Shown here piece after piece: positions 1 to 64,000 of a stretch of 64,000 nt of DNA. The DNA is from Candidatus Xenobia bacterium (GTDB taxonomy: Bacteria > Vulcanimicrobiota > Xenobia > Xenobiales > QWHO01): NCBI GenBank assembly GCA_045863235.1, contig BTUM01000037.1, forward strand, positions 1-64,000. The letters run 5' to 3'. Positions within the stretch are counted from its first letter, which is position 1. The number at the start of each line of letters is the position of its first letter. Below the pieces are notes generated by a model. The model was not told where the DNA came from and ran no database searches. It was given only the letters and a program-made list of their open reading frames with translations. The translations under genes were made by a program, and so were the position numbers.

Positions 1-22
1 GTCGTTCGGCTTTGCTGAGCAT
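1..22 (-). CDS. 5' end of an unidentified gene running off the window edge (MLSKAER...)
   Basis: ATG at 22, downstream of a TTGACA/TAATCT promoter-like pair; only 7 codons visible. Confidence 0.3.
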
Positions 23-41
23 CGTGAACATTCGCACTGTT

Positions 42-71
42 AGATTACACGAACCTGGGTGTGGCTGTCAA
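42..71 (-). promoter_or_regulatory. Putative sigma70 promoter TTGACA-N18-TAATCT
   Basis: Perfect -35 at 71-66 and -10-like TAATCT at 47-42 on the minus strand, in an AT-richer stretch. Confidence 0.5.
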
Positions 72-289
72 AAGTGCCGATGCCTTAGAATGGCTTGGTT
101 ACAGGAAAATATTGCCTCGTTTGCAGTGGCTTTCCGGACTACCTGGAGCCTCGGGAGAGGGAAATCGCCTGAGAGGGGTTTCCAAGAGCCAGAAGGGGCC
201 TTCTGCGCCTCGAGCGGGGCGATCACGGAGCGGCAGACCGGGAGGGGGCGAACTGGTGTTTGCCTGGAAGATTTCACAGAGGAAGCGGC

Positions 290-964
290 TTAAGGCGAAC
301 GCCCTCCGGCCCACCTCAGACACGGAGACAGACAGCCTGCTGCCGTGTCCCGGCGGCGGTAGCACCGACGCTGGACGCCCGACTGGCTCGGCCACGGGCG
401 GCGACACAGGCTCCACCGGTGGCGCCGTGGCCACCCGTGGACCCGGCGACACAGGTCCTCGCAGGCCGCGACGTCCTCCTCCACCATGGGACGCACGGTA
501 AAACCCTCCGGCAGGGCGCCTTCCAGAGTGCCATGCAACAAAGCCACCGGCTCCTTGACAGAAAAACCCAGCCGGGCGTAAAGCGTGAGCGAGGCCATGT
601 TGAAGCAGTCCTGCATCAGGCGGATGCCCGGGGCACCGCGGCCCTCCTCGATGACCGCCTCCATCAGCAGTCGGCCCACCCCCCGGCCCTGGCCCTCGGG
701 AGCCACCGAAATGGGACCGACGGCAAGAATGGGGTCAACCTTTTGCAGGAAGTTGGAGCCCACCACACGCCCGTCCCGCTCAGCCACGACGGAAAAATTG
801 TGGGGCGAGGCAGCCAGCATGGCGCACACCTGGAGGGCGTAGTCGAGCGAGGGGAAGTCGGGCGGAAAGCCATGCTCGGTTGCGATCGCGCTGAAGGCAC
901 TGTGCAGGATGGCCCCACAGGTCTCGGTGTCTTCCGCACGCATGGAGCGGATCTCGATGCCCAT
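290..964 (-). CDS. GNAT family N-acetyltransferase, probably 3'-truncated or chimeric after about nt 425
   Basis: GNAT motif A (VAPEGQGRGVGRLL) and LYARLGF; a second GNAT repeat begins (VRPMVEEDVAACEDLC) and then degenerates into Arg/Cys/Trp-rich sequence. Confidence 0.8.
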   Translation of the reverse strand: MGIEIRSMRAEDTETCGAILHSAFSAIATEHGFPPDFPSLDYALQVCAMLAASPHNFSVVAERDGRVVGSNFLQKVDPILAVGPISVAPEGQGRGVGRLLMEAVIEEGRGAPGIRLMQDCFNMASLTLYARLGFSVKEPVALLHGTLEGALPEGFTVRPMVEEDVAACEDLCRRVHGWPRRHRWSLCRRPWPSQSGVQRRCYRRRDTAAGCLSPCLRWAGGRSP

Positions 965-1938
965 CAGCCGCGGGCCACCCGGTAGATGAGTCCGCCCAGG
1001 GGTAGCAGGGCGCAGGCGCCCAACAGCGGATGGACGGCCATGGCCGAGCCCACCAGGCGATGGTAGCCATAGCCAGCTGCTCCCAGCAATAGAGCCGTTT
1101 CGCCGTGGGTGCGGGCCACATGGCCGATGCGCCCGTAGATGCGCGCGTCCAGTGCGCTGTCCAGAGCCGGCGCGCGCGCCTCCTGATAGGCGGTGGTGAA
1201 CACATCCAGGTTGTGGCCAGCCCGCTCCGCGTAGTAGCCGAGATCGCGGGCCTTCTTGCCGAACATGCCGCTGGCGTGGAAGGCTCCCTCCTCAAAACGG
1301 GCGTAAGCCAGGTTCTCCATGGGGGCCACCGTCTGGCGGAAAGCCTGCTGGCGCTGGTTGTCGTCCAGTGACGCAAGATTCTGGCGCACCTCGGACGCGG
1401 TCGGCTCGCGCCCGAGCCGGCCCGCCAGCTCGGAGCGGGCCTGGGCGGAAAGGCCAGCCACCGCGCCCACCGTGCACTGGACGACGTGCACCATCTCGTG
1501 CAGCGCCGAAGGGCCGCCCTGGTCGTAGACCTCGAGCCGGGGGAACTTGCCCCAGTTGACCCGGGGGGCGCCACGTCGGAACGAAACGTCCACTCCGTAG
1601 CTTTCGGCCACCAGGGCGAAACGGCTCTGGAAAGCGCGTAGCCGCGTGTCGGTCAGCACCTGACCCTGGCCAAGCTCCTCGAGCAAGCCGTGCAACTCGC
1701 CGCGCAGGTCCTCGAGGGTGGCCCGATCTCCGGCCAGCACCTCGGGCAGCGGCTGGCCGGGCGCTGCCGGCGGCTCCACCGTGGCCCGACGGAGCATGGC
1801 CAGCGGGTCGATCCCGAAGTCGCGCCACACCTTCTGGAAGGTCTCTTTTGGCCCCAGGCTGGGGGCGGGGCGAAAATGCGGTCGCGGCGCCAACCGGGGC
1901 GCAGGCCGATAGTACGCGGAAGCAGCCGCAATCTGCAT
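964..1938 (-). CDS. Hypothetical protein with HEXXH zinc-metallopeptidase-like motif and C-terminal hydrophobic segments
   Basis: SALHEMVHVVQ followed by a downstream E (MENLAY); Pro/Arg-rich leader; stop overlaps the GNAT ATG. Confidence 0.7.
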   Translation of the reverse strand: MQIAAASAYYRPAPRLAPRPHFRPAPSLGPKETFQKVWRDFGIDPLAMLRRATVEPPAAPGQPLPEVLAGDRATLEDLRGELHGLLEELGQGQVLTDTRLRAFQSRFALVAESYGVDVSFRRGAPRVNWGKFPRLEVYDQGGPSALHEMVHVVQCTVGAVAGLSAQARSELAGRLGREPTASEVRQNLASLDDNQRQQAFRQTVAPMENLAYARFEEGAFHASGMFGKKARDLGYYAERAGHNLDVFTTAYQEARAPALDSALDARIYGRIGHVARTHGETALLLGAAGYGYHRLVGSAMAVHPLLGACALLPLGGLIYRVARG

Positions 1939-1947
1939 GGCCTTCGC

Positions 1948-1991
1948 ACTTTATGCCGAGAATGCCGCAAGGTGCGTAACCGGCAAATGAA
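1948..1991 (-). promoter_or_regulatory. Class B direct-repeat promoter TTCAT-N6-GTTAC-N22-TAAAGT
   Basis: Same spacing as the sites upstream of the secA paralogue and the S8 protease. Confidence 0.5.
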
Positions 1992-1994
1992 CAG

Positions 1995-3047
1995 TCAGTC
2001 GCCGACCACGATCTCCACCCCCGCGAACGTGGGCGCCGGCTCGTCGGGACGGCGGAAGAGCCAGCGCAAGAGGTCACGGTAGAAGCCGAAAAGGGGGATC
2101 TCCTGGGCGATCTGGTTGCGCAGCGATTCGCGGTTGGACTTGAAGCTGGTGTGGCTCTCGCGGGTCAATCGCTCGCGCTCGCGGTGGTAACTGCCCAGGG
2201 CCTGGATCTGGATCTCGAACAGGCAGTCCCACCATGACACCACCGACTTGAGGGCAGCCCAGCCGCTGGCCTTGCGGGTTTCCTTGAGGTAGTCCTTGAC
2301 CTCCAGGAACTCCAGCCCCAGCGTGCTCTCCCCCACCGGCACCCGGTGACGTTCGAGAATGGCTGGCTCAAAGCGCAGGGCGCGCAGGGTGCGCTGCAGG
2401 TCGCGCGAGTGGCGCTGGCCGTCCGAGACCACCGCCTTGAGGCCGAACACGTCCTTGACGTAGCGGCTCAGGTGGCGCAGGGTCTTGTCGCGGCGGACCA
2501 GGGCGTCGAGGTGGAAAATCTCGTCCACTACCTTGTTCCAGATCTCCTCCTCGGCCTTGATGCGGCTCAGGAACTTGTGGATGGAATGCTCGTTGGCCCC
2601 GGTGGGCAGATACTCCACGAAGTTGGCCACCAGCAGCGGCTGGCTCCAGCCGTGAGCGCCCTGGACCTGGAGCTTGTGCAGCTCGCGCGTGCCCAGGTCG
2701 AGGTCGGTCTGGGAGTAGAGCGCCCTGGAGGTCAGGTTGCGGGTCACCGTGAAGCGCTCGCCGGTGTCGGGGATCTCGCCCACCACCACGCATTGGAGAT
2801 CATACTCGCCCAGCAGCTCCTCGCTGAGAAGCTCGCAGAGGCGATGCAATCGCTCCTCGCCGCGCCGGATCATGGCCGAGAAGGAATCGCGAGCGGCTTC
2901 CAGAGCAACCGTCGAGAACTCTAGCCGGTGTTTGCCAGGCTTGGAGAGCTCGTCTTTGCGGGCGGTCAGGTAGTCGACCAGCACCGTCAGAGCGCTTTCG
3001 CGGGTGACCATCCATAGAGGAGAGCTCTTGACAGCGGCCGTTCTCAC
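1995..3047 (-). CDS. Divergent RelA/SpoT-type (small alarmone synthetase-like) nucleotidyltransferase domain protein
   Basis: Ordered synthetase motifs RIKxxxExxxK, DVFGLK, KDY, SGWAALK (canonical GYxSxH), FEIQIQ, HTSFK. Confidence 0.7.
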   Translation of the reverse strand: MRTAAVKSSPLWMVTRESALTVLVDYLTARKDELSKPGKHRLEFSTVALEAARDSFSAMIRRGEERLHRLCELLSEELLGEYDLQCVVVGEIPDTGERFTVTRNLTSRALYSQTDLDLGTRELHKLQVQGAHGWSQPLLVANFVEYLPTGANEHSIHKFLSRIKAEEEIWNKVVDEIFHLDALVRRDKTLRHLSRYVKDVFGLKAVVSDGQRHSRDLQRTLRALRFEPAILERHRVPVGESTLGLEFLEVKDYLKETRKASGWAALKSVVSWWDCLFEIQIQALGSYHRERERLTRESHTSFKSNRESLRNQIAQEIPLFGFYRDLLRWLFRRPDEPAPTFAGVEIVVGD

Positions 3048-3217
3048 CGGGTTGCCAACTCTTTCACGACCAGCTCCAGGCCCAGCATCCGGGCCAGGCG
3101 ATCGGGGGCCAGAATCTCCAGATGGGCGCGCAGCTCTCTGGCCAGCCGGGCTTCGGGCCCGGCCGGAGCGCCCAGCGCCAGGGCCGTCAGGAGCAGCCCC
3201 AACAGGAGCGATCTCAC
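3044..3217 (-). CDS. 57-aa small protein with hydrophobic signal-like N-terminus
   Basis: GTG start overlaps the PPIase stop (GTGA) and its own stop overlaps the next GTG, so it is coupled on both sides. Confidence 0.6.
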   Translation of the reverse strand: MRSLLLGLLLTALALGAPAGPEARLARELRAHLEILAPDRLARMLGLELVVKELATR

Positions 3218-3999
3218 TTTTTCTCCGGCGGCTTGACCACCTCGAGCTTGAGGATCTTGTGGGGCTGGACCTGGAGCGTCTTGAGGTAGTTGCCGCCGTC
3301 CTGCCAGAGCAGGTCCTGACGCACCGGCCCGGGCGAGCGGAACTCCTCGGACACCTCCATGCCTTTGGTCACGCGCCCGAAGACGGTGAAGTTCAGTGGC
3401 CGCAGGCCCCCCGAGTTGTCGGCGTAGTTGATGAACACCTGGGTGGAGGCGCTGTCGGGCATGTTGGTCTTGGCAAAGCACAAAGTGCCGCGCTCGAGGG
3501 CAAACAAGCTGGGGTCCTCCTTGAAGTTGGTCTCCTGCTCTTTCTGGAACGGCTTGCGCCAGTTGATGCCGAACTGCACCACGAAGCCGGGCTCCACGCG
3601 GAAGAGCGGGGTGTCATTGTAGAAGCCTGCCTTGACGAGTCCCAGGAAGCGCTTGGCCGAGTTGGGGGCGGCCTGAGGATAGACCTCGAGCAGCATCTCG
3701 CCCGCGTCGGTGGTCATCTTCAGGGGCACCACCTCGGTGATCTCGGGCGCCTTCACGTCGGGAAAGGGCACCAGCCCGTGATAGGCATTGGACGTAGGGC
3801 TGGCCGTGGCCGAGGGCTCCTCGGACGGCGAGGCGGAGGGTGAAGGGGAAGCCGTCTCCGAGGCTGCGGGCGAGGGCGAGGCCGAGGCCGAAGCCACCGG
3901 GGTCTGGGTAACGGGCGGCGGCACGGGCTCGTCCCCGGCGCGGGCGCTGCAACCCACCAGAGTGACCCCCAGACCGACTGCCAGAACGCACTTGAGCAT
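3214..3999 (-). CDS. Cyclophilin-type peptidyl-prolyl cis-trans isomerase, lipoprotein
   Basis: FYNDTPLFRVEPGFVVQFG, RGTLCFA, TQVFIN, FTVFGRV; lipobox LVGC; GGAGG 8 nt before ATG 3999. Confidence 0.92.
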   Translation of the reverse strand: MLKCVLAVGLGVTLVGCSARAGDEPVPPPVTQTPVASASASPSPAASETASPSPSASPSEEPSATASPTSNAYHGLVPFPDVKAPEITEVVPLKMTTDAGEMLLEVYPQAAPNSAKRFLGLVKAGFYNDTPLFRVEPGFVVQFGINWRKPFQKEQETNFKEDPSLFALERGTLCFAKTNMPDSASTQVFINYADNSGGLRPLNFTVFGRVTKGMEVSEEFRSPGPVRQDLLWQDGGNYLKTLQVQPHKILKLEVVKPPEKK

Positions 4000-4016
4000 G
4001 AACATTTCCTCCAGAG

Positions 4017-4892
4017 TTAGCCTTTCTCCGCCATGCGAGGGTCGAGCACGTCGCGCAGCCCGTCGCCGAGCAGATTGCAACCGAGCACCATGGCCATGAT
4101 GGAGAGGCCCGGAAAGGCCACCATCCAGGGGGCTCGCTTGTAGAACTGATAGGTATCGGCCAGAATGGTTCCCCATTCGGGGAAGGGGGCCTTCGCCCCC
4201 AGCCCGAGAAACGACAGTCCGGCCGTGTCCAGCACGGCCGTTCCTACGCCCAGGGCCGCCAGCACGATGAGCGGGTTGAGGCAGTTGGGCAGTACGTGCA
4301 CGAACAGGATGCGCACCGGGCTCGCTCCCAGCGAGCGGGCCGCCTGCACATAGTCGAGCTCGCGGGTGGTCAGCACCGAAGCGCGGGCCTGGCGCCCGAA
4401 GATGGGGATGCCCACCACGCCCACGGCCAGCATGACGTTGCCGAGGCCCTCCCCCAGCACGCTGACGATGGCGATGGCCAGGAGGATGCTGGGGAAGGCC
4501 AGCATCAGGTCGAAAAGGCGCGAGATGACGCTGTCCGTCGCTCCTCCGGCGTAGCCTGCCAGGGCCCCGAGCAGGCCGCCCACCAGGAGCGAGATGGAGA
4601 CCGACAAGAGGCCCACCACCAGCGAGATGCGCGCGCCGAAGAGCAGGCGGCTGAAAAGGTCGCGACCCAGGTTGTCGGTGCCCAACAGGTGGGGAGCCCG
4701 GCCTGGCTTGCTCGAGCTGAACGAGGGAGGCTGGAAGCGCTGGGAGAGGTCCTGGTCGCGATAGCTGTAGGGGGCGATCGCGTCGGCCAGCAGGGCGGCC
4801 AGCACCAGGCCGCTCAACAGCAGGGCTCCCAGTTTGAAGGGGATGCTCTTGAGCAGTTTGCGGAAGACCTCGCGCAGGGGCGACTCAGCCAT
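4017..4892 (-). CDS. dppC: Dipeptide/oligopeptide ABC transporter permease
   Basis: LGTDNLGRDLFSR, EAA loop (YVQAARSLGAS), PEWG. Confidence 0.92.
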   Translation of the reverse strand: MAESPLREVFRKLLKSIPFKLGALLLSGLVLAALLADAIAPYSYRDQDLSQRFQPPSFSSSKPGRAPHLLGTDNLGRDLFSRLLFGARISLVVGLLSVSISLLVGGLLGALAGYAGGATDSVISRLFDLMLAFPSILLAIAIVSVLGEGLGNVMLAVGVVGIPIFGRQARASVLTTRELDYVQAARSLGASPVRILFVHVLPNCLNPLIVLAALGVGTAVLDTAGLSFLGLGAKAPFPEWGTILADTYQFYKRAPWMVAFPGLSIMAMVLGCNLLGDGLRDVLDPRMAEKG

Positions 4893-5883
4893 AGCGCACC
4901 CTGGGATCGAGCCAGGCGTAGAGCATGTCCACCAGCAAATTGACCAGTGAGACGGCCAGCGCGATGGCCAGCACCGAGCCCTGCACCAGCGGGTAGTCGC
5001 GCGACTTGACCGCCTCCACCACCAGTCGCCCCACGCCGTCGATGGAGAAGACGGTCTCGGTCATGACCGCTCCCCCGAGCAAGTAGCCGAACTGCAGCCC
5101 GATGGCGGTCACGATGGGGATCATGGCGTTGGGCAGGGCGTGACCCCAGAGCACCTGGCCCTCGGTCAGCCCCTTGGCCCGGGCCGTGCGGATATAGTCC
5201 TGACCGAGCACCTCCAGCATCGAGGAGCGCGTCATCCGAGCGATCATGGCCAGGGGCACGCTGCTCAGCGTGACGGCCGGAAGCACCAGGTGGCCCAGCA
5301 CGTCCACCAGGTTGGCCGGGTTGCCGCTGAGCATGGCGTCCAGCACGTAGAAGCCGGTGGGATGGGGAAATTCGAGACTGGCGCGGCCCGAGAAGAAGAA
5401 CCAGCCCAGATAATAAGGGAAGATCAGCACCAGCATGAGGCCCAGCCAGAAGACGGGCACCGAGATGCCGACCAGCGAGACGGTGGTGCCCAGCACGTCC
5501 TGCCAGCCGCCCCGGCGCACCGCCGCCACCACTCCCAGGGGAATGCCCAGCACGGTGGCGATGCAAAGGGCGGCCACGGTCAGCTCGATGGTGGCCGGAA
5601 AGGCCCGGGCCAACTCCTCGGTGACCGGGGTGTGGCGGTGGATGGACGAGCCCATGTCGCCCTGCGCCAGCCTGGCCGCGTAGCGCAAGTACTGCTCGGG
5701 CAGGCTGCGATCCAGGCCCAGGTCGCGCCGCAGGGCATCGATCTGCTCGGCGCTGGCTCGCTCGCCGAGCATGACCCGCACCGGGTCGCCCGGGATCATG
5801 TGGATCAACAGAAAGGTCAGCAGGGTGATGCCGATCACCACCGGGATCAGCTCCACCGAGCGCCGGGCCAGGAACCGCTTCAC
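4885..5883 (-). CDS. dppB: Dipeptide/oligopeptide ABC transporter permease
   Basis: IPGDP, LGLD...QY, DYIRTARAKGL, RDYPLVQG. Confidence 0.93.
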   Translation of the reverse strand: MKRFLARRSVELIPVVIGITLLTFLLIHMIPGDPVRVMLGERASAEQIDALRRDLGLDRSLPEQYLRYAARLAQGDMGSSIHRHTPVTEELARAFPATIELTVAALCIATVLGIPLGVVAAVRRGGWQDVLGTTVSLVGISVPVFWLGLMLVLIFPYYLGWFFFSGRASLEFPHPTGFYVLDAMLSGNPANLVDVLGHLVLPAVTLSSVPLAMIARMTRSSMLEVLGQDYIRTARAKGLTEGQVLWGHALPNAMIPIVTAIGLQFGYLLGGAVMTETVFSIDGVGRLVVEAVKSRDYPLVQGSVLAIALAVSLVNLLVDMLYAWLDPRVRYG

Positions 5884-7493
5884 TTGCTCTTCCAGCGCGC
5901 CTTTCGCAGTTGCAGCGTGCCGGTGGGGTGCAGCTCGAAGCCCTCCAGCTCGGGGTGGCTGGCGGCCAGCTGGGAGACGTAGACCATGGGCAGGCAGGGG
6001 GCGTCCTGGTGGATCAGCTCCTGAGCCTTCTCATACAGCTTGGTGCGCTCGGCCTGATCGGTGAGGGCCTGAGCTTTGACGAGCAGGCCGTGCACCTCCG
6101 GGCTGGTATACATGCAGACGTTGGAGCCGCCCCGCTTGGTGTCGACGTTGCCGCTGTCGAACAGGGTGTAGAGGAAGTTGTCCGGGTCGCCGTTGTCTGC
6201 GATCCAGCCAGACAGGCCTACCTGGTGCTCGCCCTGGCCGAGGGCCTCGAGGTAACTCGACCACTCGCGCGACTTGACGTCCACCTGGATGCCCACCTCG
6301 CCCCACTGGGCCTGGAGCACCTCGGCGATCACCTTGGGCTCGGGGAAGTAGGTGCGGGGCACGCTCATGTAAGAGATCTCGAGCTTGAGGCCCTCGTGGC
6401 CGGCCTCTTTGAGAAGCTCGCGGGCCTTCTCGGGGTTGTACTCGTAGGGCAGCTCCTTGCGCCCCCAGATGCCGGGCGGGACGGGCGAATTGGCGACTTT
6501 GGCCAGACCGTGGTAGAGCTCGTCCACGATCTGCTGGCGGTTGACCGCAAGACAGAGGGCCTGGCGCACCTTCGGATCGTCGAGCGGTTTCTTCTGGGTG
6601 TTGAAGCTGAGGTAGCCCAGGTTGAGTCCGGGCTGCTCGGCCACCTTGACGGCCGGGTTCTTGCTCAGCTCGGGGTAGTTCTCGAGCTGCAGCCCGGTGA
6701 TCAGCTGCACCGCGCCGCGCTCGAGCTGCAGCTGGCGGCTCGTGTTCTCGGGGATGGGCTTGAAGGTGATGCGGTCGAGCGGCGGGCGGCCATCCCAGTA
6801 ATCTTGATTGGCCTCGATGACCAACCGGTCGCCGGGCAGCCACTCCACGAACTTGAAGGGCCCCGTGCCTACGGGCTGCTTGAAGGCGTCGCGCCCTGAC
6901 TTCTTCAGCGCCGCCGGCGAGGCGATGCCGAAAAACGGCATGGCCAGGTTGGAGAGAAAGGGCGCGATGGGCTCCTTGAGGTGAAAGCGCACCGTGTGCT
7001 CATCCACCGCTTCGATCTTGGTGATGCGGCCGCCCCAGACGTCGCTCCAGTAGCTGAAGGTGGCCCCGGGATAGCGCAGGGGATGGTTGGGGACGTACTG
7101 GCGCTCGAAGTTGTCCACTACGGCTTTGGCGTTGAAAGGGGTGCCGTCGTGGAATTTGACCCCCTGGCGCAGCTTGAGGGTCCAGGTCTTGCCATCCGGG
7201 CTGGCCTTCCACTCGGTGGCCAGCGAGGGCTCCACCTCGGCCGAGCCGCTCTTGAAGCGCAGCAGCGTGTCGAACAGGTTGGCCGTGATCTGGGAGGACT
7301 CGGCGTCGGTCACGTCAGCCGGATCGAGCCCCTTGGGGTCGCCGGGCTTTCCCACCACCAGGGTGTTGCCCTCGGGACGAGCCGGGGGCGTGCCGGTGGC
7401 GGCGCCGCTCTGGCCGGCAGGCTGCGAGCAACCCGGCAGCCAGAGCAGGAAGAGCAGCAGGGCGAGAATTTTCGACCGTCGCTGAATGCTCAC
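5880..7493 (-). CDS. dppA: Peptide ABC transporter substrate-binding lipoprotein (family 5)
   Basis: Lipobox LPGC, LRQGVKFHDG, PVGTGPFKF, GWIADNGDPDNFL; GTG start overlaps the upstream stop. Confidence 0.92.
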   Translation of the reverse strand: MSIQRRSKILALLLFLLWLPGCSQPAGQSGAATGTPPARPEGNTLVVGKPGDPKGLDPADVTDAESSQITANLFDTLLRFKSGSAEVEPSLATEWKASPDGKTWTLKLRQGVKFHDGTPFNAKAVVDNFERQYVPNHPLRYPGATFSYWSDVWGGRITKIEAVDEHTVRFHLKEPIAPFLSNLAMPFFGIASPAALKKSGRDAFKQPVGTGPFKFVEWLPGDRLVIEANQDYWDGRPPLDRITFKPIPENTSRQLQLERGAVQLITGLQLENYPELSKNPAVKVAEQPGLNLGYLSFNTQKKPLDDPKVRQALCLAVNRQQIVDELYHGLAKVANSPVPPGIWGRKELPYEYNPEKARELLKEAGHEGLKLEISYMSVPRTYFPEPKVIAEVLQAQWGEVGIQVDVKSREWSSYLEALGQGEHQVGLSGWIADNGDPDNFLYTLFDSGNVDTKRGGSNVCMYTSPEVHGLLVKAQALTDQAERTKLYEKAQELIHQDAPCLPMVYVSQLAASHPELEGFELHPTGTLQLRKARWKSK

Positions 7494-8686
7494 AGACGGC
7501 TCCTCTGGGGGTCTTCCTGGGGAGAAGGCTCGCCCAGCGGGCCTTCCTCCCCGCCCACCTCGGGTGAAGGCGAAGGGGCGGCATCCGGCGAGGCCTCGGG
7601 CACGGGGGTCTCCTCCTGCACCGAGCCCGGGGTGGCCCCGCCTGGCTCGATGCGAGTATCGGTGGAGGTGGCCGTGGGAGCCGGCACGGGCCGCCCGGGC
7701 ACCTTGACGTCCTGGCTGGAGTCGAACGGGTTGACGGTGCGCGGCTGGAAGCTGCACACCCGGTTGTTCTTCGAGTCGGCCACGTAGATCGTGCCGTCGG
7801 GGCCCTGGGCCGCCTGCTGGGGCTGCTCGAACTGGCCCGCCATGTCTCCCTTCTTGCCCCAGCGATACATGTAGGTTCCCTGGGGCGAGAACTTCTGCAG
7901 CCGGTTGTTGCCCGAGTCGACCACGATGACGTTCTGGTCCAGGTCGACGATCACGTCGGTGGGCTGATCCAGCTCGCCGTCCTTTTTCCCGTGCAGTCCC
8001 CAGGCGTTGAGCAGCTGGCCGTCCTTGGTGAAGCGCTGGATGCGGTGGTTGCCTTTGTCGGCAACGATCAGGTTGCCCTGGTTATCGGTGGCCACTCCCC
8101 AGGGCTCGTTGAACTTGCCCAGATCGGTGCCCTGCTCGCCCAGCATCAAGAGGACGCTGCCATCGGGCCCAAACTTCTGGATGCGATGGTTGCGCGAGTC
8201 GGCCACCCACATGTTGTTCTGGTTGTCGAAGGCGATGCCGATGGGATGGCTGAACTCGCCCGCCCGGTTGCCCAGCTGGCCCACCTGAGCGATGAACTTG
8301 GTGCCGTTGGCCGTGATGCGGAACTTCTGCAGGCGGTGATTGCCCGTGTCCGAGACCCACAGGTTGGACTCGCGGTCCACCGCCAGCCGCATGGCTTCGT
8401 GGAACTGCACGTGGTCTGAGCCGGTGGTGCCGAACACGAAGATCAGCTTGCCTTCGGGGGTGAAGCGCTGGATCCGGCCATTGCCGGTATCGGCCACGTA
8501 GATGTTGCCGCTGGGGTCGGCGGCCACCCCGCAGGGCCAGTTGAACTGACCCATCTGGCTGCCCTTCTTGCCGATGGAGGCCTGGTAGCTGGGCGGGCCG
8601 TCCCCCTGGGTGAGCACCACGATGCCCACGGCCAGGACGCCGAGCAGCACCAGGATGATCAGGATCCAGATCAGCTTCTTGCTCAA
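7490..8686 (-). CDS. Membrane-anchored NHL-repeat beta-propeller protein
   Basis: N-terminal TM; six FxxPxGxAxD...VADxxNxRIQxF repeats; Pro/Glu-rich tail. Confidence 0.9.
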   Translation of the reverse strand: MSKKLIWILIILVLLGVLAVGIVVLTQGDGPPSYQASIGKKGSQMGQFNWPCGVAADPSGNIYVADTGNGRIQRFTPEGKLIFVFGTTGSDHVQFHEAMRLAVDRESNLWVSDTGNHRLQKFRITANGTKFIAQVGQLGNRAGEFSHPIGIAFDNQNNMWVADSRNHRIQKFGPDGSVLLMLGEQGTDLGKFNEPWGVATDNQGNLIVADKGNHRIQRFTKDGQLLNAWGLHGKKDGELDQPTDVIVDLDQNVIVVDSGNNRLQKFSPQGTYMYRWGKKGDMAGQFEQPQQAAQGPDGTIYVADSKNNRVCSFQPRTVNPFDSSQDVKVPGRPVPAPTATSTDTRIEPGGATPGSVQEETPVPEASPDAAPSPSPEVGGEEGPLGEPSPQEDPQRSRL

Positions 8687-9300
8687 GCGGGTGCTGCCTC
8701 CTCACTGACCTCTTCCCAGGGAAAGCGCTCGACCCGACTGGTGCGGCACAGCTCGGCCGTCATGATGGCCTCGAGCTGGGCCACCGCCTCATCCACGTGC
8801 TGGTTGATCACCCGATAGGCATAGTGGCGGATCTGGGCCAGCTCGGTGCGGGCCGTCAACAGGCGTTTGGCGATCTGATCGGGCGACTCGGTGCCGCGCG
8901 AAACCAGCCGCTGCCGCAGGGTGGGCAGATCGGGCGGGGCCAGAAACACGAACACGGCGTTGGGGGCGCGCTTCATCACCTGCAGTCCGCCCTGAACGTC
9001 GATATCGAGCACCACGTTCTTCCCTGTCTCGAGCTGCTGCTCCACGAAGTCGCGAGGCGTGCCGTAGAAGTGATCGAACACCTCCGACCACTCCAGGAAC
9101 TTGTTCTCCTCCACCCAGCGCTCGAAGCCCTCGTGGTTGAGAAAGAAGTAGTGCTTGCCATTCTCTTCCTGAGGGCGAGCGGGCCGGGTGGTGGCCGAGA
9201 TGGAGAAGACGCAGTCGTTGCGACGCGAGAGCAGGCGCTCGAGCACGGTGCCCTTGCCCACGCCGGAAGGGCCGGAAACGACCAGAAGCAGACCTTTCAA
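8683..9300 (-). CDS. gmk: Guanylate kinase
   Basis: SGPSGVGKGT, SATTRPARPQEENGKHYFF, YGT, LDIDVQG; only the last ~205 codons of the long ORF are real, TTG start inferred. Confidence 0.95.
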   Translation of the reverse strand: MKGLLLVVSGPSGVGKGTVLERLLSRRNDCVFSISATTRPARPQEENGKHYFFLNHEGFERWVEENKFLEWSEVFDHFYGTPRDFVEQQLETGKNVVLDIDVQGGLQVMKRAPNAVFVFLAPPDLPTLRQRLVSRGTESPDQIAKRLLTARTELAQIRHYAYRVINQHVDEAVAQLEAIMTAELCRTSRVERFPWEEVSEEAAPA

Positions 9301-9429
9301 AGCAGGGCCAACCTTTCCACCGTTCGGGGGTGAACCAGATTCAATGCCGTTGAGGCTCTCCCGCCCGAGTGTCGCGACCTGGGAATGCAGCCGAATTCTT
9401 GCGCGGAGGCCAGAAGTCCTATCGAACAA

Positions 9430-9453
9430 AGGTTTGCTAACCCGAGCCGAGAA
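9430..9453 (+). promoter_or_regulatory. sigmaH-like promoter AGGT-N16-AGAA
   Basis: Recurrent motif, 9 nt before the rqcH GTG. Confidence 0.55.
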
Positions 9454-9462
9454 TCGTCCGGC

Positions 9463-11076
9463 GTGAAGCTCGACTCGCTCAACCTGGCGGCCATCGTGGC
9501 CGAGTTGGGGCCGCTCCTGAAGGATGCGGCCCCCCAGAAAATTTCTCAGCTCTCGGAGGAAGACTATCTCTTCGCCTTCCGGCGCCCCGGTCAGACGCTG
9601 CGCCTCTTGATCAGCCTGCGGCCCGAGGAGAGCCGGTTGCACCTGGTGGAGCAGCCCACACAGCCGGCTCAGAGCCCATCCGCCTTCACCATGCTGCTGC
9701 GCAAACATCTCGAAGGCAGGCGTCTTGGGCGCATTGGCCAGGTGGGGCTCGAGCGCACCGTCGAGCTCGACTTTCCGGCCTACCAGGAGAAGCCCGCCCT
9801 GAAGCTGGTGCTGCACATCCCCGGGCGCGACAACACCATGCTCTTGCTCAACGAGTCGGGCAAGGTGTTGGGAGCCCACCGCAAGCACGCCCGACCGGAA
9901 ATCTCCGAGCTGCCTTCGGCCGACAGTCTGAGCGGGCAACAGGTCGCCCTGCTCGTGGACCGCTCTGAGCCGCTCCAACGGGCCCTCCCCCGGGCCGTGT
10001 TCGGGCTTCCCCCTTCCTACGCCCGGCAGCTGGCCCTGGAGGCGGGCCAGGACCCTGCCCGACCGCTCGCCGACCCCCATGCCCTGGCCACGGCCTGGGA
10101 CGCCTTCTGGGCCGACTTTCGGGCCGGGCGCTTCCAGCCCGCGGTCACGACCGGGGGCGAGTTGAGCTTTCGTGGGCAGGGCCTCCCCTACCCCAGCATG
10201 CAGCAAGCCGCCGAAGCCGCCTGGTCGCTTGCGAGCCGGGCCCCGGGCCTGGAGCAGCTGCGCTCGGAGGCCCTGCGCAAGGTGCAGAAGGCCCTGACCC
10301 GGGTGGAGAAGCGCCTCGGCGAGCTGGGTCGCGACCTGGCTCAGACCGAGAGAGCCGAGCAGTATCAGCACTGGGGACAGCTGTTGCTCTCTCGGCTCGA
10401 CCAGGTGCCGCTTCGAGCCACCAGCGTCAGCCTGGCCGATTTCGACGAGGCCTCCCGGGTGGAGATCGCCCTGGACGCGCGCCTCACGCCCAGCGAGAAC
10501 GCCCAGAAGCTCTTTCGTCGCTCGCGCAAGCTGAAGCGGGCCGGGCCTCTGATCGCGGCCCAGGTCGAGAAGGCCCGGGCCGAGCACGACTACCTGGTCG
10601 AGCTGCGCCTGGCCATCGAGCAGGCCGGCTCGGCCGGCGAGCTGAGCGAGCTCGAGCCCAGGCCGGTGGAGCGTCGGTCCCGTCCCGAGAAGCCCCGCAG
10701 CGGCCCTCGTCGCTACCAGACCGACGGTTTCGAGCTCTGGGTAGGGCGCAACCCGGCGCAAAACGACCGCTTGACCCACAGGCTGGCGGCTCGAGACGAC
10801 CTCTGGTTTCATGCCCGCAACCTGCCCGGGGCCCACGTCATCCTGCGCACCGCCGGGCGCGCGCCCAGTCAGGAGGCTGTGCTGGCCGCTGCCGTGCTGG
10901 CCGCCCGCCACTCGCAGGCCTCCGAATCGAGCAAGGTGGAGGTGGACTTCACCCTGGTCCGCTACGTCAAGAAACCTGCTGGTAGCCCGCCGGGGAAAGT
11001 GATCTACCGGCACGAGACCAGCCTGGTGGTCGACCCCTGCCAGCCGCTGGGCGATCTTCATGAGCTCCAGTCGTAA
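9463..11076 (+). CDS. rqcH: Ribosome quality-control factor RqcH/Rqc2 (NFACT, FbpA family)
   Basis: FTMLLRKHLEG, ENAQKLF, VGRNPAQND, DLWFHA, PGAHV, VKKP..PPGKV. Confidence 0.93.
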   Translation: MKLDSLNLAAIVAELGPLLKDAAPQKISQLSEEDYLFAFRRPGQTLRLLISLRPEESRLHLVEQPTQPAQSPSAFTMLLRKHLEGRRLGRIGQVGLERTVELDFPAYQEKPALKLVLHIPGRDNTMLLLNESGKVLGAHRKHARPEISELPSADSLSGQQVALLVDRSEPLQRALPRAVFGLPPSYARQLALEAGQDPARPLADPHALATAWDAFWADFRAGRFQPAVTTGGELSFRGQGLPYPSMQQAAEAAWSLASRAPGLEQLRSEALRKVQKALTRVEKRLGELGRDLAQTERAEQYQHWGQLLLSRLDQVPLRATSVSLADFDEASRVEIALDARLTPSENAQKLFRRSRKLKRAGPLIAAQVEKARAEHDYLVELRLAIEQAGSAGELSELEPRPVERRSRPEKPRSGPRRYQTDGFELWVGRNPAQNDRLTHRLAARDDLWFHARNLPGAHVILRTAGRAPSQEAVLAAAVLAARHSQASESSKVEVDFTLVRYVKKPAGSPPGKVIYRHETSLVVDPCQPLGDLHELQS

Positions 11077-11339
11077 CTCACTCAGGTCAGGCGAAGGGTG
11101 CCCTTTCCGGGTGCAGATATTTTCGAAGCGGAGCGGTCAGACTCGTTTCGCACTCTGCCTGACTTCATGCATACCACCTTTGAAGGCTGAACACGAACAC
11201 TATCGAACCTGGTGTGGCCCGGCCGTCTCAGGGGGGTGATTGTCTTCGTTGTGCTTGAGTCAGGGCGCAGGTCGTCACCCGGACGAACCATGGGCCTGTA
11301 TCAATTCGAGTCGCCGGGCCTCGTGACCGAGGAGTTCCG

Positions 11340-12350
11340 ATGATCCTTCATGCTAGCTTGCGCGACGCGGGTGAGCTGAAGTCGGCGCTGGGACAGGGCT
11401 TCGAGATCGATGTCGTCCAGTTACAGCGAGGGGATTTCGCCAGCCGACTGCTGCGGCTTGAGCTGCCCGGCGTGGCTCTGACGTGGGGAAGCCTGACCCG
11501 CACCATCGAGATCGCGGGGGTCGCCCGGCAGCAACTGAACATGCTGGCCACCCGCTCTTGCCCGCGCCCGCTCGTCTTGAACGGCCGGACGCTCGAGCCT
11601 GAGAATCTCGTTGCTGCTTCCCACGGACGCGAGCACCGTTTCGTCGTGCCAGCCGCATTCGAGGGCCTGGTGATGGAGTTCTCGGACCCCATCATCGGGA
11701 AAGCCAGCTTGCCGGCTGATCTGGTTCTTGGTCAGGCCCGTCCCCTGGTGACCTTTGCCGGCACCGCCCTGAGGCAGGCTGCCTTCTATCGCTCGGAGGC
11801 CAGCCGTCGCGGTCTGGCCGCGCGCTCGATCGAGCTTCTGCTCCGCAGCCTGCCTGTGTCCGAGCCCGACCGTTCCCGGTCGGAATGGAGCGGCGCACGC
11901 CGGCGCGCCGCTCTCCGGGCAGCCGATCTGATCCATCAAAACCCGCGCGAGCCGCTCACCCTCGGTTTGCTCTGCCAGCACGCCCACGTGAGCGAGCGCA
12001 CTCTGCGCTCCGGGTTTGCCGACCTGTTTGGAATGGGTCCTAACGAGTACGTGCGGGTCGTTCGCCTGAACCGCGTCCGGCGCCGGTTGCAGGAGGCGAG
12101 CCCCTGTACGACCACGGTGACCGAAGTGGCCATGGAATGGGGTTTCTGGCAAATGGCCCATTTTGCCAGCTATTATCGAGGCTTCTTCGGAGAGCTCCCG
12201 TCGGAGACGTTGCGCGGTCCCGCGTCCACGCTCACTTTTCGGGGATGGTCTTCACCGTCACCCGCAGGACTTTGCCGGCGCCTCGGGTCGAGCTATCCGG
12301 ACGTCTATCCAGAATCGGCAGGATCGGAGCGGGTCAAAGCAGCGCCTTGA
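11340..12350 (+). CDS. AraC-family transcriptional regulator (EutR-like)
   Basis: C-terminal double HTH: VSERTL...FGMGP..Y...RL, VTEVAMEWGFWQMAHFASYYRGFFGELPSETL; GAGGAG RBS. Confidence 0.9.
   Translation: MILHASLRDAGELKSALGQGFEIDVVQLQRGDFASRLLRLELPGVALTWGSLTRTIEIAGVARQQLNMLATRSCPRPLVLNGRTLEPENLVAASHGREHRFVVPAAFEGLVMEFSDPIIGKASLPADLVLGQARPLVTFAGTALRQAAFYRSEASRRGLAARSIELLLRSLPVSEPDRSRSEWSGARRRAALRAADLIHQNPREPLTLGLLCQHAHVSERTLRSGFADLFGMGPNEYVRVVRLNRVRRRLQEASPCTTTVTEVAMEWGFWQMAHFASYYRGFFGELPSETLRGPASTLTFRGWSSPSPAGLCRRLGSSYPDVYPESAGSERVKAAP
12299..12327. repeat. Direct repeat copy 1 (core GTCTATCCAGAATCGGCA)
   Basis: 18-bp exact core, 26/29 match to 13923-13951. Confidence 0.85.
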
Positions 12351-13515
12351 TGATCTCCAGGAACATCTCTTTGAGTGGAATCCTGGTCCCTATCACGACG
12401 AGCATGGGGAGAGCCGCGGCCACGGCCAGCGGCAGAATGGACAGCCTGCTCAGGGGAACGATTCGGATGCGTTCGACCGCCTCAAACAAGGAGACGACGT
12501 CGGCCACCGGACCAAGCTCTTGGGCTTGCAGTAGCCTTTCCTCTTGAGGGGAAATCTCTTCGGCGTGGAGCCACCGCCGTTGCACCAAACGGCCGTGTCG
12601 GGCGGCCAGGGCGCCATAGTGGAGCAGGCCATGTCGCTTGAGGAGCACCAGGGGTGGCACAAAGGCGACCATCGGGATCAGTGCGCCCAGCACCAGCAAT
12701 CCGACCAGCAGGCCCATGGTGAAGTACAGTGAATCCAGGGCCAGGCCGTGGTAAAGGATCTCGTGCGTCCAGCGAGCTGCAATCACAGCCGAAAGCCCGA
12801 ACAGCACCGGAGCCAGGGTTACGGTGGCCATCTCCAGAAATCCAAGCCCCCCGGACCGGTCCGGATGCGTGGGAACCAGCTTGAGCGGAAGTCTCGACAG
12901 ACGAAGAAAGAGCACGCAAGACAACACCCAGCGGAAGGCCCAGACTGCGGCAAACGAGACGAACAGGAATCGGGTCACGATCAGATAGTACCAGCCCGAG
13001 AAGCTCAGAAAAGGTCCGCCGTCACGGGTCCAGGATATCTCGTCCAGCTCCTGGGGCTGAAACCCCACCAACAGTAAGCAGATCAGGCTCGCAGCCAGCA
13101 CACAACACAAAGAGAGCTTGGAGTTGCGCCAGGCCAGCGTGCGCCGCAGGACCTCCTCGTAGGCCTCTTGCTGCGGCTCGGCGATGATCCCGGTGGCTTT
13201 GAACTCAGGCAACAGGAGGCGGGTCCGCTGGTCCATGAGCATTTCCGCCAGGAGAAAGCACGGGATCGCCACGAGACAGCGGACGTGGACCCCAAAGTGT
13301 GCCAGAAGCGGCTCGTGCAGGCTTCCCTCCTGCATGAAGAGCCGACCGGACAACGCCGCCGCGATCACGACGGGCAGCCAGCCCACCAGCAGGTAGAACA
13401 GCGCGCGACGTCTGATTCCCAGGCGACCGTCGCCAGGTATCAGTCCGAGCCGTTGCTGATAGCGGTAGAAGGGTCCCCGCACGAAGGAAAATTCTGGTTC
13501 GGTGCTATTCTTCAT
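12334..13515 (-). CDS. Multi-pass membrane protein of unknown function
   Basis: Several hydrophobic segments; HPDRSGGLGFL motif. Confidence 0.8.
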   Translation of the reverse strand: MKNSTEPEFSFVRGPFYRYQQRLGLIPGDGRLGIRRRALFYLLVGWLPVVIAAALSGRLFMQEGSLHEPLLAHFGVHVRCLVAIPCFLLAEMLMDQRTRLLLPEFKATGIIAEPQQEAYEEVLRRTLAWRNSKLSLCCVLAASLICLLLVGFQPQELDEISWTRDGGPFLSFSGWYYLIVTRFLFVSFAAVWAFRWVLSCVLFLRLSRLPLKLVPTHPDRSGGLGFLEMATVTLAPVLFGLSAVIAARWTHEILYHGLALDSLYFTMGLLVGLLVLGALIPMVAFVPPLVLLKRHGLLHYGALAARHGRLVQRRWLHAEEISPQEERLLQAQELGPVADVVSLFEAVERIRIVPLSRLSILPLAVAAALPMLVVIGTRIPLKEMFLEIIKALL

Positions 13516-13524
13516 AGGTCAACT

Positions 13525-13869
13525 TCAGGGCACGAACGCTGCCGGGGCAGGCTGAGGAGGCGGTGCAGGCAGTTCCATCTCGATCGGCACCGAGAGGGTC
13601 AGTGTCACCAGCCAGACCAGAATATTGTTAGCCGCGAAGACGCTGGCGTTCAAGCTGAGATTGGCGGGGATGCGTCCATTGAGCAGCGTTCGGCTCAGGT
13701 CGACGGAGCCGTCGTAATGGACCAGGTTCTCGGCGAAGTACACACCTGGAAAGGGCGGCAGATTGGTCAAGGCCTTGAGGGGCAGAGCCCCGGGCTGGTA
13801 GTGCCCCTGACCCAGGGCCGGCAAAGTCAACGCCCACAGGATCGCGAGTAGTCCCATCCAGCGTTTCAT
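13525..13869 (-). pseudogene. Internally deleted SphA/phenol-MetA-like outer-membrane channel remnant (114 aa)
   Basis: Signal peptide, then GHYQPG...LPPFPGVY N-terminus joined directly to a terminal-strand-like LVTLTLSVPI; much shorter than a full barrel. Confidence 0.5.
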
Positions 13870-13922
13870 GAACACAGAGCTCCTGACTAAAAACTCACGA
13901 CAAGGTAGGTCTGCCATCAAGA

Positions 13923-13951
13923 GGATGTCTATCCAGAATCGGCAAGTTCGG
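13923..13951. repeat. Direct repeat copy 2, candidate AraC operator upstream of the sphA-like gene
   Basis: Matches 12299-12327; lies just upstream of a minus-strand TTGATG -35-like hexamer. Confidence 0.85.
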
Positions 13952-14203
13952 GGTGGGAGTGTGGAGTGTGTTCCTATTGGCAATAATATCGCAAGCAGCG
14001 AAGAGTGGCGTGGGAAGCGGTTCTTGACTTGGCAAGCAGGTTTGCCATGCCGGTGGCCCAGCACTGGTTTCGAAAGGACCAGGCTTTCACTGCGGAGCAC
14101 TGCGACTGGTGACCGTCTAACTCGGGTCCTCAACGCTCGTTCGTCTCGCTTCCCTGCTGGGCTGCTCATTCTCAAGGCTTCGGGAAAAAAGTACCCCCGA
14201 GCG

Positions 14204-14229
14204 GGAACTAACCTGCCTTCCTCCCGGTT
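14204..14229 (+). promoter_or_regulatory. ECF sigma promoter GGAAC-N18-GTT
   Basis: Matches the SigR/SigH(actinobacterial)-type GGAAY-N18-GTT consensus, 47 nt upstream of the anti-sigma ATG. Confidence 0.6.
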
Positions 14230-14276
14230 GTGACCCCCAAGAGCAAGAAATAAAGAAGAGGTTGGCGAGGGGACGT

Positions 14277-15107
14277 ATGAGCGAGCAGATAGACTGCAAA
14301 AGCTATCGCCCGCTGCTGGAGGACTTCGTGGACGGCGAGGTCGAGCCGGGGCAGTTGGGCAACCTGCAAGAGCACCTGAGGGATTGCCCCGAGTGCTTCG
14401 CCCGGGTGGAGTTCATGCGCCGGCTGCAAGGCGTGGTGCGTCAGGCGGTGCCCCCCGAGACCACGCCCGAGCTCTTACGTCGGCGCATCGAGAAGAGCTT
14501 CAAGGTCAATCCCTGGCAACGCCGCATGAGCCAGCCCTGGGTGCGGCCCGCCCTGGCAGCGGCCTGCCTGCTGATCCTGCTGGCAGGGCTCTTCGCCCTC
14601 TTCCCTCGCGAATCCAGGCCCAGCCCCTGGGCTGTGGCCATGGTGAACGACCACACCATGTGCTGGATGATGGGCTGCGGTCAAGCCGACCCGAGCGGCT
14701 TTGAGAAGAAGATCGCGGGATTCCTGGGTACCAAACCGGATGTTCCCACGCTGCAGCAGTCCCAGCGCCTGGACGTAAAACCCTGCCCGGTCAAGGGCTC
14801 GGTGGCCAGTGCCCACGTCTTTTATCTCAGACGGGGCAAGGTGCAGCTCTCGATGTACTTCGCCAAACAGGACGAGTGGACCGGCCAGTTGCCCGACTCG
14901 CCCCAGCAAGCTCGCCTCGACGCCGTCGAGTTCGACGGTAAGACCTATCAGGTGGCCAGCTGGCGGCGTAAGGGGATGGTGACAGGCCTGGTGGCGGATA
15001 TCTCGCGAGAGGACATGAAAGCACTGTCGGGAGCGACGAAGTACGACGCCAAAGGCCAGGCTGTGATTCCGGGAGCCGTGCTGGTGGCTTCGGTCAGCTC
15101 GCCTTAG
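14277..15107 (+). CDS. Transmembrane zinc-binding anti-sigma factor (zf-HC2/ZAS)
   Basis: C...LEDFVDGE...HLRDCPEC, single TM, extracytoplasmic domain with DH motif. Confidence 0.88.
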   Translation: MSEQIDCKSYRPLLEDFVDGEVEPGQLGNLQEHLRDCPECFARVEFMRRLQGVVRQAVPPETTPELLRRRIEKSFKVNPWQRRMSQPWVRPALAAACLLILLAGLFALFPRESRPSPWAVAMVNDHTMCWMMGCGQADPSGFEKKIAGFLGTKPDVPTLQQSQRLDVKPCPVKGSVASAHVFYLRRGKVQLSMYFAKQDEWTGQLPDSPQQARLDAVEFDGKTYQVASWRRKGMVTGLVADISREDMKALSGATKYDAKGQAVIPGAVLVASVSSP

Positions 15108-18100
15108 TCTGCTGCTCGCGGGCCTCGATCAGCATCTGCCTGAAAATCTCGCTGCTGGCCTCATACTGCACGGCCTGGAGCAGGCCTTGATACATGTCGA
15201 AGGCCCGGTGCTGATACTGGATCCAGGGGTCTTTCTGGGCGTAGGCTTCCATCCCGATGCCGTGACGGAGGGCTTCCATGTTCTCCAGGTGGTTCATCCA
15301 GCCCTCATCAGCCACGTCCAGCAAGACTTTGCGCTGGTAGAAGGCCAGGTCTTCCGCCGGCATCCTGGCGGCGGCCGCCTGATAGTGAGCCTCGACCTGG
15401 GGTCGCAACAGCTCCTCGAGCTCTTCTTCAGTCACTTTCTTCTTCTTGCCCAGGTCCACGTCGAAAGGCACGCCAAACTTCTGGCTCAGCTCGGTCAGCG
15501 CTTGCTTGACCGCGTCGGCCTTCATGCTCCCCGGCACCTCGACCACCTCGTCCTCCTGCGAGCCCTTCGCGACCCACTCGCGCTCGGCGTGGCTGTAGAA
15601 GGCCTGGTGGGCCAGCGAGCGCGGCAACCAGTCCAGCACCAGGTCTCCCACGTTGGCTTCACGATTGACGAGCTTGTCGCGGCTCGCGCTAAAGGCCTCG
15701 CGCTGCTTGTTGAGGACTTCTCCATACTTGGTGGTGTCCTTGCGAACCTCGTACCACTTGCCTTCCACCGCCCGCTGCGCTTCGCGCACCATCTCGTCAA
15801 GTCGCTCGTCGCTGACGCCCTTGCCCGGGGGAATGCCCATGGCATCGAAGAACTCGGCCAGCTTCGGTCCTCCGAAGTACTGCAGCAGCTCGTCCTCGAG
15901 CGAGAGCAAGGCCCGACCATAACCTGGCTGGCCCTGGCGAGCGGGGCGCCCTATGAGCTGCAGGTCGATGCGCTCGGACTCGTGGCGCTCGGTCATGATC
16001 AGGTGCAGGCCGCCGGTCTCGAATTCCTCGGTGCGCCCGTCGAAGTGGGCGGACCCTTCGGGGGGTGGGTCGGTCGGCTTGATCCGAATCACGATCCCGG
16101 TCGCGCCGTCCTGGATCGCCTCCCCTTCAGCCAGGATCTGGGTGGGCAGGCTGTCACTGGCCAGCCAGTCTCGGACCTGCTCGGCATCCCGGGGCTTCTC
16201 CACGTCCACCACCACGAACTCGCCCCGCTTGCAGGCAACTTCCGCCTTCATGGCCAGCAGCTTGTAGTTCACCAGGTCGGGCTTGATGTCCACGCCCCGG
16301 CCAGCCATGTTGGTCGCCAGGGTCACCATGCCCGAGCGCCCGGCGTCAGCCAGGATGCGCGCTTCCTCATCGGTGTTGTCCTGCACTCGCTCGGCGTTGA
16401 GCACCTGGTGGTAGATGCCGCGCTTGGCCAGGAGGTGGGACAGGTACTTGTTGGCTGGAATCGAACGTGTGCCCACCAGCACCGGCTTGCCTTCCTTGTA
16501 AAGCTCCTCGATCAGGTCGGCCACGAACTCGAACTTCTCCTGCATGGTGCGGAAGATGACGTCGTGGTCGGTCTTGAGGTCCTTGGGCTTGTTGGTAGGA
16601 ATGGCCACCACGTCCAGCTTGTAGGCCTCGTGGAACTCGGAGGCGGCCGACATGGCGGTGCCGCTCATGCCGGCCAAGTGAGGGTAGCGCCGGAACAGAT
16701 CGGGGTAAGTGATGGAGGCCTGGGTGCGCTGGTAGGGCTGGATGGTGACGCCTTCCTTGGCCTCCAGAGCCTGATGGAGGCCATTGGTGAAGCGCCGCCC
16801 ATCCATGGTGCGACCCTTGAAGACGTCCACGATCTGGACCTGGTCGTTGGCGGCCAGGTAGTCCTGGTCCTTTTCGTAGAGGGCGTTGGCCATCAGGGCG
16901 TTCTGCAGAAAGAAGACCCGGCGCACGTTGTCCAGGCTGTAGAGACTGTAGCTTGGAGCCGCTCCCCGCAGAGAGTCGATCTCGGCCTGAGCCTGCTGCT
17001 TCTCCTCCTCGGTGGTGGCCGTGCGCAGTAGGTTCTGGGCCTGGACGAGCTTCTGAGCCGCCTGAGAGGCCTTGTGGGCCTGATCGAAGGCGCGGCTGGC
17101 AGCCTGCACCTCCTCCATCGGCGTCCCCGGGGGCAACGACCTGAGCTTGAGAGCGGCCTGACCCTTCTTCTCGTCCGCATCCACGGCAGCCAGCATGCAC
17201 TCCACCCGGTCCAGGCCCTCATCGGTGACGTAGGCGTAATGGTCCTTCTGGTTGGTCTTGAAGTCGCGGCCCGGCTCGAGCGACTTGACAAGGATGTCGA
17301 AGATGCGGTGCTCGTCCCCCGCCGCCTCCGACAGCGAGGAGAGGATCAGCGGGGTGCGGGCCTCGTCGATGAGGATCTCGTCCACCTCGTCCACCAGGGC
17401 GAAGTGGGGGGCGCGCTGCACCCTCAGTTCCGGCTCGCGAGCCGATTGGTCACGCAGAAAGTCGAAGCCCAGCGAGTGGTTGGTGATGTAAGTCACGTCG
17501 CAGGCGTAGGCCTTCTTTTTGTCCGGGTTCTCTACCCCTTCGTGCACGCAACCCACCGTCAGGCCCAGGAACTCGAAGGCCGGCTTCATCTGCTCGAAGT
17601 CGCGCTTGACCAGGTAGTCATTGACGGTCACCAGGTGGGCGCCCTTTCCGGTGAGGCCATAAAGGTAGAGTGGCATGATGGCGGTGAGGGTCTTGCCTTC
17701 CCCGGTCTTCATCTCGGAGATGCGGCCCTCGGTCATGGCCAGTCCGCCCTGCACCTGCACGTCGTAGGGGCGCATCTTCAACACGACCTGGGCCGCTTTG
17801 CGGGCCACCGCAAAAGCCTCGACCTTCATCGAGTCGAGGCTCTCGCCATCGGCCAATCGTCTGCGGAACTCCACCGTCTTGCCTTGCACGATTTGACGGG
17901 CGGCCTCCAGGTCGACATCGCCGGTCTGGCCAGCCGCCCGGAGCTCGCTTGCGCGAGCTGCGATCGCAGCGTCGAGCCCAGGCTCGAGATCGTTGACCTT
18001 CTTCTGCTCGGCCTGAACCTGCTTGAGCGGGTCGGTTCCGACCACGCTGAGCAAGCCCAGACCAATGCGCTTGGAGGCTCGAATGGCTCCGGAGAGAATC

Positions 18101-18480
18101 TGGAGGAGCTTGGGACCCTTGGGCAGCTCGACCACGCGCGAGGCCGATGGAGCCTTTTCGGGGACGAGCTCCGTTGGAGGCTGCCTCGGGGTCGCGGGAG
18201 GAGGGGCGGCCGGGCCATCTTCCTCAACAGGCGCCACTGGCTCGTCGAGTTGAGCGAGGGCCGTCGGGACGGACGTCGTCGCCGGGACCGGGGCCACTTC
18301 GGCCAGGTCGGCTGGAAGCTGTTTCTTGTCAGCCTTGCGTTCGTTCCGGGGTCTGGCGGTCTGGGTGAACTGATCGCTGGGAGCGACCGCCTCGGGCTCT
18401 CCCGTGCCCTGCTGCTGACCGGAAGCAGGCTGAGGCAGGCCCGAAACCATCGGGTCGAGCGCGCGCAGCCTCATATCCAT
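15094..18480 (-). CDS. secA: SecA-family translocase ATPase, atypical paralogue with long disordered N-terminus
   Basis: EMKTGEGKT, VTVNDYL, DEVDEILIDEARTPLILS, GLHQALEAKE, GMSGTA, ATNMAGRGVDI, ERHESERID, RQG; no C-terminal Zn finger; start 18480 or 18474. Confidence 0.92.
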   Translation of the reverse strand: MDMRLRALDPMVSGLPQPASGQQQGTGEPEAVAPSDQFTQTARPRNERKADKKQLPADLAEVAPVPATTSVPTALAQLDEPVAPVEEDGPAAPPPATPRQPPTELVPEKAPSASRVVELPKGPKLLQILSGAIRASKRIGLGLLSVVGTDPLKQVQAEQKKVNDLEPGLDAAIAARASELRAAGQTGDVDLEAARQIVQGKTVEFRRRLADGESLDSMKVEAFAVARKAAQVVLKMRPYDVQVQGGLAMTEGRISEMKTGEGKTLTAIMPLYLYGLTGKGAHLVTVNDYLVKRDFEQMKPAFEFLGLTVGCVHEGVENPDKKKAYACDVTYITNHSLGFDFLRDQSAREPELRVQRAPHFALVDEVDEILIDEARTPLILSSLSEAAGDEHRIFDILVKSLEPGRDFKTNQKDHYAYVTDEGLDRVECMLAAVDADEKKGQAALKLRSLPPGTPMEEVQAASRAFDQAHKASQAAQKLVQAQNLLRTATTEEEKQQAQAEIDSLRGAAPSYSLYSLDNVRRVFFLQNALMANALYEKDQDYLAANDQVQIVDVFKGRTMDGRRFTNGLHQALEAKEGVTIQPYQRTQASITYPDLFRRYPHLAGMSGTAMSAASEFHEAYKLDVVAIPTNKPKDLKTDHDVIFRTMQEKFEFVADLIEELYKEGKPVLVGTRSIPANKYLSHLLAKRGIYHQVLNAERVQDNTDEEARILADAGRSGMVTLATNMAGRGVDIKPDLVNYKLLAMKAEVACKRGEFVVVDVEKPRDAEQVRDWLASDSLPTQILAEGEAIQDGATGIVIRIKPTDPPPEGSAHFDGRTEEFETGGLHLIMTERHESERIDLQLIGRPARQGQPGYGRALLSLEDELLQYFGGPKLAEFFDAMGIPPGKGVSDERLDEMVREAQRAVEGKWYEVRKDTTKYGEVLNKQREAFSASRDKLVNREANVGDLVLDWLPRSLAHQAFYSHAEREWVAKGSQEDEVVEVPGSMKADAVKQALTELSQKFGVPFDVDLGKKKKVTEEELEELLRPQVEAHYQAAAARMPAEDLAFYQRKVLLDVADEGWMNHLENMEALRHGIGMEAYAQKDPWIQYQHRAFDMYQGLLQAVQYEASSEIFRQMLIEAREQQTKAS

Positions 18481-18512
18481 CGCGAAAGGCAAGACTTTCC
18501 CAAGATGCTGCT

Positions 18513-18556
18513 ATCCTAGCATGACAATCCACTCGGATTTGTAAACAGGATGTTAA
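18513..18556 (-). promoter_or_regulatory. Class B direct-repeat promoter TTAAC-N6-TTTAC-N22-TAGGAT
   Basis: Same architecture and the same TGCTAGGAT extended -10 as 19875-19918. Confidence 0.65.
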
Positions 18557-18582
18557 CGGCCAGACAAGGAAGGGCACGGCCC

Positions 18583-19878
18583 ATGAGTTTGCAGCGGGGC
18601 TCGGCTCTGATGATGGAGGGCCGCTACGACGAGGCTTTGAGCGCCTTCGAGGCGGCTGCCCACAGCCAGCCGAAGGCGGCCGGGCCGCTCATCCAACAAG
18701 CTCTGTGCCAAATGGCGCTGGGCCAGCCCGGGCCGGCCAACGACCTGTTGACCCGGGCCCTGGAGCTCGAGCCGGACAACCCGGCTCCTCACCTCTTCGC
18801 TGGCCTCTGTCGCTCGGACCTCGGCGACCATGAAGCTGCCGAGCTCTGTCTGCAGACCGTCAAGAAGCTCTCTCCCGACCACCAGGCGGTGGACACCGTG
18901 CGGGCCATCCTCAACCTGCGCCGGGGCAACCTGGAGAAGGCTGTGGCCTACCTGGGCGGCCATCCCGACCTCTCCCTCTCCTCCCCCATCATCAGCCGCC
19001 TGGTACTGGAGGTCGAGCGCCGCCTGCTACCGGCCGAGATCCCTCTGTTGCGCCGGGCTAAAGCTCGCATCCTGTCCCCGGATGAGGAGAAGGCGCCTCC
19101 CTCTCCCGGCCTGTTCGGATTGGCCCGCTCCATGGGCGCCTGGCGCGCCCAGTCGTCGGGCCGCAAGCTGGTCGAGAAAGCCATGCGCACTCCCCCCGGC
19201 TCCGAGCGCCGCAGGGGGCTGCTCGATCGGGCCGTGACCCGGTTGCGCGAGGCGCGCGATGCCGACCCCTCCCAGTTTCGGGCCGACTTCTACCTGGCCG
19301 AGGCGCTCCTTTACGCCAGTCGACCAGGCGAAGGAGCGGAGGCGCTGCGCGAGAGCCGCGAGGGATTCCTGATCTCCTGGCAGCACGAAGGCGAGAATCC
19401 CTACCTGCTCTACTACCTGGGTCGGGTCACCCTGCTCCTGGGGGAGGTGGAGGCCTCCATCGAATACTTCGAGCGCGGGCTCTCCAAGTTCGCCAAGTTT
19501 CCCGAGGCGCACTACGGCCTGGGTCAGTGCTGGCTGCTCAAGGGCGACGCCAACCGGGCTCGGGATTACTTCGCCCTGGCGCTGCGCTCGGATACTTTCA
19601 TCATGCGTGACCGCCTGTTCGAGTTGATCAGCCGGTACGAAGGTGACCGGGGCTCACTCGACCGGTCCATGCCCGAGTGGGAGCCGGAGCCAGAGCTCGC
19701 TCTGACCGACAGCGAGCCTGCCTCGGAGGACCCGCCCGGGCCGGGGCCGCGGGCCCCCCAGCCGGAGCCCGGCACCCATTCGGAGCCGGACACAGAGAGC
19801 CAGCCTGAGCCAGGGCCCGAGGCCCACCCCGTTGAGAGGGCTTCAACCTCCGAGGCACCCTCGGAGAAGCCCCTGTAA
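18583..19878 (+). CDS. Tetratricopeptide repeat protein
   Basis: Multiple TPR units (ALELEPDNP, FPEAHYGLG); acidic Pro-rich tail; AAGGAAGG RBS. Confidence 0.88.
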   Translation: MSLQRGSALMMEGRYDEALSAFEAAAHSQPKAAGPLIQQALCQMALGQPGPANDLLTRALELEPDNPAPHLFAGLCRSDLGDHEAAELCLQTVKKLSPDHQAVDTVRAILNLRRGNLEKAVAYLGGHPDLSLSSPIISRLVLEVERRLLPAEIPLLRRAKARILSPDEEKAPPSPGLFGLARSMGAWRAQSSGRKLVEKAMRTPPGSERRRGLLDRAVTRLREARDADPSQFRADFYLAEALLYASRPGEGAEALRESREGFLISWQHEGENPYLLYYLGRVTLLLGEVEASIEYFERGLSKFAKFPEAHYGLGQCWLLKGDANRARDYFALALRSDTFIMRDRLFELISRYEGDRGSLDRSMPEWEPEPELALTDSEPASEDPPGPGPRAPQPEPGTHSEPDTESQPEPGPEAHPVERASTSEAPSEKPL

Positions 19879-19918
19879 CATCGAGGTAACAAGATTCGAC
19901 CCCGCCCCGTGCTAGGAT
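19875..19918 (+). promoter_or_regulatory. Class B direct-repeat promoter GTAAC-N6-GTAAC-N22-TAGGAT
   Basis: Perfect 11-bp-period repeat plus TGCTAGGAT. Confidence 0.65.
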
Positions 19919-19959
19919 GGCCCCCGGGGAAATCTGCGGGTGAAAGGATCCAGGGGCTC

Positions 19960-21582
19960 GTGCAGCTTTCGGCTTACAATTCCAGTCTGGCGTTCCGGCT
20001 CCCCAGCCCGGCCGCCCGCGAGGAATCCAGTGCTGCCCAGATGGATCTGCCTTTCCTGGCCCTCTCCGGTGGAGACAGCTACAACGGCGTGGTGGAGGGT
20101 ACCAACGAGCGTCAGAACCCCTTCATCGTCGTCCCCAAGGACCTGCTCACCCGGGCCAAGACGCCCAACCAGGTGGTGCAGGACCTCTCCCGCCTCAATG
20201 TCCCGGTCAATGCAGAAATTCCCCTGATCAACGGCTATACGGTGGTGATGAACGAGGACGAGCGCCGGCGCGTCGAGCAGGCCGGCTATCAGGTCATGCC
20301 CGACCTGTCGGACAAGTTCCTCTTGCCCAGCCCCTGGGAGCGCAAGCCCGAAGAGAACGTCGAGACCATCGCCACCGAGCCGGCCACCCCTACCACCCCC
20401 CGGGCAACCCTGACCGAGCCGCGCTACGCCTCTCCCCTGACCCAGCAGTTCACCGGTCGCGGCGTTGGGATCGCCATCATCGACACGGGCATCTATCCCC
20501 ACCCCGACTTCAACTTCCCCCACAGCCGGATCGTGGCTTTCCAGGACTTCGTCAATGGCAGCACGCTCGCCTACGACGACAACGGCCACGGTACCCACAC
20601 GGCCGGCGATGCGGCTGGCAACGGCTTTCTGTCGGAAGGCCTCTATCGGGGGGCCGCTCCCGAGGCCAACCTGGTGGGCATCAAGGTGCTGGACAAGAAT
20701 GGCAACGGCACCACCTCCAACATCCTTAAGGGGATCAACTGGGCGGTCGAGAACAAGGAGCAGTACAACATCCGGGTCATCAACCTCTCGCTCGGCTCGA
20801 GCCAGCGTTGGGCGCATCGCCGTCAGGACCCCATCCAGCAGGCGGTGGAGAAGGCGGTGGACGCGGGCATCGTGGTGGTGGTCTCGGCTGGCAACGAAGG
20901 CCCCTATCCCGGCACGATCAGCGCGCCGGGCGACAACCCCCGCGTGATCACGGTGGGCGCCCTGGACGACCGCAACACCCCCGACCCCTCCGACGACCGC
21001 ATTCCGTCCTTCTCCAGCCGGGGCAAGTCGGACACCATGAAGCCCGACCTGGTGGCTCCCGGCGAGGGGATCATCGGGCCCAACGCTCCCGGCACCATCA
21101 GCGAAGCCACCGCCCGCAAGTACGGGGCCGTCCAGAAGACCCTGTCCTGGCTCGACAGGATGCGCGACGAGGAGCTGGTGCACGTGCCCGAGGATACGCT
21201 GCGGCTGATCGGCCTGAATCCGAGCTCGATCCAGCGTTTCAAGAACTCCCCCCAGACCGCCCGCTCGGAGATCAACCGGCTGATCGAGACCACCAACCGC
21301 CTGCCCATGGTGTCGAGCAACTACCTGGGCATGCCGGGCACCTCCATGGCCGCTCCCATCGTGGCCGGGGTGGTGGCCCAGGTGCTGGAGGCAAACCCGC
21401 ACCTTTCCCCTGACGAGGTCAAGCAGGTGCTGCGCCAGAGCGCCACCCAGCTTCCCGGCTACGGTCGCGAGGCCCAGGGCTCGGGCGCGGTCAACCCGGA
21501 CCGAGCCATCGAGCTCGCTCTGCAGAAGCTGGATGAGGGCGACCGGAACGGCCAGTTGCACCTGCCCCTGGAGCAACTCTGA
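19960..21582 (+). CDS. S8 subtilisin-family serine protease (AprX-like), no Sec signal peptide
   Basis: Catalytic triad IIDTGI, HGTHTAG, GTSMAAP; oxyanion SAGNEG; ~70-aa insertion before the catalytic Ser. Confidence 0.92.
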   Translation: MQLSAYNSSLAFRLPSPAAREESSAAQMDLPFLALSGGDSYNGVVEGTNERQNPFIVVPKDLLTRAKTPNQVVQDLSRLNVPVNAEIPLINGYTVVMNEDERRRVEQAGYQVMPDLSDKFLLPSPWERKPEENVETIATEPATPTTPRATLTEPRYASPLTQQFTGRGVGIAIIDTGIYPHPDFNFPHSRIVAFQDFVNGSTLAYDDNGHGTHTAGDAAGNGFLSEGLYRGAAPEANLVGIKVLDKNGNGTTSNILKGINWAVENKEQYNIRVINLSLGSSQRWAHRRQDPIQQAVEKAVDAGIVVVVSAGNEGPYPGTISAPGDNPRVITVGALDDRNTPDPSDDRIPSFSSRGKSDTMKPDLVAPGEGIIGPNAPGTISEATARKYGAVQKTLSWLDRMRDEELVHVPEDTLRLIGLNPSSIQRFKNSPQTARSEINRLIETTNRLPMVSSNYLGMPGTSMAAPIVAGVVAQVLEANPHLSPDEVKQVLRQSATQLPGYGREAQGSGAVNPDRAIELALQKLDEGDRNGQLHLPLEQL

Positions 21583-22544
21583 TGAAGGTGGCCGCCGCTC
21601 CCGCTCCGTTACCCCGCCTGGCCGAGCACCGGCCCCAGCGCGCCGCCAGCCTGGGACTGCCGGAGGATACCCTCTTTCTGAGCAAGCTCCCGCCCATCGA
21701 GGGCGACTTCCCCCCACCCCCACCCGACCTCAAGCGCCCGGTCTTGATCGTGCACGGCTTCAACGGCGCCGCCCTGGACTTTTTCAACATGCGCAACTAC
21801 CTGGCGTCCAACCCCAGAAACAAGCTCGGCGCCACTTTTCACCCCGGTAAGGAGGACGAGTTCCGGGCTTCCCTGCGCGAGAAGCCGGACGGTCGCATCC
21901 ATACCATCAGCTTCTCCAAGCCTTACCTGAGCTATCGCGAGCTGCAGGCCGAGCTGACCGCCTGTCTGAAGGTTCTCAACGAGGAGACAGGCGGCGAGGT
22001 GGACGTGATCACCCACTCGATGGGAGGGCTGGCCACCCGGGCCCACCTCGACCAGGGACATGACGGCATCGATAAGCTGATCATGATCGCGCCTCCCAAC
22101 CGGGGTAGCCTGGAAGCAGACCTGGCCCTGGCCGCCGACCGGCTCAACCTTTACAGCCACTACATTCCCGAGGCCAAAGATGCGCTGCGCGACCTGACCC
22201 TGGACGAAGAGTTTCTGGGCAAGCAGAACAATCCGTATCTGAACGGATTGAACCAGCGCTGGGCCGAGCAGAGCGCCAAAGTGCAGGCCACCATCATCGC
22301 CGGGTTGGGGATTCCCACTCCCGACTGGAACTGGAAGCTTTTTTCGCAGGGCGACGGCATGGTGACGGCCAGCAGCACCTACATGCCAGGAGCCCGGTTC
22401 GCCGTCACCGACGTGGAGCATCCAGCCGGAATCGAGCGTGAGGGCGACAGCGGCAACCGGCTGTTTACCTTCAAGTACAACCACGGCAGCCTGGTCAGCG
22501 ACCCGACGATCCAGCAGTTCGTGGGGCAGATCCTGGGAAGCTAA
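21582..22544 (+). CDS. Alpha/beta-hydrolase (lipase/esterase, PGAP1-like)
   Basis: VHGF, THSMGG nucleophile elbow, APPNRGS, GDGMV, NH; stop/start overlap with the protease. Confidence 0.88.
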   Translation: MKVAAAPAPLPRLAEHRPQRAASLGLPEDTLFLSKLPPIEGDFPPPPPDLKRPVLIVHGFNGAALDFFNMRNYLASNPRNKLGATFHPGKEDEFRASLREKPDGRIHTISFSKPYLSYRELQAELTACLKVLNEETGGEVDVITHSMGGLATRAHLDQGHDGIDKLIMIAPPNRGSLEADLALAADRLNLYSHYIPEAKDALRDLTLDEEFLGKQNNPYLNGLNQRWAEQSAKVQATIIAGLGIPTPDWNWKLFSQGDGMVTASSTYMPGARFAVTDVEHPAGIEREGDSGNRLFTFKYNHGSLVSDPTIQQFVGQILGS

Positions 22545-22571
22545 TGTGCTCGCACTCTGGTTTTGCGATGT

Positions 22572-23675
22572 TCAGAGTTTCTCCAGGGTCGCCCCCCGGT
22601 AGTAGTGGCGCAAGATGGCCTGGTAGCCCATGTGCTTCTCCCCCATCACCAGCGCCCCCCACTGGCATAAGCCCACCCCGTGGCCCCAGCCCCCGCCCTG
22701 AAAGTGCAGGCTGACCGGCCTGCCGTTTTGCTCCTTGACACTCATCTTGCAGCGGGTGCTGCGCAGCTCGCGGTAGCCCAGGATGCGTCGAAAATCCTGG
22801 CTCTTCTCGCGATACTCATGCCCCTGATCGTCCTTGACGGTGATGAAGTTCATCCGGCCTGACGGATCGTGGCCGCTGACCACCACCGAGGTGATGGTCC
22901 CCAGAGGCTTGCCATCGGCGGCAAAGCGCTTGCGCACCGTCTCGATGGGGAACGAGCGGCTCCAGTGCGAGCCGGCCGTTCCGGCGCAGTAAGGGTCGGG
23001 AACGCCCTTGATGAAGGGCACCTTGGGACCGAAGACGGGCTCGGAGTCGGAGGTGTGCCCGCCGCAGTTGGAGCTGTAGTAGGCTTTCAGGACGCGGCCG
23101 TCAGCCCCCTTGAGCACCTGACCCCGGGTGTCGTCGAGCGCGCCGCGCGAGGAGAACGACTCGCCGTCCAGGCCTGCGTAGACCTGGTCCTGGTCGGTGG
23201 CCACCAGGTCGTACTCGCTGTCGCGCGGGTCGCCGAGCAGGTAGACGGCGTAGGTGCGGGCCGCCACCGCCAGGGCGCGCTGGGTGGGTCCGGGCCAGTC
23301 AGCGGGGATCTCGCCCCCCACCACCCCGGCCAGGTAATCCTCGAGGTTGAGGACGTTGACCGCCACCAGCTTGCCCTCGCGCTCGAAGACGCGCAGGTAG
23401 CCTCGATAGCCGCGCCCGTTCCAGTAGAAGACGCCCGAGGCGGGCACGAACATGACGTCCTTTTCCGGAAAGCCCGGACGGAAGGTCACCTGTCCCTGGC
23501 CTTTGCGCAGCACCTGGGCGCCGGCGGTGGACTTGAGGGTGTAAGCATCCGACTCGACCGTGCAACTCGAGCCCTTCTCCTGCAGAGCGATCCGCACCCG
23601 AGTCTGGGCCAGCGTGAGCTGACTGAGCAAAAGGAACAGCACCAACGTCAAAGGGCAACAATTCTTTAAAGCCAA
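22572..23675 (-). CDS. SpoIID/LytB domain peptidoglycan lytic transglycosylase
   Basis: YRG, LEDYLAGVVGGE, AVAARTYA, DQVYAG, GWGHGVGLCQWGA, ILRHYY; TTG start after GGAG. Confidence 0.92.
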   Translation of the reverse strand: MALKNCCPLTLVLFLLLSQLTLAQTRVRIALQEKGSSCTVESDAYTLKSTAGAQVLRKGQGQVTFRPGFPEKDVMFVPASGVFYWNGRGYRGYLRVFEREGKLVAVNVLNLEDYLAGVVGGEIPADWPGPTQRALAVAARTYAVYLLGDPRDSEYDLVATDQDQVYAGLDGESFSSRGALDDTRGQVLKGADGRVLKAYYSSNCGGHTSDSEPVFGPKVPFIKGVPDPYCAGTAGSHWSRSFPIETVRKRFAADGKPLGTITSVVVSGHDPSGRMNFITVKDDQGHEYREKSQDFRRILGYRELRSTRCKMSVKEQNGRPVSLHFQGGGWGHGVGLCQWGALVMGEKHMGYQAILRHYYRGATLEKL

Positions 23676-23697
23676 TTTCAGGGCTCCGAGGTAGATT
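23666..23697 (+). promoter_or_regulatory. Class A direct-repeat promoter TTAAA-N6-TTCAG-N10-TAGATT
   Basis: One of five sites with identical spacing. Confidence 0.65.
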
Positions 23698-23709
23698 AAG
23701 GTCGATACC

Positions 23710-25626
23710 ATGCAAAATCTGACCGGCGGCATTACGGGAAAGTTCCTCGGTTCTCCTACCTTCGAGGAGGCCAGGCGCAAGCTGCGCGAGGCTGGGCAGC
23801 GCGAGGAAGCGCGCGGCCACGAGCTCGATGCGCGCGGCCGCGACCGCGTCGAGCAGGGCTCTCAGGATGCCGAGCAGGCCGCCGAGGACAGGCAGCAGGC
23901 GCTGAACGACCGGGCCGCCGCCCAGAAGCAGTGGAAGAAGGCCGAAAAACTCCAGGCCAGCTCGCTCAAGAAGATTGCCGATGGGATGGGCCTCATCGGT
24001 CTGGCCGCAACCCTGCAGGCAGCCGCCCAGGCCCGCATCAATGAAGGGTTGAGCCAGCAGCAGCAGGCAGGCCAGCTCAAGGATAAAGGTCTCAAGGACG
24101 TCTCCAACGGACTCGCTCGCCAGGAGAAGGCCGAGCAGGGCCAGCAAGCCCAGGTCGAGCGACTGCAGCAGGCCTTTGCCGGCGAGGCTCAGGCCGAGGC
24201 TCTGAAAGACGAGGGGCGCGCCGGCGTGGGCCAGGGGCTGCGCCAGGAGGCTCAGGCCGAGCGTTTGCAGCAGAGCGGAGTCGAGACTCTCGCCTCTGGT
24301 CTGGCCGAGCAGCAGGCGGCCGAGCAGATCAAGGACGCCGGCCGGGAGAAGATCGGACGGGGCATCGACCAGCGTAACCTGGGCGGGGTCTACCTCGAGC
24401 AGGCCGCCCTGGGCCACCAGCAGGCCAGCCAGTTGCAGGGAGAAGCCGGTGCCAAGCGCACCCGGGCTCAAGCTCTGGAGATCCTGGCTCAGGCCGCCCA
24501 GCAGCGGGCCCAGCAGGCTTTGCAGCAAGTGCAGGCCCTGGTGCAGCAGGTAGCGCGCTTGACTCAGGAATCGACGCAGGCCAGCGGAGCCGCCGCCACG
24601 CTCGAGTCGGAGGGCCAGCACTTGAGCAGCCAGTCGCGCTGCTGGGGCCAGCGGGGCCAGCAGAACATCGCTCACGGGCGCTATCTGCAGCAGTGCCCCT
24701 TCCAGTATTGCGCCGGCCTGGAGCTCGAGCGCCAGGGCTTCGCCGAACTCAACTACGCCAACCAGCTGTGGGCCCAGGCCCAGGCCAAGCAGGGCCAGGC
24801 CAGCCAGCAGCGCCAGCTGTCCGAGGCCAGGCACGCCGAGGCTGAGCAGACTCGCTTTCGGGCGGCAGCCCTGGCCGGTCAGGCCTCGGGCGACTTTGCC
24901 CGGGCCAACCAGCAGCGCCAGGAAGCCGGGGGCCTGGTGCAGGCGGCCGCGGCCCAGGAGTTGCGGGCCGGCGAGATCTCCCTGCAAGCTCACCAGCTTC
25001 AGCAGCAGGGGCTGGGGCTGCGCGAGCAGGGCCAGCAGCTGATCGATGCCGGGCGCACCGAGGTGGCCACCGGTCAGGCCCGCGAAACAGCCGCTCAGGG
25101 CCAGATGACCCGGGGGCTGGGTCAGTTCGACCAGGGCCGGGCCGACGAGCAGCAGGCCCGCAATACCGAGTTGGACGGGCTGGGCAAGATCCAGCAGGGC
25201 TTCACCCAGGAAGCTCCCTTCCGGGCCGAGGAGCGGGACGCCCTCAAGGAGTTCCGCGCCTGGCGAGCCAAAGAGAAGACGGCCCACAGTCGCCAACAGA
25301 TGGGCCTGGGCAAGCTCGAGCAGGGCCTGGAGCAGTCCCAAGCTGGTCGCCAGGAGGGCGACGCCGGAGTGGCCGATTTCCGCGAGGGACAGAAAGTCGA
25401 GCGGCGAGGCGCCTCCAAGGTGGAGGCCGGTCAGGAGAAGCTCACTCAGGCCCGCTCTGCCCTGGATCAGGCCCGCGCCCGGGCCGCTGCGGCCCAGGAT
25501 GAGTTGCGCCGGGCCGAAGAGCTCGAGCGCCAGGCCCAGCGCGAGATCGAGCTGGGGCAGTCCGAGCAGGCTGCCGGCCAGGTCATCGCCGGCAAGGGGC
25601 GAGCCTACCAGCAAGCCGCCGGATAA
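23710..25626 (+). CDS. Giant Ala/Gln/Gly-rich heptad helical protein (paralogue 1)
   Basis: Gly/Ala heptad periodicity, almost no Pro except a central CPFQYC turn; ends homologous to 26887-28755. Confidence 0.85.
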   Translation: MQNLTGGITGKFLGSPTFEEARRKLREAGQREEARGHELDARGRDRVEQGSQDAEQAAEDRQQALNDRAAAQKQWKKAEKLQASSLKKIADGMGLIGLAATLQAAAQARINEGLSQQQQAGQLKDKGLKDVSNGLARQEKAEQGQQAQVERLQQAFAGEAQAEALKDEGRAGVGQGLRQEAQAERLQQSGVETLASGLAEQQAAEQIKDAGREKIGRGIDQRNLGGVYLEQAALGHQQASQLQGEAGAKRTRAQALEILAQAAQQRAQQALQQVQALVQQVARLTQESTQASGAAATLESEGQHLSSQSRCWGQRGQQNIAHGRYLQQCPFQYCAGLELERQGFAELNYANQLWAQAQAKQGQASQQRQLSEARHAEAEQTRFRAAALAGQASGDFARANQQRQEAGGLVQAAAAQELRAGEISLQAHQLQQQGLGLREQGQQLIDAGRTEVATGQARETAAQGQMTRGLGQFDQGRADEQQARNTELDGLGKIQQGFTQEAPFRAEERDALKEFRAWRAKEKTAHSRQQMGLGKLEQGLEQSQAGRQEGDAGVADFREGQKVERRGASKVEAGQEKLTQARSALDQARARAAAAQDELRRAEELERQAQREIELGQSEQAAGQVIAGKGRAYQQAAG

Positions 25627-25701
25627 CTTCGCACGCCGTTGCAACTGACTTAAGGCGCCGCGCGTCAGAGGATCCCGCTCGGGGTTCTGGAAAGCCCGCC
25701 C

Positions 25702-26841
25702 ATGCGGCTCTTTGAGGGCATCCGCTTCGATCGCAACGAACTGGCCGGGGCTTTTGGCGACCTGGGCACCGTGCTGCCCCTCATCGTGGGGATGATCCTG
25801 GCCGCCCGGCTCGACTGCGCCAGCGTGCTGATCATGTTCGGGCTGATGCAGATTTTCACCGGACTGCGCTACCGGATCCCCATGCCGGTTCAGCCCCTGA
25901 AAGCCATGGCCACACTGGTGATCGCCCAGAAGCTGACCGGCTCCATCCTTTACGGTGCCGGGCTGGCCATCGGCATGGTCATGCTCTTCTTGACCATGTC
26001 AGGCCTGTTGGCCCGGCTGGGGCGCGCCATCCCCACCACGGTGGTGCGCGGTCTGCAATTTGGCCTCGCCCTGCAACTCGGCATCCTGGCGCTGCGCGAG
26101 TACGTGCCTTCGGCCGGTCCCTCGGGGATGGCCCTGGCCCTGGTCGCCTTCCTGGTCGGCCTGGCCTTCCTGGGCAATCGGCGCATCCCGGCGGCGCTCC
26201 TCCTGGTCGGGCTGGGGGCGGCCTTCGCCGCCTTGAAGCTCCAGCCAGGCCAGGTGACCGGCGCCTTCGCTTTGCACCTGCCGCAGTTTCACGTGCCCGG
26301 CTGGTCCGACATCGCCCAGGGCTTCCTGCTGCTGGCCATCCCGCAGCTGCCGCTTTCGCTGGGCAACTCCATCCTGGCCACCCGCCAGGTTTCCCACGAT
26401 CTTTTTCCCGAGCGCGCGGTGGACCTGAAGACCATCGGGCTGACCTACTCATTGATGAACCTGGTCAATCCTTTCCTGGGCGGCATCCCGACCTGCCACG
26501 GGGCGGGTGGCATGGCCGGGCACCACGCCTTCGGCGGGCGCACCGGGGGCTCGGTGGTGATCTGCGGGCTGGCCTTCATCGCCGTGGGGCTCTTCCTGAG
26601 CCAGGGCTTCGCAGCCATGGTGGCGGCCTTTCCTCTGCCCGTGCTGGGGGTCTTGCTCTTGTTCGAGGCCCTCAGCCTGATCGGGCTGACCCGGCTGGCC
26701 ACCTCCTCGCGGGGCGACTTCCTGGTGGTGGCTCTGGTGGGGCTGCTGGCGGTTGGCCTCCCTTACGGATTTCTGATCGGCATGCTGGTGGGCACCCTGG
26801 TGGTGGCCCTCTCGCCCCATCTGAGCTACTTCCGTACATGA
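25702..26841 (+). CDS. Molybdate/sulfate transporter (MOT1-like)
   Basis: ELAGAFGDLGT, PMPVQPLKA, PTCHGAGGMAGHHAFGGRTG. Confidence 0.9.
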   Translation: MRLFEGIRFDRNELAGAFGDLGTVLPLIVGMILAARLDCASVLIMFGLMQIFTGLRYRIPMPVQPLKAMATLVIAQKLTGSILYGAGLAIGMVMLFLTMSGLLARLGRAIPTTVVRGLQFGLALQLGILALREYVPSAGPSGMALALVAFLVGLAFLGNRRIPAALLLVGLGAAFAALKLQPGQVTGAFALHLPQFHVPGWSDIAQGFLLLAIPQLPLSLGNSILATRQVSHDLFPERAVDLKTIGLTYSLMNLVNPFLGGIPTCHGAGGMAGHHAFGGRTGGSVVICGLAFIAVGLFLSQGFAAMVAAFPLPVLGVLLLFEALSLIGLTRLATSSRGDFLVVALVGLLAVGLPYGFLIGMLVGTLVVALSPHLSYFRT

Positions 26842-26873
26842 AAAAGCCCACCGCTCGGGGCGGTGGGCTTTTT
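26841..26873. terminator. Bidirectional intrinsic terminator
   Basis: AAAAAGCCCACCGC-tcggg-GCGGTGGGCTTTTT between convergent genes. Confidence 0.9.
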
Positions 26874-26886
26874 CCGAGGTCTACCC

Positions 26887-28755
26887 TCAGCTCTTCTGGC
26901 CGGCGATGTAGCCCGGAATCGCGTTGGAGAGCTCCACGTACTGGTTGCCCTTCTCTTCGATCACGCGGCCAGCCGCCTCGCGGTTGGTGCCTTCCTGGAT
27001 GTCGCGCTCGCCGGTGCGAACCGACTCGGTGCCCCGCTTGACCTGGGAGTTGCCCTCGTCCACTTTCTGTTTGCCAGCGTGCTCGGCGGCGTCGCCCGCG
27101 TTGACCTCGGTGAGACCACCAGCCTGGTCGGCCCGACCGGCGGCTTCCTCGACCTGACCGGCCACGATCTTGTCCAGAGCGGCGGTGCGGACGGCCTGGG
27201 AGGCTTCCTGGTCCTGACGGGCCTGACCCACCAGGTCGAGACCCTGCTGCTGGACATCCAGCACCTGGGCCATCAGGTTGACACCCGCGGTCAGCTGCTG
27301 CAGAGCCACCAGGCGCTCCTGGCGGGCGGTGCCCACCTGGGCCTGACCCTGACCGATGGTACCCAATCCGGCTTCCTGCTCGGCGGCGCCGGCCACTTCC
27401 TGATCCAGACCCTGGCGGATCTTGTCCAGGCTGGCTGCCATCTGCGACTTACCGGCGTTGCGGCGAGCCACGCCGTCGGCGACCTCCTGGTTACCCTGGG
27501 TTTCCAGAGCGGCGCTCTGGGCCAGGTGCTGCTGGGAGGCCTGAGCGGCCTCGGCGGCGGCGGTGCGGTCGGCGGCGGCCGACTGGAGCAGCGCGGCGGC
27601 TTCACCTTCGAGGCGGGTGGCAAGAGCGGTCAGGTAAGCGGCGTTCTCGGTGTGGTGCGAGGCCTCAGCGGTGAGCTTCTCGGACCGGTGCGCCTGCACC
27701 TGAGACTCGTGGTGACGCACGGTGGCCACGTCGCGGGTCAAGAGGCCCTCGGTGACGGTGGCGGCGCCCTCGTCCACGTAGCCCGGGATGTCCAGCAAGG
27801 TCGTGCCCGCGCTGGCGTCGATGGCGGCCTTGCGGGCCAACAGGTCGGACAGCTTCTGGGAAGTCTGGCTCTTGGCGTTCTCTACGATCGACTCGGCCTG
27901 GCGCTGGGCCCCTTCCTGGGCGCAGTGAGTGGCGTGAGTGCGAGACTCGGCAGCCTCGGCCTGCTTGGCGGCGGCCTCGGCCTCGGAGTCGGTGGCGCGG
28001 GCGGTCAGTGCCTCGGAGCGGGCCTGGGCGTCCAGGCCTTTGCGCTTCTCGGAGTGGGACTGGCGCAGGTGGCCGCGGCCGTCGCGGATCAGGGCGCGAC
28101 CGGCGTCGGTCTCGGCCATGGCCTGGCGGAACTCGCCCACGCCCTGGTCGACCGTGGTGGCCCCGGCCTGCTCGGTGTTGAATCCGGCCGTCAGAGCGGT
28201 CAGACCGCTCTCGACCAGCGCCTGACCCTGTTTGGCCTGCTGCAACTGGGCACCGAAGTCAGCCGACTTCTGGTCCACGAACTGGCCCACGCTCTCTTCC
28301 AGCACCAGCGCCGTGGCCAGCACCTGGGCTCCGCCCTGGGCAACCTGCTGAGCCTCTCCGGCCGAGTTCAGTCCGCCCTGGAACTCCTGAATGCCCTGCT
28401 GCTCGTTGGCCCCGCCAGCGCTCTCGCGATTCAGACCGTTGACGATCTGCTGCTGACCGGCCAGCTGGCGCTCCAGGCCGGTCTGAATCTGGGCCTGGCC
28501 TTCGGCCGCTTTCTGGTTGCCATCGGCGATGGCCTGGTTGCCAGCCTGGCGTCCTGCCTCGCCGCGCTGCTTCTGGTCCGCGCCGCTGGTCTGCATGTCG
28601 CGGCCGCGGGCGGCCTCTTGCTCACCTTTCTCGCGGAGCTGGCGGGCTGCTTCGGCCGGATCCTGCTCGTCGATGATGGCTCTCTTCTGTTTGCCGGCAG
28701 CGCTCTGCGACGCGGTGTAGACGCTGGCGGTAAAGTTGGTACTCAGGCTGACCAT
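26887..28755 (-). CDS. Giant Ala/Gln/Gly-rich heptad helical protein (paralogue 2)
   Basis: Same composition, central IPGY turn; GGAGG 10 nt before ATG 28755. Confidence 0.85.
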   Translation of the reverse strand: MVSLSTNFTASVYTASQSAAGKQKRAIIDEQDPAEAARQLREKGEQEAARGRDMQTSGADQKQRGEAGRQAGNQAIADGNQKAAEGQAQIQTGLERQLAGQQQIVNGLNRESAGGANEQQGIQEFQGGLNSAGEAQQVAQGGAQVLATALVLEESVGQFVDQKSADFGAQLQQAKQGQALVESGLTALTAGFNTEQAGATTVDQGVGEFRQAMAETDAGRALIRDGRGHLRQSHSEKRKGLDAQARSEALTARATDSEAEAAAKQAEAAESRTHATHCAQEGAQRQAESIVENAKSQTSQKLSDLLARKAAIDASAGTTLLDIPGYVDEGAATVTEGLLTRDVATVRHHESQVQAHRSEKLTAEASHHTENAAYLTALATRLEGEAAALLQSAAADRTAAAEAAQASQQHLAQSAALETQGNQEVADGVARRNAGKSQMAASLDKIRQGLDQEVAGAAEQEAGLGTIGQGQAQVGTARQERLVALQQLTAGVNLMAQVLDVQQQGLDLVGQARQDQEASQAVRTAALDKIVAGQVEEAAGRADQAGGLTEVNAGDAAEHAGKQKVDEGNSQVKRGTESVRTGERDIQEGTNREAAGRVIEEKGNQYVELSNAIPGYIAGQKS

Positions 28756-28809
28756 TTGTTTCATGCCTCCCCAAAATTTGGACAATACTTGTCTCTCTCG
28801 TTCCGCGTC

Positions 28810-28865
28810 AGTATGGCATCACGAACTGAAACCATGCTTAAACGGGCTGTTGACAGGCTGTTAAC
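28810..28865 (-). promoter_or_regulatory. Class A promoter TTAAG-N6-TTCAG-N10-CATACT with upstream class B-like TTAAC-N6-TCAAC
   Basis: Four phased half-sites; GTTAACAGCC/GTCAACAGCC direct repeat. Confidence 0.7.
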
Positions 28866-28910
28866 TTGGCGCCAGAAGGGTCCTCAACGAGCCCGAGGAA
28901 GAGGGGGGCC

Positions 28911-30068
28911 ATGCCGTTCTACCATCGACTCGGGCAGCTGCCCGCCAAGCGTCATACCCAGTTTCGTAAGCCCGATGGCTCGCTTTTCCGCGAAGAGCTG
29001 ATGGGCCAGGAAGGCTTTTCGGGCATCCAGAGCATCCTCTATCACCACTTCATGCCTACCGAGGTGCTCAAAGTGGACTGGCTCGGACAGGCTAAACCCA
29101 AGCTGGTGGACTTCGGGGGATTGCGGGCCCGCCAGTTCCGCACTCGCCAGTTCCCGGCCGGAGGGGACGCGCTGGAGAGCCGGCGGGCCATCCTGGGCAA
29201 TGCCGACGTCATCTTGTACCTGTCGCGCCCAACCCGCTCGATGGAGCACTTCTACCGCAATGGCCAGGCCTATGAGTGCTGGTTCTGCCACGAGGGTCAG
29301 GGCGTGTTTCGCAGCCAGTTCGGCCAGTTGCCCTTCAGCGCAGGAGACTACGTGGTGCTGCCTTTCGGGGTCACCTGGCAATTGCGCCTGGAGAGCAGCG
29401 AGGCTCGCTTCCTGGTGATGGAGGCGCCTTCCCAATTTGCCCCTCCCAGGCGCTACCTCAATCACTACGGCCAGTTGCTCGAGCACGCTCCCTACTGCGA
29501 ACGCGACATCAAGGTCCCCATCGAGCTCGAGACCTACACCGATGAAGGCGAGTTCGAGGTCCACGTGAAGGCCCGCGACGAGCTGCACCGTCACATCATG
29601 CGCCACCATCCCTTTGGCGTGGTCGGCTGGGACGGCTTCCTCTACCCCTGGTCGTTCAATATCGCCAACTTCGAGCCCATCACCGGGCGTGTGCACCAGC
29701 CCCCGCCCGTGCACCAGACCTTCGAGGCTCACAACTTCGTGGTGTGCAGCTTCGTGCCGCGCCTGTTCGACTACCATCCCGAGGCCATTCCAGCGCCCTA
29801 CGTTCACAGCAACGTCAATTCCGACGAGGTTCTCTATTATGTGGACGGAGATTTCATGAGCCGGCGCGGGGTCGATAAGTACGACTTTACCCTCCATCCC
29901 GGCGGGCTTCCCCACGGGCCCCAGCCCGGGGCCACCGAGGCTTCCATCGGCCAGGCGAAAACCGAGGAGCTGGCCGTGATGGTGGATACCTTCCGTCCCC
30001 TGCAGGTGGCCGAGGAGGGACTGGCCTTCGAGCTGCCCGAGTATGCCTATAGCTGGGTCGAAAAGTAG
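28911..30068 (+). CDS. hmgA: Homogentisate 1,2-dioxygenase
   Basis: KRHTQFR, HAPYCERD, VVGWDG, VHQPPPVHQTF, HSNVNSDE, TLHPGGLPHGP; sigmaH-like AGGG-N16-GGAA at 28877-28900. Confidence 0.93.
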   Translation: MPFYHRLGQLPAKRHTQFRKPDGSLFREELMGQEGFSGIQSILYHHFMPTEVLKVDWLGQAKPKLVDFGGLRARQFRTRQFPAGGDALESRRAILGNADVILYLSRPTRSMEHFYRNGQAYECWFCHEGQGVFRSQFGQLPFSAGDYVVLPFGVTWQLRLESSEARFLVMEAPSQFAPPRRYLNHYGQLLEHAPYCERDIKVPIELETYTDEGEFEVHVKARDELHRHIMRHHPFGVVGWDGFLYPWSFNIANFEPITGRVHQPPPVHQTFEAHNFVVCSFVPRLFDYHPEAIPAPYVHSNVNSDEVLYYVDGDFMSRRGVDKYDFTLHPGGLPHGPQPGATEASIGQAKTEELAVMVDTFRPLQVAEEGLAFELPEYAYSWVEK

Positions 30069-30071
30069 TTC

Positions 30072-30305
30072 TCAGCGGAACAGATCGATGTACCAGTCGA
30101 GCAGCTGCGCCACCTGCCTCACATTCATGTAAAGCCATTCCAGGGGCGCATAGAAGAATTCCATGAACTTCTCCAGGCCCGGGGGGTGGCCGGACTGCTT
30201 GAGCAGACCGACTGCCGGCCCGACGCTCAGAACGTAGAGGACCGGCAAGACCCAAGCCAGCCAGAGAAAACGTGACCCGCGTGACTCGGTCGCCTGATCG
30301 TCCAG
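30072..30305 (-). CDS. 77-aa small membrane protein missed by the ORF track (CTG start)
   Basis: Translates LDDQATESRGSRFLWLAWVLPVLYVLSVGPAVGLL...FFYAPLEWLY...LLDWYIDLFR; fills the intergenic gap exactly. Confidence 0.7.
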   Translation of the reverse strand: MDDQATESRGSRFLWLAWVLPVLYVLSVGPAVGLLKQSGHPPGLEKFMEFFYAPLEWLYMNVRQVAQLLDWYIDLFR

Positions 30306-30308
30306 GGC

Positions 30309-33300
30309 TTAGGTGCGCTCCATCACGCGCAGGAAAGCGTCGATCAACACCGGGTCGAACTGGGTCCCCGAGCCGTCGCGCAGCGTCTGCAGTGCATTCT
30401 CGACACTGAACGGCTCCCCATCGGGGCCTCCGGCCAGGAGATCCTCGAAGTGGTCGGCCACGGCGATGATGCGCGAGGCCAGCGGGATGTCGCGCCCGGC
30501 CAGCCCATCGGGATAGCCGTCGCCGTCCCAGCGCTCATGGTGGCTGCGGATGATCGGTCCCAGGTGTTTCAGCGAGCCGATCTGGTTCATGATCTCCTCG
30601 CCGTAGATGGGGTGCTTCTTGAGCTCCTCCAACTCGGCGCTGGTCAGCTCGTCGGGCGGCTTGGCCAGGATCTCCTCGGGCACCTGAATCTTGCCCACGT
30701 CGCGCAGGATGGTGGAAGCGTGCAGAGCGCGCAGGTTGAGCGGACCCTGCTCTTTGAGGAAGTCGGCCATCTCCTCGATCTTCTCGTCGGAGGCACCTCC
30801 CAGAGCGATGCCCACCTGACCGATGTCGATCAGCATGGCGCCGTCTCGGATCTGCTTGCGGGTGCGGAAGTCGTTGATGCCCAGCTCGTCGGCCATGGCC
30901 ATGGCGTGCTGCATCACCTTCTCGGAGCGCTCGGTGGATTGCCCGCCCATCTTGAGCATCACGCCCAGGCTGTGCAGAGCAGCATCTTCGTCCAGGTCCT
31001 GGAGGTCGCCGAGCTCTTTCTCTTTGTTGGCCTTCTTCAGCAGGCTGGTGACGGCCGAGGCGGCGTGGCGGTTGGCGACCGACTCGAGCTGCACGGAATC
31101 CATCTCCGACGCTCCCAAGGTGGCTGCGCGATGGGTTTCCTGAGCCTCGGCCTCCTCGGCGCCCTCGGGCTGCATGGCCGCCATGATGGCTGCCAGTGCC
31201 GTATTGGTCGAATTCTGGGTCTGAGCCGGACCCCGACCCAGACCGTGGGCCGAGTGACGGTCGGCGCCGCGGTCATCGCCGCCCTGCCCCTGATCGCCCG
31301 AGCCAAAGCCAGACTCTTGTTGCTGGGACTGCTGGTTCGCCTGGGCGCCCTGAGCCGAAGCTTGCCGGACGGTGCCGGCCAGAGTCGGCGCGAGACGATT
31401 GGCGGCCCCGGTGGTGGGCTCGGAGTGTTTGTCAAAGCGAGCGTCCTCGGATCCGAATGCCTGGCGCTCGTTTCGCTCGGCGGCCCGCCACTGGGTCAGG
31501 GTCTCCTGACGCAGATCCTGGGTGGGCTCGCGTCGACGCTCGATGGGCGAGATGGGCAGGATCCCGTCCTGCTGCGAGTCCAAAGCCATATCCTCGGAGG
31601 AGGCTGCAGCCGCCTCGCGCACATCGGAAGAGGTGCTGCTGGCTTGAGTGGTCACGCGCTGCGGGGTGGGTCGCAACCCCAGTTGGATGGCCGAGGTGCC
31701 GGCCTCGGCGGGCGCCTGGGTTCGCTCGCTGGCCAGCTCGCGCTCCACCGCTGCGGCCGCCGGCTGAGAGGCAGCTTGGATCGCCTGCGGGGCCAGCGGG
31801 CCGGCCAGGTTGGGACGCACGGGCGCAGGGGGCAGAGTGGGCGTGGCGGGAGCCTCGGCCAACGGCTCTCGGGCTGTCGGGGCCGTGGAAGCCCGCGCGG
31901 TCTCCGGCTCGGGAGCCGAAGGCGCCGGAGGGGCAGTGGGAAGCGTGGTCGAGCGCCGCTGGGCGGCGGCCACCGCCGGCGGACCCTCGGGCGGCCCCAC
32001 CGGCGCGGTCATGGCCGGGCGCACCTCGGCGGCCGCCGGGCGATAGGCCTCGCTGGCCGGTCCAGCCGGGGCGCCCAACGGGAGCGAAGTGCCGGGCGCC
32101 GTTCGGGGCCGCTCGCCGGCGAAGGCAGCACTGGTTCCAGATGGACTCACGGAACGACCGGGCCCTTCGGAACGAGGAGAGCCCTCGCTGCCCCGAGGGG
32201 CGCCCGGGGCCGCGCTCTCGCCCGTGCGGGCGGTCTCGACCGCTGAGACCCGCTGGGGGTCGGTGCGACTGGTCTCGCTGGTGGCCTGCACGGCCACCGA
32301 GGTGCTCCGGCCGGCGTCCTCGCCGCGCCGGGCAGGCTCGGCCGCGCTGCCCTCGTTACGGGGAGCTGTGTTGGCGCGGGCCGGCTCACCGGTTACGCTG
32401 GCCCGTCTTTCGGTTTCTTGACCGCTCGGAGGAGGGGCGGCAGCGCGGGCAGGCTCTTCGGCGGTCGCTCCGCGACGGCCTTCGGTCGGTCTGGAGGGCT
32501 CACCGGACTGCTCGGACCGGTTCTCGGCACGTGCTTCCGCGCGTGCTTCGCTGCGCGGCGCATCGACCCGGGACGGTTCGGAGGCGTGCGATTCCCCACG
32601 AGTCTCGGAGCGAGCCTCGCGGTTCTCGCCTCGCACCTCGACTCGGGCTTCACCTCTGGCTTCGGAGCGTGCCTCAGCTCGTGCCTCGGCCCGGGCTGGC
32701 TCGACCTCACGGGCGTCGCTGCGCTGTGCGTCCGCCGCGCGGCTGGCCTCTTCCACTCGGCGAGGTTCACCACTGTTCTCTCGACGAGTCTCGGCGGCAG
32801 GCGCCGGGGGCTCATTGCGCGGGGCCTCCGCCTGGCGGACCTGCTCGCTGCGCTGAGGCTGTCCCTCGCTTCGTGGCCCTTCGGACGCTCGGACCGGCTC
32901 TGCCTCGGAGCGGGCGGGCTCGTTGCGCGGAGCCTCGGCCTGCCGGGCGACCTCGTTACGCTGCCCCTCGGAGCGGGCCGGCTCGTTGCGCTGGCCCTCG
33001 GTCGGACGGGCCGGCTCACCCTCGGCGCGGGCTGGCTCGTTGCGTGGAGCCTCGGCCGGGCGGGCGGGCTCATTGCGTTGGCCTTCGGCGGGACGGGCCG
33101 GCTCGGTGGCACGGGTCTGCTCCCCACGTGGTGCCTCAGCTTCAGACCGGGCCGCCCGGGTCTCGGGCTGGTTGTTGCTGGCTGGCGCCTCAGTTGGGCG
33201 CGGTCGCTCATCACCACGGTTAGCGGGCGGCTGGGCCGGGGCCGGACGCTCCTCGCCCGTGCGTCCGGTCGTTTCCACCGTGGTCGTCATGCGCTCCCCG

Positions 33301-35561
33301 GTGGGGCTCTGGACGGTCGTGGTGGTGCGCTCGGTTCCGCCTCCCTCGGAGGTCTCCGACACGATGCGCTCGCCGGTCGGCAATTCAGTGGTCTCGCGCC
33401 GGGTCACATTCCGGTTCTCCCCCGAGCGCGGCTCGGGCGTGCCGGGTCGATTCTCGTTCTGATTTTGATTCGGGTTGCGATTGGGCGGCGCGGGCGCGGC
33501 CGCGCGCGGCTCGGTTTCGCCGGGCTTGCCTTCTACGGTCGTGGTGATGCGCTCGCCGGTGGCCGTGGTCACGGTCGTGGTGGTGCGCTCGTTGCCTCCC
33601 TCGACTCGGGCCGTCTCGCTGGTGATGGTCTCGCCGGTAGGCAGCTCGGTGGTCTCGCGGCGGGTGACGTTTTCGGCCCGGGGCGCTTCGGTGCGAGCAG
33701 GCTCGGGCGCGGGAGGCCGATTCTGGTTGTTTTGATTGGGGTTGGGCAAGGTGGCCCGAGGCTCGGTCTCGCCGGGCTTTCCTTCCACGGTGGTGGTGAT
33801 GCGCTCGCCAGTGGCCGTGGTGATGGTGGTGGTGGTGCGCTCGTTGCCCCCTTCGACCCGGGCCGTCTCGCTGGTGATGGTTTCGCCGGTAGGCAGCTCG
33901 GTGGTCTCGCGGCGGGTGACGTTCTCGGCCCGGGGCGCTTCGGTGCGGGCAGGCTCGGGCGCGGGAGGCCGATTCTGGTTGTTTTGATTGGGGTTGGGCA
34001 AGGTGGCCCGAGGCTCGGTCTCGCCGGGCTTTCCTTCCACGGTGGTGGTGATGCGCTCGCCGGTGGCCGTGGTGATGGTGGTGGTGGTGCGCTCGTTGCC
34101 CCCCTCGCCCCGGGAGGTCTCGCTGGTGATGGTCTCGCCCGTGGGCAGCTCGGTCGTCTCACGGCGGGTGACGTTGCGGTTCTCCTCGACCCGCGCAGCC
34201 GGCTGCGGCTCGGGGGTCCGGGCAGTCTGCTGCTGTTGCGGCAGTGGAGCCGGGCGGGCCTCTTCCGAAGGCTTGCCGACGGTCTGGGTGGTGGTGACGA
34301 TCTTCTCGCCGGTCGGCAGGGTGATCGTCTCGGTGCGCGTGTTGCCTTTGGCTTCTTCCGCTTTGGGGGGCGGCGCAGGAGCTTCGACCTTCTCGACCCG
34401 GGTGGTGGTCGTCGTCGTGCGCGTCTCGCCGGTGGGCGACTCGACCGTGGTGGTGGTCCTGGTCTCCTCGGGCTTTTTCTCGTCGGCCCGGGGAGCGAGC
34501 AAGGCTGGCCTCGGACTCTCGGGCGGCTTGCTCTCGGTTGTGGTGGTGACCTTCTCACCGGTGGCCAGAGTGACCGACTCGGTGCGGTTGGCCGGCTTCT
34601 TCTCGCCTTCTGCTTTAGGCTGCTCGGGTTTCTGCTCGTCCTTGCGCTCGACCCGGGTCTCGGTCCTGGTGCTCGTTTCCCCGTTGGCGTCCGTAACCGT
34701 CTCGGTGGTCTCGGTCACGACACGCTCTTCCTCCGGCGCGGCCGCCTCGCGACGGTTCTCAGCCGTCTTGGCACGAGCGGTCTTCTCCTCGCTGGAGCTG
34801 CTGGTGGCCGAGGCCGCCTTCTCCGTCTGCGGCTTCGTCGGGGCCACCCCGGGTCGGACCGTTTCCGTGGAGCTGGCCTCCGACCGGATCACCCTGCCCT
34901 TCTTGTCCTTCTCGGCCGTGGTGACTTCCACGCTGGGCAATTGGCCCGGTTTCTCAACGATGGCCACGGTGACCTCGGAAGTCTTGCCATCGGGACCCTT
35001 GACCTCGACCTTGGTGGCCGTCTGGGTGGTGGTGGTGCCATCGGCTTCCACGACCTGCGTCTTGCTCTGGGTCGTGGCCGCCCCTCCGGGCGCGTCGGTG
35101 GAGCCGGTCTTCACTTCCTCCTTGACCATCTGGCGTCCATCGTCGGTGGTGACTTCCGTGCGCGAGCTGGAGGAACCGTCACTGTTCTTGGTGGTTTCCG
35201 AGCGGGCGCTCTGGACCGTGGTCTGGCCGGTCATCAGAGACTTCGTGCTCTCGATCCTGACCGAAGCCGGTGGCAGCTTGTCCTTGTCCTTCTCCTTGGG
35301 CGCCTTCGTGGGATCGATCCCGAACATGCGAAGGACCGTATCCTCTTTCTTCTTGGCCTCTTTCTGCTCTTTCTTGGACAGCGGCTTTTCGGTTTTGCTG
35401 CCCGGGAAGGCTCCCTCGAGCGAGGTGATGGAGGTCTTGATGACGTCCTGCAGCTCGTTGAGCGACTTCTCGACGCTACCCCCCTTGCTCGACGTCGACG
35501 AGGTCGTCGTCGAGGTCACGGTGGTGGTCGTGTTCTTGATGTCCTTCGAAGGCTGCGCCAA
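30309..35561 (-). CDS. Giant low-complexity repeat protein with C-terminal degenerate HD-GYP domain
   Basis: HPIYG, HHERWDGDGYPDGLAG, IPLASRIIAVAD, GTQFDP; HD dyad replaced (LIDIG, LRDVGK); TTG start after GGAGG. Confidence 0.9.
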   Translation of the reverse strand: MAQPSKDIKNTTTTVTSTTTSSTSSKGGSVEKSLNELQDVIKTSITSLEGAFPGSKTEKPLSKKEQKEAKKKEDTVLRMFGIDPTKAPKEKDKDKLPPASVRIESTKSLMTGQTTVQSARSETTKNSDGSSSSRTEVTTDDGRQMVKEEVKTGSTDAPGGAATTQSKTQVVEADGTTTTQTATKVEVKGPDGKTSEVTVAIVEKPGQLPSVEVTTAEKDKKGRVIRSEASSTETVRPGVAPTKPQTEKAASATSSSSEEKTARAKTAENRREAAAPEEERVVTETTETVTDANGETSTRTETRVERKDEQKPEQPKAEGEKKPANRTESVTLATGEKVTTTTESKPPESPRPALLAPRADEKKPEETRTTTTVESPTGETRTTTTTTRVEKVEAPAPPPKAEEAKGNTRTETITLPTGEKIVTTTQTVGKPSEEARPAPLPQQQQTARTPEPQPAARVEENRNVTRRETTELPTGETITSETSRGEGGNERTTTTITTATGERITTTVEGKPGETEPRATLPNPNQNNQNRPPAPEPARTEAPRAENVTRRETTELPTGETITSETARVEGGNERTTTTITTATGERITTTVEGKPGETEPRATLPNPNQNNQNRPPAPEPARTEAPRAENVTRRETTELPTGETITSETARVEGGNERTTTTVTTATGERITTTVEGKPGETEPRAAAPAPPNRNPNQNQNENRPGTPEPRSGENRNVTRRETTELPTGERIVSETSEGGGTERTTTTVQSPTGERMTTTVETTGRTGEERPAPAQPPANRGDERPRPTEAPASNNQPETRAARSEAEAPRGEQTRATEPARPAEGQRNEPARPAEAPRNEPARAEGEPARPTEGQRNEPARSEGQRNEVARQAEAPRNEPARSEAEPVRASEGPRSEGQPQRSEQVRQAEAPRNEPPAPAAETRRENSGEPRRVEEASRAADAQRSDAREVEPARAEARAEARSEARGEARVEVRGENREARSETRGESHASEPSRVDAPRSEARAEARAENRSEQSGEPSRPTEGRRGATAEEPARAAAPPPSGQETERRASVTGEPARANTAPRNEGSAAEPARRGEDAGRSTSVAVQATSETSRTDPQRVSAVETARTGESAAPGAPRGSEGSPRSEGPGRSVSPSGTSAAFAGERPRTAPGTSLPLGAPAGPASEAYRPAAAEVRPAMTAPVGPPEGPPAVAAAQRRSTTLPTAPPAPSAPEPETARASTAPTAREPLAEAPATPTLPPAPVRPNLAGPLAPQAIQAASQPAAAAVERELASERTQAPAEAGTSAIQLGLRPTPQRVTTQASSTSSDVREAAAASSEDMALDSQQDGILPISPIERRREPTQDLRQETLTQWRAAERNERQAFGSEDARFDKHSEPTTGAANRLAPTLAGTVRQASAQGAQANQQSQQQESGFGSGDQGQGGDDRGADRHSAHGLGRGPAQTQNSTNTALAAIMAAMQPEGAEEAEAQETHRAATLGASEMDSVQLESVANRHAASAVTSLLKKANKEKELGDLQDLDEDAALHSLGVMLKMGGQSTERSEKVMQHAMAMADELGINDFRTRKQIRDGAMLIDIGQVGIALGGASDEKIEEMADFLKEQGPLNLRALHASTILRDVGKIQVPEEILAKPPDELTSAELEELKKHPIYGEEIMNQIGSLKHLGPIIRSHHERWDGDGYPDGLAGRDIPLASRIIAVADHFEDLLAGGPDGEPFSVENALQTLRDGSGTQFDPVLIDAFLRVMERT
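33250..34180 (-). repeat. Intragenic 252-bp (84-aa) tandem repeat, about 3 near-identical copies plus a degenerate one
   Basis: NVTRRETTELPTGETITSET...ERTTTTITTATGERITTTVEGKPGETEPR repeated; identical DNA at 33736 and 33988; ends approximate. Confidence 0.9.
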
Positions 35562-35696
35562 AGGGGAATCCTCCCAAAACGTCGTTCCGATAGCGTACCA
35601 CTCGATTGCCAAGCGAGCGTGAAGAGGGTGGTAAACTTTGTTAAAAGTTTGCTGCCAGGTTGTTAAATTCTCTGGACGGGGCGTAGAAGCCTTTCG

Positions 35697-37439
35697 CTAC
35701 ATGCGTTCGAGAGCGGGGATGTTTAAAAGGGAAAGACCGATCTCGAAAGCCCGGGCCACGCCGGCGCTGAGGGTCAGGCGCCGACGGCGCACCGAGTCAG
35801 GGATTTCGGCCTTCAGGATGGGGCAACGATCCCAGAAGACGTTGTAGCAGCGGCCCAGACCGAACAGGTACTCGCACAGCACATGGGGCGTGAGGTGCTC
35901 GGCCACCCGGTCGAGCACGTCTCCGAGACGCAAAAGCTCGACCGCCAGGGCCTTCTCCTCGGGCTCCTCCAGCTTCAGGTCGCCGGCTTCCGGCACGAAC
36001 TCGGTGCCAAAGCGCACCAGGTGCTCGCGCAAGAGCGAGCGGGTGCGCACCAGGGAATATTGAAGGTAGGGCCCGGTGTTCCCCTCGAAGGCCAGAAGCT
36101 TCTCCCAGTCAAAACGATAGTCGGTGGTGCGGTGCTGGCAAAGGTCGGCGTACTTGACCGCTCCGATGCCCACCTGCTCAGCCAGCCGGTGCAGCTCATC
36201 GTGGTTGGCCTCGGGATAGCGCTCGGCCACCTTGGGATAGACCCGCTCGGCGGCCTCGTCGAGCAGCGCCGCCAGGGTCACCGTCCCACCCTCACGGGTC
36301 TTGAAGGGCCGACCATCCTGCCCCAGCATCATGCCGAAACCCACGTGCTCGAGCCGGGGCCGGCCGTTCTGGAGCATGCCCAGCAGGCTGGCGGCCTCGA
36401 AGAGTTGCACGAAGTGGAGTGACTGGCGCACGTCCACCACATAGATGATGCGGTCCGGATCGTACTGCTCGAGCCGTTCCTCCAGGGTGGCCAGGTCGGT
36501 GGTGGCGTAGAGGAAAGCCCCGTCCTTCTTGCGCACCAGGAAGGGCTTGTCTCCCAGCTCGGGATGGTCTCCGTAGAAGATGGCAATGGCGCCCTGGTCT
36601 TCCCGGGCCAGCCCTTGAGCCACCATCCGGTCCACCAGCGCGGGAAGCACATGGTTGTAGTGGCTCTCCCCCTTCCAGGAGTCAAAGCTCACGTTCAGCC
36701 GGTCATAAAGCGACTCGGCATCGCGCCGCGACAGCCCCACGAAGCGCTCCCAGAGGGCCTTGTTCTCGGGATCGCCGGCCTGGAGGCGCGACAGCTCCTG
36801 GCGTGCCTCCTCGGCCACCTCGGCGCTCTCCCGGGCGCGTTCGCTTCCGTGCTTGTAGAGTCGCTCCAACTCGCCCAGCGGGTCTTGCTCGAGCAGGATG
36901 GCGTCGTGACCTTGCTTGAAGGACCAGATCAGCGTGCCGAACTGGGTGCCCCAGTCGCCCACGTGGTTGTCTCCCACCACCCGGTGGCCCAGAAAGCGCA
37001 GCGTGCGCACCAGGCTGTCGCCCAGAATGGTGGAGCGCAGGTGGCCCACGTGCATCCGCTTGGCCACGTTCGGGCTGGAGAAGTCCACCACGATGCTCTG
37101 AGCGGGTTGCTGCTCCTCTACCCCCAGCCGCTCGTCCACCGCGATCCGACCCACCTGCCGCCCCACCCAGGCCGGATCGAGGCGCAGGTTGATGAAACCA
37201 GGCCCGGCGATCTCGGGGGGCAGGCAGGCTCCTTCGAAGTCCAGCGTCGCCACCAGCTTCTCGGCCAGCTGGCGAGGATTGCCTTTGAGCTGCTTGGCCA
37301 GCGGCAACACGCCGTTGATCTGATAGTCGCCGAACTTGGGGTCGGTGGCCACCCGCAGATCGGGCTCAGGGTTCTCCAGGCCGAAGGCTTCTTGCATGGC
37401 TTTGCGGGCTACTCGGGTCAGGTGCTGGTTCAGTCGCAT
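35697..37439 (-). CDS. argS: Arginine--tRNA ligase
   Basis: FGDYQ, AGPGFIN, DFSSPNVAKRMHVGHLRST, GDWGTQFG, FKTREG, GNTGPYLQY, ends ERM. Confidence 0.96.
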   Translation of the reverse strand: MRLNQHLTRVARKAMQEAFGLENPEPDLRVATDPKFGDYQINGVLPLAKQLKGNPRQLAEKLVATLDFEGACLPPEIAGPGFINLRLDPAWVGRQVGRIAVDERLGVEEQQPAQSIVVDFSSPNVAKRMHVGHLRSTILGDSLVRTLRFLGHRVVGDNHVGDWGTQFGTLIWSFKQGHDAILLEQDPLGELERLYKHGSERARESAEVAEEARQELSRLQAGDPENKALWERFVGLSRRDAESLYDRLNVSFDSWKGESHYNHVLPALVDRMVAQGLAREDQGAIAIFYGDHPELGDKPFLVRKKDGAFLYATTDLATLEERLEQYDPDRIIYVVDVRQSLHFVQLFEAASLLGMLQNGRPRLEHVGFGMMLGQDGRPFKTREGGTVTLAALLDEAAERVYPKVAERYPEANHDELHRLAEQVGIGAVKYADLCQHRTTDYRFDWEKLLAFEGNTGPYLQYSLVRTRSLLREHLVRFGTEFVPEAGDLKLEEPEEKALAVELLRLGDVLDRVAEHLTPHVLCEYLFGLGRCYNVFWDRCPILKAEIPDSVRRRRLTLSAGVARAFEIGLSLLNIPALERM

Positions 37440-37538
37440 AGGTGCGATCAGGTTTTCCGAGTCCCTGGCTGACACCTGCCTTCAGGGCCGGGTTGCTCGC
37501 CGGGGACGACGGTGGAGAATCTCCGCGGCGTTGCGCGC

Positions 37539-38813
37539 TTACGGGCCTGGTTGAGCAGGCTGCGGCCGGCGCTTGGGCACCCGGACGCCACCCACGATGA
37601 TCCGGCCCTCGGTGTCAAAGACCTGGGGGGTGCGGGGAGGTCCCTGAGCCAGCTTCTGGGACCACTCGGCCGGCGTCTGCAAGCCATAGACATAGCGACC
37701 GTAGGAGCTGGTGTAGATCAGGCCGTCTTCCCCGAAGATCGGCTTGGCGAAGGTGTTGCGATCCTGGAAGGTCCACTCATGGATTCCCTGATCGCTCAGG
37801 CACATCAAAGCTCCGCCACGGATTCCCATGATCACGCCGCCGTCCGGCCGGGCAGTCAGGTGCAAGGTGGGCCCCAACTGCTGGCTCCACAGCGGACGGC
37901 CCTCGCGGTTGAAGGCCATGACGGTATCGCGGTCCTCTCCCCCACTCGCATAGACGTTGCCCTGGCGGTCGATGGCGGGGGTATCGTAATGCTCGAAGCC
38001 CCGCTTGTTGCCCAGGCTCTGGCTCCAGCGAACCTGCCCGGTGACTCCGTCCAGGACGTACAGCTTGTCGGCTCCAAAACTGACGGTCCCGTCCGGACCG
38101 ACCGCCACGTCCGTCTTGATGGGAGAGAACCCGTTCCCGCCGCCTTTCAGCTCCGAGAAGCGCCACTTTTCCTTGCCATCGGGCGCGAAGGCATAGACTT
38201 CGCCGTCCTTGGTGGCCATGTGCACGGTCCCGTCCGGGCCCACCACCGGCGGACGGCTCCAGGCCGATTCCAGCGGCTTCTTCCAGAGCTCCTCTCCCTC
38301 CGGCGAAACCGCGTAGAGCGTATCGTGATCGCAGATGTAACAGTTGCCCTCGGGGCCTGAAGCGGTGCCGGTGGAGAGCGATTCGGCCGGCGAGACCTTC
38401 TTGCTCCAGAGCAGCTCCCCGCTCGAACTGAAGGCCTGGAGCTCGCTGGTGCGAGAGACATAGACCCCGCCGTCCAGGCGGGGGGAAGGGTCGCCGCCGT
38501 AACTGACCCCCTCCTCGCCCCGAGCGGCCATCTCGCCCGACGTGTTGAGGCGCTGGAAGAACGGAGACCCACCCACCAGGGTGAGGCCGGCTCTGGTCCA
38601 CACCATTTCGGTGCCGTGGCTGCCTGCATCGTGCTTCCAGATGGAAGGATTGTCCACCGTAGGCACACGACCAGACGCCAGTGCGCGGACTGCGCCCGTC
38701 AGGTCCAGCCCCGCGGAGGTGGGCTCGAAACGGTCCTGTGGCTCTTCTGACCCCGAGGCAGCCAGAGGCCGGGTCAGGGGGGGCAAGCCGATCCTGGAGC
38801 TGGAGACGAGCAT
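37539..38813 (-). CDS. PQQ-like beta-propeller repeat protein with non-Sec leader
   Basis: Repeats PxVGPDGTV...YAFAPDGKEKW; C-terminal IIVGGVRVPKR. Confidence 0.85.
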   Translation of the reverse strand: MLVSSSRIGLPPLTRPLAASGSEEPQDRFEPTSAGLDLTGAVRALASGRVPTVDNPSIWKHDAGSHGTEMVWTRAGLTLVGGSPFFQRLNTSGEMAARGEEGVSYGGDPSPRLDGGVYVSRTSELQAFSSSGELLWSKKVSPAESLSTGTASGPEGNCYICDHDTLYAVSPEGEELWKKPLESAWSRPPVVGPDGTVHMATKDGEVYAFAPDGKEKWRFSELKGGGNGFSPIKTDVAVGPDGTVSFGADKLYVLDGVTGQVRWSQSLGNKRGFEHYDTPAIDRQGNVYASGGEDRDTVMAFNREGRPLWSQQLGPTLHLTARPDGGVIMGIRGGALMCLSDQGIHEWTFQDRNTFAKPIFGEDGLIYTSSYGRYVYGLQTPAEWSQKLAQGPPRTPQVFDTEGRIIVGGVRVPKRRPQPAQPGP

Positions 38814-38854
38814 CAACTCTCCCACCCTTTCTTCTGAATCATCATGCTCCCGAC

Positions 38855-38886
38855 AGTCTAAGAGGGTGACTTGAAAAAGGTCTGAA
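38855..38886 (-). promoter_or_regulatory. Class A direct-repeat promoter TTCAG-N6-TTCAA-N10-TAGACT
   Basis: Identical spacing to the other class A sites. Confidence 0.65.
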
Positions 38887-38909
38887 GTCCTGGAAGTCGG
38901 GCCCAGATG

Positions 38910-41072
38910 TCAAAGCTCGATGTCGTGGGCCGAGTTGCCCCGCTCGCCAAGCTGCACTTCGGTCCGGAAGCGGTGCTGCAAGACCAGGCGCAGGTACTCG
39001 CGAACCCGGCCCGTGCGTGCGCCGGAGGGCAGGATCCTCAAGGCAAGCCCCAGGTCGGCCGGCGTCATCGAGCCCAGGGGCCGGTTCAGGAGGGGCGTGA
39101 GCTGGGCCAGCTCGAGCTTGAACTGGTAGCCCTCCAACCTGCGCCAGCAGACGATCAGCCGGCCATCAGGCACAAACCAGCAATCGAGAACCTGTCGGTT
39201 GGCCTGGCGGTTTGCCACGGTGCCCACCAGCTCGAACGTACGGGCGTTTCTCAGCTGCGATTCCCCCCAACCCACCGTGGCCAGCAGCGAGCCATCGCCG
39301 GAGAAGCAGAAGGCGCTGGCTGCCAGCTCGGCCAGCAGGCGGCCGGTGGCGAGCTCGAGGACCGTCAGTGCCCTCTCTCCCTGACAGAGCAAGCTGGCCC
39401 CATCGGGGCTGAAGGACACAGAGGAGAGCTCCCCGGTTTCAGGGTCGCACACGTGCCACTTTGCCCCGGACCAGCAGATCAATCGCCGGAGCCCGGCGCG
39501 ATTGGCCTGGCCGACCGCCAGCTGGTTGCCCTCGGCCGAGATGGCCAGCGCCTCCACGAAAGGCTCGGGGAACGGGCAATCCAGGGCCAGGGTGGAGCGC
39601 TCCAGCGAGGGCAGTCTGACGACCTCCACCCGGTCGGGACATCCCAGAGCGACCCGATCCCCCGCCTCAGAGATGGCCAGGCATCCCTCCACCTCGCGAA
39701 AGATCTCCCGGTCCGATCCGGTGGCCAGATCGAGCAATCGGACCGTGTTGCCGGCAGACCAGATGACCAGCCAGCCTGACCCGAATGCCAGCTGGCGGAA
39801 CTTGCGCCCGGAACCGGATCGCTCGGCGCACTGCAGTTGGTAGAGCTGCTCCTTCTTGTCCAGATCCCAGACGATGACTGCGCCGTCTGCGCCCCCGCTG
39901 GCCAGGAGCCGACCTGCGGGATGGAAGGCGAGAGCGTCCAGACGTTCTATCGCCTCGGTCCAGAAGTCCCCGGTGCGGCCGACGCACTGCAACTCCCCGG
40001 CCAGGTGGCCGAACAGGGTGCTCTGCGAGCTGTGGGCGAGATCGGTCAGGGTCAGCGCGCAAGCAGGTCCCCGGTAGACCACCTGGCCGCTGGCCGGGTG
40101 CAGCTGCAAACGGTCGGTCGCTACCGAGAGCAAGATCTGCTCGCACTGCACCACCTCTTCGAGCAGAGCCGGATCGGGACACTGCAGGCGCAGAGCTCGG
40201 TAGAGATCGGCTTCGGCCGGCTGAGAGCGCAGCGAGTCCAGTTGGCGCAAAGCCCGGGCCGACCACAGCACGGGAGCCTCCAGCACCAGTTTCCAGAGCT
40301 CGTCGGGACGATCCCTGACCAGCTCGAGCAGGGTCTCCCAGCCAGCCCCGCCTGGCAACTTCATCGGCTGCAGCACGGCCCGGGCTAGCTCGCCCGAGCC
40401 CTGACGGCGCACCTGGGCACGGATGCGCCCGGCCAGGCCAACGGGAGCCCGGGAATAGGCCAGCGCCAGCAGGCGGTGATCGGGATCGAGCTCGCGCCAC
40501 CGCTCCACCTGTCCGGTCACGAACAAGAAGACGGCGCGCTCCTCGGGCTCCTCGGGAAGGGCTCCGCTCTCCACCAAGAGTCCCAGGGCTGCTTCGGGGC
40601 AGTCGTCGCGCAGGCAGACCCTGGCCAGGCGCCCGCTCCACGCCGAGCCGGTGAGGATTCTCCTGGCCCGTTCTCCCTCGGGAGCCGGTCGGTCCAGGGA
40701 CCCGGCCAGGAGCAGGCAGACGGCCACGAAATCCTCTTTCTCCAGGAAGTGCTCGCCTGAAGGGATGAAAAGGCAGGAGACCACCCGCACCTCCAGCCTG
40801 CGACCGCCAGGTCGGTCGCAGCCGGCCAGGAGCGCGACCAGGTCCTGGTCGCGAGTCTGAACGAAGAGCTCCCAGTAGTCGTTGAGAATCTCCTGGCTCA
40901 GGTAGCTGGAATCGAGTATCCGGGCTACGGCTCTGGCCCGGACGGCCCGACGAGCGGGATGGTTCTCGTCCACCAGACCCATGGCCACCTCTCGGGCCGC
41001 CCCAGCGTCGCCAAAGCAAGCCCGGATGAGGACATTCTGGTCGTGCAGCCAGCCGCGCAGTCGTTCGATCAG
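38910..41072 (-). CDS. Helical N-terminal domain plus WD40-repeat protein
   Basis: LAFHPAGRLLASGGADGAVIVWDL, VSFSPDG, FSGDGSLLA; start uncertain (CTG 41072 lies 13 nt after a sigmaH-like motif). Confidence 0.8.
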   Translation of the reverse strand: MIERLRGWLHDQNVLIRACFGDAGAAREVAMGLVDENHPARRAVRARAVARILDSSYLSQEILNDYWELFVQTRDQDLVALLAGCDRPGGRRLEVRVVSCLFIPSGEHFLEKEDFVAVCLLLAGSLDRPAPEGERARRILTGSAWSGRLARVCLRDDCPEAALGLLVESGALPEEPEERAVFLFVTGQVERWRELDPDHRLLALAYSRAPVGLAGRIRAQVRRQGSGELARAVLQPMKLPGGAGWETLLELVRDRPDELWKLVLEAPVLWSARALRQLDSLRSQPAEADLYRALRLQCPDPALLEEVVQCEQILLSVATDRLQLHPASGQVVYRGPACALTLTDLAHSSQSTLFGHLAGELQCVGRTGDFWTEAIERLDALAFHPAGRLLASGGADGAVIVWDLDKKEQLYQLQCAERSGSGRKFRQLAFGSGWLVIWSAGNTVRLLDLATGSDREIFREVEGCLAISEAGDRVALGCPDRVEVVRLPSLERSTLALDCPFPEPFVEALAISAEGNQLAVGQANRAGLRRLICWSGAKWHVCDPETGELSSVSFSPDGASLLCQGERALTVLELATGRLLAELAASAFCFSGDGSLLATVGWGESQLRNARTFELVGTVANRQANRQVLDCWFVPDGRLIVCWRRLEGYQFKLELAQLTPLLNRPLGSMTPADLGLALRILPSGARTGRVREYLRLVLQHRFRTEVQLGERGNSAHDIEL

Positions 41073-41133
41073 GGTGAGCGCATGCTTCCCCCCGGCATAA
41101 GGGGGACCCTGCGCGGACGGCGAAGGCCCCCCG

Positions 41134-41595
41134 ATGCACCCCAATGAGGAGCTGATCCACCGTTTCTACCAGTCCTTTCGGCAGCGGGACGCCGAGGGCA
41201 TGGTCGCCTGCTACCACCGTGATGTCGTCTTCTCCGACCCCGTCTTCCCCGAGTTGCGGGGGCCCTCGGCCGCCAACATGTGGCGCATGCTGTGCCAGCG
41301 CGGCAAGGACCTGGAGATCGCCTACCGCGACGTTCAGGCCGACGACCAGCAAGGGCGGGCCCACTGGGACGCCGACTACACTTTCTCGGGCACCGGTCGC
41401 AAGGTGCACAACCAGATCGATGCCACTTTCGTCTTTCAGGACGGGCTGATCCGCGAGCACCGTGATCACTTCGACCTTCATCGCTGGATGAGCATGGCAC
41501 TGGGCCTGAAAGGTCGCCTGCTGGGCTGGCTTCCCCCGGTTCAGAACGCGGTGCGCAAGCAGGCTGCTACCGCTCTGCGCAAATTCAAACCATGA
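41134..41595 (+). CDS. SnoaL/NTF2-like protein
   Basis: FYQSF..RDAEGMVACYH.DVVFSDPVF, TGRKVHN, IREHRDHFD; AGGG-N17-CGAA 9 nt upstream. Confidence 0.88.
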   Translation: MHPNEELIHRFYQSFRQRDAEGMVACYHRDVVFSDPVFPELRGPSAANMWRMLCQRGKDLEIAYRDVQADDQQGRAHWDADYTFSGTGRKVHNQIDATFVFQDGLIREHRDHFDLHRWMSMALGLKGRLLGWLPPVQNAVRKQAATALRKFKP

Positions 41596-43001
41596 GTCCT
41601 CGCTGGGACGCCATCGTGGTGGGTTCGGGCCCCAATGGCCTGGCGGCGGCCATCGAGCTGGCCCGCCACCAGCGCTCGGTGCTGGTGCTGGAGGCGGCCG
41701 CCGAGCCGGGCGGCGGCATGCGCACCGCCGAACTGACCCTGCCCGGCTTCAAGCACGACGTGTGCGCCTCCATCCACCCCACCGGATTGGCCTCGCCCTT
41801 CTTCAAGCGGTTACCCCTGGACGTGGAGTGGGTGCATCCCGATGTTCCCCTGGCCCATCCCCTGGATGGCGGGCGGGCGGTGATCATGGAGCGCTCGGTC
41901 AGCCGCACGGCCGAGCGCCTGGGCCGGGACGGCCGCGCCTACCAGAGCCTGATGGCCCCCTTCGTGGCTGGCTGGGACCGCATCGACCGAGAAGCCCTGG
42001 GTCCGGTTAGCATCTTCCCCCGCGCCCCTTTTCTGATGCTGCGGCTGGCTTTTTACGGTTTGCGCTCGGCCCGGAGCCTGGTGGGTCGTTTTCAGGGCCA
42101 GGAGGCGCCCGCTTTGCTGGCCGGTCTGGCCGGCCACTCAGTGCTGCCCATGGAGTGGATGCCAAGCGCCGCCGCGGCTCTGGCCCTGGGAACCCTGGCC
42201 CACCGGGTGGGTTGGCCCATGGTGCGAGGAGGCACGGGGGCGCTGGCCCGGGCCCTGCTGGGCGTGCTGCACCAGTTGGGGGGTGAGGTGCGCTGCAACC
42301 ATCCGGTGAGGAGCCTGCGCGAGCTGCCCGAGGCCCGCATCAAGTTGCTTGACCTCACCCCGCGGCAGTTCGTGGCCATGGCCGGGGATGATCTGCCCTC
42401 CAGTTGGAAGGATCGGCTGCTGAGCTTCCGCTACGGTCCGGGCGTGGTCAAGGTGGACTATGCCCTGTCGGCCCCGGTGCCCTGGACCAACCCCGAGGTA
42501 GCCCGGGCGGCCACCGTGCACCTGGGGGGCACCTTCGAGGAGATCGCCCGCTCCGAGCGGGCCTGCTGGGAGGGGCGCCACGCCGAGCGGCCCTACGTGC
42601 TGTGCGTGCAGAACAGCCTGTTTGACGCCACCCGCTCTCCGCAGGGCAAGCATACCCTGTGGGCTTACTGCCACGTACCCAACGGCTCGCCACTGGACGC
42701 AAGCCCCTGGATCGACGATCAGATCGAGCGCTTTGCTCCCGGCTTTCGCGAGCTGGTGCTGGCTCGCTCGGTGCTCACTCCGGATCGGCTCCAAAGCTAC
42801 AACGCCAACTACGTGGGCGGTGACATCACGGGGGGGGCGCTGACCTTGCGCCAGCTCTTCACCCGTCCGGTGGTGCAGCTCGATCCCTACCGCACGCCCC
42901 TGCCGGGCGTCTTTCTCTGCTCCTCCTCCACTCCGCCGGGAGGGGGCGTGCACGGGATGTGCGGCTATCACGCCGCTCGCTCGGCCCTGGCCGGCTGGTG
43001 A
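41592..43001 (+). CDS. FAD-dependent oxidoreductase, phytoene desaturase-like family
   Basis: VVGSGPNGLAAA, GGGMRT, STPPGGGVHGMCGY. Confidence 0.9.
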   Translation: MSPRWDAIVVGSGPNGLAAAIELARHQRSVLVLEAAAEPGGGMRTAELTLPGFKHDVCASIHPTGLASPFFKRLPLDVEWVHPDVPLAHPLDGGRAVIMERSVSRTAERLGRDGRAYQSLMAPFVAGWDRIDREALGPVSIFPRAPFLMLRLAFYGLRSARSLVGRFQGQEAPALLAGLAGHSVLPMEWMPSAAAALALGTLAHRVGWPMVRGGTGALARALLGVLHQLGGEVRCNHPVRSLRELPEARIKLLDLTPRQFVAMAGDDLPSSWKDRLLSFRYGPGVVKVDYALSAPVPWTNPEVARAATVHLGGTFEEIARSERACWEGRHAERPYVLCVQNSLFDATRSPQGKHTLWAYCHVPNGSPLDASPWIDDQIERFAPGFRELVLARSVLTPDRLQSYNANYVGGDITGGALTLRQLFTRPVVQLDPYRTPLPGVFLCSSSTPPGGGVHGMCGYHAARSALAGW

Positions 43002-43342
43002 TCTACCACCTGACTTCCGACCCGGCCTGCCTGGAGCCGGAGAGCCTCAAGAGCGAGGGCTTCGTGCACTGCTCGACGGCCGAGCAACTCCTGGCCACGG
43101 CCGAGCGTTACTTCAGCCACCTCGAGGAGGTGCACGTGCTCGAGCTCGACCCGGCCAAACTTGGCGCAGAGCTGCGCTATGAGCAACCTGCCGGACCGCT
43201 CTCGCCCAACGAGCTCTTTCCCCACCTCTACGGGCCGATCGAGGCGCGGGCCGTGGTGAGAGTCTGCCGTCTGATCCGACAGGACGGCTGCTTTACCTGG
43301 GCGGACGGGGGTGTCCCTCGGGAGGAGGGGGCCGCCAGCTGA
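42998..43342 (+). CDS. DUF952 domain protein
   Basis: IYHL, SLKSEGFVHCST, FPHLYGPI; GTGA overlap. Confidence 0.88.
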   Translation: MIYHLTSDPACLEPESLKSEGFVHCSTAEQLLATAERYFSHLEEVHVLELDPAKLGAELRYEQPAGPLSPNELFPHLYGPIEARAVVRVCRLIRQDGCFTWADGGVPREEGAAS

Positions 43343-45035
43343 TGCTTTCGAATAGCATGCTGGCCTCGGGCTTCAAGGTCTCGGGCGATACATCCGGTCC
43401 AACCTGAGCGATCACCACGGCGTAGATCACCGGTGGGCCGGATGGCTCCACGCCTGGAAAGATCATCAGAGCGCCGATGGCGTCCGGGCTCTCGAGCTGA
43501 TAGGTGTGCTGCTCGGGTGATACGGCGCGGACTGTCTGCCAGTTTTCGGCAAGGTCCTTCAAGATGGCGGCCGCGAAGTCGGGCATGTTCGCGTTGCGCT
43601 CGGCCAGAATGAGGATTCGTCGCTCCACACCGTCCTTCTCAACGCGAAGAAGCAGGTCGAGGTGGCTCTCATCCCGTCGCTCGTGGTCCACCTCGTAGTC
43701 GCGGGGAACGACCAGCTTGAGGGCAAAGCCTCGAAAATCGAGGCTCCGCACCGAGCCGGACAGAGCGGGAAAGCGGGGAGGCTCGGGCGGTGCACTCACC
43801 GCGGCGGGCTCGGGCGCGGCAAGCAGGCGGGGGCGAGCGCGTGGGTAGGTCACGGGAGCGGGCGTGGCCCGCAGAATCGGCCGCGGCCTGGGTCGAGGAC
43901 GGGCCACCGGCTGAAGCGGCGGAGGGGGCGGCGGGGCTGCCGGGGGCGGCGGAGCGGGAGGCACTGGCAGGTCGACCGGCTCCACCTCGGGCTGGGCCGG
44001 TGGGAGCATTGCCACGGTGGAGGGTGTGCTGCTCGATACGGGAGCGACCATGGCGCTGGGAGCCACCGCCGGCGCCGTGGTCATTCCCCGCCCGATCCAC
44101 AGGCCAACCAGCAGGGTGCCCAGCAAGGCCATGGCCACCAGAGCCGGCTGCGCGCGCGAGGGGGTCGGCGCCGGGTCGGTCCGGACCACCGGGGCACCCG
44201 CAGTGGTGACGGAGAACGAGCGACGCCCGGCCAGCCAGTCCGCCAACGCCTGGCGCATCTCGCGGGCGCTGGCAAAGCGTTCGTGAGGAAGAATGGCGCT
44301 GGCCCGGTCGACGATGGCTACCAGGGCGGGATCCTGTCCGGGGTCGGTGACCCCCAGTGAGGTCACCTCCAGTGGCACCGGCTCGCGGTTGGTCAGGAGG
44401 TGGTGCATGGTCACCCCCAGAGCGTAGAGGTCCGAGCGCGGCTCGGAGCGCCCCTGAATCTGCTCCAGGGGCGAATAGCCCAGCGTGCCAACGGCCGTCT
44501 GGGTGCGCGTCCCGCCCACGACGCGGGCCAGCCCGAAATCTACCAGCATGATCTTGCCCGTCTTGAACTCGCGGATCAGATTGGCCGGCTTGATGTCGCG
44601 GTGGACCACGGGAGGATCGAGCTCGTGCAGGTAGATCAGGGCGTCGAGCACTTGCAGGATGTCTCTCACCAGCACTTCGGGAGCAAAGGGTTGGCCGGTG
44701 AGTTGCATGGAGTCCTCGAGTTGCTGCTGCAAGTTGGCCCCGTGGATGTAATCCATCACGATGTAGCAGAGCCTGTTCTCGCGGAAAAAGTCGCGCACAG
44801 CCGGGATAGCCGGGTGCTTGAGGCGGGCGAGCAAGGCCTTCTCTTCCTCGAACTTGCGTTGGATCAGCTCGGCGTCGTCGGTGCCGAGCAACTCCTCGAG
44901 CATCTCCTTGACGGCGCAGGCAGCGCCGTCAAGATGGCCGTCGCGGGCCTCATAAACCGCGCCCATCCCGCCGCTGGTGAGCACCCGGACGATGGTATAG
45001 CGATCACGGAGGAGCTGACCGGGTACCAGCGGCAT
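43293..45035 (-). CDS. Membrane Hanks-type Ser/Thr protein kinase
   Basis: GGMGAVY, AVKE, HRDIKPAN, DFGLA, GTLGY; TM, Pro-rich linker, extracytoplasmic domain. Confidence 0.93.
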   Translation of the reverse strand: MPLVPGQLLRDRYTIVRVLTSGGMGAVYEARDGHLDGAACAVKEMLEELLGTDDAELIQRKFEEEKALLARLKHPAIPAVRDFFRENRLCYIVMDYIHGANLQQQLEDSMQLTGQPFAPEVLVRDILQVLDALIYLHELDPPVVHRDIKPANLIREFKTGKIMLVDFGLARVVGGTRTQTAVGTLGYSPLEQIQGRSEPRSDLYALGVTMHHLLTNREPVPLEVTSLGVTDPGQDPALVAIVDRASAILPHERFASAREMRQALADWLAGRRSFSVTTAGAPVVRTDPAPTPSRAQPALVAMALLGTLLVGLWIGRGMTTAPAVAPSAMVAPVSSSTPSTVAMLPPAQPEVEPVDLPVPPAPPPPAAPPPPPPLQPVARPRPRPRPILRATPAPVTYPRARPRLLAAPEPAAVSAPPEPPRFPALSGSVRSLDFRGFALKLVVPRDYEVDHERRDESHLDLLLRVEKDGVERRILILAERNANMPDFAAAILKDLAENWQTVRAVSPEQHTYQLESPDAIGALMIFPGVEPSGPPVIYAVVIAQVGPDVSPETLKPEASMLFESISWRPPPPEGHPRPPR

Positions 45036-45109
45036 GGGGGGATCTTCGAGTCTGCGGGCGACTCCCCCTCGGCCCGAAGGTTTTGCCCTACACGGCGCGT
45101 GCCGAGACT

Positions 45110-45140
45110 TCTATACTCCCGCGCGTTGCGGGAGTATAGA
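45110..45140. repeat. Perfect 13-bp inverted repeat TCTATACTCCCGC-N5-GCGGGAGTATAGA
   Basis: Read directly; each arm contains TATACT. Confidence 0.85.
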
Positions 45141-45204
45141 CAATCTGTTGAACGGCGCCCCGCCAACTCCTGAAGTGTTCAACGCGCGGCGCCTTATCAG
45201 CGGA

Positions 45205-45771
45205 TCAGCGCTCTTCCCAGAGGCGAAGCCGCGCCTCCAGGTCGCGAATTCGAGCCTGGGCATTCAAGCGCGACTCGGTTTCATTCTCGGCCCTGAGCTC
45301 GGCGTCGTCGAGGCGCTTTTGCAGGTCGGCCTCGCGCTCGCGGGACTCCTTGAGCAGGCGCCGGGTCATCTCCAACTGCCCTTCGGTCCAGCCCAGGCGC
45401 AGGATGATCTCCTCATGGCGCGAGAGGGGCACCACCCCCAACCCGATAGCCTCGCGCTTGACGCGGTCCTGGGTGACCGGGTCGAAGGTCTCCTCCGAGC
45501 GGGTGCGCTGAGGCTCAAGCGAGCTGACCACCGACAGCTTTCCCCCTTCCACCGAGCGCAACCCTCCCGTGGCCACGATCTCGGCCACCCTCGCCCGCTT
45601 GCGACGGGCGAAGTTCTTCACCTCGGCCTGGGGGATCAAGATGGCTCCGTTGGGCGACTTTCGATGGCCCACCCGGCCCTGGCTCACGTAGCGTTGCACC
45701 GAGCGGGGGCTCTTGCCGATGGCTCGGGCAAACTCGACAATAGAAAGATACTCGATGGTCTCAGGAAGCAT
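45205..45771 (-). CDS. Excisionase/MerR-like HTH protein with C-terminal coiled coil
   Basis: LSIVEFARAIGKSPRSVQRYVSQGRV; AGGATTT...GGAA promoter at 45782-45806. Confidence 0.8.
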   Translation of the reverse strand: MLPETIEYLSIVEFARAIGKSPRSVQRYVSQGRVGHRKSPNGAILIPQAEVKNFARRKRARVAEIVATGGLRSVEGGKLSVVSSLEPQRTRSEETFDPVTQDRVKREAIGLGVVPLSRHEEIILRLGWTEGQLEMTRRLLKESREREADLQKRLDDAELRAENETESRLNAQARIRDLEARLRLWEER

Positions 45772-45806
45772 CGAATGAATGTTCCTCAAACCGGGATGAA
45801 AATCCT

Positions 45807-46343
45807 TCAGCGGATGACCTTGCAGCCCTGCCACTCGGAATGGTTGGGGGTGACCTCCTGGCCAGCCAGCAGTTGCTGCAAAGCCTTGCGGGCCAGCCCC
45901 TCCTCCTTGTCGCCGAAGCGGCCCAGGTAGCGCAGGCGACCCTGGGCGTCCACGATCAGAGTGGTCGTTGTGGTGTTGATCTTGTAGTTCTCGACGACTT
46001 TGCCGTGCTTGTCCAGGAAGACCGGAAACTTGAGCGAGTTGCGGTCCAGGGTGCGCTGGATGGACTCGGCGGTGTCCGGCCTGTTGGCATCCAGAGCCAG
46101 CACCACGGCCTTGCCGCGCATCTCCTCGGCCAGGCGGTCGATCTCGGCTTCCACCTCGCGGCAGCTGGGGCAGGTGGCGCACCAGACCACCATCACCAGC
46201 GGCTTACCGGGAGAGAGCTGGCGCAGGGTGCGGGCTTCGCCCTGCGGAGTGTAGAGGGTGAAGTTGGGCACCGGCTGGCCCACGGGCGAGGCGGCCCAGG
46301 CCAGGCCGCAGAGCAATCCAAGCATCGTCAATGTTCTTCGCAT
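45807..46343 (-). CDS. Exported thioredoxin-like redoxin (TlpA/AhpC-TSA fold)
   Basis: Signal peptide, PNFTL, WCATCPSC, YLGRF. Confidence 0.88.
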   Translation of the reverse strand: MRRTLTMLGLLCGLAWAASPVGQPVPNFTLYTPQGEARTLRQLSPGKPLVMVVWCATCPSCREVEAEIDRLAEEMRGKAVVLALDANRPDTAESIQRTLDRNSLKFPVFLDKHGKVVENYKINTTTTTLIVDAQGRLRYLGRFGDKEEGLARKALQQLLAGQEVTPNHSEWQGCKVIR

Positions 46344-46355
46344 GGGGGCCGCAGG

Positions 46356-46387
46356 TTCTGCGCAGGGGAAGCCCGTCCCTGCACGAA
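46356..46387. promoter_or_regulatory. Overlapping divergent sigmaH-like promoters
   Basis: Minus strand AGGG-N17-AGAA (46380-46356) and plus strand AGGG-N16-CGAA (46364-46387). Confidence 0.6.
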
Positions 46388-46398
46388 TCGAGCCGCTC

Positions 46399-47778
46399 AT
46401 GAAAGTGAGAGAACTCGAGAATCTAGGCGTTCACGGCAAGAAGGCCATCAAGGCAGCTCTGGATCTGCTTCCCAAAGCTCGCCTCAAGCACTCCGAGCTG
46501 CGCGACAAGATCGGCTCACTGGTGCACGATCCCTCGGCCTATCTCGACGACCCGGTGTTCGGCGAGCTGGCCAGAGCCGTGCTGGCTGGCGACGAGGGCT
46601 TCCAGGAGCGGGCTCAGCGAGCTCCCTGGAAGCAGTGGGGCAAGGATCTCGATCCGGCGTCGATCGAGCAGATGGTGCAGGCAACGCGCCTGCCCGTGGC
46701 CGTGGCCGGAGCCCTGATGCCCGACGCCCACGTGGGCTACGGCCTGCCCATCGGCGGGGTGCTGGCCACGGACCGATCCGTCATCCCCTATGCCGTGGGC
46801 GTCGACATCGCCTGTCGCATGCGCTTGTCGGTGCTCGATCTGCCCGTGGAGGCGCTGGAGAAGGACCGCAGCCGCCTCATTCGGGCCCTCGAGAACGAGA
46901 CCCGCTTCGGGGTGGGCGCCGAGTTCAAGAAGCCGCGCGAGCATCCCGTGATGCAGGAAGATTGGACGGTCACGCCCCTGACCCACAAGCTCAAGCGCAA
47001 GGCTCACAACCAGCTGGGCACCAGCGGCTCGGGCAACCACTTCGTCGAGTACGGCATCCTGACGCTGGATCATCCCGATCTGGGCCTGACGCCGGGCAAG
47101 TACCTGGCGCTCTTGTCTCACAGCGGCAGCCGCGGCTCGGGAGCCGAGGTGGCCGCCTTCTACTCCAAGCTGGCCAAAGATTTGCATCCCGAGCTGCCGC
47201 CCGAGCTGGCCCGCCTGGCATGGCTTGATCTCGACGACGAGTCGGGCCAGGAGTACTGGGCTGCCATGGAGCTCATGGGCAAATACGCCGCCGCCAACCA
47301 CGAGGTGATCCACCGCGAGATCGCCCGGGCTCTGGGCGTGCGGGCTCTGGCCAGCATCGAGAACCACCACAATTTCGCCTGGAAAGAAGAGCACCACGGC
47401 AAGCTCGTGGTCGTGCACCGCAAGGGAGCCACCCCGGCCGGCAAAGGCGTGCTGGGCGTGATCCCCGGCTCGATGGCATCCCCCGCTTTCGTGGTGCGCG
47501 GCAAGGGCAACAAAGAGTCGCTCTTGTCGGCCTCGCACGGTGCCGGGCGGGTGATGTCGCGCACCCAGGCCCTCAAGACCTTCAACTGGAAGGACGTGCA
47601 GCGTTACCTGGACGAGAAGGGCGTCACGCTGATCTCGGCCGGGCTCGACGAGGTGCCCATGGTCTACAAGGACATCCACGAGGTGATGGCCAGCCAGGAA
47701 GACCTGGTGGAGCGGGTCGCTCGCTTTCAGCCCAAGCTGGTCAAGATGGCCCCCGCCGGCGAGCGACCTGAGGATTAG
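46399..47778 (+). CDS. rtcB: RtcB-family RNA ligase
   Basis: MPDAHVGYGLPIGG, VGVDIACRM, GTSGSGNHFVE, HSGSRG, HHN, HRKGATPA, SHGAGR, DEVPMVYK. Confidence 0.95.
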   Translation: MKVRELENLGVHGKKAIKAALDLLPKARLKHSELRDKIGSLVHDPSAYLDDPVFGELARAVLAGDEGFQERAQRAPWKQWGKDLDPASIEQMVQATRLPVAVAGALMPDAHVGYGLPIGGVLATDRSVIPYAVGVDIACRMRLSVLDLPVEALEKDRSRLIRALENETRFGVGAEFKKPREHPVMQEDWTVTPLTHKLKRKAHNQLGTSGSGNHFVEYGILTLDHPDLGLTPGKYLALLSHSGSRGSGAEVAAFYSKLAKDLHPELPPELARLAWLDLDDESGQEYWAAMELMGKYAAANHEVIHREIARALGVRALASIENHHNFAWKEEHHGKLVVVHRKGATPAGKGVLGVIPGSMASPAFVVRGKGNKESLLSASHGAGRVMSRTQALKTFNWKDVQRYLDEKGVTLISAGLDEVPMVYKDIHEVMASQEDLVERVARFQPKLVKMAPAGERPED

Positions 47779-47779
47779 G

Positions 47780-50700
47780 TCAGAACCTGGGTAAGGTCAC
47801 GCGCACACGCACCGGGGTATCCGGCACCCCTACCTCCACGTGCGGAGGCGGAGGCGGCGGAGGATAGTAGACGGGCGGCGGCGGGTTGTAAGGCGCTGGA
47901 GCCGGCGGCACGTAGCGCGGCGGCGCCGGCGCCGGCCGATAGCCCGAGCTAGGCCGGCTCGGCGGGTAGTAGGGCTCCGGCTCATAGTACTGTCTCGGAG
48001 GCGGAGGAGGGGGTGGAGGCGGGGGGAGCTTGGCGAGCGTGAAGCTCAGATTGCTGGTCTTCCCGGCCACCACGTCCAGGGTTCCTCTGTAATCCTTGTA
48101 GCCCTTCTTGACCATTTTGAGCGAGAGCTTCTTGGGCGGCAGGCCCTTCAGCTCGAGCGGCGTCACTCCGCGCTCTTTCCCTTCCACGAACACCTTGGCG
48201 CCCTTGGGATTGCTGCCCAGCACAACCGCTCCCGAGGCGGGCTCGAGCTTTGCCACCAGCTTGAAGGTCTGGCCGGCCTTCAACTGTACTGTTTCCTCGT
48301 GGGCCTTGAACCCTTGCTGGTGCACTTTGACCTTGTAGTCGCCAGGCTTGAGCTCGAGCGAGCAGGGCGCCACGTGGCGGGCCTTGCCGATCAGCACCGT
48401 GGCCCCGGGAGGATCGGAGGCGACCTCGATCATGCCCAGGCGGGGCCGCATGAGGTAGATGCCCAGCACCACCAGAGCCGCCAGCACAGTCGCGGCGCCA
48501 ATCCAGGGCAGAACCTTGCGAGCTCCGGTCGTGATCACCGTGGTGACCGCCGAGCCCGAAAGCGAGCCGGCCAGATTGGGCATCGGACGGGTAGCGGCCG
48601 GAGCCGCTGCAGGCTTCTCGCGCTCGCGCAGCCCACGCGCGATGGTGCGGAAGCGATCGGCCTCGGCCTGGCTCAAACCGGGATACTCGGCTCTTGCGCC
48701 CAGCTCATGCAGGCGGGCGAAGGCTTCCAGCATGCGGGCCTGCAGCACCCGGTGGTTGGAAGGCACCAGCCCGCGTGCCTCCTGCAGTGCCTCCTGGGCG
48801 CTCTTCCAGCGCTGCTTGTCCACGCTGACCTCGCCCAGTGCCACCAGGGCCAGCCCCAGCGCCTCCAGCGAGCCGGCCCGACGGGCTTCCTGGACAGCCC
48901 GCTCGGCCGCCTCCAGACTATCCTCCCCTGCTCCACCCTGCCGGTGGGCCGAGGATAGCTCGGCCAGCGTCTCGGCCAGCAATTGGCGGCTGGCCGAAGA
49001 TTCGGCCAGCCGCGCGGCCTCTTTGAGCGAGTCCACGGCCGGGCCGGACTTGCCACCCTCGAGCTGGAATCGCCCCAGACTGAGCCGTGCCCGCGCCTGG
49101 GCCTCGGCCTCAGCGGTCACGTCGCTGACTTGCACGCTCTCGATGAAGAGTTTCTCGGCCTCGCGAGGCTGGCCCTGAGCCTGGCGCACCCGCCCGAGCT
49201 GGTCCAGGGCTTCCGCCAGGGCGGCGCTCTCACCGCCCGGACGCAAGAGCGCGGTGGCCTGCTCGCAGGCAGCGGCCGCGCCGGTCAGGTCCCCCTCGGT
49301 CTGCAGTTGGGCGGCCAGCCGCAAACGCACCCGGGCCTCGCGCTCCGCGTGGCCCGACTCGGCAGCCAGGGCGGCGGCGTCCTGCAGCCGCTCGCGGGCC
49401 GCCTGACCGCGCCCCTGGGCTTGCAGCGCCTCGGCCTGCAGCTCCAGGGCCTCCACCCGCAGCTCGGCTCGCTCCAGCAAGGGCGCCACCGTGGTGCTGG
49501 CCCGGGCGCCATCGCCCTGGGCCAGGTAGAGCCGACCCAGTTTGAGCCGTTCCTCCAGGGCGACACCGGGGAGGGCCTGCTCGAAGGCCGCGATGGCCTC
49601 GGCCCGGTTCCCCTGGTGGGCCAGCACCGTGGCCAGGCGCAGGTCGAAGCCCGCCTTCTCGGCCGTGCCGGCCTGTTTGCACAGGGTGAAGGCATCCTCC
49701 CATTGCTGGCGGGCGATGCGCAGGTCGACCAGGGCCAGCTGGGCGGCCGGCGAGCTCTCTGATTGCAACTGGCGCTCGGCATCCTCCAGCCGCCCCATGG
49801 CCATCAGGGTCCGAGAGCGTTCCACCCCAACCGGCTGACCACATGTGGCGGCCGCCTCCCACAGCTCCAGGGCCTCAGCATACAACCCCTGCTCGTGGGC
49901 TGCCCGGGCGCCTTCCAGCAGGAGCGGGGCCGCCTCGTCGTTCTGGCCGGCCAGGGCCAGCTGGCGCCCCCGCTGGCCCGAGTTGCCTCCCAGCTCTTGC
50001 AGGGCCTCGGCTGCGCGGGCGTGCATGCGACGGCGGATGCGATCGGAAAGACTGGCGGCCAGACGCTGGCGCACGCCCTGCGGGCCCACCCGGAAGCGCT
50101 CCTTGCGCCCCTCCTCGAGCAGGCCGCTGTCTTGCAGCAGTTGGGCCGCCTGGTCGCACTTCTCCTCGCTCAGTCCGCTGGCTCGGGCCAGCAGCTCGAA
50201 CGCGAAAGGCTCTTCCAGCAGACAGGCGGTGCGCATCAGGGTGCGCGGATCTTCCGGCAGGGACTCGATGGCGGTGAGCAGCGCCTCGTTGAGGTTGGCC
50301 GGCAAACGTGCCGGGTCGACGGCCTCGACGCGCCCGTCGCGGCGCTCGATCAGGTCGCCCGAACGGAGCGTGAAGAGCAGCAGCTTGAGCAGGCGGGGCG
50401 AGCCGCCGGTACGGGGGACGAGCCACTCCTCCAGCGTTCGCCCTGGCTCGGCCTTCAGCTCGAGCCGCGCCAGGGCGGCCAGGTCGGCGTTCGCCAGGGC
50501 CATCATCTCCACCCGGGCGCAACCAGGGCCGTGAGGGAAACCGTAAGCCTGAGCCTGGGTGGCCGAGAGGATCCACCCCGAGCCGGCTGGCGGAGTGAGC
50601 CGTGCCAGGCGCTCGAGGGTATCCTGGGTGAGCGAGTCGAGCCGCTCGAAGTCGTCGGCCAGCAACACGGTTTTGGGGCCCAGGCCGCGCCGCAGGGCAG

Positions 50701-51805
50701 CGGCCAGGCTGGCCGGCTCGGTGGGACGCTCGGCCCGCTGGCCCAGCGAGGTCAGAAGATGGGCGATCGTGTCGCCCGGCCCCAACTCGTGCACGGTCAT
50801 CCCCTGGGCGCGCAGATGCACCCCCAGCTCGCGCAAGAGCCGGCTTCGACCCACCTCGGAAGGCGCCAGGAGGAGCACTCCGATGGGCTTGCCCTCGAGA
50901 CAGAGGCCAGACAGGCGCTCGAGGTCCTCACCTCGGCCTTGCAGCGAGTGAGCGGCTCCCCCGCCTTTCATGGAGAGCTCGCTCAGGCAGGCCTGCAGCT
51001 CGGCCCGCACCTTGGCGGCCGTGGCGGGACGAAGGTCGGGATTCTTCTCGAGCAAGCGAGCCAGCAGTGAATCCAGCCCGCGTGGCAGGCCGGGCCGCAG
51101 GGAGCTGGCCGGGACGGGCTTTTCCTGCAGGTGGGCCCGCATCATGGCCATCTGGTTGTCGGCAGTGAAGGGATGCCGGCCGGTCACCGCCTCGAACAGG
51201 GCCACCCCCAGCGCGTAAAGGTCTGCCCGGGGGCCCACCTCGACCGACATCAGCTGTTCGGGCGCAAGATAGGAGCAGGTGCCTACGATGGCGCCGTTCT
51301 GGGTGATCTGGCTGCGTCCCTCGAGTCGCTTGGCCAAACCCAGGTCGGCCAGCTTGGGCACCCCCTCGGGCGAGATCAAAACGTTGGCCGGCTTGATGTC
51401 ACGGTGCACGAGGCCGCGGTTGTGGATATGCTCGAGCCCGTCGCAGACGCCCAGGAACATGGTCAAAATCTCGGTCAGCGGCTTGTTGGCGCGCAAGAAG
51501 TCGGCCAGGCTGCCGCCTCCCACGAACTCCATCTCGATGTACTCTCGGCCTTCGAATTCGCCCAACGAGTAAAAATCGACGATGTTGGGATGGAAAACCG
51601 CCGCCAGGTCGGAGGCCTCACGGCGGAAGCGCTTGAGGGCGTTCTCGTCGTCGGTGGGAGGCAGGAACTTGATGGCCACCGCCCGCTTGGCGCTGGTGTC
51701 GAAGGCGTGGTACACAACGGCCATGCCGCCCCGGCCCAGCTCGCCCAGGACCTGGTAACGAGGAGGAAGACCCGGAGCTTTATTGTCGTAGATCTCTGTC
51801 AGCAT
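47780..51805 (-). CDS. Ser/Thr kinase - degenerate STAND ATPase - TPR - TM - PEGA fusion protein
   Basis: HRDIKPAN, DLG; GR..DL, APSEVGRS, LLADD, TGGSP; TPR array; TM; two PEGA-like domains; poly-Pro tail. Confidence 0.88.
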   Translation of the reverse strand: MLTEIYDNKAPGLPPRYQVLGELGRGGMAVVYHAFDTSAKRAVAIKFLPPTDDENALKRFRREASDLAAVFHPNIVDFYSLGEFEGREYIEMEFVGGGSLADFLRANKPLTEILTMFLGVCDGLEHIHNRGLVHRDIKPANVLISPEGVPKLADLGLAKRLEGRSQITQNGAIVGTCSYLAPEQLMSVEVGPRADLYALGVALFEAVTGRHPFTADNQMAMMRAHLQEKPVPASSLRPGLPRGLDSLLARLLEKNPDLRPATAAKVRAELQACLSELSMKGGGAAHSLQGRGEDLERLSGLCLEGKPIGVLLLAPSEVGRSRLLRELGVHLRAQGMTVHELGPGDTIAHLLTSLGQRAERPTEPASLAAALRRGLGPKTVLLADDFERLDSLTQDTLERLARLTPPAGSGWILSATQAQAYGFPHGPGCARVEMMALANADLAALARLELKAEPGRTLEEWLVPRTGGSPRLLKLLLFTLRSGDLIERRDGRVEAVDPARLPANLNEALLTAIESLPEDPRTLMRTACLLEEPFAFELLARASGLSEEKCDQAAQLLQDSGLLEEGRKERFRVGPQGVRQRLAASLSDRIRRRMHARAAEALQELGGNSGQRGRQLALAGQNDEAAPLLLEGARAAHEQGLYAEALELWEAAATCGQPVGVERSRTLMAMGRLEDAERQLQSESSPAAQLALVDLRIARQQWEDAFTLCKQAGTAEKAGFDLRLATVLAHQGNRAEAIAAFEQALPGVALEERLKLGRLYLAQGDGARASTTVAPLLERAELRVEALELQAEALQAQGRGQAARERLQDAAALAAESGHAEREARVRLRLAAQLQTEGDLTGAAAACEQATALLRPGGESAALAEALDQLGRVRQAQGQPREAEKLFIESVQVSDVTAEAEAQARARLSLGRFQLEGGKSGPAVDSLKEAARLAESSASRQLLAETLAELSSAHRQGGAGEDSLEAAERAVQEARRAGSLEALGLALVALGEVSVDKQRWKSAQEALQEARGLVPSNHRVLQARMLEAFARLHELGARAEYPGLSQAEADRFRTIARGLREREKPAAAPAATRPMPNLAGSLSGSAVTTVITTGARKVLPWIGAATVLAALVVLGIYLMRPRLGMIEVASDPPGATVLIGKARHVAPCSLELKPGDYKVKVHQQGFKAHEETVQLKAGQTFKLVAKLEPASGAVVLGSNPKGAKVFVEGKERGVTPLELKGLPPKKLSLKMVKKGYKDYRGTLDVVAGKTSNLSFTLAKLPPPPPPPPPPRQYYEPEPYYPPSRPSSGYRPAPAPPRYVPPAPAPYNPPPPVYYPPPPPPPHVEVGVPDTPVRVRVTLPRF

Positions 51806-51866
51806 CCCCGGTCAGACTTCTGTACCCGGGAAGGCATCCCTACGCCTGGAGGGGAAGTGTTTTCCT

Positions 51867-52205
51867 ATGAATCGATGCCCCAAATGTCAGGAGCCTGTTC
51901 TGGACGTAGCGACCACCTGTCGCAAGTGCGGTGAGCCGATCGACGAGAAGACCTTCTTTTTGAGCGAAGACAGCCTGCTTCAGGAGGTACGCGAAGCCGC
52001 CAAGGAGGCCGAGCAGAAAATCGCCCGCCAGCGCAATCGCCGCAAGGTCGCCCACATGGTGCTCGTCATCGGCCTGCTCATCATGGGGGTGGGCGTCGGG
52101 TTCCTGCTGCGCGAGGCCCTGCCGATGTGGGTAGCCCTGGGAGGACTGGCCGTGACGGGGGTCGGGGCCGTTTTGCTGGCCCTGAGCCGGCGCTCTAAAG
52201 ACTGA
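51867..52205 (+). CDS. Zinc-ribbon protein with two C-terminal TM helices
   Basis: CPKC...CRKCG. Confidence 0.8.
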   Translation: MNRCPKCQEPVLDVATTCRKCGEPIDEKTFFLSEDSLLQEVREAAKEAEQKIARQRNRRKVAHMVLVIGLLIMGVGVGFLLREALPMWVALGGLAVTGVGAVLLALSRRSKD

Positions 52206-53031
52206 TTTTGCGCTCTCCCTTTTCCTCTTTGAAGGTCAACCGCAGGGTCGTGCCTCCCAGCACCAGCCGGTCGCCCTGTCGCAACACGGCGCTCTGGTCG
52301 ATCAGCCAGGCTTCCCAGTCCAGACCGTCCTGAGAGCGATACACCCTGATCGGGGGCGCCTCGGGATGGCGGAACAGGCCGTATGCCTTATCGGTCTCGC
52401 GCCAGCGCAACACCACGTGGTTGGGCTTGACGCCCGGGTCGCCCAGCTCGACCAACTGGTCGAACTGGCGCGGATTGGGCTCGGCTTGGGTGGGAGGCGG
52501 CTGGACCGAGTTGCGGCCCACGCTGAGAAAGAGACCGGTCAACTCGTGGGCGGTGCCTTGCTCGGGGCCGGCCTCCACTTCGAGGCGGAAGCCGAAGCCC
52601 ACCCGCAGCTGCAGAGTTTTGGGCGCGGGCTTGCTGGCCTCGACCGTCGCAGGCGGGGTCGGCACGGACGCGGCTTTGGGAGCCGGCTCGGGAGCCGTGG
52701 CCGGGTCGGCCACCTCGACTTCCAGGCGGATGGGGCCGATCTTGAGCACATCTCCCAGCTTCAAGGGTGACTCGGTGACCGGCTCGCCGTTGAGCCAGCT
52801 CAGATTGGTGCCCGAGCGGTGCAAGTAGACGTAGCACTTCCTGTCGTCGTCCCAGCGCAGATTGCCATGCTGGCGCGACACCGCCGGGTCGCGCAAGAAG
52901 ACCCAGCCAGGAGAGTCCTCGTCGTCGGGTCGGGCCCGTCCGATCAGGATGATCGGTGCGCGCAGATGGTAAACGTGGCCCTCACCGGGCCCTTCCACGA
53001 CCTTGAGCTGGAAGCCGGAATGCCATGACAT
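52195..53031 (-). CDS. Tandem FHA-domain protein
   Basis: IGR...VSRQH...TN...LNG...LKLGDVLKIG; second, more degenerate FHA domain. Confidence 0.88.
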   Translation of the reverse strand: MSWHSGFQLKVVEGPGEGHVYHLRAPIILIGRARPDDEDSPGWVFLRDPAVSRQHGNLRWDDDRKCYVYLHRSGTNLSWLNGEPVTESPLKLGDVLKIGPIRLEVEVADPATAPEPAPKAASVPTPPATVEASKPAPKTLQLRVGFGFRLEVEAGPEQGTAHELTGLFLSVGRNSVQPPPTQAEPNPRQFDQLVELGDPGVKPNHVVLRWRETDKAYGLFRHPEAPPIRVYRSQDGLDWEAWLIDQSAVLRQGDRLVLGGTTLRLTFKEEKGERKISL

Positions 53032-53063
53032 AGCAGGCTGCTACGCGATCGAGCACCCGGTTC

Positions 53064-54224
53064 CTATCGGAACTGGAGCGACTTCCCCTCGATCTCCTTG
53101 CCTGCGTAGCCCGACTTGAGGGTATAGCTCTTGCCGCTCGACTGGTAGACGAACTTGCCGTCTTCGGCCAGGTAGTCGCGGGCCTCACCTGGTAAAGCAG
53201 CTGGATATTTCTTGCTCCGAATGCGCTCGCGCTCGAGCCTGGCCATGACCTGAAGAGCCGACATCTCGGTCAGGGACCGGGCGAACTGGAGCTGTGCGCG
53301 GTCGAAGGCCGGATACAGGGTGGCCACCAGGAAGGCGTGCTCGTTCACGCCCAGGGCCTGCACCTCTCCCCCACCCGCCTCAAAGCTCTTCATCTTTTCG
53401 ATCGACTCACGGTCGCGCAGGTAGAGACGCTGGTAGATTCTCCGTTCGCGGGCCACGAAGCCCGGGGTCATGATCAGCAGCTGCTGCACCGAGCTCGAGG
53501 ACGAAGGGCCTACCTTGCCGCTGGCGGTAAAGTCGAGAAAGCCGACGTACTCTTCGTCGGCCCGAGCCAACCATACCGCGGGAGTGAGCTTCATCGCCAG
53601 CACGCGCCGCTCGATCTCCTGACACTCCTCATCTTTCAGCTTGCCGCTGCGGAGCAGCTCGAAGAGCGGCTCGGCGGCCGTGCGCTCGAGCCCTACCCCG
53701 ACCATCACGGTCACCACCGAGCCCTGTTGCATCACTTTGCTGGCCAGCTCGAGGTTGAGCAGCGACAGCTTGACCGCCTGCGAGGTCTTCCCCTGGCTTG
53801 CCAGGTGCCTGGCATACTCGGCCAGCGAGCCGACCAGACCGCGCAACATGACAGGATCGGGGCCCGAGTCGAGCCGGTCTCGCTCGACCTTGAAGACAAA
53901 GTCCGGCTTGGCCAACTCCTTCTCTAGCTCCGGCAGCCCGGCCTCGAAGGCTTTGAAGTCGGCTGGCTTGCGCTTCTTGACGTCGGCCAGGGCGGTGCAG
54001 CGCGCCACCACCTTGGGGTCCTTCAGGTAGAGCGCGCCGTTGGTCGCCGCTTGATCCACCCGCTGGTTGCGCTCGTCGATGGAGGCTGCCGAGCGCTCGA
54101 AGATCTGCTGGGCCAGAGCCGGATCGGCCACTTTGTAGCTCAGGAACCAGAGCTGCAACCCGGCCAAGAGCAACAAGACCAGCACCAGCGGAATGAACAG
54201 CAAAATCAGGATTCGCTTGGACAC
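53064..54224 (-). CDS. Membrane-anchored helical protein with pseudopilin-like C-terminus
   Basis: N-terminal TM; YPAAL...FVY...YTLKSG tail; GGAGG before GTG. Confidence 0.75.
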   Translation of the reverse strand: MSKRILILLFIPLVLVLLLLAGLQLWFLSYKVADPALAQQIFERSAASIDERNQRVDQAATNGALYLKDPKVVARCTALADVKKRKPADFKAFEAGLPELEKELAKPDFVFKVERDRLDSGPDPVMLRGLVGSLAEYARHLASQGKTSQAVKLSLLNLELASKVMQQGSVVTVMVGVGLERTAAEPLFELLRSGKLKDEECQEIERRVLAMKLTPAVWLARADEEYVGFLDFTASGKVGPSSSSSVQQLLIMTPGFVARERRIYQRLYLRDRESIEKMKSFEAGGGEVQALGVNEHAFLVATLYPAFDRAQLQFARSLTEMSALQVMARLERERIRSKKYPAALPGEARDYLAEDGKFVYQSSGKSYTLKSGYAGKEIEGKSLQFR

Positions 54225-54274
54225 GGCAGCACCTCCCGGGTGCTGAAGGATTCTCAAGGGAGGCCGAATTCCCT

Positions 54275-56113
54275 TCAGGCCCCCTGCTCGTAGTCGGTGG
54301 GTCTGGCGGGGGGCAGGGCGGTCCGCAAGGCGTTCAGGACGGCGGCCAGATCGATGACCTCCTGAGTCAGCGCGCCGGCCACCGGAGGCAGATATCCCAG
54401 CGAGGCGGCCAGCATACCCAGGATCGAGAGAGCCATACCTCCGACTGCGCTCTGCAGCGCAACCGCGCGGAGATTGCTGCTGATGTGAAGAAATTCGTCC
54501 ACTTTGACCAGGGAGCCATCTAGAATGACGGCGCCGGCTGCCTCCTCGGTGATGTCGGAGGCTTGCCCGATGGCGATTCCCACGGTTGCGGCCATCAAGG
54601 CCGGACCATCATTGATCCCGTCACCCAGGTACACCGTGCGTGCCTTGCTGGTTTCTTCCCGAACGATGGCCAGCTTCTGCTCCGGGCTCTGCCCGGCGTA
54701 GACTTCCGCCACGCCGACTTGCTCGGCCAGGTAGCGCACCTCCTCCTCGCGGTCACCGCTCACAATGAGGCTGCGCTTGATGTGGTGACGCGGACCCAGA
54801 TGCTGGACGAACAGCCTGCTCTCATCTCGAGGTTTGTCACGAAAGCGGTAGTGGGCAGCCAGCTTGTCGTCCACCATCACCACGCACTCCAGGCCCGCTC
54901 CCGGGGGTAACTCGGCCTGGAACCTGGCCGCCACCTTCCGGTTGGTCACCTGCAGTTTGTGCCCCTCGATCTCGCCGATCAGACCCTGACCGGGTGGCTC
55001 ACTGATCAAGCTGGCCTCGGACAGGGGAAGATTCTCAGCCCTGGCCTGGCCGACGATCGCCCCCGCCAGGGGGTGACGCGAGTACCGCTCGAGGCAGGCA
55101 ACCAGGCGCAACACCTCACGAGCCTCGAAACCGTTGAACATCGTCTGATCGGTCAGAGCGGGTTGCCCATAGGTCAGAGTACCGGTCTTGTCCATGATCA
55201 TCGTCTCAACCAGATCGAGTTGCTCCATGACGGCTGGATTGCGCACGATGATCCCGCGCCGGGCCGCTCGCGAGATGGAGCCGATGATGGCGACTGGAAT
55301 CGCAATCAAGAGAGGGCAGGGGGTCGCCACTACCAGCACGGCCAGAAACCGGACGGGCTCACCCGACAGGCCCCAACTGGCCAGAGCGATGGCAACTGCC
55401 AGCGGAGTGTAATAGGCGCCCAGCTGATCGCCCAGGCGCCGAAGCCGGGGACGGCGTTGCTCCGACTCCTTCATCACCTCCATGATGCGGGCGTAGCGTG
55501 AATCCACCGCCCGGTGGGTGGCCTGGATGATCAGCATGAAATCCCCGTTGACGGCGCCCGACAGCACTTTTGAGCCCGGGGTCTTCGGATTGAGGAACGG
55601 CTCGCCGGTCAGGTAGGCCTCGTCCATCTGGCCGCGGCCCTCAATGACCTCACCGTCTACCGGGCAGATCTCGTGGGGATGCACAGCCAGCAGGTCGCCG
55701 ACCTGGATGTCGGCGACCTGGATGTCGCGCAACTCGGTTCCTTCCCGCCGATGGGCGATGGTCGGCATGCGACGAGCCAGCGCGTCGAGTACGGCTGAAG
55801 CGCGTGCCACGGCAAAGCTCTCCAGGGCCTCCCCGCCGCTGAGCATCAAGACCACGATGCTCCCGGCCAGGTATTCCCCCAGGACGACCGAGGTGAGAAT
55901 GGAGATCCCGGCCAGGAGGTCGCTGCCGAACTCCCTCCTCATCGCCTTCCCGAGGAGTTCCCAGACCAGGGGAGTCCCTCCCAGCGTCAGGACCAGCCAC
56001 AGGGGCACGTTCAGCCAGGGAACAGGGACTTTGGACAACCACATAATGGTGTAGCTGGTCAGGCCCGTCAGGGCCAGACCGGCGATCAGAAGTCCCGGGT
56101 CGATGCGTCTCAA
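54275..56113 (-). CDS. Heavy-metal P-type ATPase, P1B-5 subgroup, without hemerythrin domain
   Basis: TGE, TPCP, DKTGT, HP, GDGIND, QEVID. Confidence 0.9.
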   Translation of the reverse strand: MRRIDPGLLIAGLALTGLTSYTIMWLSKVPVPWLNVPLWLVLTLGGTPLVWELLGKAMRREFGSDLLAGISILTSVVLGEYLAGSIVVLMLSGGEALESFAVARASAVLDALARRMPTIAHRREGTELRDIQVADIQVGDLLAVHPHEICPVDGEVIEGRGQMDEAYLTGEPFLNPKTPGSKVLSGAVNGDFMLIIQATHRAVDSRYARIMEVMKESEQRRPRLRRLGDQLGAYYTPLAVAIALASWGLSGEPVRFLAVLVVATPCPLLIAIPVAIIGSISRAARRGIIVRNPAVMEQLDLVETMIMDKTGTLTYGQPALTDQTMFNGFEAREVLRLVACLERYSRHPLAGAIVGQARAENLPLSEASLISEPPGQGLIGEIEGHKLQVTNRKVAARFQAELPPGAGLECVVMVDDKLAAHYRFRDKPRDESRLFVQHLGPRHHIKRSLIVSGDREEEVRYLAEQVGVAEVYAGQSPEQKLAIVREETSKARTVYLGDGINDGPALMAATVGIAIGQASDITEEAAGAVILDGSLVKVDEFLHISSNLRAVALQSAVGGMALSILGMLAASLGYLPPVAGALTQEVIDLAAVLNALRTALPPARPTDYEQGA

Positions 56114-56167
56114 GCGCCTGAGCTTACCACGCCTCAGAAGGGCTCGGAACTGATCCCGGTCAGCCGC

Positions 56168-57316
56168 TTACTGTTTCTTTTTGGACTCGGCCAGAGCCCG
56201 GCCCCAATCTTCCACGATACGCCCGCGAATTTTGGGGGCGCTCTCGTCATAGGGAATCCCGCTGAGTGTCGCGGTTTCCTGGCCGATACGCCTGTGCAGT
56301 TCCTCAGTCAGGGCGGTCACCCCCGCCTTCTGCTCCATAGCCCGGTAGGGGGCGACCTCGATGGGATCGCCGATACGCAGCTGGGCCAGGTCGCGGTGCA
56401 TCCAGGCCTGGCCCAGGGCCCAGGTGGAGACGGCACCGCTCAGGCCGGCAAGTCCCGCGATCAGAGCCTGAGAGTCATCCAGAAGCGCGGCCGCACCTCC
56501 GGCTGCGATGGCTCCCGCCAGGGCCCCTCCGGCTCCGCCCTTGAGGGTGGCAAAGTAGTTGGGGAAGGGATCGTTGGCATTCTCGATGGGCACCAGTTTG
56601 TTCCCGAGCTGGCCTCCGGCCACGGCTCCGGTGAGAGCTCCGCCCAGGGCGGCCACGGCCACCCGGGCTCCCGGTCCGCCCACCGCTCCGGCCACCAGGC
56701 CGGCCACGGCCACGCTGGCGGTGGCCAGGGCGGTGGCCAGCTTCTCGCCCGGATACTCCCGGTCGTTCTTCTTGTAGAAAACCGCGATGGGCACGATGTT
56801 CTCAGCTCCGCCCTTGATGGCGAAATAGGCCGCGCCCTTCTTGATGGGCAACAGGGTGCCCAGTTCCTCGGTGATGGCCCCCTCGGGGAAGATGCAGACG
56901 CCCTTGCCCTCCTTGAGCAGGTCAATGGCGTGATTCACGGTCGTGGGGCTGGGGTTCTCGCGGTGCACCGGAAAGGCTCCCCCCCAGGTCATCACGCGTC
57001 CCCGCAAGCCGTCAAAGACGTAGACGTTGGCAACATACCGCATGTCTCGATCGCTCAAGAGCGCCACCAGAGGCGGATCAAAAAAGCTGGGGTGGCCGGA
57101 GGCGTAGACCTGGGGCCCGGAGTGGAGCATCTTCTCCTTGTTCTGCACTTCGAGCCGGTAGCGCCCGTTGGACAAAATCACGTTGAGAGGCTTGGTGAGC
57201 CAGTTGTGCTTGCGCGTTGACAGCCCGTCCTCGGGGCCGGTGTAGTCGGGGACGTAGTGTCCGAAACTCCTGGGCTTCTCGGGCACGGCAGCGGCATGGG
57301 TAGGCAGAATACGCAT
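56168..57316 (-). CDS. PlsC-like lysophospholipid acyltransferase with Gly-zipper insertion
   Basis: HPSFFD, FPVHR, IFPEG, IVPI; probably leaderless from ATG 57316. Confidence 0.87.
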   Translation of the reverse strand: MRILPTHAAAVPEKPRSFGHYVPDYTGPEDGLSTRKHNWLTKPLNVILSNGRYRLEVQNKEKMLHSGPQVYASGHPSFFDPPLVALLSDRDMRYVANVYVFDGLRGRVMTWGGAFPVHRENPSPTTVNHAIDLLKEGKGVCIFPEGAITEELGTLLPIKKGAAYFAIKGGAENIVPIAVFYKKNDREYPGEKLATALATASVAVAGLVAGAVGGPGARVAVAALGGALTGAVAGGQLGNKLVPIENANDPFPNYFATLKGGAGGALAGAIAAGGAAALLDDSQALIAGLAGLSGAVSTWALGQAWMHRDLAQLRIGDPIEVAPYRAMEQKAGVTALTEELHRRIGQETATLSGIPYDESAPKIRGRIVEDWGRALAESKKKQ

Positions 57317-57323
57317 CAGGCCC

Positions 57324-57355
57324 ATGATGGTCGGCGAGCCTTAAGGAATTCTGAA
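57324..57355 (-). promoter_or_regulatory. Class A direct-repeat promoter TTCAG-N6-TTAAG-N10-CATCAT
   Basis: Identical spacing; -10 lies 7 nt before the ATG. Confidence 0.65.
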
Positions 57356-57382
57356 ACGAAACCCTGGCCTGGCCCGGACCGC

Positions 57383-57414
57383 TTCAGCTTCCTTTCAGCC
57401 TCTCCCTGCACACT
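57383..57414 (+). promoter_or_regulatory. Class A direct-repeat promoter TTCAG-N6-TTCAG-N10-CACACT
   Basis: Identical spacing; divergent partner of 57324-57355. Confidence 0.65.
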
Positions 57415-57445
57415 CTGTGAGACAAAAAGAGGGGATACCACCACC

Positions 57446-57895
57446 ATGAGCTTACCAATTCCCAACTGGGCCCAGGGCCCCATCGAATCGTTTCGAACCT
57501 CCCAGACCCTGCCCGGAGCCATCCGCCAGGAGATTCCCACCGGTCAGGTCTCGGATGTCGACCGGAGCATCCGCACCAACGTGGACGAGGTCATTTCGGG
57601 CGATGAGACGGACATGGATTCGTTCAAGAACCAACCCGGCAAGTTCGGCATGGGTGACTTCCTGACGGCTGAATGGACCGGCGACACCAGCAAGGGCACC
57701 TTCGTGGAGGTCGTCAAGGGCGATCGGGGCAACCAGGCCTTCGTTTACGCCGAGTTCACTCCCACCAGCTCCAGTATGGTCATGCTCTCCAAGGAGAGAG
57801 GCAAGGTGACCGGCACTGCCCGCTTCGCCGACACAGCTCAGCCCGAGCGTAGCTTCGAGCTTGTCAGCGATGAGGACTACAAGCTGGCTCGCTGA
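57446..57895 (+). CDS. Hypothetical protein (149 aa)
   Basis: GC3-biased codons; AGAGGGG RBS; class A promoter. Confidence 0.75.
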   Translation: MSLPIPNWAQGPIESFRTSQTLPGAIRQEIPTGQVSDVDRSIRTNVDEVISGDETDMDSFKNQPGKFGMGDFLTAEWTGDTSKGTFVEVVKGDRGNQAFVYAEFTPTSSSMVMLSKERGKVTGTARFADTAQPERSFELVSDEDYKLAR

Positions 57896-57921
57896 GGCCC
57901 AAAGAGCGTAGCGTTTTCGAT

Positions 57922-59751
57922 CTAGACCAGCAGGCGGTCGAGCTCCAGCTCGAAGACTGAGACCGGCTGGGAGAGTTTGAAGCCCTCCAGAACCTGCGGA
58001 TGGATCTCGCCCATCATGCCCACCTCGTGGCGGGTCTGACCGCGGGTGGCAACCACCCGCGCTCCCCGGCCGGGAATGAAGTAAGGCTGCTCGGCCGGCT
58101 CCACCTCGAGCTTCCAGCCCAGCTCGTGCAACAGGGCCTGGCAGGTAGAGCGCATCTCTGAGTAGTCGACCCGCGGGCCTGTCGCTCCGGCGATCACGCG
58201 GCCATGCTCGCGCGCTCCTGTGTCGGCCTCGACGCACAATCTGGAGACGCGGCCCACCTCGAAGAGGTGCTGGGGCATCTCGTGGTCGGTGTTGGCGCTG
58301 AATGTGTCCAGCAGGCCCGGCAAGAGCGAGGTGCGCACCAGGGTCTGCTCCACGCTGATGGGGTTCTCGATGACAACGTGGTCCTCGCGCCGCTCCAGGC
58401 CCAGCGCATCATACTGGGCCTCCTCGCTGCTCAAGATGAGGGTCAGGATCTCCAGGTAGCCCAGCCCCGCCAGGGCTCGCCGGCAGAGGGTGGCACCTTT
58501 CTCGAAGGTTTGCTCCTCTCCCACCGTCAGGGTGGGCACCAGCGAGGGCACCAGGTTGTGGTAGCCGTAGGCGATGGCCACGTCCTCGATCAGGTCGATG
58601 GGATGCATGATATCGTTTCGGTAGGCCGGGACAGCCACCAGTAGCTTGCCGCCCTCTTTGGGCATGATCGAATGACCCATCCGGATCAGCAGGCGAGCGA
58701 CCTCTTCCACGGCCAGCTCCACCCCGATGGTGCGGGCCGCCTCGGCCGAGTCCAGCTCGACCATCTGAGGCGAGAGGTCCGGGGTCGCCACCGAGCGATC
58801 GGGGTACAGGATGCTCACCTTCTCGAGCTGGGCGGCGCCATCGAGCTCGAGCAGGCTGGTTACCAGGATGTTGAGGGTCTTGTTGACGACCCGCTCCTCG
58901 GTGCCGGTCACGTCGATGAAGAAGTTGCGCGTCTGCACCGTGACCTTGGTGCCTTCGCTGTTGATGATGGGAGGCAGGCTGAGCACCTGGCCTTGCGAGT
59001 CGCACAAGAGCGGGTAGCGCTGGTGGTCCTTGAGAAGGTGGGCGTAGGCCCGACCCTTGGGATGCTCCTCGAGCACCTGGCGGGCGGTGATGGCCCGGTC
59101 TTGATAGCCCAGGGGCACAAACTTCTTTTCGTCGGGGCCGATGGGCCCATAGGTGAAGGCGGCCCCCTGCACCAGTCGATCCAGGTCGTAGACCCCGATG
59201 GAGGCGCGTTTGCGATCACGACCCAGAGCCCAGTGCAGGTTCTCCTGCAGCTTCATGATGACCTTGATGATGTCGTCGGACAGGGTGATGTCACGCATCA
59301 CGGCGCAAGCGATGCAGGGGCGGAAGCTTTCGGGCGAGCTCATGGCCGGATCGACGCTGACCTGGCAAGTGGGCGGACCCACCTCGTAGTTGAGGGTGCT
59401 GTCGCCCTCGCTCAGGTAGGCCCGCAGCACCCGGGCCAGGCCGCCAGGCTCGAACATATCCGGCCGCACGGCCAGGAGCTCCATGCGGATCACCTCGCTG
59501 GTGCCGGCTTCCTGGCGCGCCTCGGCGTTGGCCCGGAAATCGGCCCCGCAGCGATCGCACTCCACCGGGGGGTTCTCGGTCTCGGTGATCTCCATCAGGT
59601 TGCCGCACCGCTCGCAGCGAAAGCGGCGCAGGGTGGCGTAACCCTCCACATCGCAGCCCAGGTGCTGCAGGTGCTCCACCAGCTCGTCGCGGCTGAGCTG
59701 GGTGGAGATGCGCTCGAGCAGCATCTCCACCGGAATCCCGATTACCGGCAT
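57922..59751 (-). CDS. pheT: Phenylalanine--tRNA ligase beta subunit, archaeal/eukaryotic type
   Basis: RPD, QENLH..GRDRK..SIGVYDLD, PPIINS, YRNDIMHPIDLIEDVAIAYGY, GEIHP; lacks the bacterial B2 and B8 domains. Confidence 0.93.
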   Translation of the reverse strand: MPVIGIPVEMLLERISTQLSRDELVEHLQHLGCDVEGYATLRRFRCERCGNLMEITETENPPVECDRCGADFRANAEARQEAGTSEVIRMELLAVRPDMFEPGGLARVLRAYLSEGDSTLNYEVGPPTCQVSVDPAMSSPESFRPCIACAVMRDITLSDDIIKVIMKLQENLHWALGRDRKRASIGVYDLDRLVQGAAFTYGPIGPDEKKFVPLGYQDRAITARQVLEEHPKGRAYAHLLKDHQRYPLLCDSQGQVLSLPPIINSEGTKVTVQTRNFFIDVTGTEERVVNKTLNILVTSLLELDGAAQLEKVSILYPDRSVATPDLSPQMVELDSAEAARTIGVELAVEEVARLLIRMGHSIMPKEGGKLLVAVPAYRNDIMHPIDLIEDVAIAYGYHNLVPSLVPTLTVGEEQTFEKGATLCRRALAGLGYLEILTLILSSEEAQYDALGLERREDHVVIENPISVEQTLVRTSLLPGLLDTFSANTDHEMPQHLFEVGRVSRLCVEADTGAREHGRVIAGATGPRVDYSEMRSTCQALLHELGWKLEVEPAEQPYFIPGRGARVVATRGQTRHEVGMMGEIHPQVLEGFKLSQPVSVFELELDRLLV

Positions 59752-61271
59752 AGCGGTTCCTCCTTGAGCCAGGCCAGGCGGGCGCGGTACAGCTCACCGA
59801 TGCTGCCCACCTCGTAGCGGAACATGGCCAGCCGCTCGAGCCCCAGGCCCCAGGCCAGCACGGGCGCTGTGCAACCGAGCGGGCGGGTCACCTCGGGGCG
59901 GAACATGCCGGCTCCCCCCATCTCGACCCAGTCCGACTTGCGCTCGCTCCAGACGAACACCTCCACACTGGGCTCGGTGTAGGGGAAGAAGGCCGGGCGG
60001 AACTGGAAGCGCTCGAAACCCATCTTCTGGTAGAAGGCCTGCAGCGTGCCCAACAGGTTCGAGAAGGAGGCCTTCTCGTCGATGATGATGCCGTCCACCT
60101 GGTGGAAAACCGGCAGGTGCTTATAGTCCACCGTTTCGCGGCGGAACACCGGGCCCACGCAAAACACCTTGCGAGGCGAGGTGGGATTCTGGGCCAGGGC
60201 CCGGATGGTGCTGGCAGTGGTGTGGGTGCGCAAGACGGCCTTTTGAGCCAGGTCCTTGCTCCACACGTAGCGCCAACCGACCGAGCCGGTGTCGCCGCCG
60301 TCCTCGTGGGTCTTTCTCACCCGCTCCACCATCTCGGCGTCGGGCAGGTGGCAACTGCCCGGGCGAGCCACGTAGAAGGTGTCCTGCATATCGCGGGCGG
60401 GATGGTCCTGCGGCTGGAACAGGGCGTCGAAATCCCAGAAGCCAGACTCGACGTAGGAGCTGACCGTCTCACTGAAGCCCATCTCGAGAAAGACGCGGCG
60501 GGTCTGCTCGAAGACCCGCACCAGCGGGTGGGCCTTGCCGGGGCTGACCCGGGCTGCCTCCAGGCGCACGTCATAGGGGCGCAGCTCCACCGAACGCCAT
60601 TCTCCCGTGCGCAGCATCTCGGGGGTCAGCTGGTTGACCTGCTTTCTGGCTTCGATCCCCTCCTCCACCAGCTTGCGACCGGCCGCCGTCAACTGGGCAT
60701 AGCGGATCTTGCGTGGCTTCTCCTCCACGATGCCGGTGCGCCCCTCCAGCAAGGCCAGGGCGGCGGGCACATCCACCTCCTTCTTGGCCAGCTCGCGGTC
60801 GGAGGCTGCTTCGAGGTCGAACAGGGCCATCACCAGGATCTCATCCGGCCCCGGCTTGTCGCCGTTCTTAGGAGCCTTGGAGGCCAGCTTGAGCTGCTTA
60901 CCGTCCTGCTCGGCCCAGCCTTTCTGCTTGAGCCAGCGCAGGGACTGGCCGACCTCGGTCTTGTCCAGACCGCTCAGCTCGGCGAGCTCGGGCAGCTCAG
61001 CCGGCTCACCTTTGGCGATCAGGGCCTGCAGGATGTGGCGCTCGGGCAACAAGCCCTCCCTGAGAGCTTTGCCCTTCTTGCCAAGCTTGAGGTCGAGGTA
61101 GACCTCCTCGGTCACCTCGATGAGGCCCTCCTCTGAGCGCTTGAGGCAGGTGGCCGTCACCTGGCTCTGGTCCAGGCCCAGCTCGGCGGCCAGGTCGAGC
61201 ACCGACACGGGCTTGCTCCTGGCGGCCAGGCCGGTCAGCACGTGGTAGTCGACTTCCGGTAGGCTATGCAT
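59742..61271 (-). CDS. pheS: Phenylalanine--tRNA ligase alpha subunit, archaeal/eukaryotic type
   Basis: FDALFQPQDHPARDMQDTF, LRTHTT, FRRE, FFPYTEPS, GLGLERL; long winged-helix N-terminus (509 aa). Confidence 0.95.
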   Translation of the reverse strand: MHSLPEVDYHVLTGLAARSKPVSVLDLAAELGLDQSQVTATCLKRSEEGLIEVTEEVYLDLKLGKKGKALREGLLPERHILQALIAKGEPAELPELAELSGLDKTEVGQSLRWLKQKGWAEQDGKQLKLASKAPKNGDKPGPDEILVMALFDLEAASDRELAKKEVDVPAALALLEGRTGIVEEKPRKIRYAQLTAAGRKLVEEGIEARKQVNQLTPEMLRTGEWRSVELRPYDVRLEAARVSPGKAHPLVRVFEQTRRVFLEMGFSETVSSYVESGFWDFDALFQPQDHPARDMQDTFYVARPGSCHLPDAEMVERVRKTHEDGGDTGSVGWRYVWSKDLAQKAVLRTHTTASTIRALAQNPTSPRKVFCVGPVFRRETVDYKHLPVFHQVDGIIIDEKASFSNLLGTLQAFYQKMGFERFQFRPAFFPYTEPSVEVFVWSERKSDWVEMGGAGMFRPEVTRPLGCTAPVLAWGLGLERLAMFRYEVGSIGELYRARLAWLKEEPLCR

Positions 61272-61305
61272 GGCACGAATGCTTCGCGAGGGAACGGCTT
61301 TTCCT

Positions 61306-63051
61306 TCAAGATTGCAGGCGTTGAGTCAGCTCCGTTTTCCGCTGGGGGCTCTCCATCTCGAGGTAGGCCAGAAAGGCTTTGCGAACGGCTGGAGCGTAGC
61401 ACCACCGCCCCTCGCGCGAGGAGGCGAAGGTCAGCTTGAGCAACCGCTCGAAAGCGCGGCGCGGTTCGGGGTGGTCGGGGTGGAGCTTGTGCACCAGATC
61501 CAGGTTGAACTCCTCGGGCAGGGCCATGTCCAGAACCAGGTCCCGGTAGGAGGGCTCCACCTCTTCCAGCAGCCGCTCCACCAGGGTTCGCACCGCCAGT
61601 TCGCGATCGGGCGAGCCGGCCACCAGCGACAGGAAGAGAGGCGAGCCCCCGGTCAGCTCGAGCAACTCGGGGTTCGGCTCGCTGCCCAGCAGCTCGAGGT
61701 AACGGGCCGTCTCCTGGGGGTCAAAGGGGTCCAGGCGGATGCGCTCCACCGCCCCCTGGAACTCGGACCAGCGAGAGTTGATGCGCAGCAGGTCGTGGCG
61801 ACTGGCCAGCACCACCAGGGGTTGCAGGGCCACGAAGGCGGGGTCGGCCAGAAGCACCGTGCGAAGCCAGGTGTCGGCCAGTAAGGCCAGCAGCTCGTAG
61901 GTGTCCAGCACCAGCACCGGGCGCCTCCAGAGATAGTAGTCCTTGCGTTGCCGCTGGACGAAGGCGGACAGGTCCTCGACCAGGGCGGCCGTCAGGCGGC
62001 GCACCCAGGAGTTGGTCGCCAGCGCGTCGGCTTCGGCCTGCAACTCTTCCGAGACGGCCTCGGCCGCCTGCCAGCCGGCATCGGCCAGGGTCAGCAGGGG
62101 ATTCTTGCCGCTGCCGATCTCCATCGCTTTGCGCACGTAATGCTTGACGCCGCCCGATTCGCTCTCGGTCTGGCGGTTACGGCGCGTGTAGATGCGGTCG
62201 AACTTGGAGGTCTTGCAGCCCTGCTTCTGCAGCCCCAGGGCCAGGCTTTGCAGCAGGCTGACCAACCCCTGCTCCAGGCTCTGGTCGCACCCTTCGCAAC
62301 TCTGGTGGTCCACCACGGCCAGCGACACCCGACCCTCCAGGCGGTGCTGTAGATGGCGCAGGAAGTAGCTCTTTCCAGCCCCGCCCAGGCCAGTGACGGA
62401 GACGATCCAGGGGGCTTCTCGGGGCGGGTTGGGGGTCAGCGCCAGCTCGATCAGGCGGCTCGTCTGGGCTTCTCTGCCCACGTAGAGGCGCGGGCCGGGG
62501 GCAGCGGGCTTGCGGCGGGGAGCCAGCTCGAGGTGCTCAAAGCGGAACCCCAGAATGTCGGCCAACCACATGGAGACGTAGTCGGAAGCGGCCCCGCGTG
62601 GCCCGAGCTGGACACCGTCGTTCCAGACGAACAGGCTGACGTCGGATTCGAGCTCGCAGCGCTCGGCAGGCCACTCCAGGGCCACGTGAATGGCCTCGCG
62701 ATCCAGCGCGCCCTCGGCCCGGGGCAGAAAGACGAAGCGATAGGTCTGCCCGAGCATGCCGGGCTCGCTCAGGCGCACCTCGCGCCGGGCGGCATCCGCG
62801 TCGACCAGCTCGATGGTGCCCCGTTGCACCTGAGTCTCGCCCTTCTGACGGCGCTCCAGAAAGCCAGCCAGATCACCCGCTAGCTCGGATGGAGTGCGCC
62901 GAGGAATTTCGCGGCCGCCGGCCCTGGAGACAAAGTTGAGAATGGCCCGCTGGCCGGTGGTAGCGGCGGTATGAGTGGCCGTGGTGAGGATTTTGCCAGC
63001 TACCTGGAAGAGCCTGCCCGTGATCGATTCGGGCTTCTTCTTGTCGGCCAT
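61306..63051 (-). CDS. STAND-like P-loop ATPase (AAA_16-like) with unknown N-terminal domain
   Basis: YVGRE, GLGGAGKS, LVLDTYE, LASR, TGGSPL. Confidence 0.85.
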   Translation of the reverse strand: MADKKKPESITGRLFQVAGKILTTATHTAATTGQRAILNFVSRAGGREIPRRTPSELAGDLAGFLERRQKGETQVQRGTIELVDADAARREVRLSEPGMLGQTYRFVFLPRAEGALDREAIHVALEWPAERCELESDVSLFVWNDGVQLGPRGAASDYVSMWLADILGFRFEHLELAPRRKPAAPGPRLYVGREAQTSRLIELALTPNPPREAPWIVSVTGLGGAGKSYFLRHLQHRLEGRVSLAVVDHQSCEGCDQSLEQGLVSLLQSLALGLQKQGCKTSKFDRIYTRRNRQTESESGGVKHYVRKAMEIGSGKNPLLTLADAGWQAAEAVSEELQAEADALATNSWVRRLTAALVEDLSAFVQRQRKDYYLWRRPVLVLDTYELLALLADTWLRTVLLADPAFVALQPLVVLASRHDLLRINSRWSEFQGAVERIRLDPFDPQETARYLELLGSEPNPELLELTGGSPLFLSLVAGSPDRELAVRTLVERLLEEVEPSYRDLVLDMALPEEFNLDLVHKLHPDHPEPRRAFERLLKLTFASSREGRWCYAPAVRKAFLAYLEMESPQRKTELTQRLQS

Positions 63052-63160
63052 GGCCCGGGACTTTAGCACAGTGATGCAAAAGTCCTCGGAGTGTCGATCC
63101 CTCATCGACAAGAAACCGGGCGTTCGGCCGCAACCCCGGACTGTGCGAGTGGACCTGACT

Positions 63161-63577
63161 TCAGCCGAGCACCCAGGGCAGGTCGAACTGACGACCCACG
63201 CGGTTCTCGCAGAAGGCCCAGAAGGGACGCCCTTCGTCTCTCCACATCTCGGCGACATCGCGCAGAACATCCAGGAAGCGCTCGAGGACATCCGTTTCCA
63301 GGTCGTCGGTCTCGTTGATCCAGACGGCGTAGCCATCGGCCTCGTCGAGGTCGAAGAGGCAGTCGCGCAGAGCATCCCAGTTGCGACCGAAATGCTCGGG
63401 GAACTTGAAGGTCTTGTAGCAGGTCTTGAGCAGCTCCTTGCGGGTCGCAGCTCCATCCAGGCGCAGGTCGAACACTTTGAAACCCGCTGATTCACAGGCT
63501 TCCAGTAAGGAGATCGGATCGCCGTTGACGGCACAAACTCCGGCTTGGTCCGGTTTGAGCAACTGTTCAGTGGTCAT
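63161..63577 (-). CDS. Barstar-family protein
   Basis: FKFPEHFGRNWDALRDCLFDL. Confidence 0.88.
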   Translation of the reverse strand: MTTEQLLKPDQAGVCAVNGDPISLLEACESAGFKVFDLRLDGAATRKELLKTCYKTFKFPEHFGRNWDALRDCLFDLDEADGYAVWINETDDLETDVLERFLDVLRDVAEMWRDEGRPFWAFCENRVGRQFDLPWVLG

Positions 63578-63578
63578 T

Positions 63579-64000
63579 TCAGGGAGTCTTGGGTGCCTCC
63601 GGGAGGGGTTTTCGGCCCAGGGCCTGGTCGACCAGGGCATACCTGTATGTCTTCCCCCGCTTGAGCTTGAGCATGAAGCGCGAGCGCTTGTCCAATTCCG
63701 GCAAGAGCCGCTTGAAATCCTCCACCGACCGGATGGGTGTCTGATCCACCCCCACGATCACGTCGCCCACCTCGATGCCGCCGTCATCCCCCGGGCTGCC
63801 TCGGGTAACGTAGGAGACCAGCGCCCCCAGGCGGTCGTTGAGGCGGTACTCCAGCATGTGCGAGGTGGTGATGGCCTGCACGCTGATGCCGAAATCGGTG
63901 TAGGTCTCCTCGGAGTCTACCGCTGGCTGGGTGCCGATGGTGGCGGTCAGAACCTGGCGTTTCCCGTCGCGGTAGATCTCAATGGGAACACTGGTACCCG
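63579..64000 (-). CDS. C-terminal PDZ domains of a probable HtrA/DegP-like protease (partial)
   Basis: YRDGK, GALVSYVTRGSPGDDGGIEVGDVIVGVD; runs off the window edge, protease domain not visible. Confidence 0.8.
   Translation of the reverse strand, partial: GTSVPIEIYRDGKRQVLTATIGTQPAVDSEETYTDFGISVQAITTSHMLEYRLNDRLGALVSYVTRGSPGDDGGIEVGDVIVGVDQTPIRSVEDFKRLLPELDKRSRFMLKLKRGKTYRYALVDQALGRKPLPEAPKTP

Follow-up and report, generated by a model that had tools for sequence, protein, structure and literature searches.

The window analysed here, the whole 64-kb stretch of DNA, carries six genes (for a HEXXH protein, a SecA paralogue, an S8 protease, a lipase, a PQQ propeller and an acyltransferase) that the initial annotation had described as sharing an N-terminal leader, and all six lie where it placed them, with starts at 1938, 18480, 19960, 21582, 38813 and 57316. 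The genes and sites are as follows.

964..1938, minus strand: HEXXH protein (HEMVH at residue 147), leader at residues 1-31, leader score 0.98
1948..1993, minus strand: weak class C promoter of the HEXXH gene, 9 nt upstream of the ATG, borderline at 14.3 bits
15094..18480, minus strand: SecA paralogue, 1128 aa, leader with box DQF at residues 35-37, intact GEGKT and DEVD
18513..18558, minus strand: class C promoter of the SecA paralogue, 31.0 bits
19873..19918, plus strand: class C promoter of the S8-lipase pair, 25.6 bits
19960..21582, plus strand: S8 (AprX-like) protease, leader with box DSY, complete with the catalytic D, H and S motifs
21582..22544, plus strand: lipase-like alpha/beta-hydrolase, downstream member of the S8 pair, with leader
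23662..25626, plus strand: class B promoter at 23662-23697, followed by a Q/A/G-rich protein of 638 aa and no known family (23710-25626), leader score 0.86
26887..28845, minus strand: 622-aa Q/A/G-rich protein of no known family (26887-28755), leader score 0.91, and its class B promoter (28810-28845)
30309..35670, minus strand: HD-GYP protein of 1750 aa with Thr repeats, weak class C site at 35625-35670, a doubtful member, leader score 0.65
37539..38890, minus strand: PQQ-type beta-propeller (37539-38813) with a typical leader and box DRFEPT, and its class B promoter (38855-38890), 25.2 bits
43293-45035: kinase with a class C site (17.0) but no leader (0.29)
56168..57359, minus strand: acyltransferase (56168-57316), with a class B promoter of its own at 57324-57359, 7 nt upstream of the second ATG, 23.9 bits
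57379..57895, plus strand: divergently oriented class B promoter at 57379-57414, then a protein of 149 aa and no known family (57446-57895)

The promoter classes were found by a de novo search, which returned two direct-repeat classes, B (TTTCAG-N5-TTTCAG-N10-TAnnCT) and C (a GTTAACA repeat, then N20/21, then TAnnnT), and a housekeeping class A (AGG[AG]-N16/17-CGAA); the letters are our own and need not match those of the initial annotation. A search seeded with the sigma-28 promoter gave four sites only and converged on class B. Deep inside coding DNA the background hit rate is 0.8 (B) and 4.5 (C) per Mb. In the window, 10 of the 48 called genes score above 14 bits, while ArgRS, PheS, PheT, RtcB and the ABC genes stay below, in keeping with the earlier claim that housekeeping genes lack the repeat promoters. 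The companion claim, that such a promoter precedes each of the six genes, also holds, with only a borderline site for the HEXXH gene. The lipase gene, which begins on the last base of the S8 stop, is without a separate site and is served through the pair.

The six proteins all score between 0.79 and 0.98 in a leader classifier trained on this genome only, with the PQQ propeller and the acyltransferase belonging to the training set. The HEXXH protein has no Pfam or NCBIfam family. Its AF2 model, built from 22 sequences, has a mean pLDDT of 83 and falls below 50 at residues 1-31 (one protein only); a single-sequence model was poor. Fold searches with the HEXXH model returned nothing clear, the best Foldseek E value being 0.29 and the best Z 4.8 (M32 carboxypeptidase). 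The 622-aa protein gave no usable Atlas match. The genome has three SecA copies, the window's paralogue among them; the class C site of this paralogue recurs at 30.5-31 bits in three genomes of the same genus and at 16.5-24 bits in five others, and the box is kept in its orthologues, while canonical SecA has no leader. In other genera the SecA leaders are Lys-rich and score 0.26-0.43. Among S8 homologues, 98 of 120 score as leaders, a kind of count that is overstated because kin are not independent. The genome, from an uncultured bacterium, has no assembled 16S gene, and its placement in Xenobia (Eremiobacterota) leans on the names of these S8 homologues. Contigs from the RNA libraries of four studies match the window's leader genes and the exporter described below at high identity; such contigs cannot show transcription, starts or rank.

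Genome-wide, the leader consists of M-x-[IV], an acid-poor spacer rich in Pro, Ser, Ala and Thr, and a box, D-x-[VFY]-x-[LP]-[SG], and it is strongly enriched among 548 proteins whose starts were fixed by class B or class C direct-repeat promoters. Both ends, M-x-[IV] and box, occur in 101 of the 548, against about 4 after shuffling and 7 of 480 housekeeping (class A) controls; by class the counts are 66/321 (B) and 35/227 (C), with 2.5 and 1.8 expected from shuffled sequences. The box as such is present in only 176 of the 548; its position has a maximum at residues 27-31 and is scarce at residues 7-21, and 31% of 154 boxes have P at position -2. The initial annotation was thus right that unrelated proteins share a leader, and its motif, P-x-[DE]-x-[FL], is real (with M-x-[ILV], 21/321 B and 18/227 C against 1.7 and 1.1 shuffled and 3/480 A) but turns out to be a minor form. 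The HEXXH protein, one of its examples, does have a leader, but the cited PKETF is absent from five of the six nearest homologues. The S8 protease and the acyltransferase had been described as lacking the full motif; this is true of the acyltransferase, which like the HEXXH protein and the lipase does not match the box pattern, but not of the S8 protease. In a promoter-independent test, a B or C site precedes 97 of 149 strict-leader genes versus 545 of 6614 others (642 of 6763 genome-wide), which bears out the suggested co-occurrence of leader and promoter; class C promoters, which were not used in defining the box, taken alone are associated with a strict leader in 35 of 277 cases versus 52 of 6121 others.

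One could suppose that the leader was merely spotted by eye, as a by-product of disordered N-terminal linkers and of the codons that leaderless mRNAs require. Leaderless starts are indeed common here (338 of 551 B/C starts), and disordered starts rich in Pro, Ser and Ala are frequent in high-GC genomes. However, leaderless genes of class A have M-x-[IV] in 28 of 342 cases versus 186 of 336 for B/C, and it is also found in 72 of 212 B/C genes led by a Shine-Dalgarno sequence. The box is position-specific, withstands composition-matched shuffles and disorder-matched controls (123/366 versus 7/101), and is retained in orthologues whose spacers have diverged. This explanation is already largely refuted, and we regard it as very improbable. 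Because the box is encoded by synonymous codons, it acts as a signal at the level of the protein.

Hydrophobic Sec or transmembrane starts are found in 24 of 548 B/C proteins versus 146 of 480 class A proteins, so that Sec-type signals are nearly excluded from the set. In four paralogue pairs with 42-49% identity, one member carries a Sec-type signal and the other the leader. Endonuclease I, amidase_3, SLT, clostripain and PQQ propellers, families whose usual place is outside the cytoplasm, are tagged and have no Sec signal. These observations count against the idea that the tag is an intracellular label for localisation or turnover (a protease degron, or the address of a compartment or developmental programme) that is merely switched together with an export machine. 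That idea draws on tagged members of normally cytoplasmic families (SecA, acyltransferase, HD-GYP, a thioredoxin-reductase-like enzyme and FKBP) and on the point that co-regulation alone is no proof of export. Against it stands also the behaviour of flagellar-type components in the classifier, where FlgM, FliE, FliK and a pilin-like protein score as leaders and FliG, FliJ, FliN, FlhA and FlhB do not. On balance we consider an intracellular label unlikely.

Exported machine parts pass the classifier in 19 of 30 cases versus 8 of 44 for cytosolic ones. FlgM from relatives is accepted in 28 of 28 cases versus 1 of 17 genes just downstream; the set comprises 28 of 30 loci (L246, from genome G122, and L248, a partial match, were left out), and 11 of the 28 loci have no called downstream ORF. 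FlgM is a disordered protein, and the classifier also rewards general disorder: 14% of class A controls pass. Only 6 of the 28 FlgM sequences match the box. The possibility that the box is a FlgM motif of the form D-x-[IV]-x-[IL]-S was rejected, since none of the 28 matches the strict form D-x-[IVLF]-x-[IL]-S. Promoter-led proteins from the loci fetched in other genera pass in no more than 6 of 15 cases for class C and 3 of 6 for class B. A further point against an export signal is that, of 59 annotated regulon members, 8 resemble cytosolic or membrane proteins (L25, DAHP synthase, MFS, OPT, MMPL, MGDG synthase and two PilZ proteins).

The apparatus that the initial annotation had proposed to look for elsewhere in the genome is present, on contigs C27 and C74 and under class C promoters. 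Its flagellar-type parts comprise gate, ATPase complex, MS and C rings and rod (FliPQR, FlhAB, FliHIJ, FliF, FliGMN, FlgBCFG, FliE, FlgJ and FliK). Flagellin/FlgL, the MotA stator and FlgM were not found in this genome, which is 97.6% complete, and the search controls were positive. Class C sites lie at flgB (26.8), at a short flgE-like gene (23.9) and at the operon of the fliK-like gene, flgF, flgG and flgJ (25), and a class B site (23.9) at one copy of a pilin-like gene. The machine operons adjoin multi-copy genes resembling HrpA pilin: the 81-aa product has no Pfam match, a language model places it next to clusters in which 23-24% of the members are HrpA_pilin (score 0.90-0.91), and the gene is present in 35 of 41 genomes. 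In one RNA-library run a contig with the pilin-like gene has a depth of 146, though a contig is no proof of transcription. A search of the genome revealed neither a dedicated secretin nor a P ring, and no outer-membrane ring was identified; of the three secretin matches, one lies in a type II cluster, one in a type IV pilus cluster, and the third is a short protein standing alone. No clear translocon was found; the sole lead, present in 8 of 41 genomes, is limited to a repeat module common to HrpK1/NolX.

The tag could also be an export signal that serves a different route (Tad, type IV pili, type II, contractile injection or one not yet known), with the flagellar-type machine merely co-regulated. 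Type II and type IV pilus clusters do exist in the genome, Myxococcus kills prey with a Tad pilus and a needleless T3SS* according to PMC12075869, and the loading signals of contractile injection systems can be N-terminal. But in the secretin operons of the type II system and of the type IV pili the structural genes are without B or C sites, and both routes need Sec or Tat first. The T6SS sheath (VipB) was not found in the genome, with a positive control; neither was the contractile tube PF06841, but no control gave a match there. Moreover, the type III operons carry the class C promoter in 5-6 genomes. From the type II, type IV pilus and contractile-system genes covered, we judge another route to be quite unlikely.

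In relatives the class C site is kept at flgB (5 of 5 loci) and at the flgE-like gene (6 of 6). FliP is found in 114 of 121 genomes, and the exporter is retained across the phylum, even in genomes of 2.4 Mb, and in two families (f3 and f14) from which class B sites are nearly absent. FlhA scores 814.6 with the FlhA profile TIGR01398 (cut-off 772.1) and 616.5 with the SctV profile TIGR01399, below its cut-off of 692.25. The FlhA trees disagree on where the clade belongs. A FastTree phylogeny (96 rows) and a quick mixture tree (24 rows) join it to SctV with support of 97 and 95.8, whereas in a careful mixture tree (49 rows) it groups with flagellar FlhA and is separated from SctV (97/98), and constraining the 24-row tree to the flagellar placement gave a higher likelihood (+4.55, p-AU 0.615). 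Sequence L011 was too short and was left out.

Several hundred unrelated proteins, many degradative enzymes among them, combine the leader with the two promoter types also seen at the machine's genes, so the leader likely addresses them for export through it. We think it probable that the leader is the export signal of a flagellar-type machine without flagellin or motor, encoded in the same genome and carrying one of the promoter classes found before the tagged genes; judged from sequence, about 400 proteins most likely bear it as a type III export signal. Direct repeats of 11 bp are usually read by winged-helix-type activators, and two such activators may turn on machine and cargo together; none of the OmpR-family and sigma genes of this genome has a strong B or C site. 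The box would dock at the export gate and the N-terminal residue would open it, as in early flagellar subunits, and the unfolded cargo would then travel through the rod and a Hrp-like pilus. A complex prediction with FlhA-C, FlhB-C and one typical leader scored 0.02 and carries no weight here.

The destination is the weakest step. The initial annotation's co-regulated, Sec-less cargo with type III-like N-termini is supported, while the idea that it is delivered to another cell in a predatory or parasitic lifestyle is conjectural; contact delivery to a neighbouring bacterial cell is about evenly balanced with secretion to the medium or to the envelope of the cell itself. A bolder and more doubtful scenario, which we offer tentatively, is that the Eremiobacterota duplicated a flagellar basal body, that this became a second, separately evolved injectisome with a Hrp-like pilus, and that Xenobia use it to supply neighbouring bacterial cells with some 400 tagged proteins, among them proteases, nucleases, enzymes that hydrolyse cell walls or remodel lipids, and even a SecA motor, with a tag regular enough to list all effectors from sequence.

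The cargo tag and the regulons are new. A literature search, with most subscription papers outside its coverage, found no description of the tag or the exporter. Type III signals are described in PMC6140923 as too variable to be defined by sequence. Here a two-part tag and two promoter boxes mark about 6% of the proteome. As a type III cargo set this would be very large, and it would offer a natural library in which to study how an export gate reads its substrates. The system would assign a function to a flagellum-derived machine of a poorly known phylum, would make testable the predatory lifestyle proposed for marine relatives (PMC9259500), and may record a second path from the flagellum to a protein-delivery device.

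Among known signals, that of FlgD and other early flagellar subunits comes closest (Bryant et al. 2022, PMC8983047). Both have a small non-polar residue near the N-terminus and a second short motif some 24-30 residues on, with a sequence-free spacer, and the proteins here are presumably unchaperoned as well. Salmonella FlgD needs a spacing of at least 19 residues and works best with 24-30, a range that the distance here from residue 3 to the box peak at 27-31 matches. The tag differs in its second motif, which is not FLTLL, and it is found on hundreds of enzymes and orphans, whereas the FlgD-type signal is found on few structural subunits. Lysobacter enzymogenes OH11, a predator, likewise has a flagellar gate and FliI and no functional flagellin, and its protease and glucanase secretion has been linked to them (PMC7688988). 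There, three proteins of one strain are FliI-dependent; here, a separate paralogous system is conserved phylum-wide, in some genomes alongside true flagella, with a family of pilin-like genes and with about 400 proteins, predicted to be exported, that bear a recognisable tag. In Buchnera, basal body and export machinery are kept and a role as protein exporter is suspected, but the abstract of PMC8109811 names no secreted proteins, whereas here candidates are defined by tag and promoter. Compared with the account of Abby and Rocha 2012 (PMC3459982), the machine resembles non-flagellar T3SS, and the Hrp injectisome in particular, in its core export genes, the lack of filament and motor, a small multi-copy candidate subunit resembling HrpA, and a large co-regulated set of candidate cargo with unfolded N-termini. 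Unlike them, it has no linked secretin (SctC), it shows no clear translocon beyond the HrpK1/NolX repeat module as a lead, its FlhA passes the FlhA cut-off and not that of SctV, and it has kept flgB, flgC and fliE, which serve in that study as flagellum-specific markers.

Proteins encoded behind two classes of repeat promoter in this genome share an N-terminal leader, which consists of an M-x-[IV] start, an acid-poor spacer and a box D-x-[VFY]-x-[LP]-[SG]. The genome (8.36 Mb, 97.6% complete, the window being C37:1-64000) was searched with a self-trained hexamer model, which called 6980 genes, 6763 of them retained; close homologues of the window's S8 protease are labelled Ca. Eremiobacterota, Ca. 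Xenobia or Vulcanimicrobiota. Because the starts of a caller of this type are unreliable for low-complexity leaders, start codons in the main tests were fixed by promoter position, without reference to the peptide. De novo motif searches of upstream DNA gave three promoter classes. Two of them are 11-bp direct repeats ahead of a sigma70-type -10 box, where activators of a presumed type would act: class B (TTTCAG-N5-TTTCAG-N10-TAnnCT) and class C (GTTAACA-like, with TAnnnT 20-21 nt further on). Above 14 bits, B precedes 365 genes and C 290 (either, 642/6763), with false matches within coding DNA at 0.8/Mb and 4.5/Mb; in 177 of 242 leaderless class B cases the start codon lies 6-7 nt past the -10 box. 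Class A (AGG[AG]-N16/17-CGAA), whose consensus we take to be SigH/ECF-like, lies upstream of ordinary genes, many with Sec signals. It is the commonest promoter (~580 genes, mostly leaderless mRNAs of housekeeping genes; window examples at 46356, 51818 and 54251, all minus strand), and canonical sigma70 promoters are few genome-wide. The initial annotation had placed repeat promoters ahead of six leader genes in the window, and this is borne out: five have a B or C site, and the lipase directly follows the S8 protease. Ten of 48 window genes have such a site, including, beyond that set, four other orphans or doubtful members and a kinase that lacks the leader.

We compared 321 class B, 227 class C, 480 class A and 99 sigma70-type proteins; class B supplied the box pattern, which leaves class C as the held-out set. 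In this order, M-x-[ILV] starts occur in 192/321, 105/227, 87/480 and 20/99, the box in 111, 65, 47 and 7 (shuffled sequences: 21.6, 17.2, 40.8 and 6.8), M-x-[IV] together with the box in 66/321, 35/227, 7/480 and 0/99, and hydrophobic starts in 10/321, 14/227, 146/480 and 24/99. The motif first proposed, P-x-[DE]-x-[FL], is enriched (B 30, C 23, versus 8.4 and 5.5 in shuffled sequences and 12/480 in class A) but proved to be a minor form only, the consensus of 154 boxes being D-x-V(60%)/F(25%)/Y(14%)-x-L/P-S/G. Box positions peak at residues 27-31 (66/517 proteins versus 9/444 in class A) and are scarce at residues 7-21. The box is found in 123/366 proteins versus 7/101 disorder-matched controls, and its signal is present in leaderless and SD-led genes alike, with synonymous codons mixed. 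A logistic classifier of leaders, trained on B versus A, reaches an AUC of 0.92 in cross-validation and passes 83% of B, 164/227 held-out C and 14% of controls; from the acceptance rates in the B and C sets, the promoter-defined set contains roughly 400 tagged proteins, downstream operon members excluded. The signature of co-regulation also appears in reverse, with a B or C promoter in 97/149 strict-leader genes versus 545/6614 others (class C alone, 35/277 versus 52/6121).

A genome-wide search for flagellar machinery, proposed along with the leader, located export genes on contigs C27 and C74. C27 encodes flgB, flgC, fliE, fliF, two fliG, fliH, fliI, fliJ, a lytic transglycosylase, fliK, a 271-aa flgE-like gene, fliM, two fliN, fliO, fliP, two fliQ, fliR, flhB and flhA, with three identical genes of 81 aa after them; C74 encodes a fliK-like gene, an FlhB-C-like gene, flgF, flgG and flgJ. 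Flagellin/FlgL, MotA, FlgI and FlgM were not found in the genome by searches whose controls were positive, and its secretins sit in the clusters for type II secretion and type IV pili. Among 41 near relatives, 39 have FliP and eight flagellin, seven of the eight with a second fliP; across 121 genomes of the phylum (one unpublished), FliP is found in 114 and flagellin over the cut-off in 39. The FlhA copies of the flagellin-less type form one clade (support 100/99), placed within flagellar FlhA or as sister to SctV depending on the tree; the better-sampled tree favours a position among flagellar FlhA. The same clade includes the FlhA of a more eroded exporter cluster in family f14 (L255:1639-15466, genome G124), which has an aspartyl protease and MTHFR inside. 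The 81-aa family, found in 35/41 genomes, resembles HrpA-pilin clusters and may form a pilus. It was not found in 6/6 genomes of genus g4 (e.g., G007, L212-L213), a genus in which class B sites are numerous and the exporter is retained. A second FliF-like protein (C9_5642-7162) lies under a class C promoter. The FlhA cytoplasmic domain recurs in five extra proteins (C80, C3, C1, C106 and C107; L002, L003, L008-L010), joined to FliG-N repeats in two of them and to part of FlhB-C in one; the five may offer a large cargo set additional docking platforms.

Several observations connect the tag to the machine. Class C sites stand on all three identifiable machine transcription units (26.8, 23.9 and 25 bits), B or C sites on three pilin-like copies, and at relatives' loci the flgB site is retained in 5/5 and the flgE-like site in 6/6. 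The classifier, never trained on any FlgM, passes 28/28 FlgM of flagellated relatives versus 1/17 directly downstream genes, and among machine parts in other genera 19/30 exported versus 8/44 cytosolic ones (FlgB and FlgC fail), although, because it partly measures disorder, these results are support and not proof. In its architecture the leader agrees with the two-signal rule that holds for early flagellar subunits (PMC8983047), but its box differs from the second motif there. The tag is quite probably an export signal: the leader would dock at the export gate, and the flagellar-type machine would export the tagged cargo.

The SecA paralogue (15094-18480, minus strand) is the genome's third SecA, bears the leader with ATPase motifs intact, and is present in large-genome relatives and not in the small genomes of f3/g3. 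Its orthologues in several genera retain a D/E-x-hydrophobic box at a similar position with an altered spacer, and eight retain the class C site; canonical SecA loci (all 8) start without the leader. Among S8 homologues, 98/120 score >0.5, 73 have the box (shuffled, 10.3) and no homologue has a hydrophobic start; for HEXXH homologues the values are 15/21 and 6/21, the latter within the shuffle maximum. Ten of 120 paralogues outside the regulons have a hydrophobic start, four of them clear Sec-signal versions of leader proteins (42-49% identity). Against conservation and modularity of the leader counts the low pass rate of promoter-led proteins at other genera's loci (C, 6/15; B, 3/6), where Lys-rich SecA leaders and rod subunits account for several of the failures. 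By the strict definition this genome has 72 class B sites (control, 1), and the range is 5-71 in families f1, f2 and f4. It falls to 0-4 in f3 and to 0-2 in f14, although both families retain an exporter, which makes the B regulon an expansion of the large genomes and not a fixed part.

The 548 promoter-defined proteins form 378 clusters, 311 of them singletons. Of 183 that were scanned, a non-random sample drawn from the 20-kb stretches where these genes are densest, 124 match no Pfam family at 1e-6. The other 59 include 16 peptidases, 12 beta-propellers, three peptidoglycan enzymes, two each of endonuclease I, glycosidases, alpha/beta-hydrolases and acyltransferases, one protein with repeats common to HrpK1/NolX, and eight that resemble ordinary cytosolic or membrane proteins. 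The amidases and lytic transglycosylase suggest that the cargo may act on a bacterial envelope. Long or repetitive proteins are the following:

23710-25626, plus strand: Q/A/G-rich protein without any family, class B promoter
26887-28755, minus strand: Q/A/G-rich protein without any family, class B promoter
30309-35561, minus strand: HD-GYP protein of 1750 aa, ~1600 residues of Thr-rich 84-aa repeats, no signal peptide
L169:11-2080 (contig C4 of this genome), minus strand: Cys/Met/Gln- and Pro-Thr-rich protein with HrpK1/NolX-matching repeats, class C site

The two Q/A/G-rich proteins are candidate extension or translocation parts; proteins like the last also occur on C9 and C47.

Neither the tag nor the two promoter regulons are described in the literature searched, relative to which they are new. 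Judged by defining markers, the system is neither a motile flagellum nor a canonical injectisome, and it probably works like a type III secretion system. The nearest published precedent is that of Lysobacter OH11 (PMC7688988).

Follow-up and report, generated by a model that had tools for sequence, protein, structure and literature searches.

The window that we analysed is a 64,000-nucleotide stretch of contig BTUM01000037.1 (assembly GCA_045863235.1) from a Candidatus Xenobia bacterium, an uncultured and probably predatory organism; predation in this group is a purely genome-based prediction in the account of PMC9259500. The window contains two genes, which we call A and B. Gene A (23710..25626, forward strand) encodes 638 residues, comprising a short leader, an N-terminal helix (16–326), a turn (327–332, Cys-Pro-Phe-x-Tyr-Cys) and a C-terminal helix (333–637). 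Gene B (26887..28755, reverse strand) encodes 622 residues, or 625 from an alternative in-frame ATG three codons upstream, with a disordered leader (1–32), an N-terminal helix (33–321), a turn (322–326), a C-terminal helix (327–611) and an Ile-Pro-aromatic tail that follows a variable linker. Each protein has only three prolines, including that of the turn. Recounting from the anchors L25-P330-Y633 in A and L40-P324-Y606 in B gave arms of 305 and 303 residues and of 284 and 282 residues, respectively, which is a difference of three heptads in each arm. These are exactly the counts reported in a first-pass annotation of this DNA, and its coordinates, lengths and motifs for both genes were likewise correct. 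It had also described the proteins as lacking transmembrane segments and signal peptides, and this held up (maximum 19-residue hydropathy of 1.09 in both). Profile–profile comparison (probability 99.9, E = 1.4e-34) established that A and B are paralogues.

A and B lie outside the export cluster described below and have no conserved operon partner. The gene between them (25702..26841, forward strand) encodes a MOT1-family molybdate transporter (PF16983, E = 1.2e-49) and is a passenger, which we did not find at this position in other genomes. The transporter gene and B converge, and between their stop codons lies a terminator-like hairpin (26848..26868, no strand assigned) that has T runs on either strand. 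Its position supports it, rather than the count of such sites in the region (6 found versus 3.4 expected), and RNA contigs of two studies end nearby, at 26893 and 26911, which is a weak indication. Synteny around A and B consists of housekeeping genes only, with hgmA adjoining B in 4 of 20 regions.

We found no known family for either protein. Neither had a Pfam match, and among 26 B members only one weak, unrelated Pfam family appeared, in two of them. PHROG families, scanned for B, gave nothing for 25 of the 26 members and one weak unrelated match, and tblastn of A against 50,697 phage records returned no match. The profiles of A and B matched no solved structure by sequence, and no relative outside the host phylum turned up in the libraries searched. 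HMMER with A against 1.84 billion representatives gave ten matches, namely eight A-type proteins, one 67-residue fragment and the coiled coil of an ABC permease, which we judged spurious. Word-indexed protein searches with B, the B alignment and longer A forms found nothing, and these searches also missed known orthologues. The ESM Atlas offered no lead (best feature score 0.78, best TM 0.31), and fold searches with both models returned generic coiled coils. Several specific candidates were rejected. The chemoreceptor signalling domain shares the antiparallel hairpin and paired heptad indels, but the PF00015 tip sequence is absent. SctE/SctB translocators were set aside for want of a transmembrane segment and of any match to SseC (PF04888) or a relative; flagellin and FlgL for want of Pfam matches to the flagellin N- and C-terminal domains and of co-occurrence with flagellin. 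With SMC, Rad50 and RecN only the coiled coil aligns, and the models have no split ABC ATPase head, hinge or hook. PspA, Vipp1 and ESCRT-III gave no Pfam or NCBIfam match, and the models have two helices only, with no helices 3–5. Phage ejection and pilot proteins showed no homology, and viral fold matches were generic. Less clear-cut were ClyA-, YaxAB- and Hbl-type toxins, for which there was no sequence match and only generic fold matches; the A tip is aromatic, and hydrophobic in the family designated f14.

Structure models of A (pLDDT 85) and B (pLDDT 75) are all helix, with low-confidence N termini and a single turn of five to six residues at the proline. The models thus contain the central proline turn that had been predicted, rather than a parallel coil, and they provide good support for each protein being one antiparallel helical hairpin. 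The modelled arms are about 46 and 43 nm long, close to the rods of about 45 and 42 nm that had been proposed. Every seventh residue is Gly, Ala or Ser (88–93% of this small-residue stripe), and the Gly and Ala zones of the stripe mirror each other across the turn. Conserved cross-arm pairs occur in both proteins (Q145-E522, Q187-E480 and K208-E459 in A; E111-Q544 and E153-Q502 in B). The hydrophobic layers of B match better with antiparallel than with parallel arms (r = 0.86 versus 0.68); for A the parallel value (0.75) nearly equals the antiparallel one (0.79). Together, these data support well a model in which each chain is a tight antiparallel Gly/Ala zipper of about 45 nm, its Gly-rich base shaft of 21-residue layers leading through an Ala-rich neck to a specialised tip.

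The internal repeat unit is 21 residues, with 21- and 42-residue periodicity. The best-scoring placement of the extra unit in the C arm of A is residues 579–599 (25444..25506, forward strand). In the N arm the score is nearly flat over approximately A57–165; the layer pattern favours the mirror-symmetric site near the base, approximately residues 68–88 (23911..23973, forward strand). As for contacts between the two proteins, a complex prediction with A(81–580) and B(75–573) gave 0.01 in both runs (mark, 0.32), a score that bears neither way on binding. Layer matching hinted at a contact between the N arm of A and the C arm of B (register 661, r = 0.79, favourable charges). Taken alone the hint lacks significance, since the 21-residue pattern is common to both proteins and the charges in the reciprocal contact are unfavourable.

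The symmetric arm difference noted in this one genome proved to be more than chance. The exact arm lengths recur in 21 of 22 orthologues of A and in all 22 of B, at a median identity of about 22%, in sets that include near-identical sequences and were aligned with a raised gap penalty; realignment at the default penalty gave identical arm lengths. In addition, by period-7 small-residue signal, A (42.3) and B (32.7) are the top two of the 5569 predicted proteins of the genome, with the next at 10.1. The other indels among these orthologues are at the tip, and elsewhere in the family both arms are shortened; we observed no asymmetric change. That the length of A and B is under strict selection is therefore well supported. 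The genes are chromosomal and vertically inherited, and the full-length pair occurs together in 25 of the 29 genomes of the class that have either gene. Neither gene strictly requires the other: a full-length A-type gene stands alone in three f14 genomes, and G031 (97% complete) has B with no A found. A match to B in G018 was dropped for its six stops, and the match of G002 to the B profile is that genome's A gene. In nine of ten genomes of the small-genome genus g3, we found a mini-A in which both arms are cut back so that only neck and tip are left; its leader is longer and export-like, and the shaft is absent. No B was found in this genus, and a search of five small genomes for a mini-B, run without a positive control, was empty.

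The tips of the two proteins differ. The A tip (residues 309–353; 24634..24768, forward strand) is aromatic and Cys-rich, holding 129 of the 190 cysteines in 43 A sequences. It varies in both length and sequence, it is the only site of insertions in full-length homologues, and it is strongly hydrophobic in f14. The B tip (residues 305–330; 27766..27843, reverse strand) has no Cys and carries a conserved amphipathic LADLLAxKAAID..IP motif that is among the most conserved parts of B. The earlier description of variable tips thus applies to A and not to B. The family-mean hydropathy peak at the tip is 0.17 for A and 0.49 for B, and most members have no transmembrane hairpin there. From the Cys and aromatic enrichment, the hydrophobic f14 tips and the retention of neck and tip alone in mini-A, we infer that the A tip is the working end.

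Upstream of both genes lies a common promoter motif, a direct repeat. The A box (23653..23670, forward strand), a degenerate GTTAACA-N4-GTTAAC, scores 15.0 bits with a matrix built without its own family's sites and ranks 154 of 4864 upstream regions; a putative −10 hexamer, TAGATT, follows 21 nt past it (23692..23697, forward strand). The B box (28838..28866, reverse strand) has three half-sites at 11-bp spacing, scores 18.1 bits and ranks 47 of 4864, with a putative extended −10 (TGnCATACT; hexamer at 28810..28815, reverse strand). One RNA-library contig starts at 28791, 19 nt downstream of this −10, again a weak indication. The RNA data are contigs selected by this region, which yield no expression ranking, and gaps in the coverage of A carry no meaning. 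The proposal of a shared promoter is borne out to the extent that both genes have this motif; the 'class A' label attached to it came with no definition. Our initial guess of a sigma-28 promoter was rejected, because the conserved motif is a direct repeat with a sigma-70-like −10. A generic sigma-70 scan gave no sites, and no autoregulated OmpR-family regulator gene stood out among 14 checked.

Boxes of at least 14 bits occur in 190 of the 4864 upstream regions, versus four in shuffled sequence, and the reverse-complement control gave 126 sites. The top-ranked box belongs to a rod/hook-like gene within the export cluster; two genes adjoining that cluster, for proteins of 81 and 473 residues, also carry the box. 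Box-bearing genes include type III export parts, signal-peptide-poor hydrolases and glycine-zipper proteins; the box is broad, being found also at type IV pilus-like, transporter and housekeeping genes. Among 40 regulon proteins scanned, 16 are hydrolases and 20 have no family. Signal-peptide-like starts occur in 8 of 182 regulon proteins versus 430 of 3967 others. These results support well the conclusion that A and B are switched on together with type III export genes and many hydrolases.

The genome (97.6% complete) has a full export cluster, which encodes a FliK-family ruler (PF02120), for a flagellum-derived type III system that keeps flagellar rod genes and has a multi-copy needle-like subunit. 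Flagellin, FlgH and an SseC-family translocator were not found in this genome; across 61 genomes flagellin is present in 16, and its distribution does not track A and B. In a language-model search the 81-residue neighbour came out as similar to HrpA pilin clusters (0.91, with the family on 23% of members), which we treat as a lead only. A leader classifier trained on regulon starts (AUC 0.75) placed all 11 export-type genes between the 83rd and 98th percentiles. By this measure B orthologues have a median at the 98th percentile and A orthologues at the 86th, and the A leader of this genome is only at the 50th. A TPR protein with a 13.8-bit box is encoded 3.8 kb from A (18550..19878, forward strand; Pfam TPR). 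In family f3 its orthologue directly adjoins A at 9 of 9 mini-A loci and 4 of 4 full-length loci. It matches an LcrH/SycD model at E = 1.8e-11, under the cut-off and as one of 91 TPR matches, and as a candidate chaperone it is a lead only. Subtilases, LpxC and one regulon protein showed no co-occurrence profile matching that of A and B. Genomes without the full-length proteins still have the export gate and LpxC, and most also have the 81-residue subunit. As accessories to the export system, A and B are therefore likely to be related to its target.

Chemoreceptors fall into length classes, between which both arms differ by whole heptads. The chemoreceptor hairpin (T. maritima 2CH7; Tsr 1QU7), likewise a long antiparallel two-helix hairpin, was the top structural match of both models (Z = 13.9, 309 residues aligned, rmsd 6.4 and 5.8 Å). 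The identity is 7% and the Z score is in the range of unrelated long helices, and A and B differ in being twice as long, in their Gly/Ala core at every seventh residue and in having no transmembrane or HAMP segment, so the comparison drawn in the first-pass annotation is valid for geometry only. The stripe matches exactly the small-X6-small pattern (Gly-X6-Gly, or Alacoil), in which small residues at heptad a and bulkier ones at d/e allow tight left-handed antiparallel packing, as presented in PMC12541321; this is a packing motif, not a family. The Alacoils presented there are 20-residue membrane helices, whereas A and B are soluble and charged, with about 40 heptads per arm. Like SctE/SctB (IpaB/YopB class) and Hrp-type proteins, A and B are two proteins with a disordered leader and a long coiled coil, and they are proposed to act where a type III conduit ends. 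The IpaB fragment 3U0C gave generic fold matches (Z = 10.7 and 9.4), and unlike SctE/SctB the proteins are symmetric hairpins of fixed length encoded outside the export cluster. Helical proteins or hairpins also assemble into trans-envelope tubes in the Tc toxin channel. Podophage ejection proteins (T7 gp14–16; Ar-KM gp41–43) are described as forming a helical trans-envelope tube whose total length is constrained by the envelope (bioRxiv 10.64898/2026.05.18.726046). A and B have no sequence or specific fold match to either, and their length is constrained per residue. In Myxococcus xanthus, a 'needleless' T3SS* with the Kil pilus, a type III apparatus without secretin or translocon, is reported in PMC12075869 to be needed for prey lysis. 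The system here, unlike the T3SS* as characterised there, keeps flagellar rod genes and a multi-copy needle-like subunit.

The explanation that we favour, and which may quite possibly be right, is that A and B are rods exported by the type III system and assembled into an oligomeric spike or conduit of sufficient length to cross a prey envelope, with the A tip as working end. The two ancient paralogous subunits would exit unfolded through the flagellum-derived, flagellin-less system by means of their disordered leaders. Outside the cell, the hairpins would pack laterally, held by a second hydrophobic stripe and by the conserved layers of Lys, Glu and Gln, to form a bundle or tube (probably of mixed A and B) at the end of a pilus of the 81-residue HrpA-like subunit. 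The aromatic, Cys-rich tip of A might then engage the target-cell membrane and the fixed shaft length match the target envelope, with the rod serving as spike or conduit in place of a canonical translocon, of which we found none. Proteases, lipases and glycine-zipper proteins could thereby reach the prey, and lineages with another target may keep the tip only, as mini-A. A bolder and rather doubtful version is that A and B make up an undescribed antibacterial type III translocon, exported by a flagellum-derived, flagellin-less machine that carries an Hrp-like pilus. Here a tube of Gly/Ala-zipped hairpins of about 45 nm would cross an entire Gram-negative envelope, place the A tip in the prey inner membrane and conduct about 190 gene products, mini-A serving for a single-membrane target. 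If the bases align, the A tip would lie 3.1 nm, or one bilayer, beyond the B tip.

The regulon and leader evidence also fits proteins that are exported alike and pierce nothing, namely a stalk on the surface, a spacer or an extension of the pilus tip that presents the A tip, as adhesin or sensor, at a set distance from the producer cell. The tip has no true transmembrane segment, its variability in A resembles a recognition element, and the closest folds include hairpins of stalk-like form, such as colicin receptor arms and PrgA, at generic Z scores. However, a passive stalk seldom requires residue-exact length across a phylum, the conserved charged layers of the outer stripe point to an assembly of defined architecture, and neither protein has a membrane or wall anchor, so we regard such a stalk as improbable, if worth keeping in view. 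Less probable still is a cytoplasmic structural or membrane-remodelling polymer, of PspA/ESCRT-III or intermediate-filament-like type, that is merely co-regulated with the attack programme and uses 21 residues as its filament stagger. The missing Sec signal and transmembrane segment, the non-secreted genes also under the box, the 21- and 42-residue periodicity, which permits staggered packing, and the A leader of this genome, which is not clearly export-like, all agree with it. Set against this are the leaders of B and of most orthologues of A, which look like those of export substrates, and mini-A, with its longer export-like leader and no shaft. The Cys cluster of the A tip would suit extracytoplasmic disulphides, and the PspA/ESCRT fold matches are short and generic (about 120–180 residues, Z = 9–10).

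Two homologous, co-regulated, all-helical hairpins of slightly different length also recall soluble two-component pore-forming toxins released to the medium in the YaxAB/XaxAB or ClyA mode, and AhlB is among the fold matches (Z = 9.4 and 8.8). Those matches have rmsd values of 51 and 8 Å and rank among generic coiled coils, the proteins have no sequence relative among solved structures and no hydrophobic foot or head domain, and the genes are not an operon; we consider a toxin of this kind very unlikely. Type III rulers are unfolded, variable-length chains that carry a switch domain at the C terminus. The invariant length, the existence of two length classes and the co-regulation with the export cluster would suit molecular rulers controlling how long a rod, pilus or other appendage grows, but A and B are folded hairpins without a switch domain, the cluster already encodes a FliK-family ruler, and the export system is retained in genomes lacking the full-length proteins, which leaves rulers the least probable of these explanations. 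Of the filament subunit, ruler and spike or translocator roles listed in the first-pass annotation, the evidence thus favours a spike or conduit, short of proof.

How type III delivery into bacteria, through two membranes and a wall, might work is presented as an open question even for Myxococcus in PMC12075869, and A and B are a concrete, purifiable candidate for it. Their natural length classes (A, B and mini-A), together with a 21-residue unit open to insertion or deletion, provide a built-in test. The promoter box and export cluster outline a likely attack programme in a phylum with almost no cultured members. Whatever their function, soluble Gly/Ala zippers with about 40 heptads per arm and residue-exact length are an unusual natural design.

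The two proteins are rods of fixed length. In the 638-residue protein A (23710-25626, + strand) and its 622-residue paralogue B (28755-26887, − strand), the arm counts of the first-pass annotation proved exact, with L25-P330-Y633 spanning 305/303 residues in A and L40-P324-Y606 spanning 284/282 in B. We found the same arms in 21 of 22 A orthologues and in all 22 B orthologues. Among 21 A and 11 B homologue rows, whose genes overlap in part with this orthologue set, all length changes fell in the tip or close to it (+4 to +29 in A, +3 in B), except in one stop-truncated A. With a rise of 0.1485 nm per residue, A has arms of 46/45 nm and B arms of 43/42 nm, consistent with the earlier estimate of about 45 and 42 nm. 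The 8.36 Mb genome carries one copy of each gene, and each protein has three prolines. The strongest periodicity in both proteins is that of Gly/Ala/Ser (6.98-6.99), and they rank first and second for this period-7 signal among 5,569 predicted proteins. One heptad position is 88-93% G/A/S, and this small-residue stripe reaches at least 80% G/A/S at 70 of 86 positions in A and 68 of 80 in B; it is zoned in both, from Gly at the base to Ala near the tip, in mirror image across the arms. The profile autocorrelation has its peaks at lags of 21 and 42, so the 21-residue (3.1 nm) difference between A and B equals one repeat unit. Hydrophobic layers of the two proteins are in register when counted from the tip, which places the extra residues of A near the base. 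In the C arm the gap for these residues scored best at 579-599; in the N arm no single position was preferred by alignment score. B ends in a conserved, docking-peptide-like Ile-Pro-aromatic tail (26890-26922, − strand) on a variable-length linker of up to about 20 extra residues.

AlphaFold2 monomers of A and B each showed one central turn, bearing out the antiparallel hairpin first read from the sequence. The A model comprises helix 16-326, a turn and helix 333-637 (pLDDT 85, pTM 0.35), and the B model helices 33-321 and 327-611 (pLDDT 75, pTM 0.37), with low-confidence patches that mirror each other across the arms. The hydrophobic/polar pattern four residues past the stripe matched best between arms at i+j = 667 in A (r 0.79, 29 registers) and 655 in B (r 0.86, 28 registers), and none of 300 permutations was as high as the best antiparallel match. 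A parallel reading gave r 0.75 (A) and 0.68 (B), so this layer-matching test alone leaves arm orientation unfixed. A chemoreceptor hairpin superposed on A 173-487 and B 167-481 symmetrically about the turn, at a generic level (Z 13.9). A and B also share the small a and bulky d/e positions of the antiparallel small-X6-small motif (PMC12541321). A second, partly hydrophobic stripe and an invariant Lys/Glu every 42 positions are left over and may make inter-chain contacts. The tip of A is specialized: across 43 sequences it holds 129 of 190 Cys, together with about a quarter of the aromatics, and the B tip has zero Cys.

No recognized protein family was found for A and B. Their profiles align with a probability of 99.9, and, in line with the undescribed structure suggested at first, Pfam, NCBIfam, PHROG and PDB sequence families offered no explanation (PHROG and Pfam member scans used the B alignment, the NCBIfam scan the A alignment). 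In a largely open-access literature that links this phylum to injectisomes, type III systems, flagella or predation, we saw no description of either. Median identity is 21% among A, 23% among B and 18% between them. In a tree built on 441 tip-registered columns from 23 A and 21 B sequences, two clades separated (support 0.44 for A, 1.0 for B), each tracking family structure. The distribution is accessory. Single-query searches with A and with B gave matches in 31 of 61 related genomes apiece. The two genes are frequently convergent with unrelated genes in between. Counting cross-hits, the A profile found matches in 44 of 301 phylum genomes and in 0 of 207 genomes of family f15. When matches in the 44 genomes of the class were sorted by locus, 25 genomes held both genes, 1 (65% complete) had A alone, 3 had B alone and 15 lacked both full-length genes. 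Two A homologues are broken, one by a single stop codon (L102, G065:C41) and one by an assembly gap and frame change (L019, G019:C98). Two Burkholderiales-labelled assemblies carry A at 92% identity (L077, L078); the genus is placed with Eremiobacterota, and they are probably mislabelled. In family f14 (L101, L109, L110) each genome has one A-type gene, whose hydrophobic tip is enlarged and rich in Met/Phe/Pro; searches there found no B.

A short A-type gene, mini-A, first appeared as a weak match in a small genome and turned out to be intact, at 282 residues. It encodes 276-282 residues in 9 of 10 genomes of the small-genome genus g3 (L181:1501-2346 in G020; also L182-L189), beside the same TPR gene that adjoins full-length A in its family, f3. 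The A profile matched mini-A over about A257-441 (E 7e-18 to 6e-9), and alignment of mini-A had a probability of 96.5 with A and 7.5 with B. The arms of mini-A have lengths of 75 and 98-119 residues, and the whole Gly shaft is gone from both with rough, not exact, symmetry. Loss from both arms supports the hairpin of A, and retention of neck and tip marks these as its minimal working part. No B was found in these genomes. The joint loss of shaft and B hints that B serves the shaft, although f14 retains a full A without B. A conserved Cys-Gly-x-Cys lies directly ahead of the mini-A N helix.

Motif discovery in 33 orthologue upstream regions returned the box GTTAACA-N4-GTTAAC, an 11-bp direct repeat that may bind an OmpR/PhoB-type activator. 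Scanning with a matrix stripped of the four own-family sites ranked B 47 and A 154 among 4,864 upstream regions, in keeping with the earlier proposal of a shared promoter. At least 14 bits were reached in 190 of these, versus 4 in shuffles and 126 on the reverse strand, and 86 of the 287 best sites had a TAnnnT 21-22 nt downstream. The top-ranked box precedes a rod/hook-like gene on contig C27, within the type III export cluster. Boxes also precede pilus, transporter and housekeeping genes, and the box is not secretion-specific. Examples in the window from this regulon of about 190 genes are 964-1938, 18550-19878 (the TPR gene), 19909-21582 and 30309-35612. Forty proteins, hand-picked from the 62 top-scoring genes of at least 150 aa, comprised 16 hydrolases (6 subtilases, 4 clostripains, a phospholipase D, a GDSL lipase, a glycoside hydrolase, an esterase and two other peptidases; one of the 16 assignments falls below cut-off), 20 proteins without a family and 4 others. 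Glycine-zipper-like membrane proteins, judged by eye, also occur, and the regulon is rich in these and in signal-peptide-poor proteases and lipases. S/P/T/A/Q content is higher in regulon protein starts (0.43 versus 0.33), signal peptides are rarer among them, and a classifier of modest power trained on them also ranks highly the export substrates of this genome and the leaders of most A and B proteins. A sludge RNA-library contig spans 26893-28791, almost exactly B from predicted promoter to terminator, which weakly suggests that B is transcribed on its own. The product of 30309-35612 (− strand; 1,750 aa) has very long Thr/Glu/Pro/Arg low-complexity repeats and a C-terminal HD-GYP-like domain. 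Another regulon protein (P0013, G000:C28:17703-19250, 515 aa), 45-57% conserved in 22 of 61 relatives, had no Pfam match; by eye, we take it to resemble a pentein-type deiminase.

The host genome encodes a complete flagellum-derived type III export cluster (G000:C27:54348-79219; L084, L085). It holds flhA, flhB, fliR, two fliQ, fliP, fliO, two fliN, fliK, a lytic transglycosylase gene, fliJ, fliI, fliH, fliG, fliF, fliE and two rod genes; like fliQ, fliG-like genes number two. Flagellin, FlgH and an SseC-family gene were not found in the genome, and secretin matches sit outside the cluster; both strong matches belong to operons that we take to resemble those of type IV pili and of type II secretion. 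After the cluster come three identical 81-residue genes, with relatives in 47 of 61 genomes, mostly multi-copy; their resemblance to HrpA pilins is a lead, and the cluster is probably an undescribed Hrp-like injectisome. A 473-aa gene also found there shares a terminal motif with them. The export gate is present in 61 of 61 related genomes and LpxC in 60. The FlhA/SctV cytoplasmic domain also recurs in many copies, either alone or fused, alongside the full-length gate (for example, G000:C80:28174-29157), with 7 family matches in the host genome and up to 16 in relatives.

A plausible functional model, offered as a proposal, is that of a spike or conduit. A and B would be exported, would assemble into oligomers and would contact each other, and the rods would engage the membrane of a target, which would be prey. 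That they are exported oligomeric rods acting as such a spike or conduit on a target envelope has, in our estimate, slightly less than an even chance. Three published cases offer analogies, not membership. The periplasm sets a limit on the length of phage ejection modules (bioRxiv 10.64898/2026.05.18.726046); in Myxococcus, prey lysis requires a type III apparatus that lacks secretin and translocon (PMC12075869); and within this phylum a marine family was predicted to be predatory, its type III system appearing in a supplementary table only as putative (PMC9259500). The window also encodes a SecA (15094-18492, − strand) that carries internal insertions and, at its N terminus, a long extension rich in Pro/Ala/Glu; because a second secA-like gene lies on contig C1, it may be an accessory SecA.
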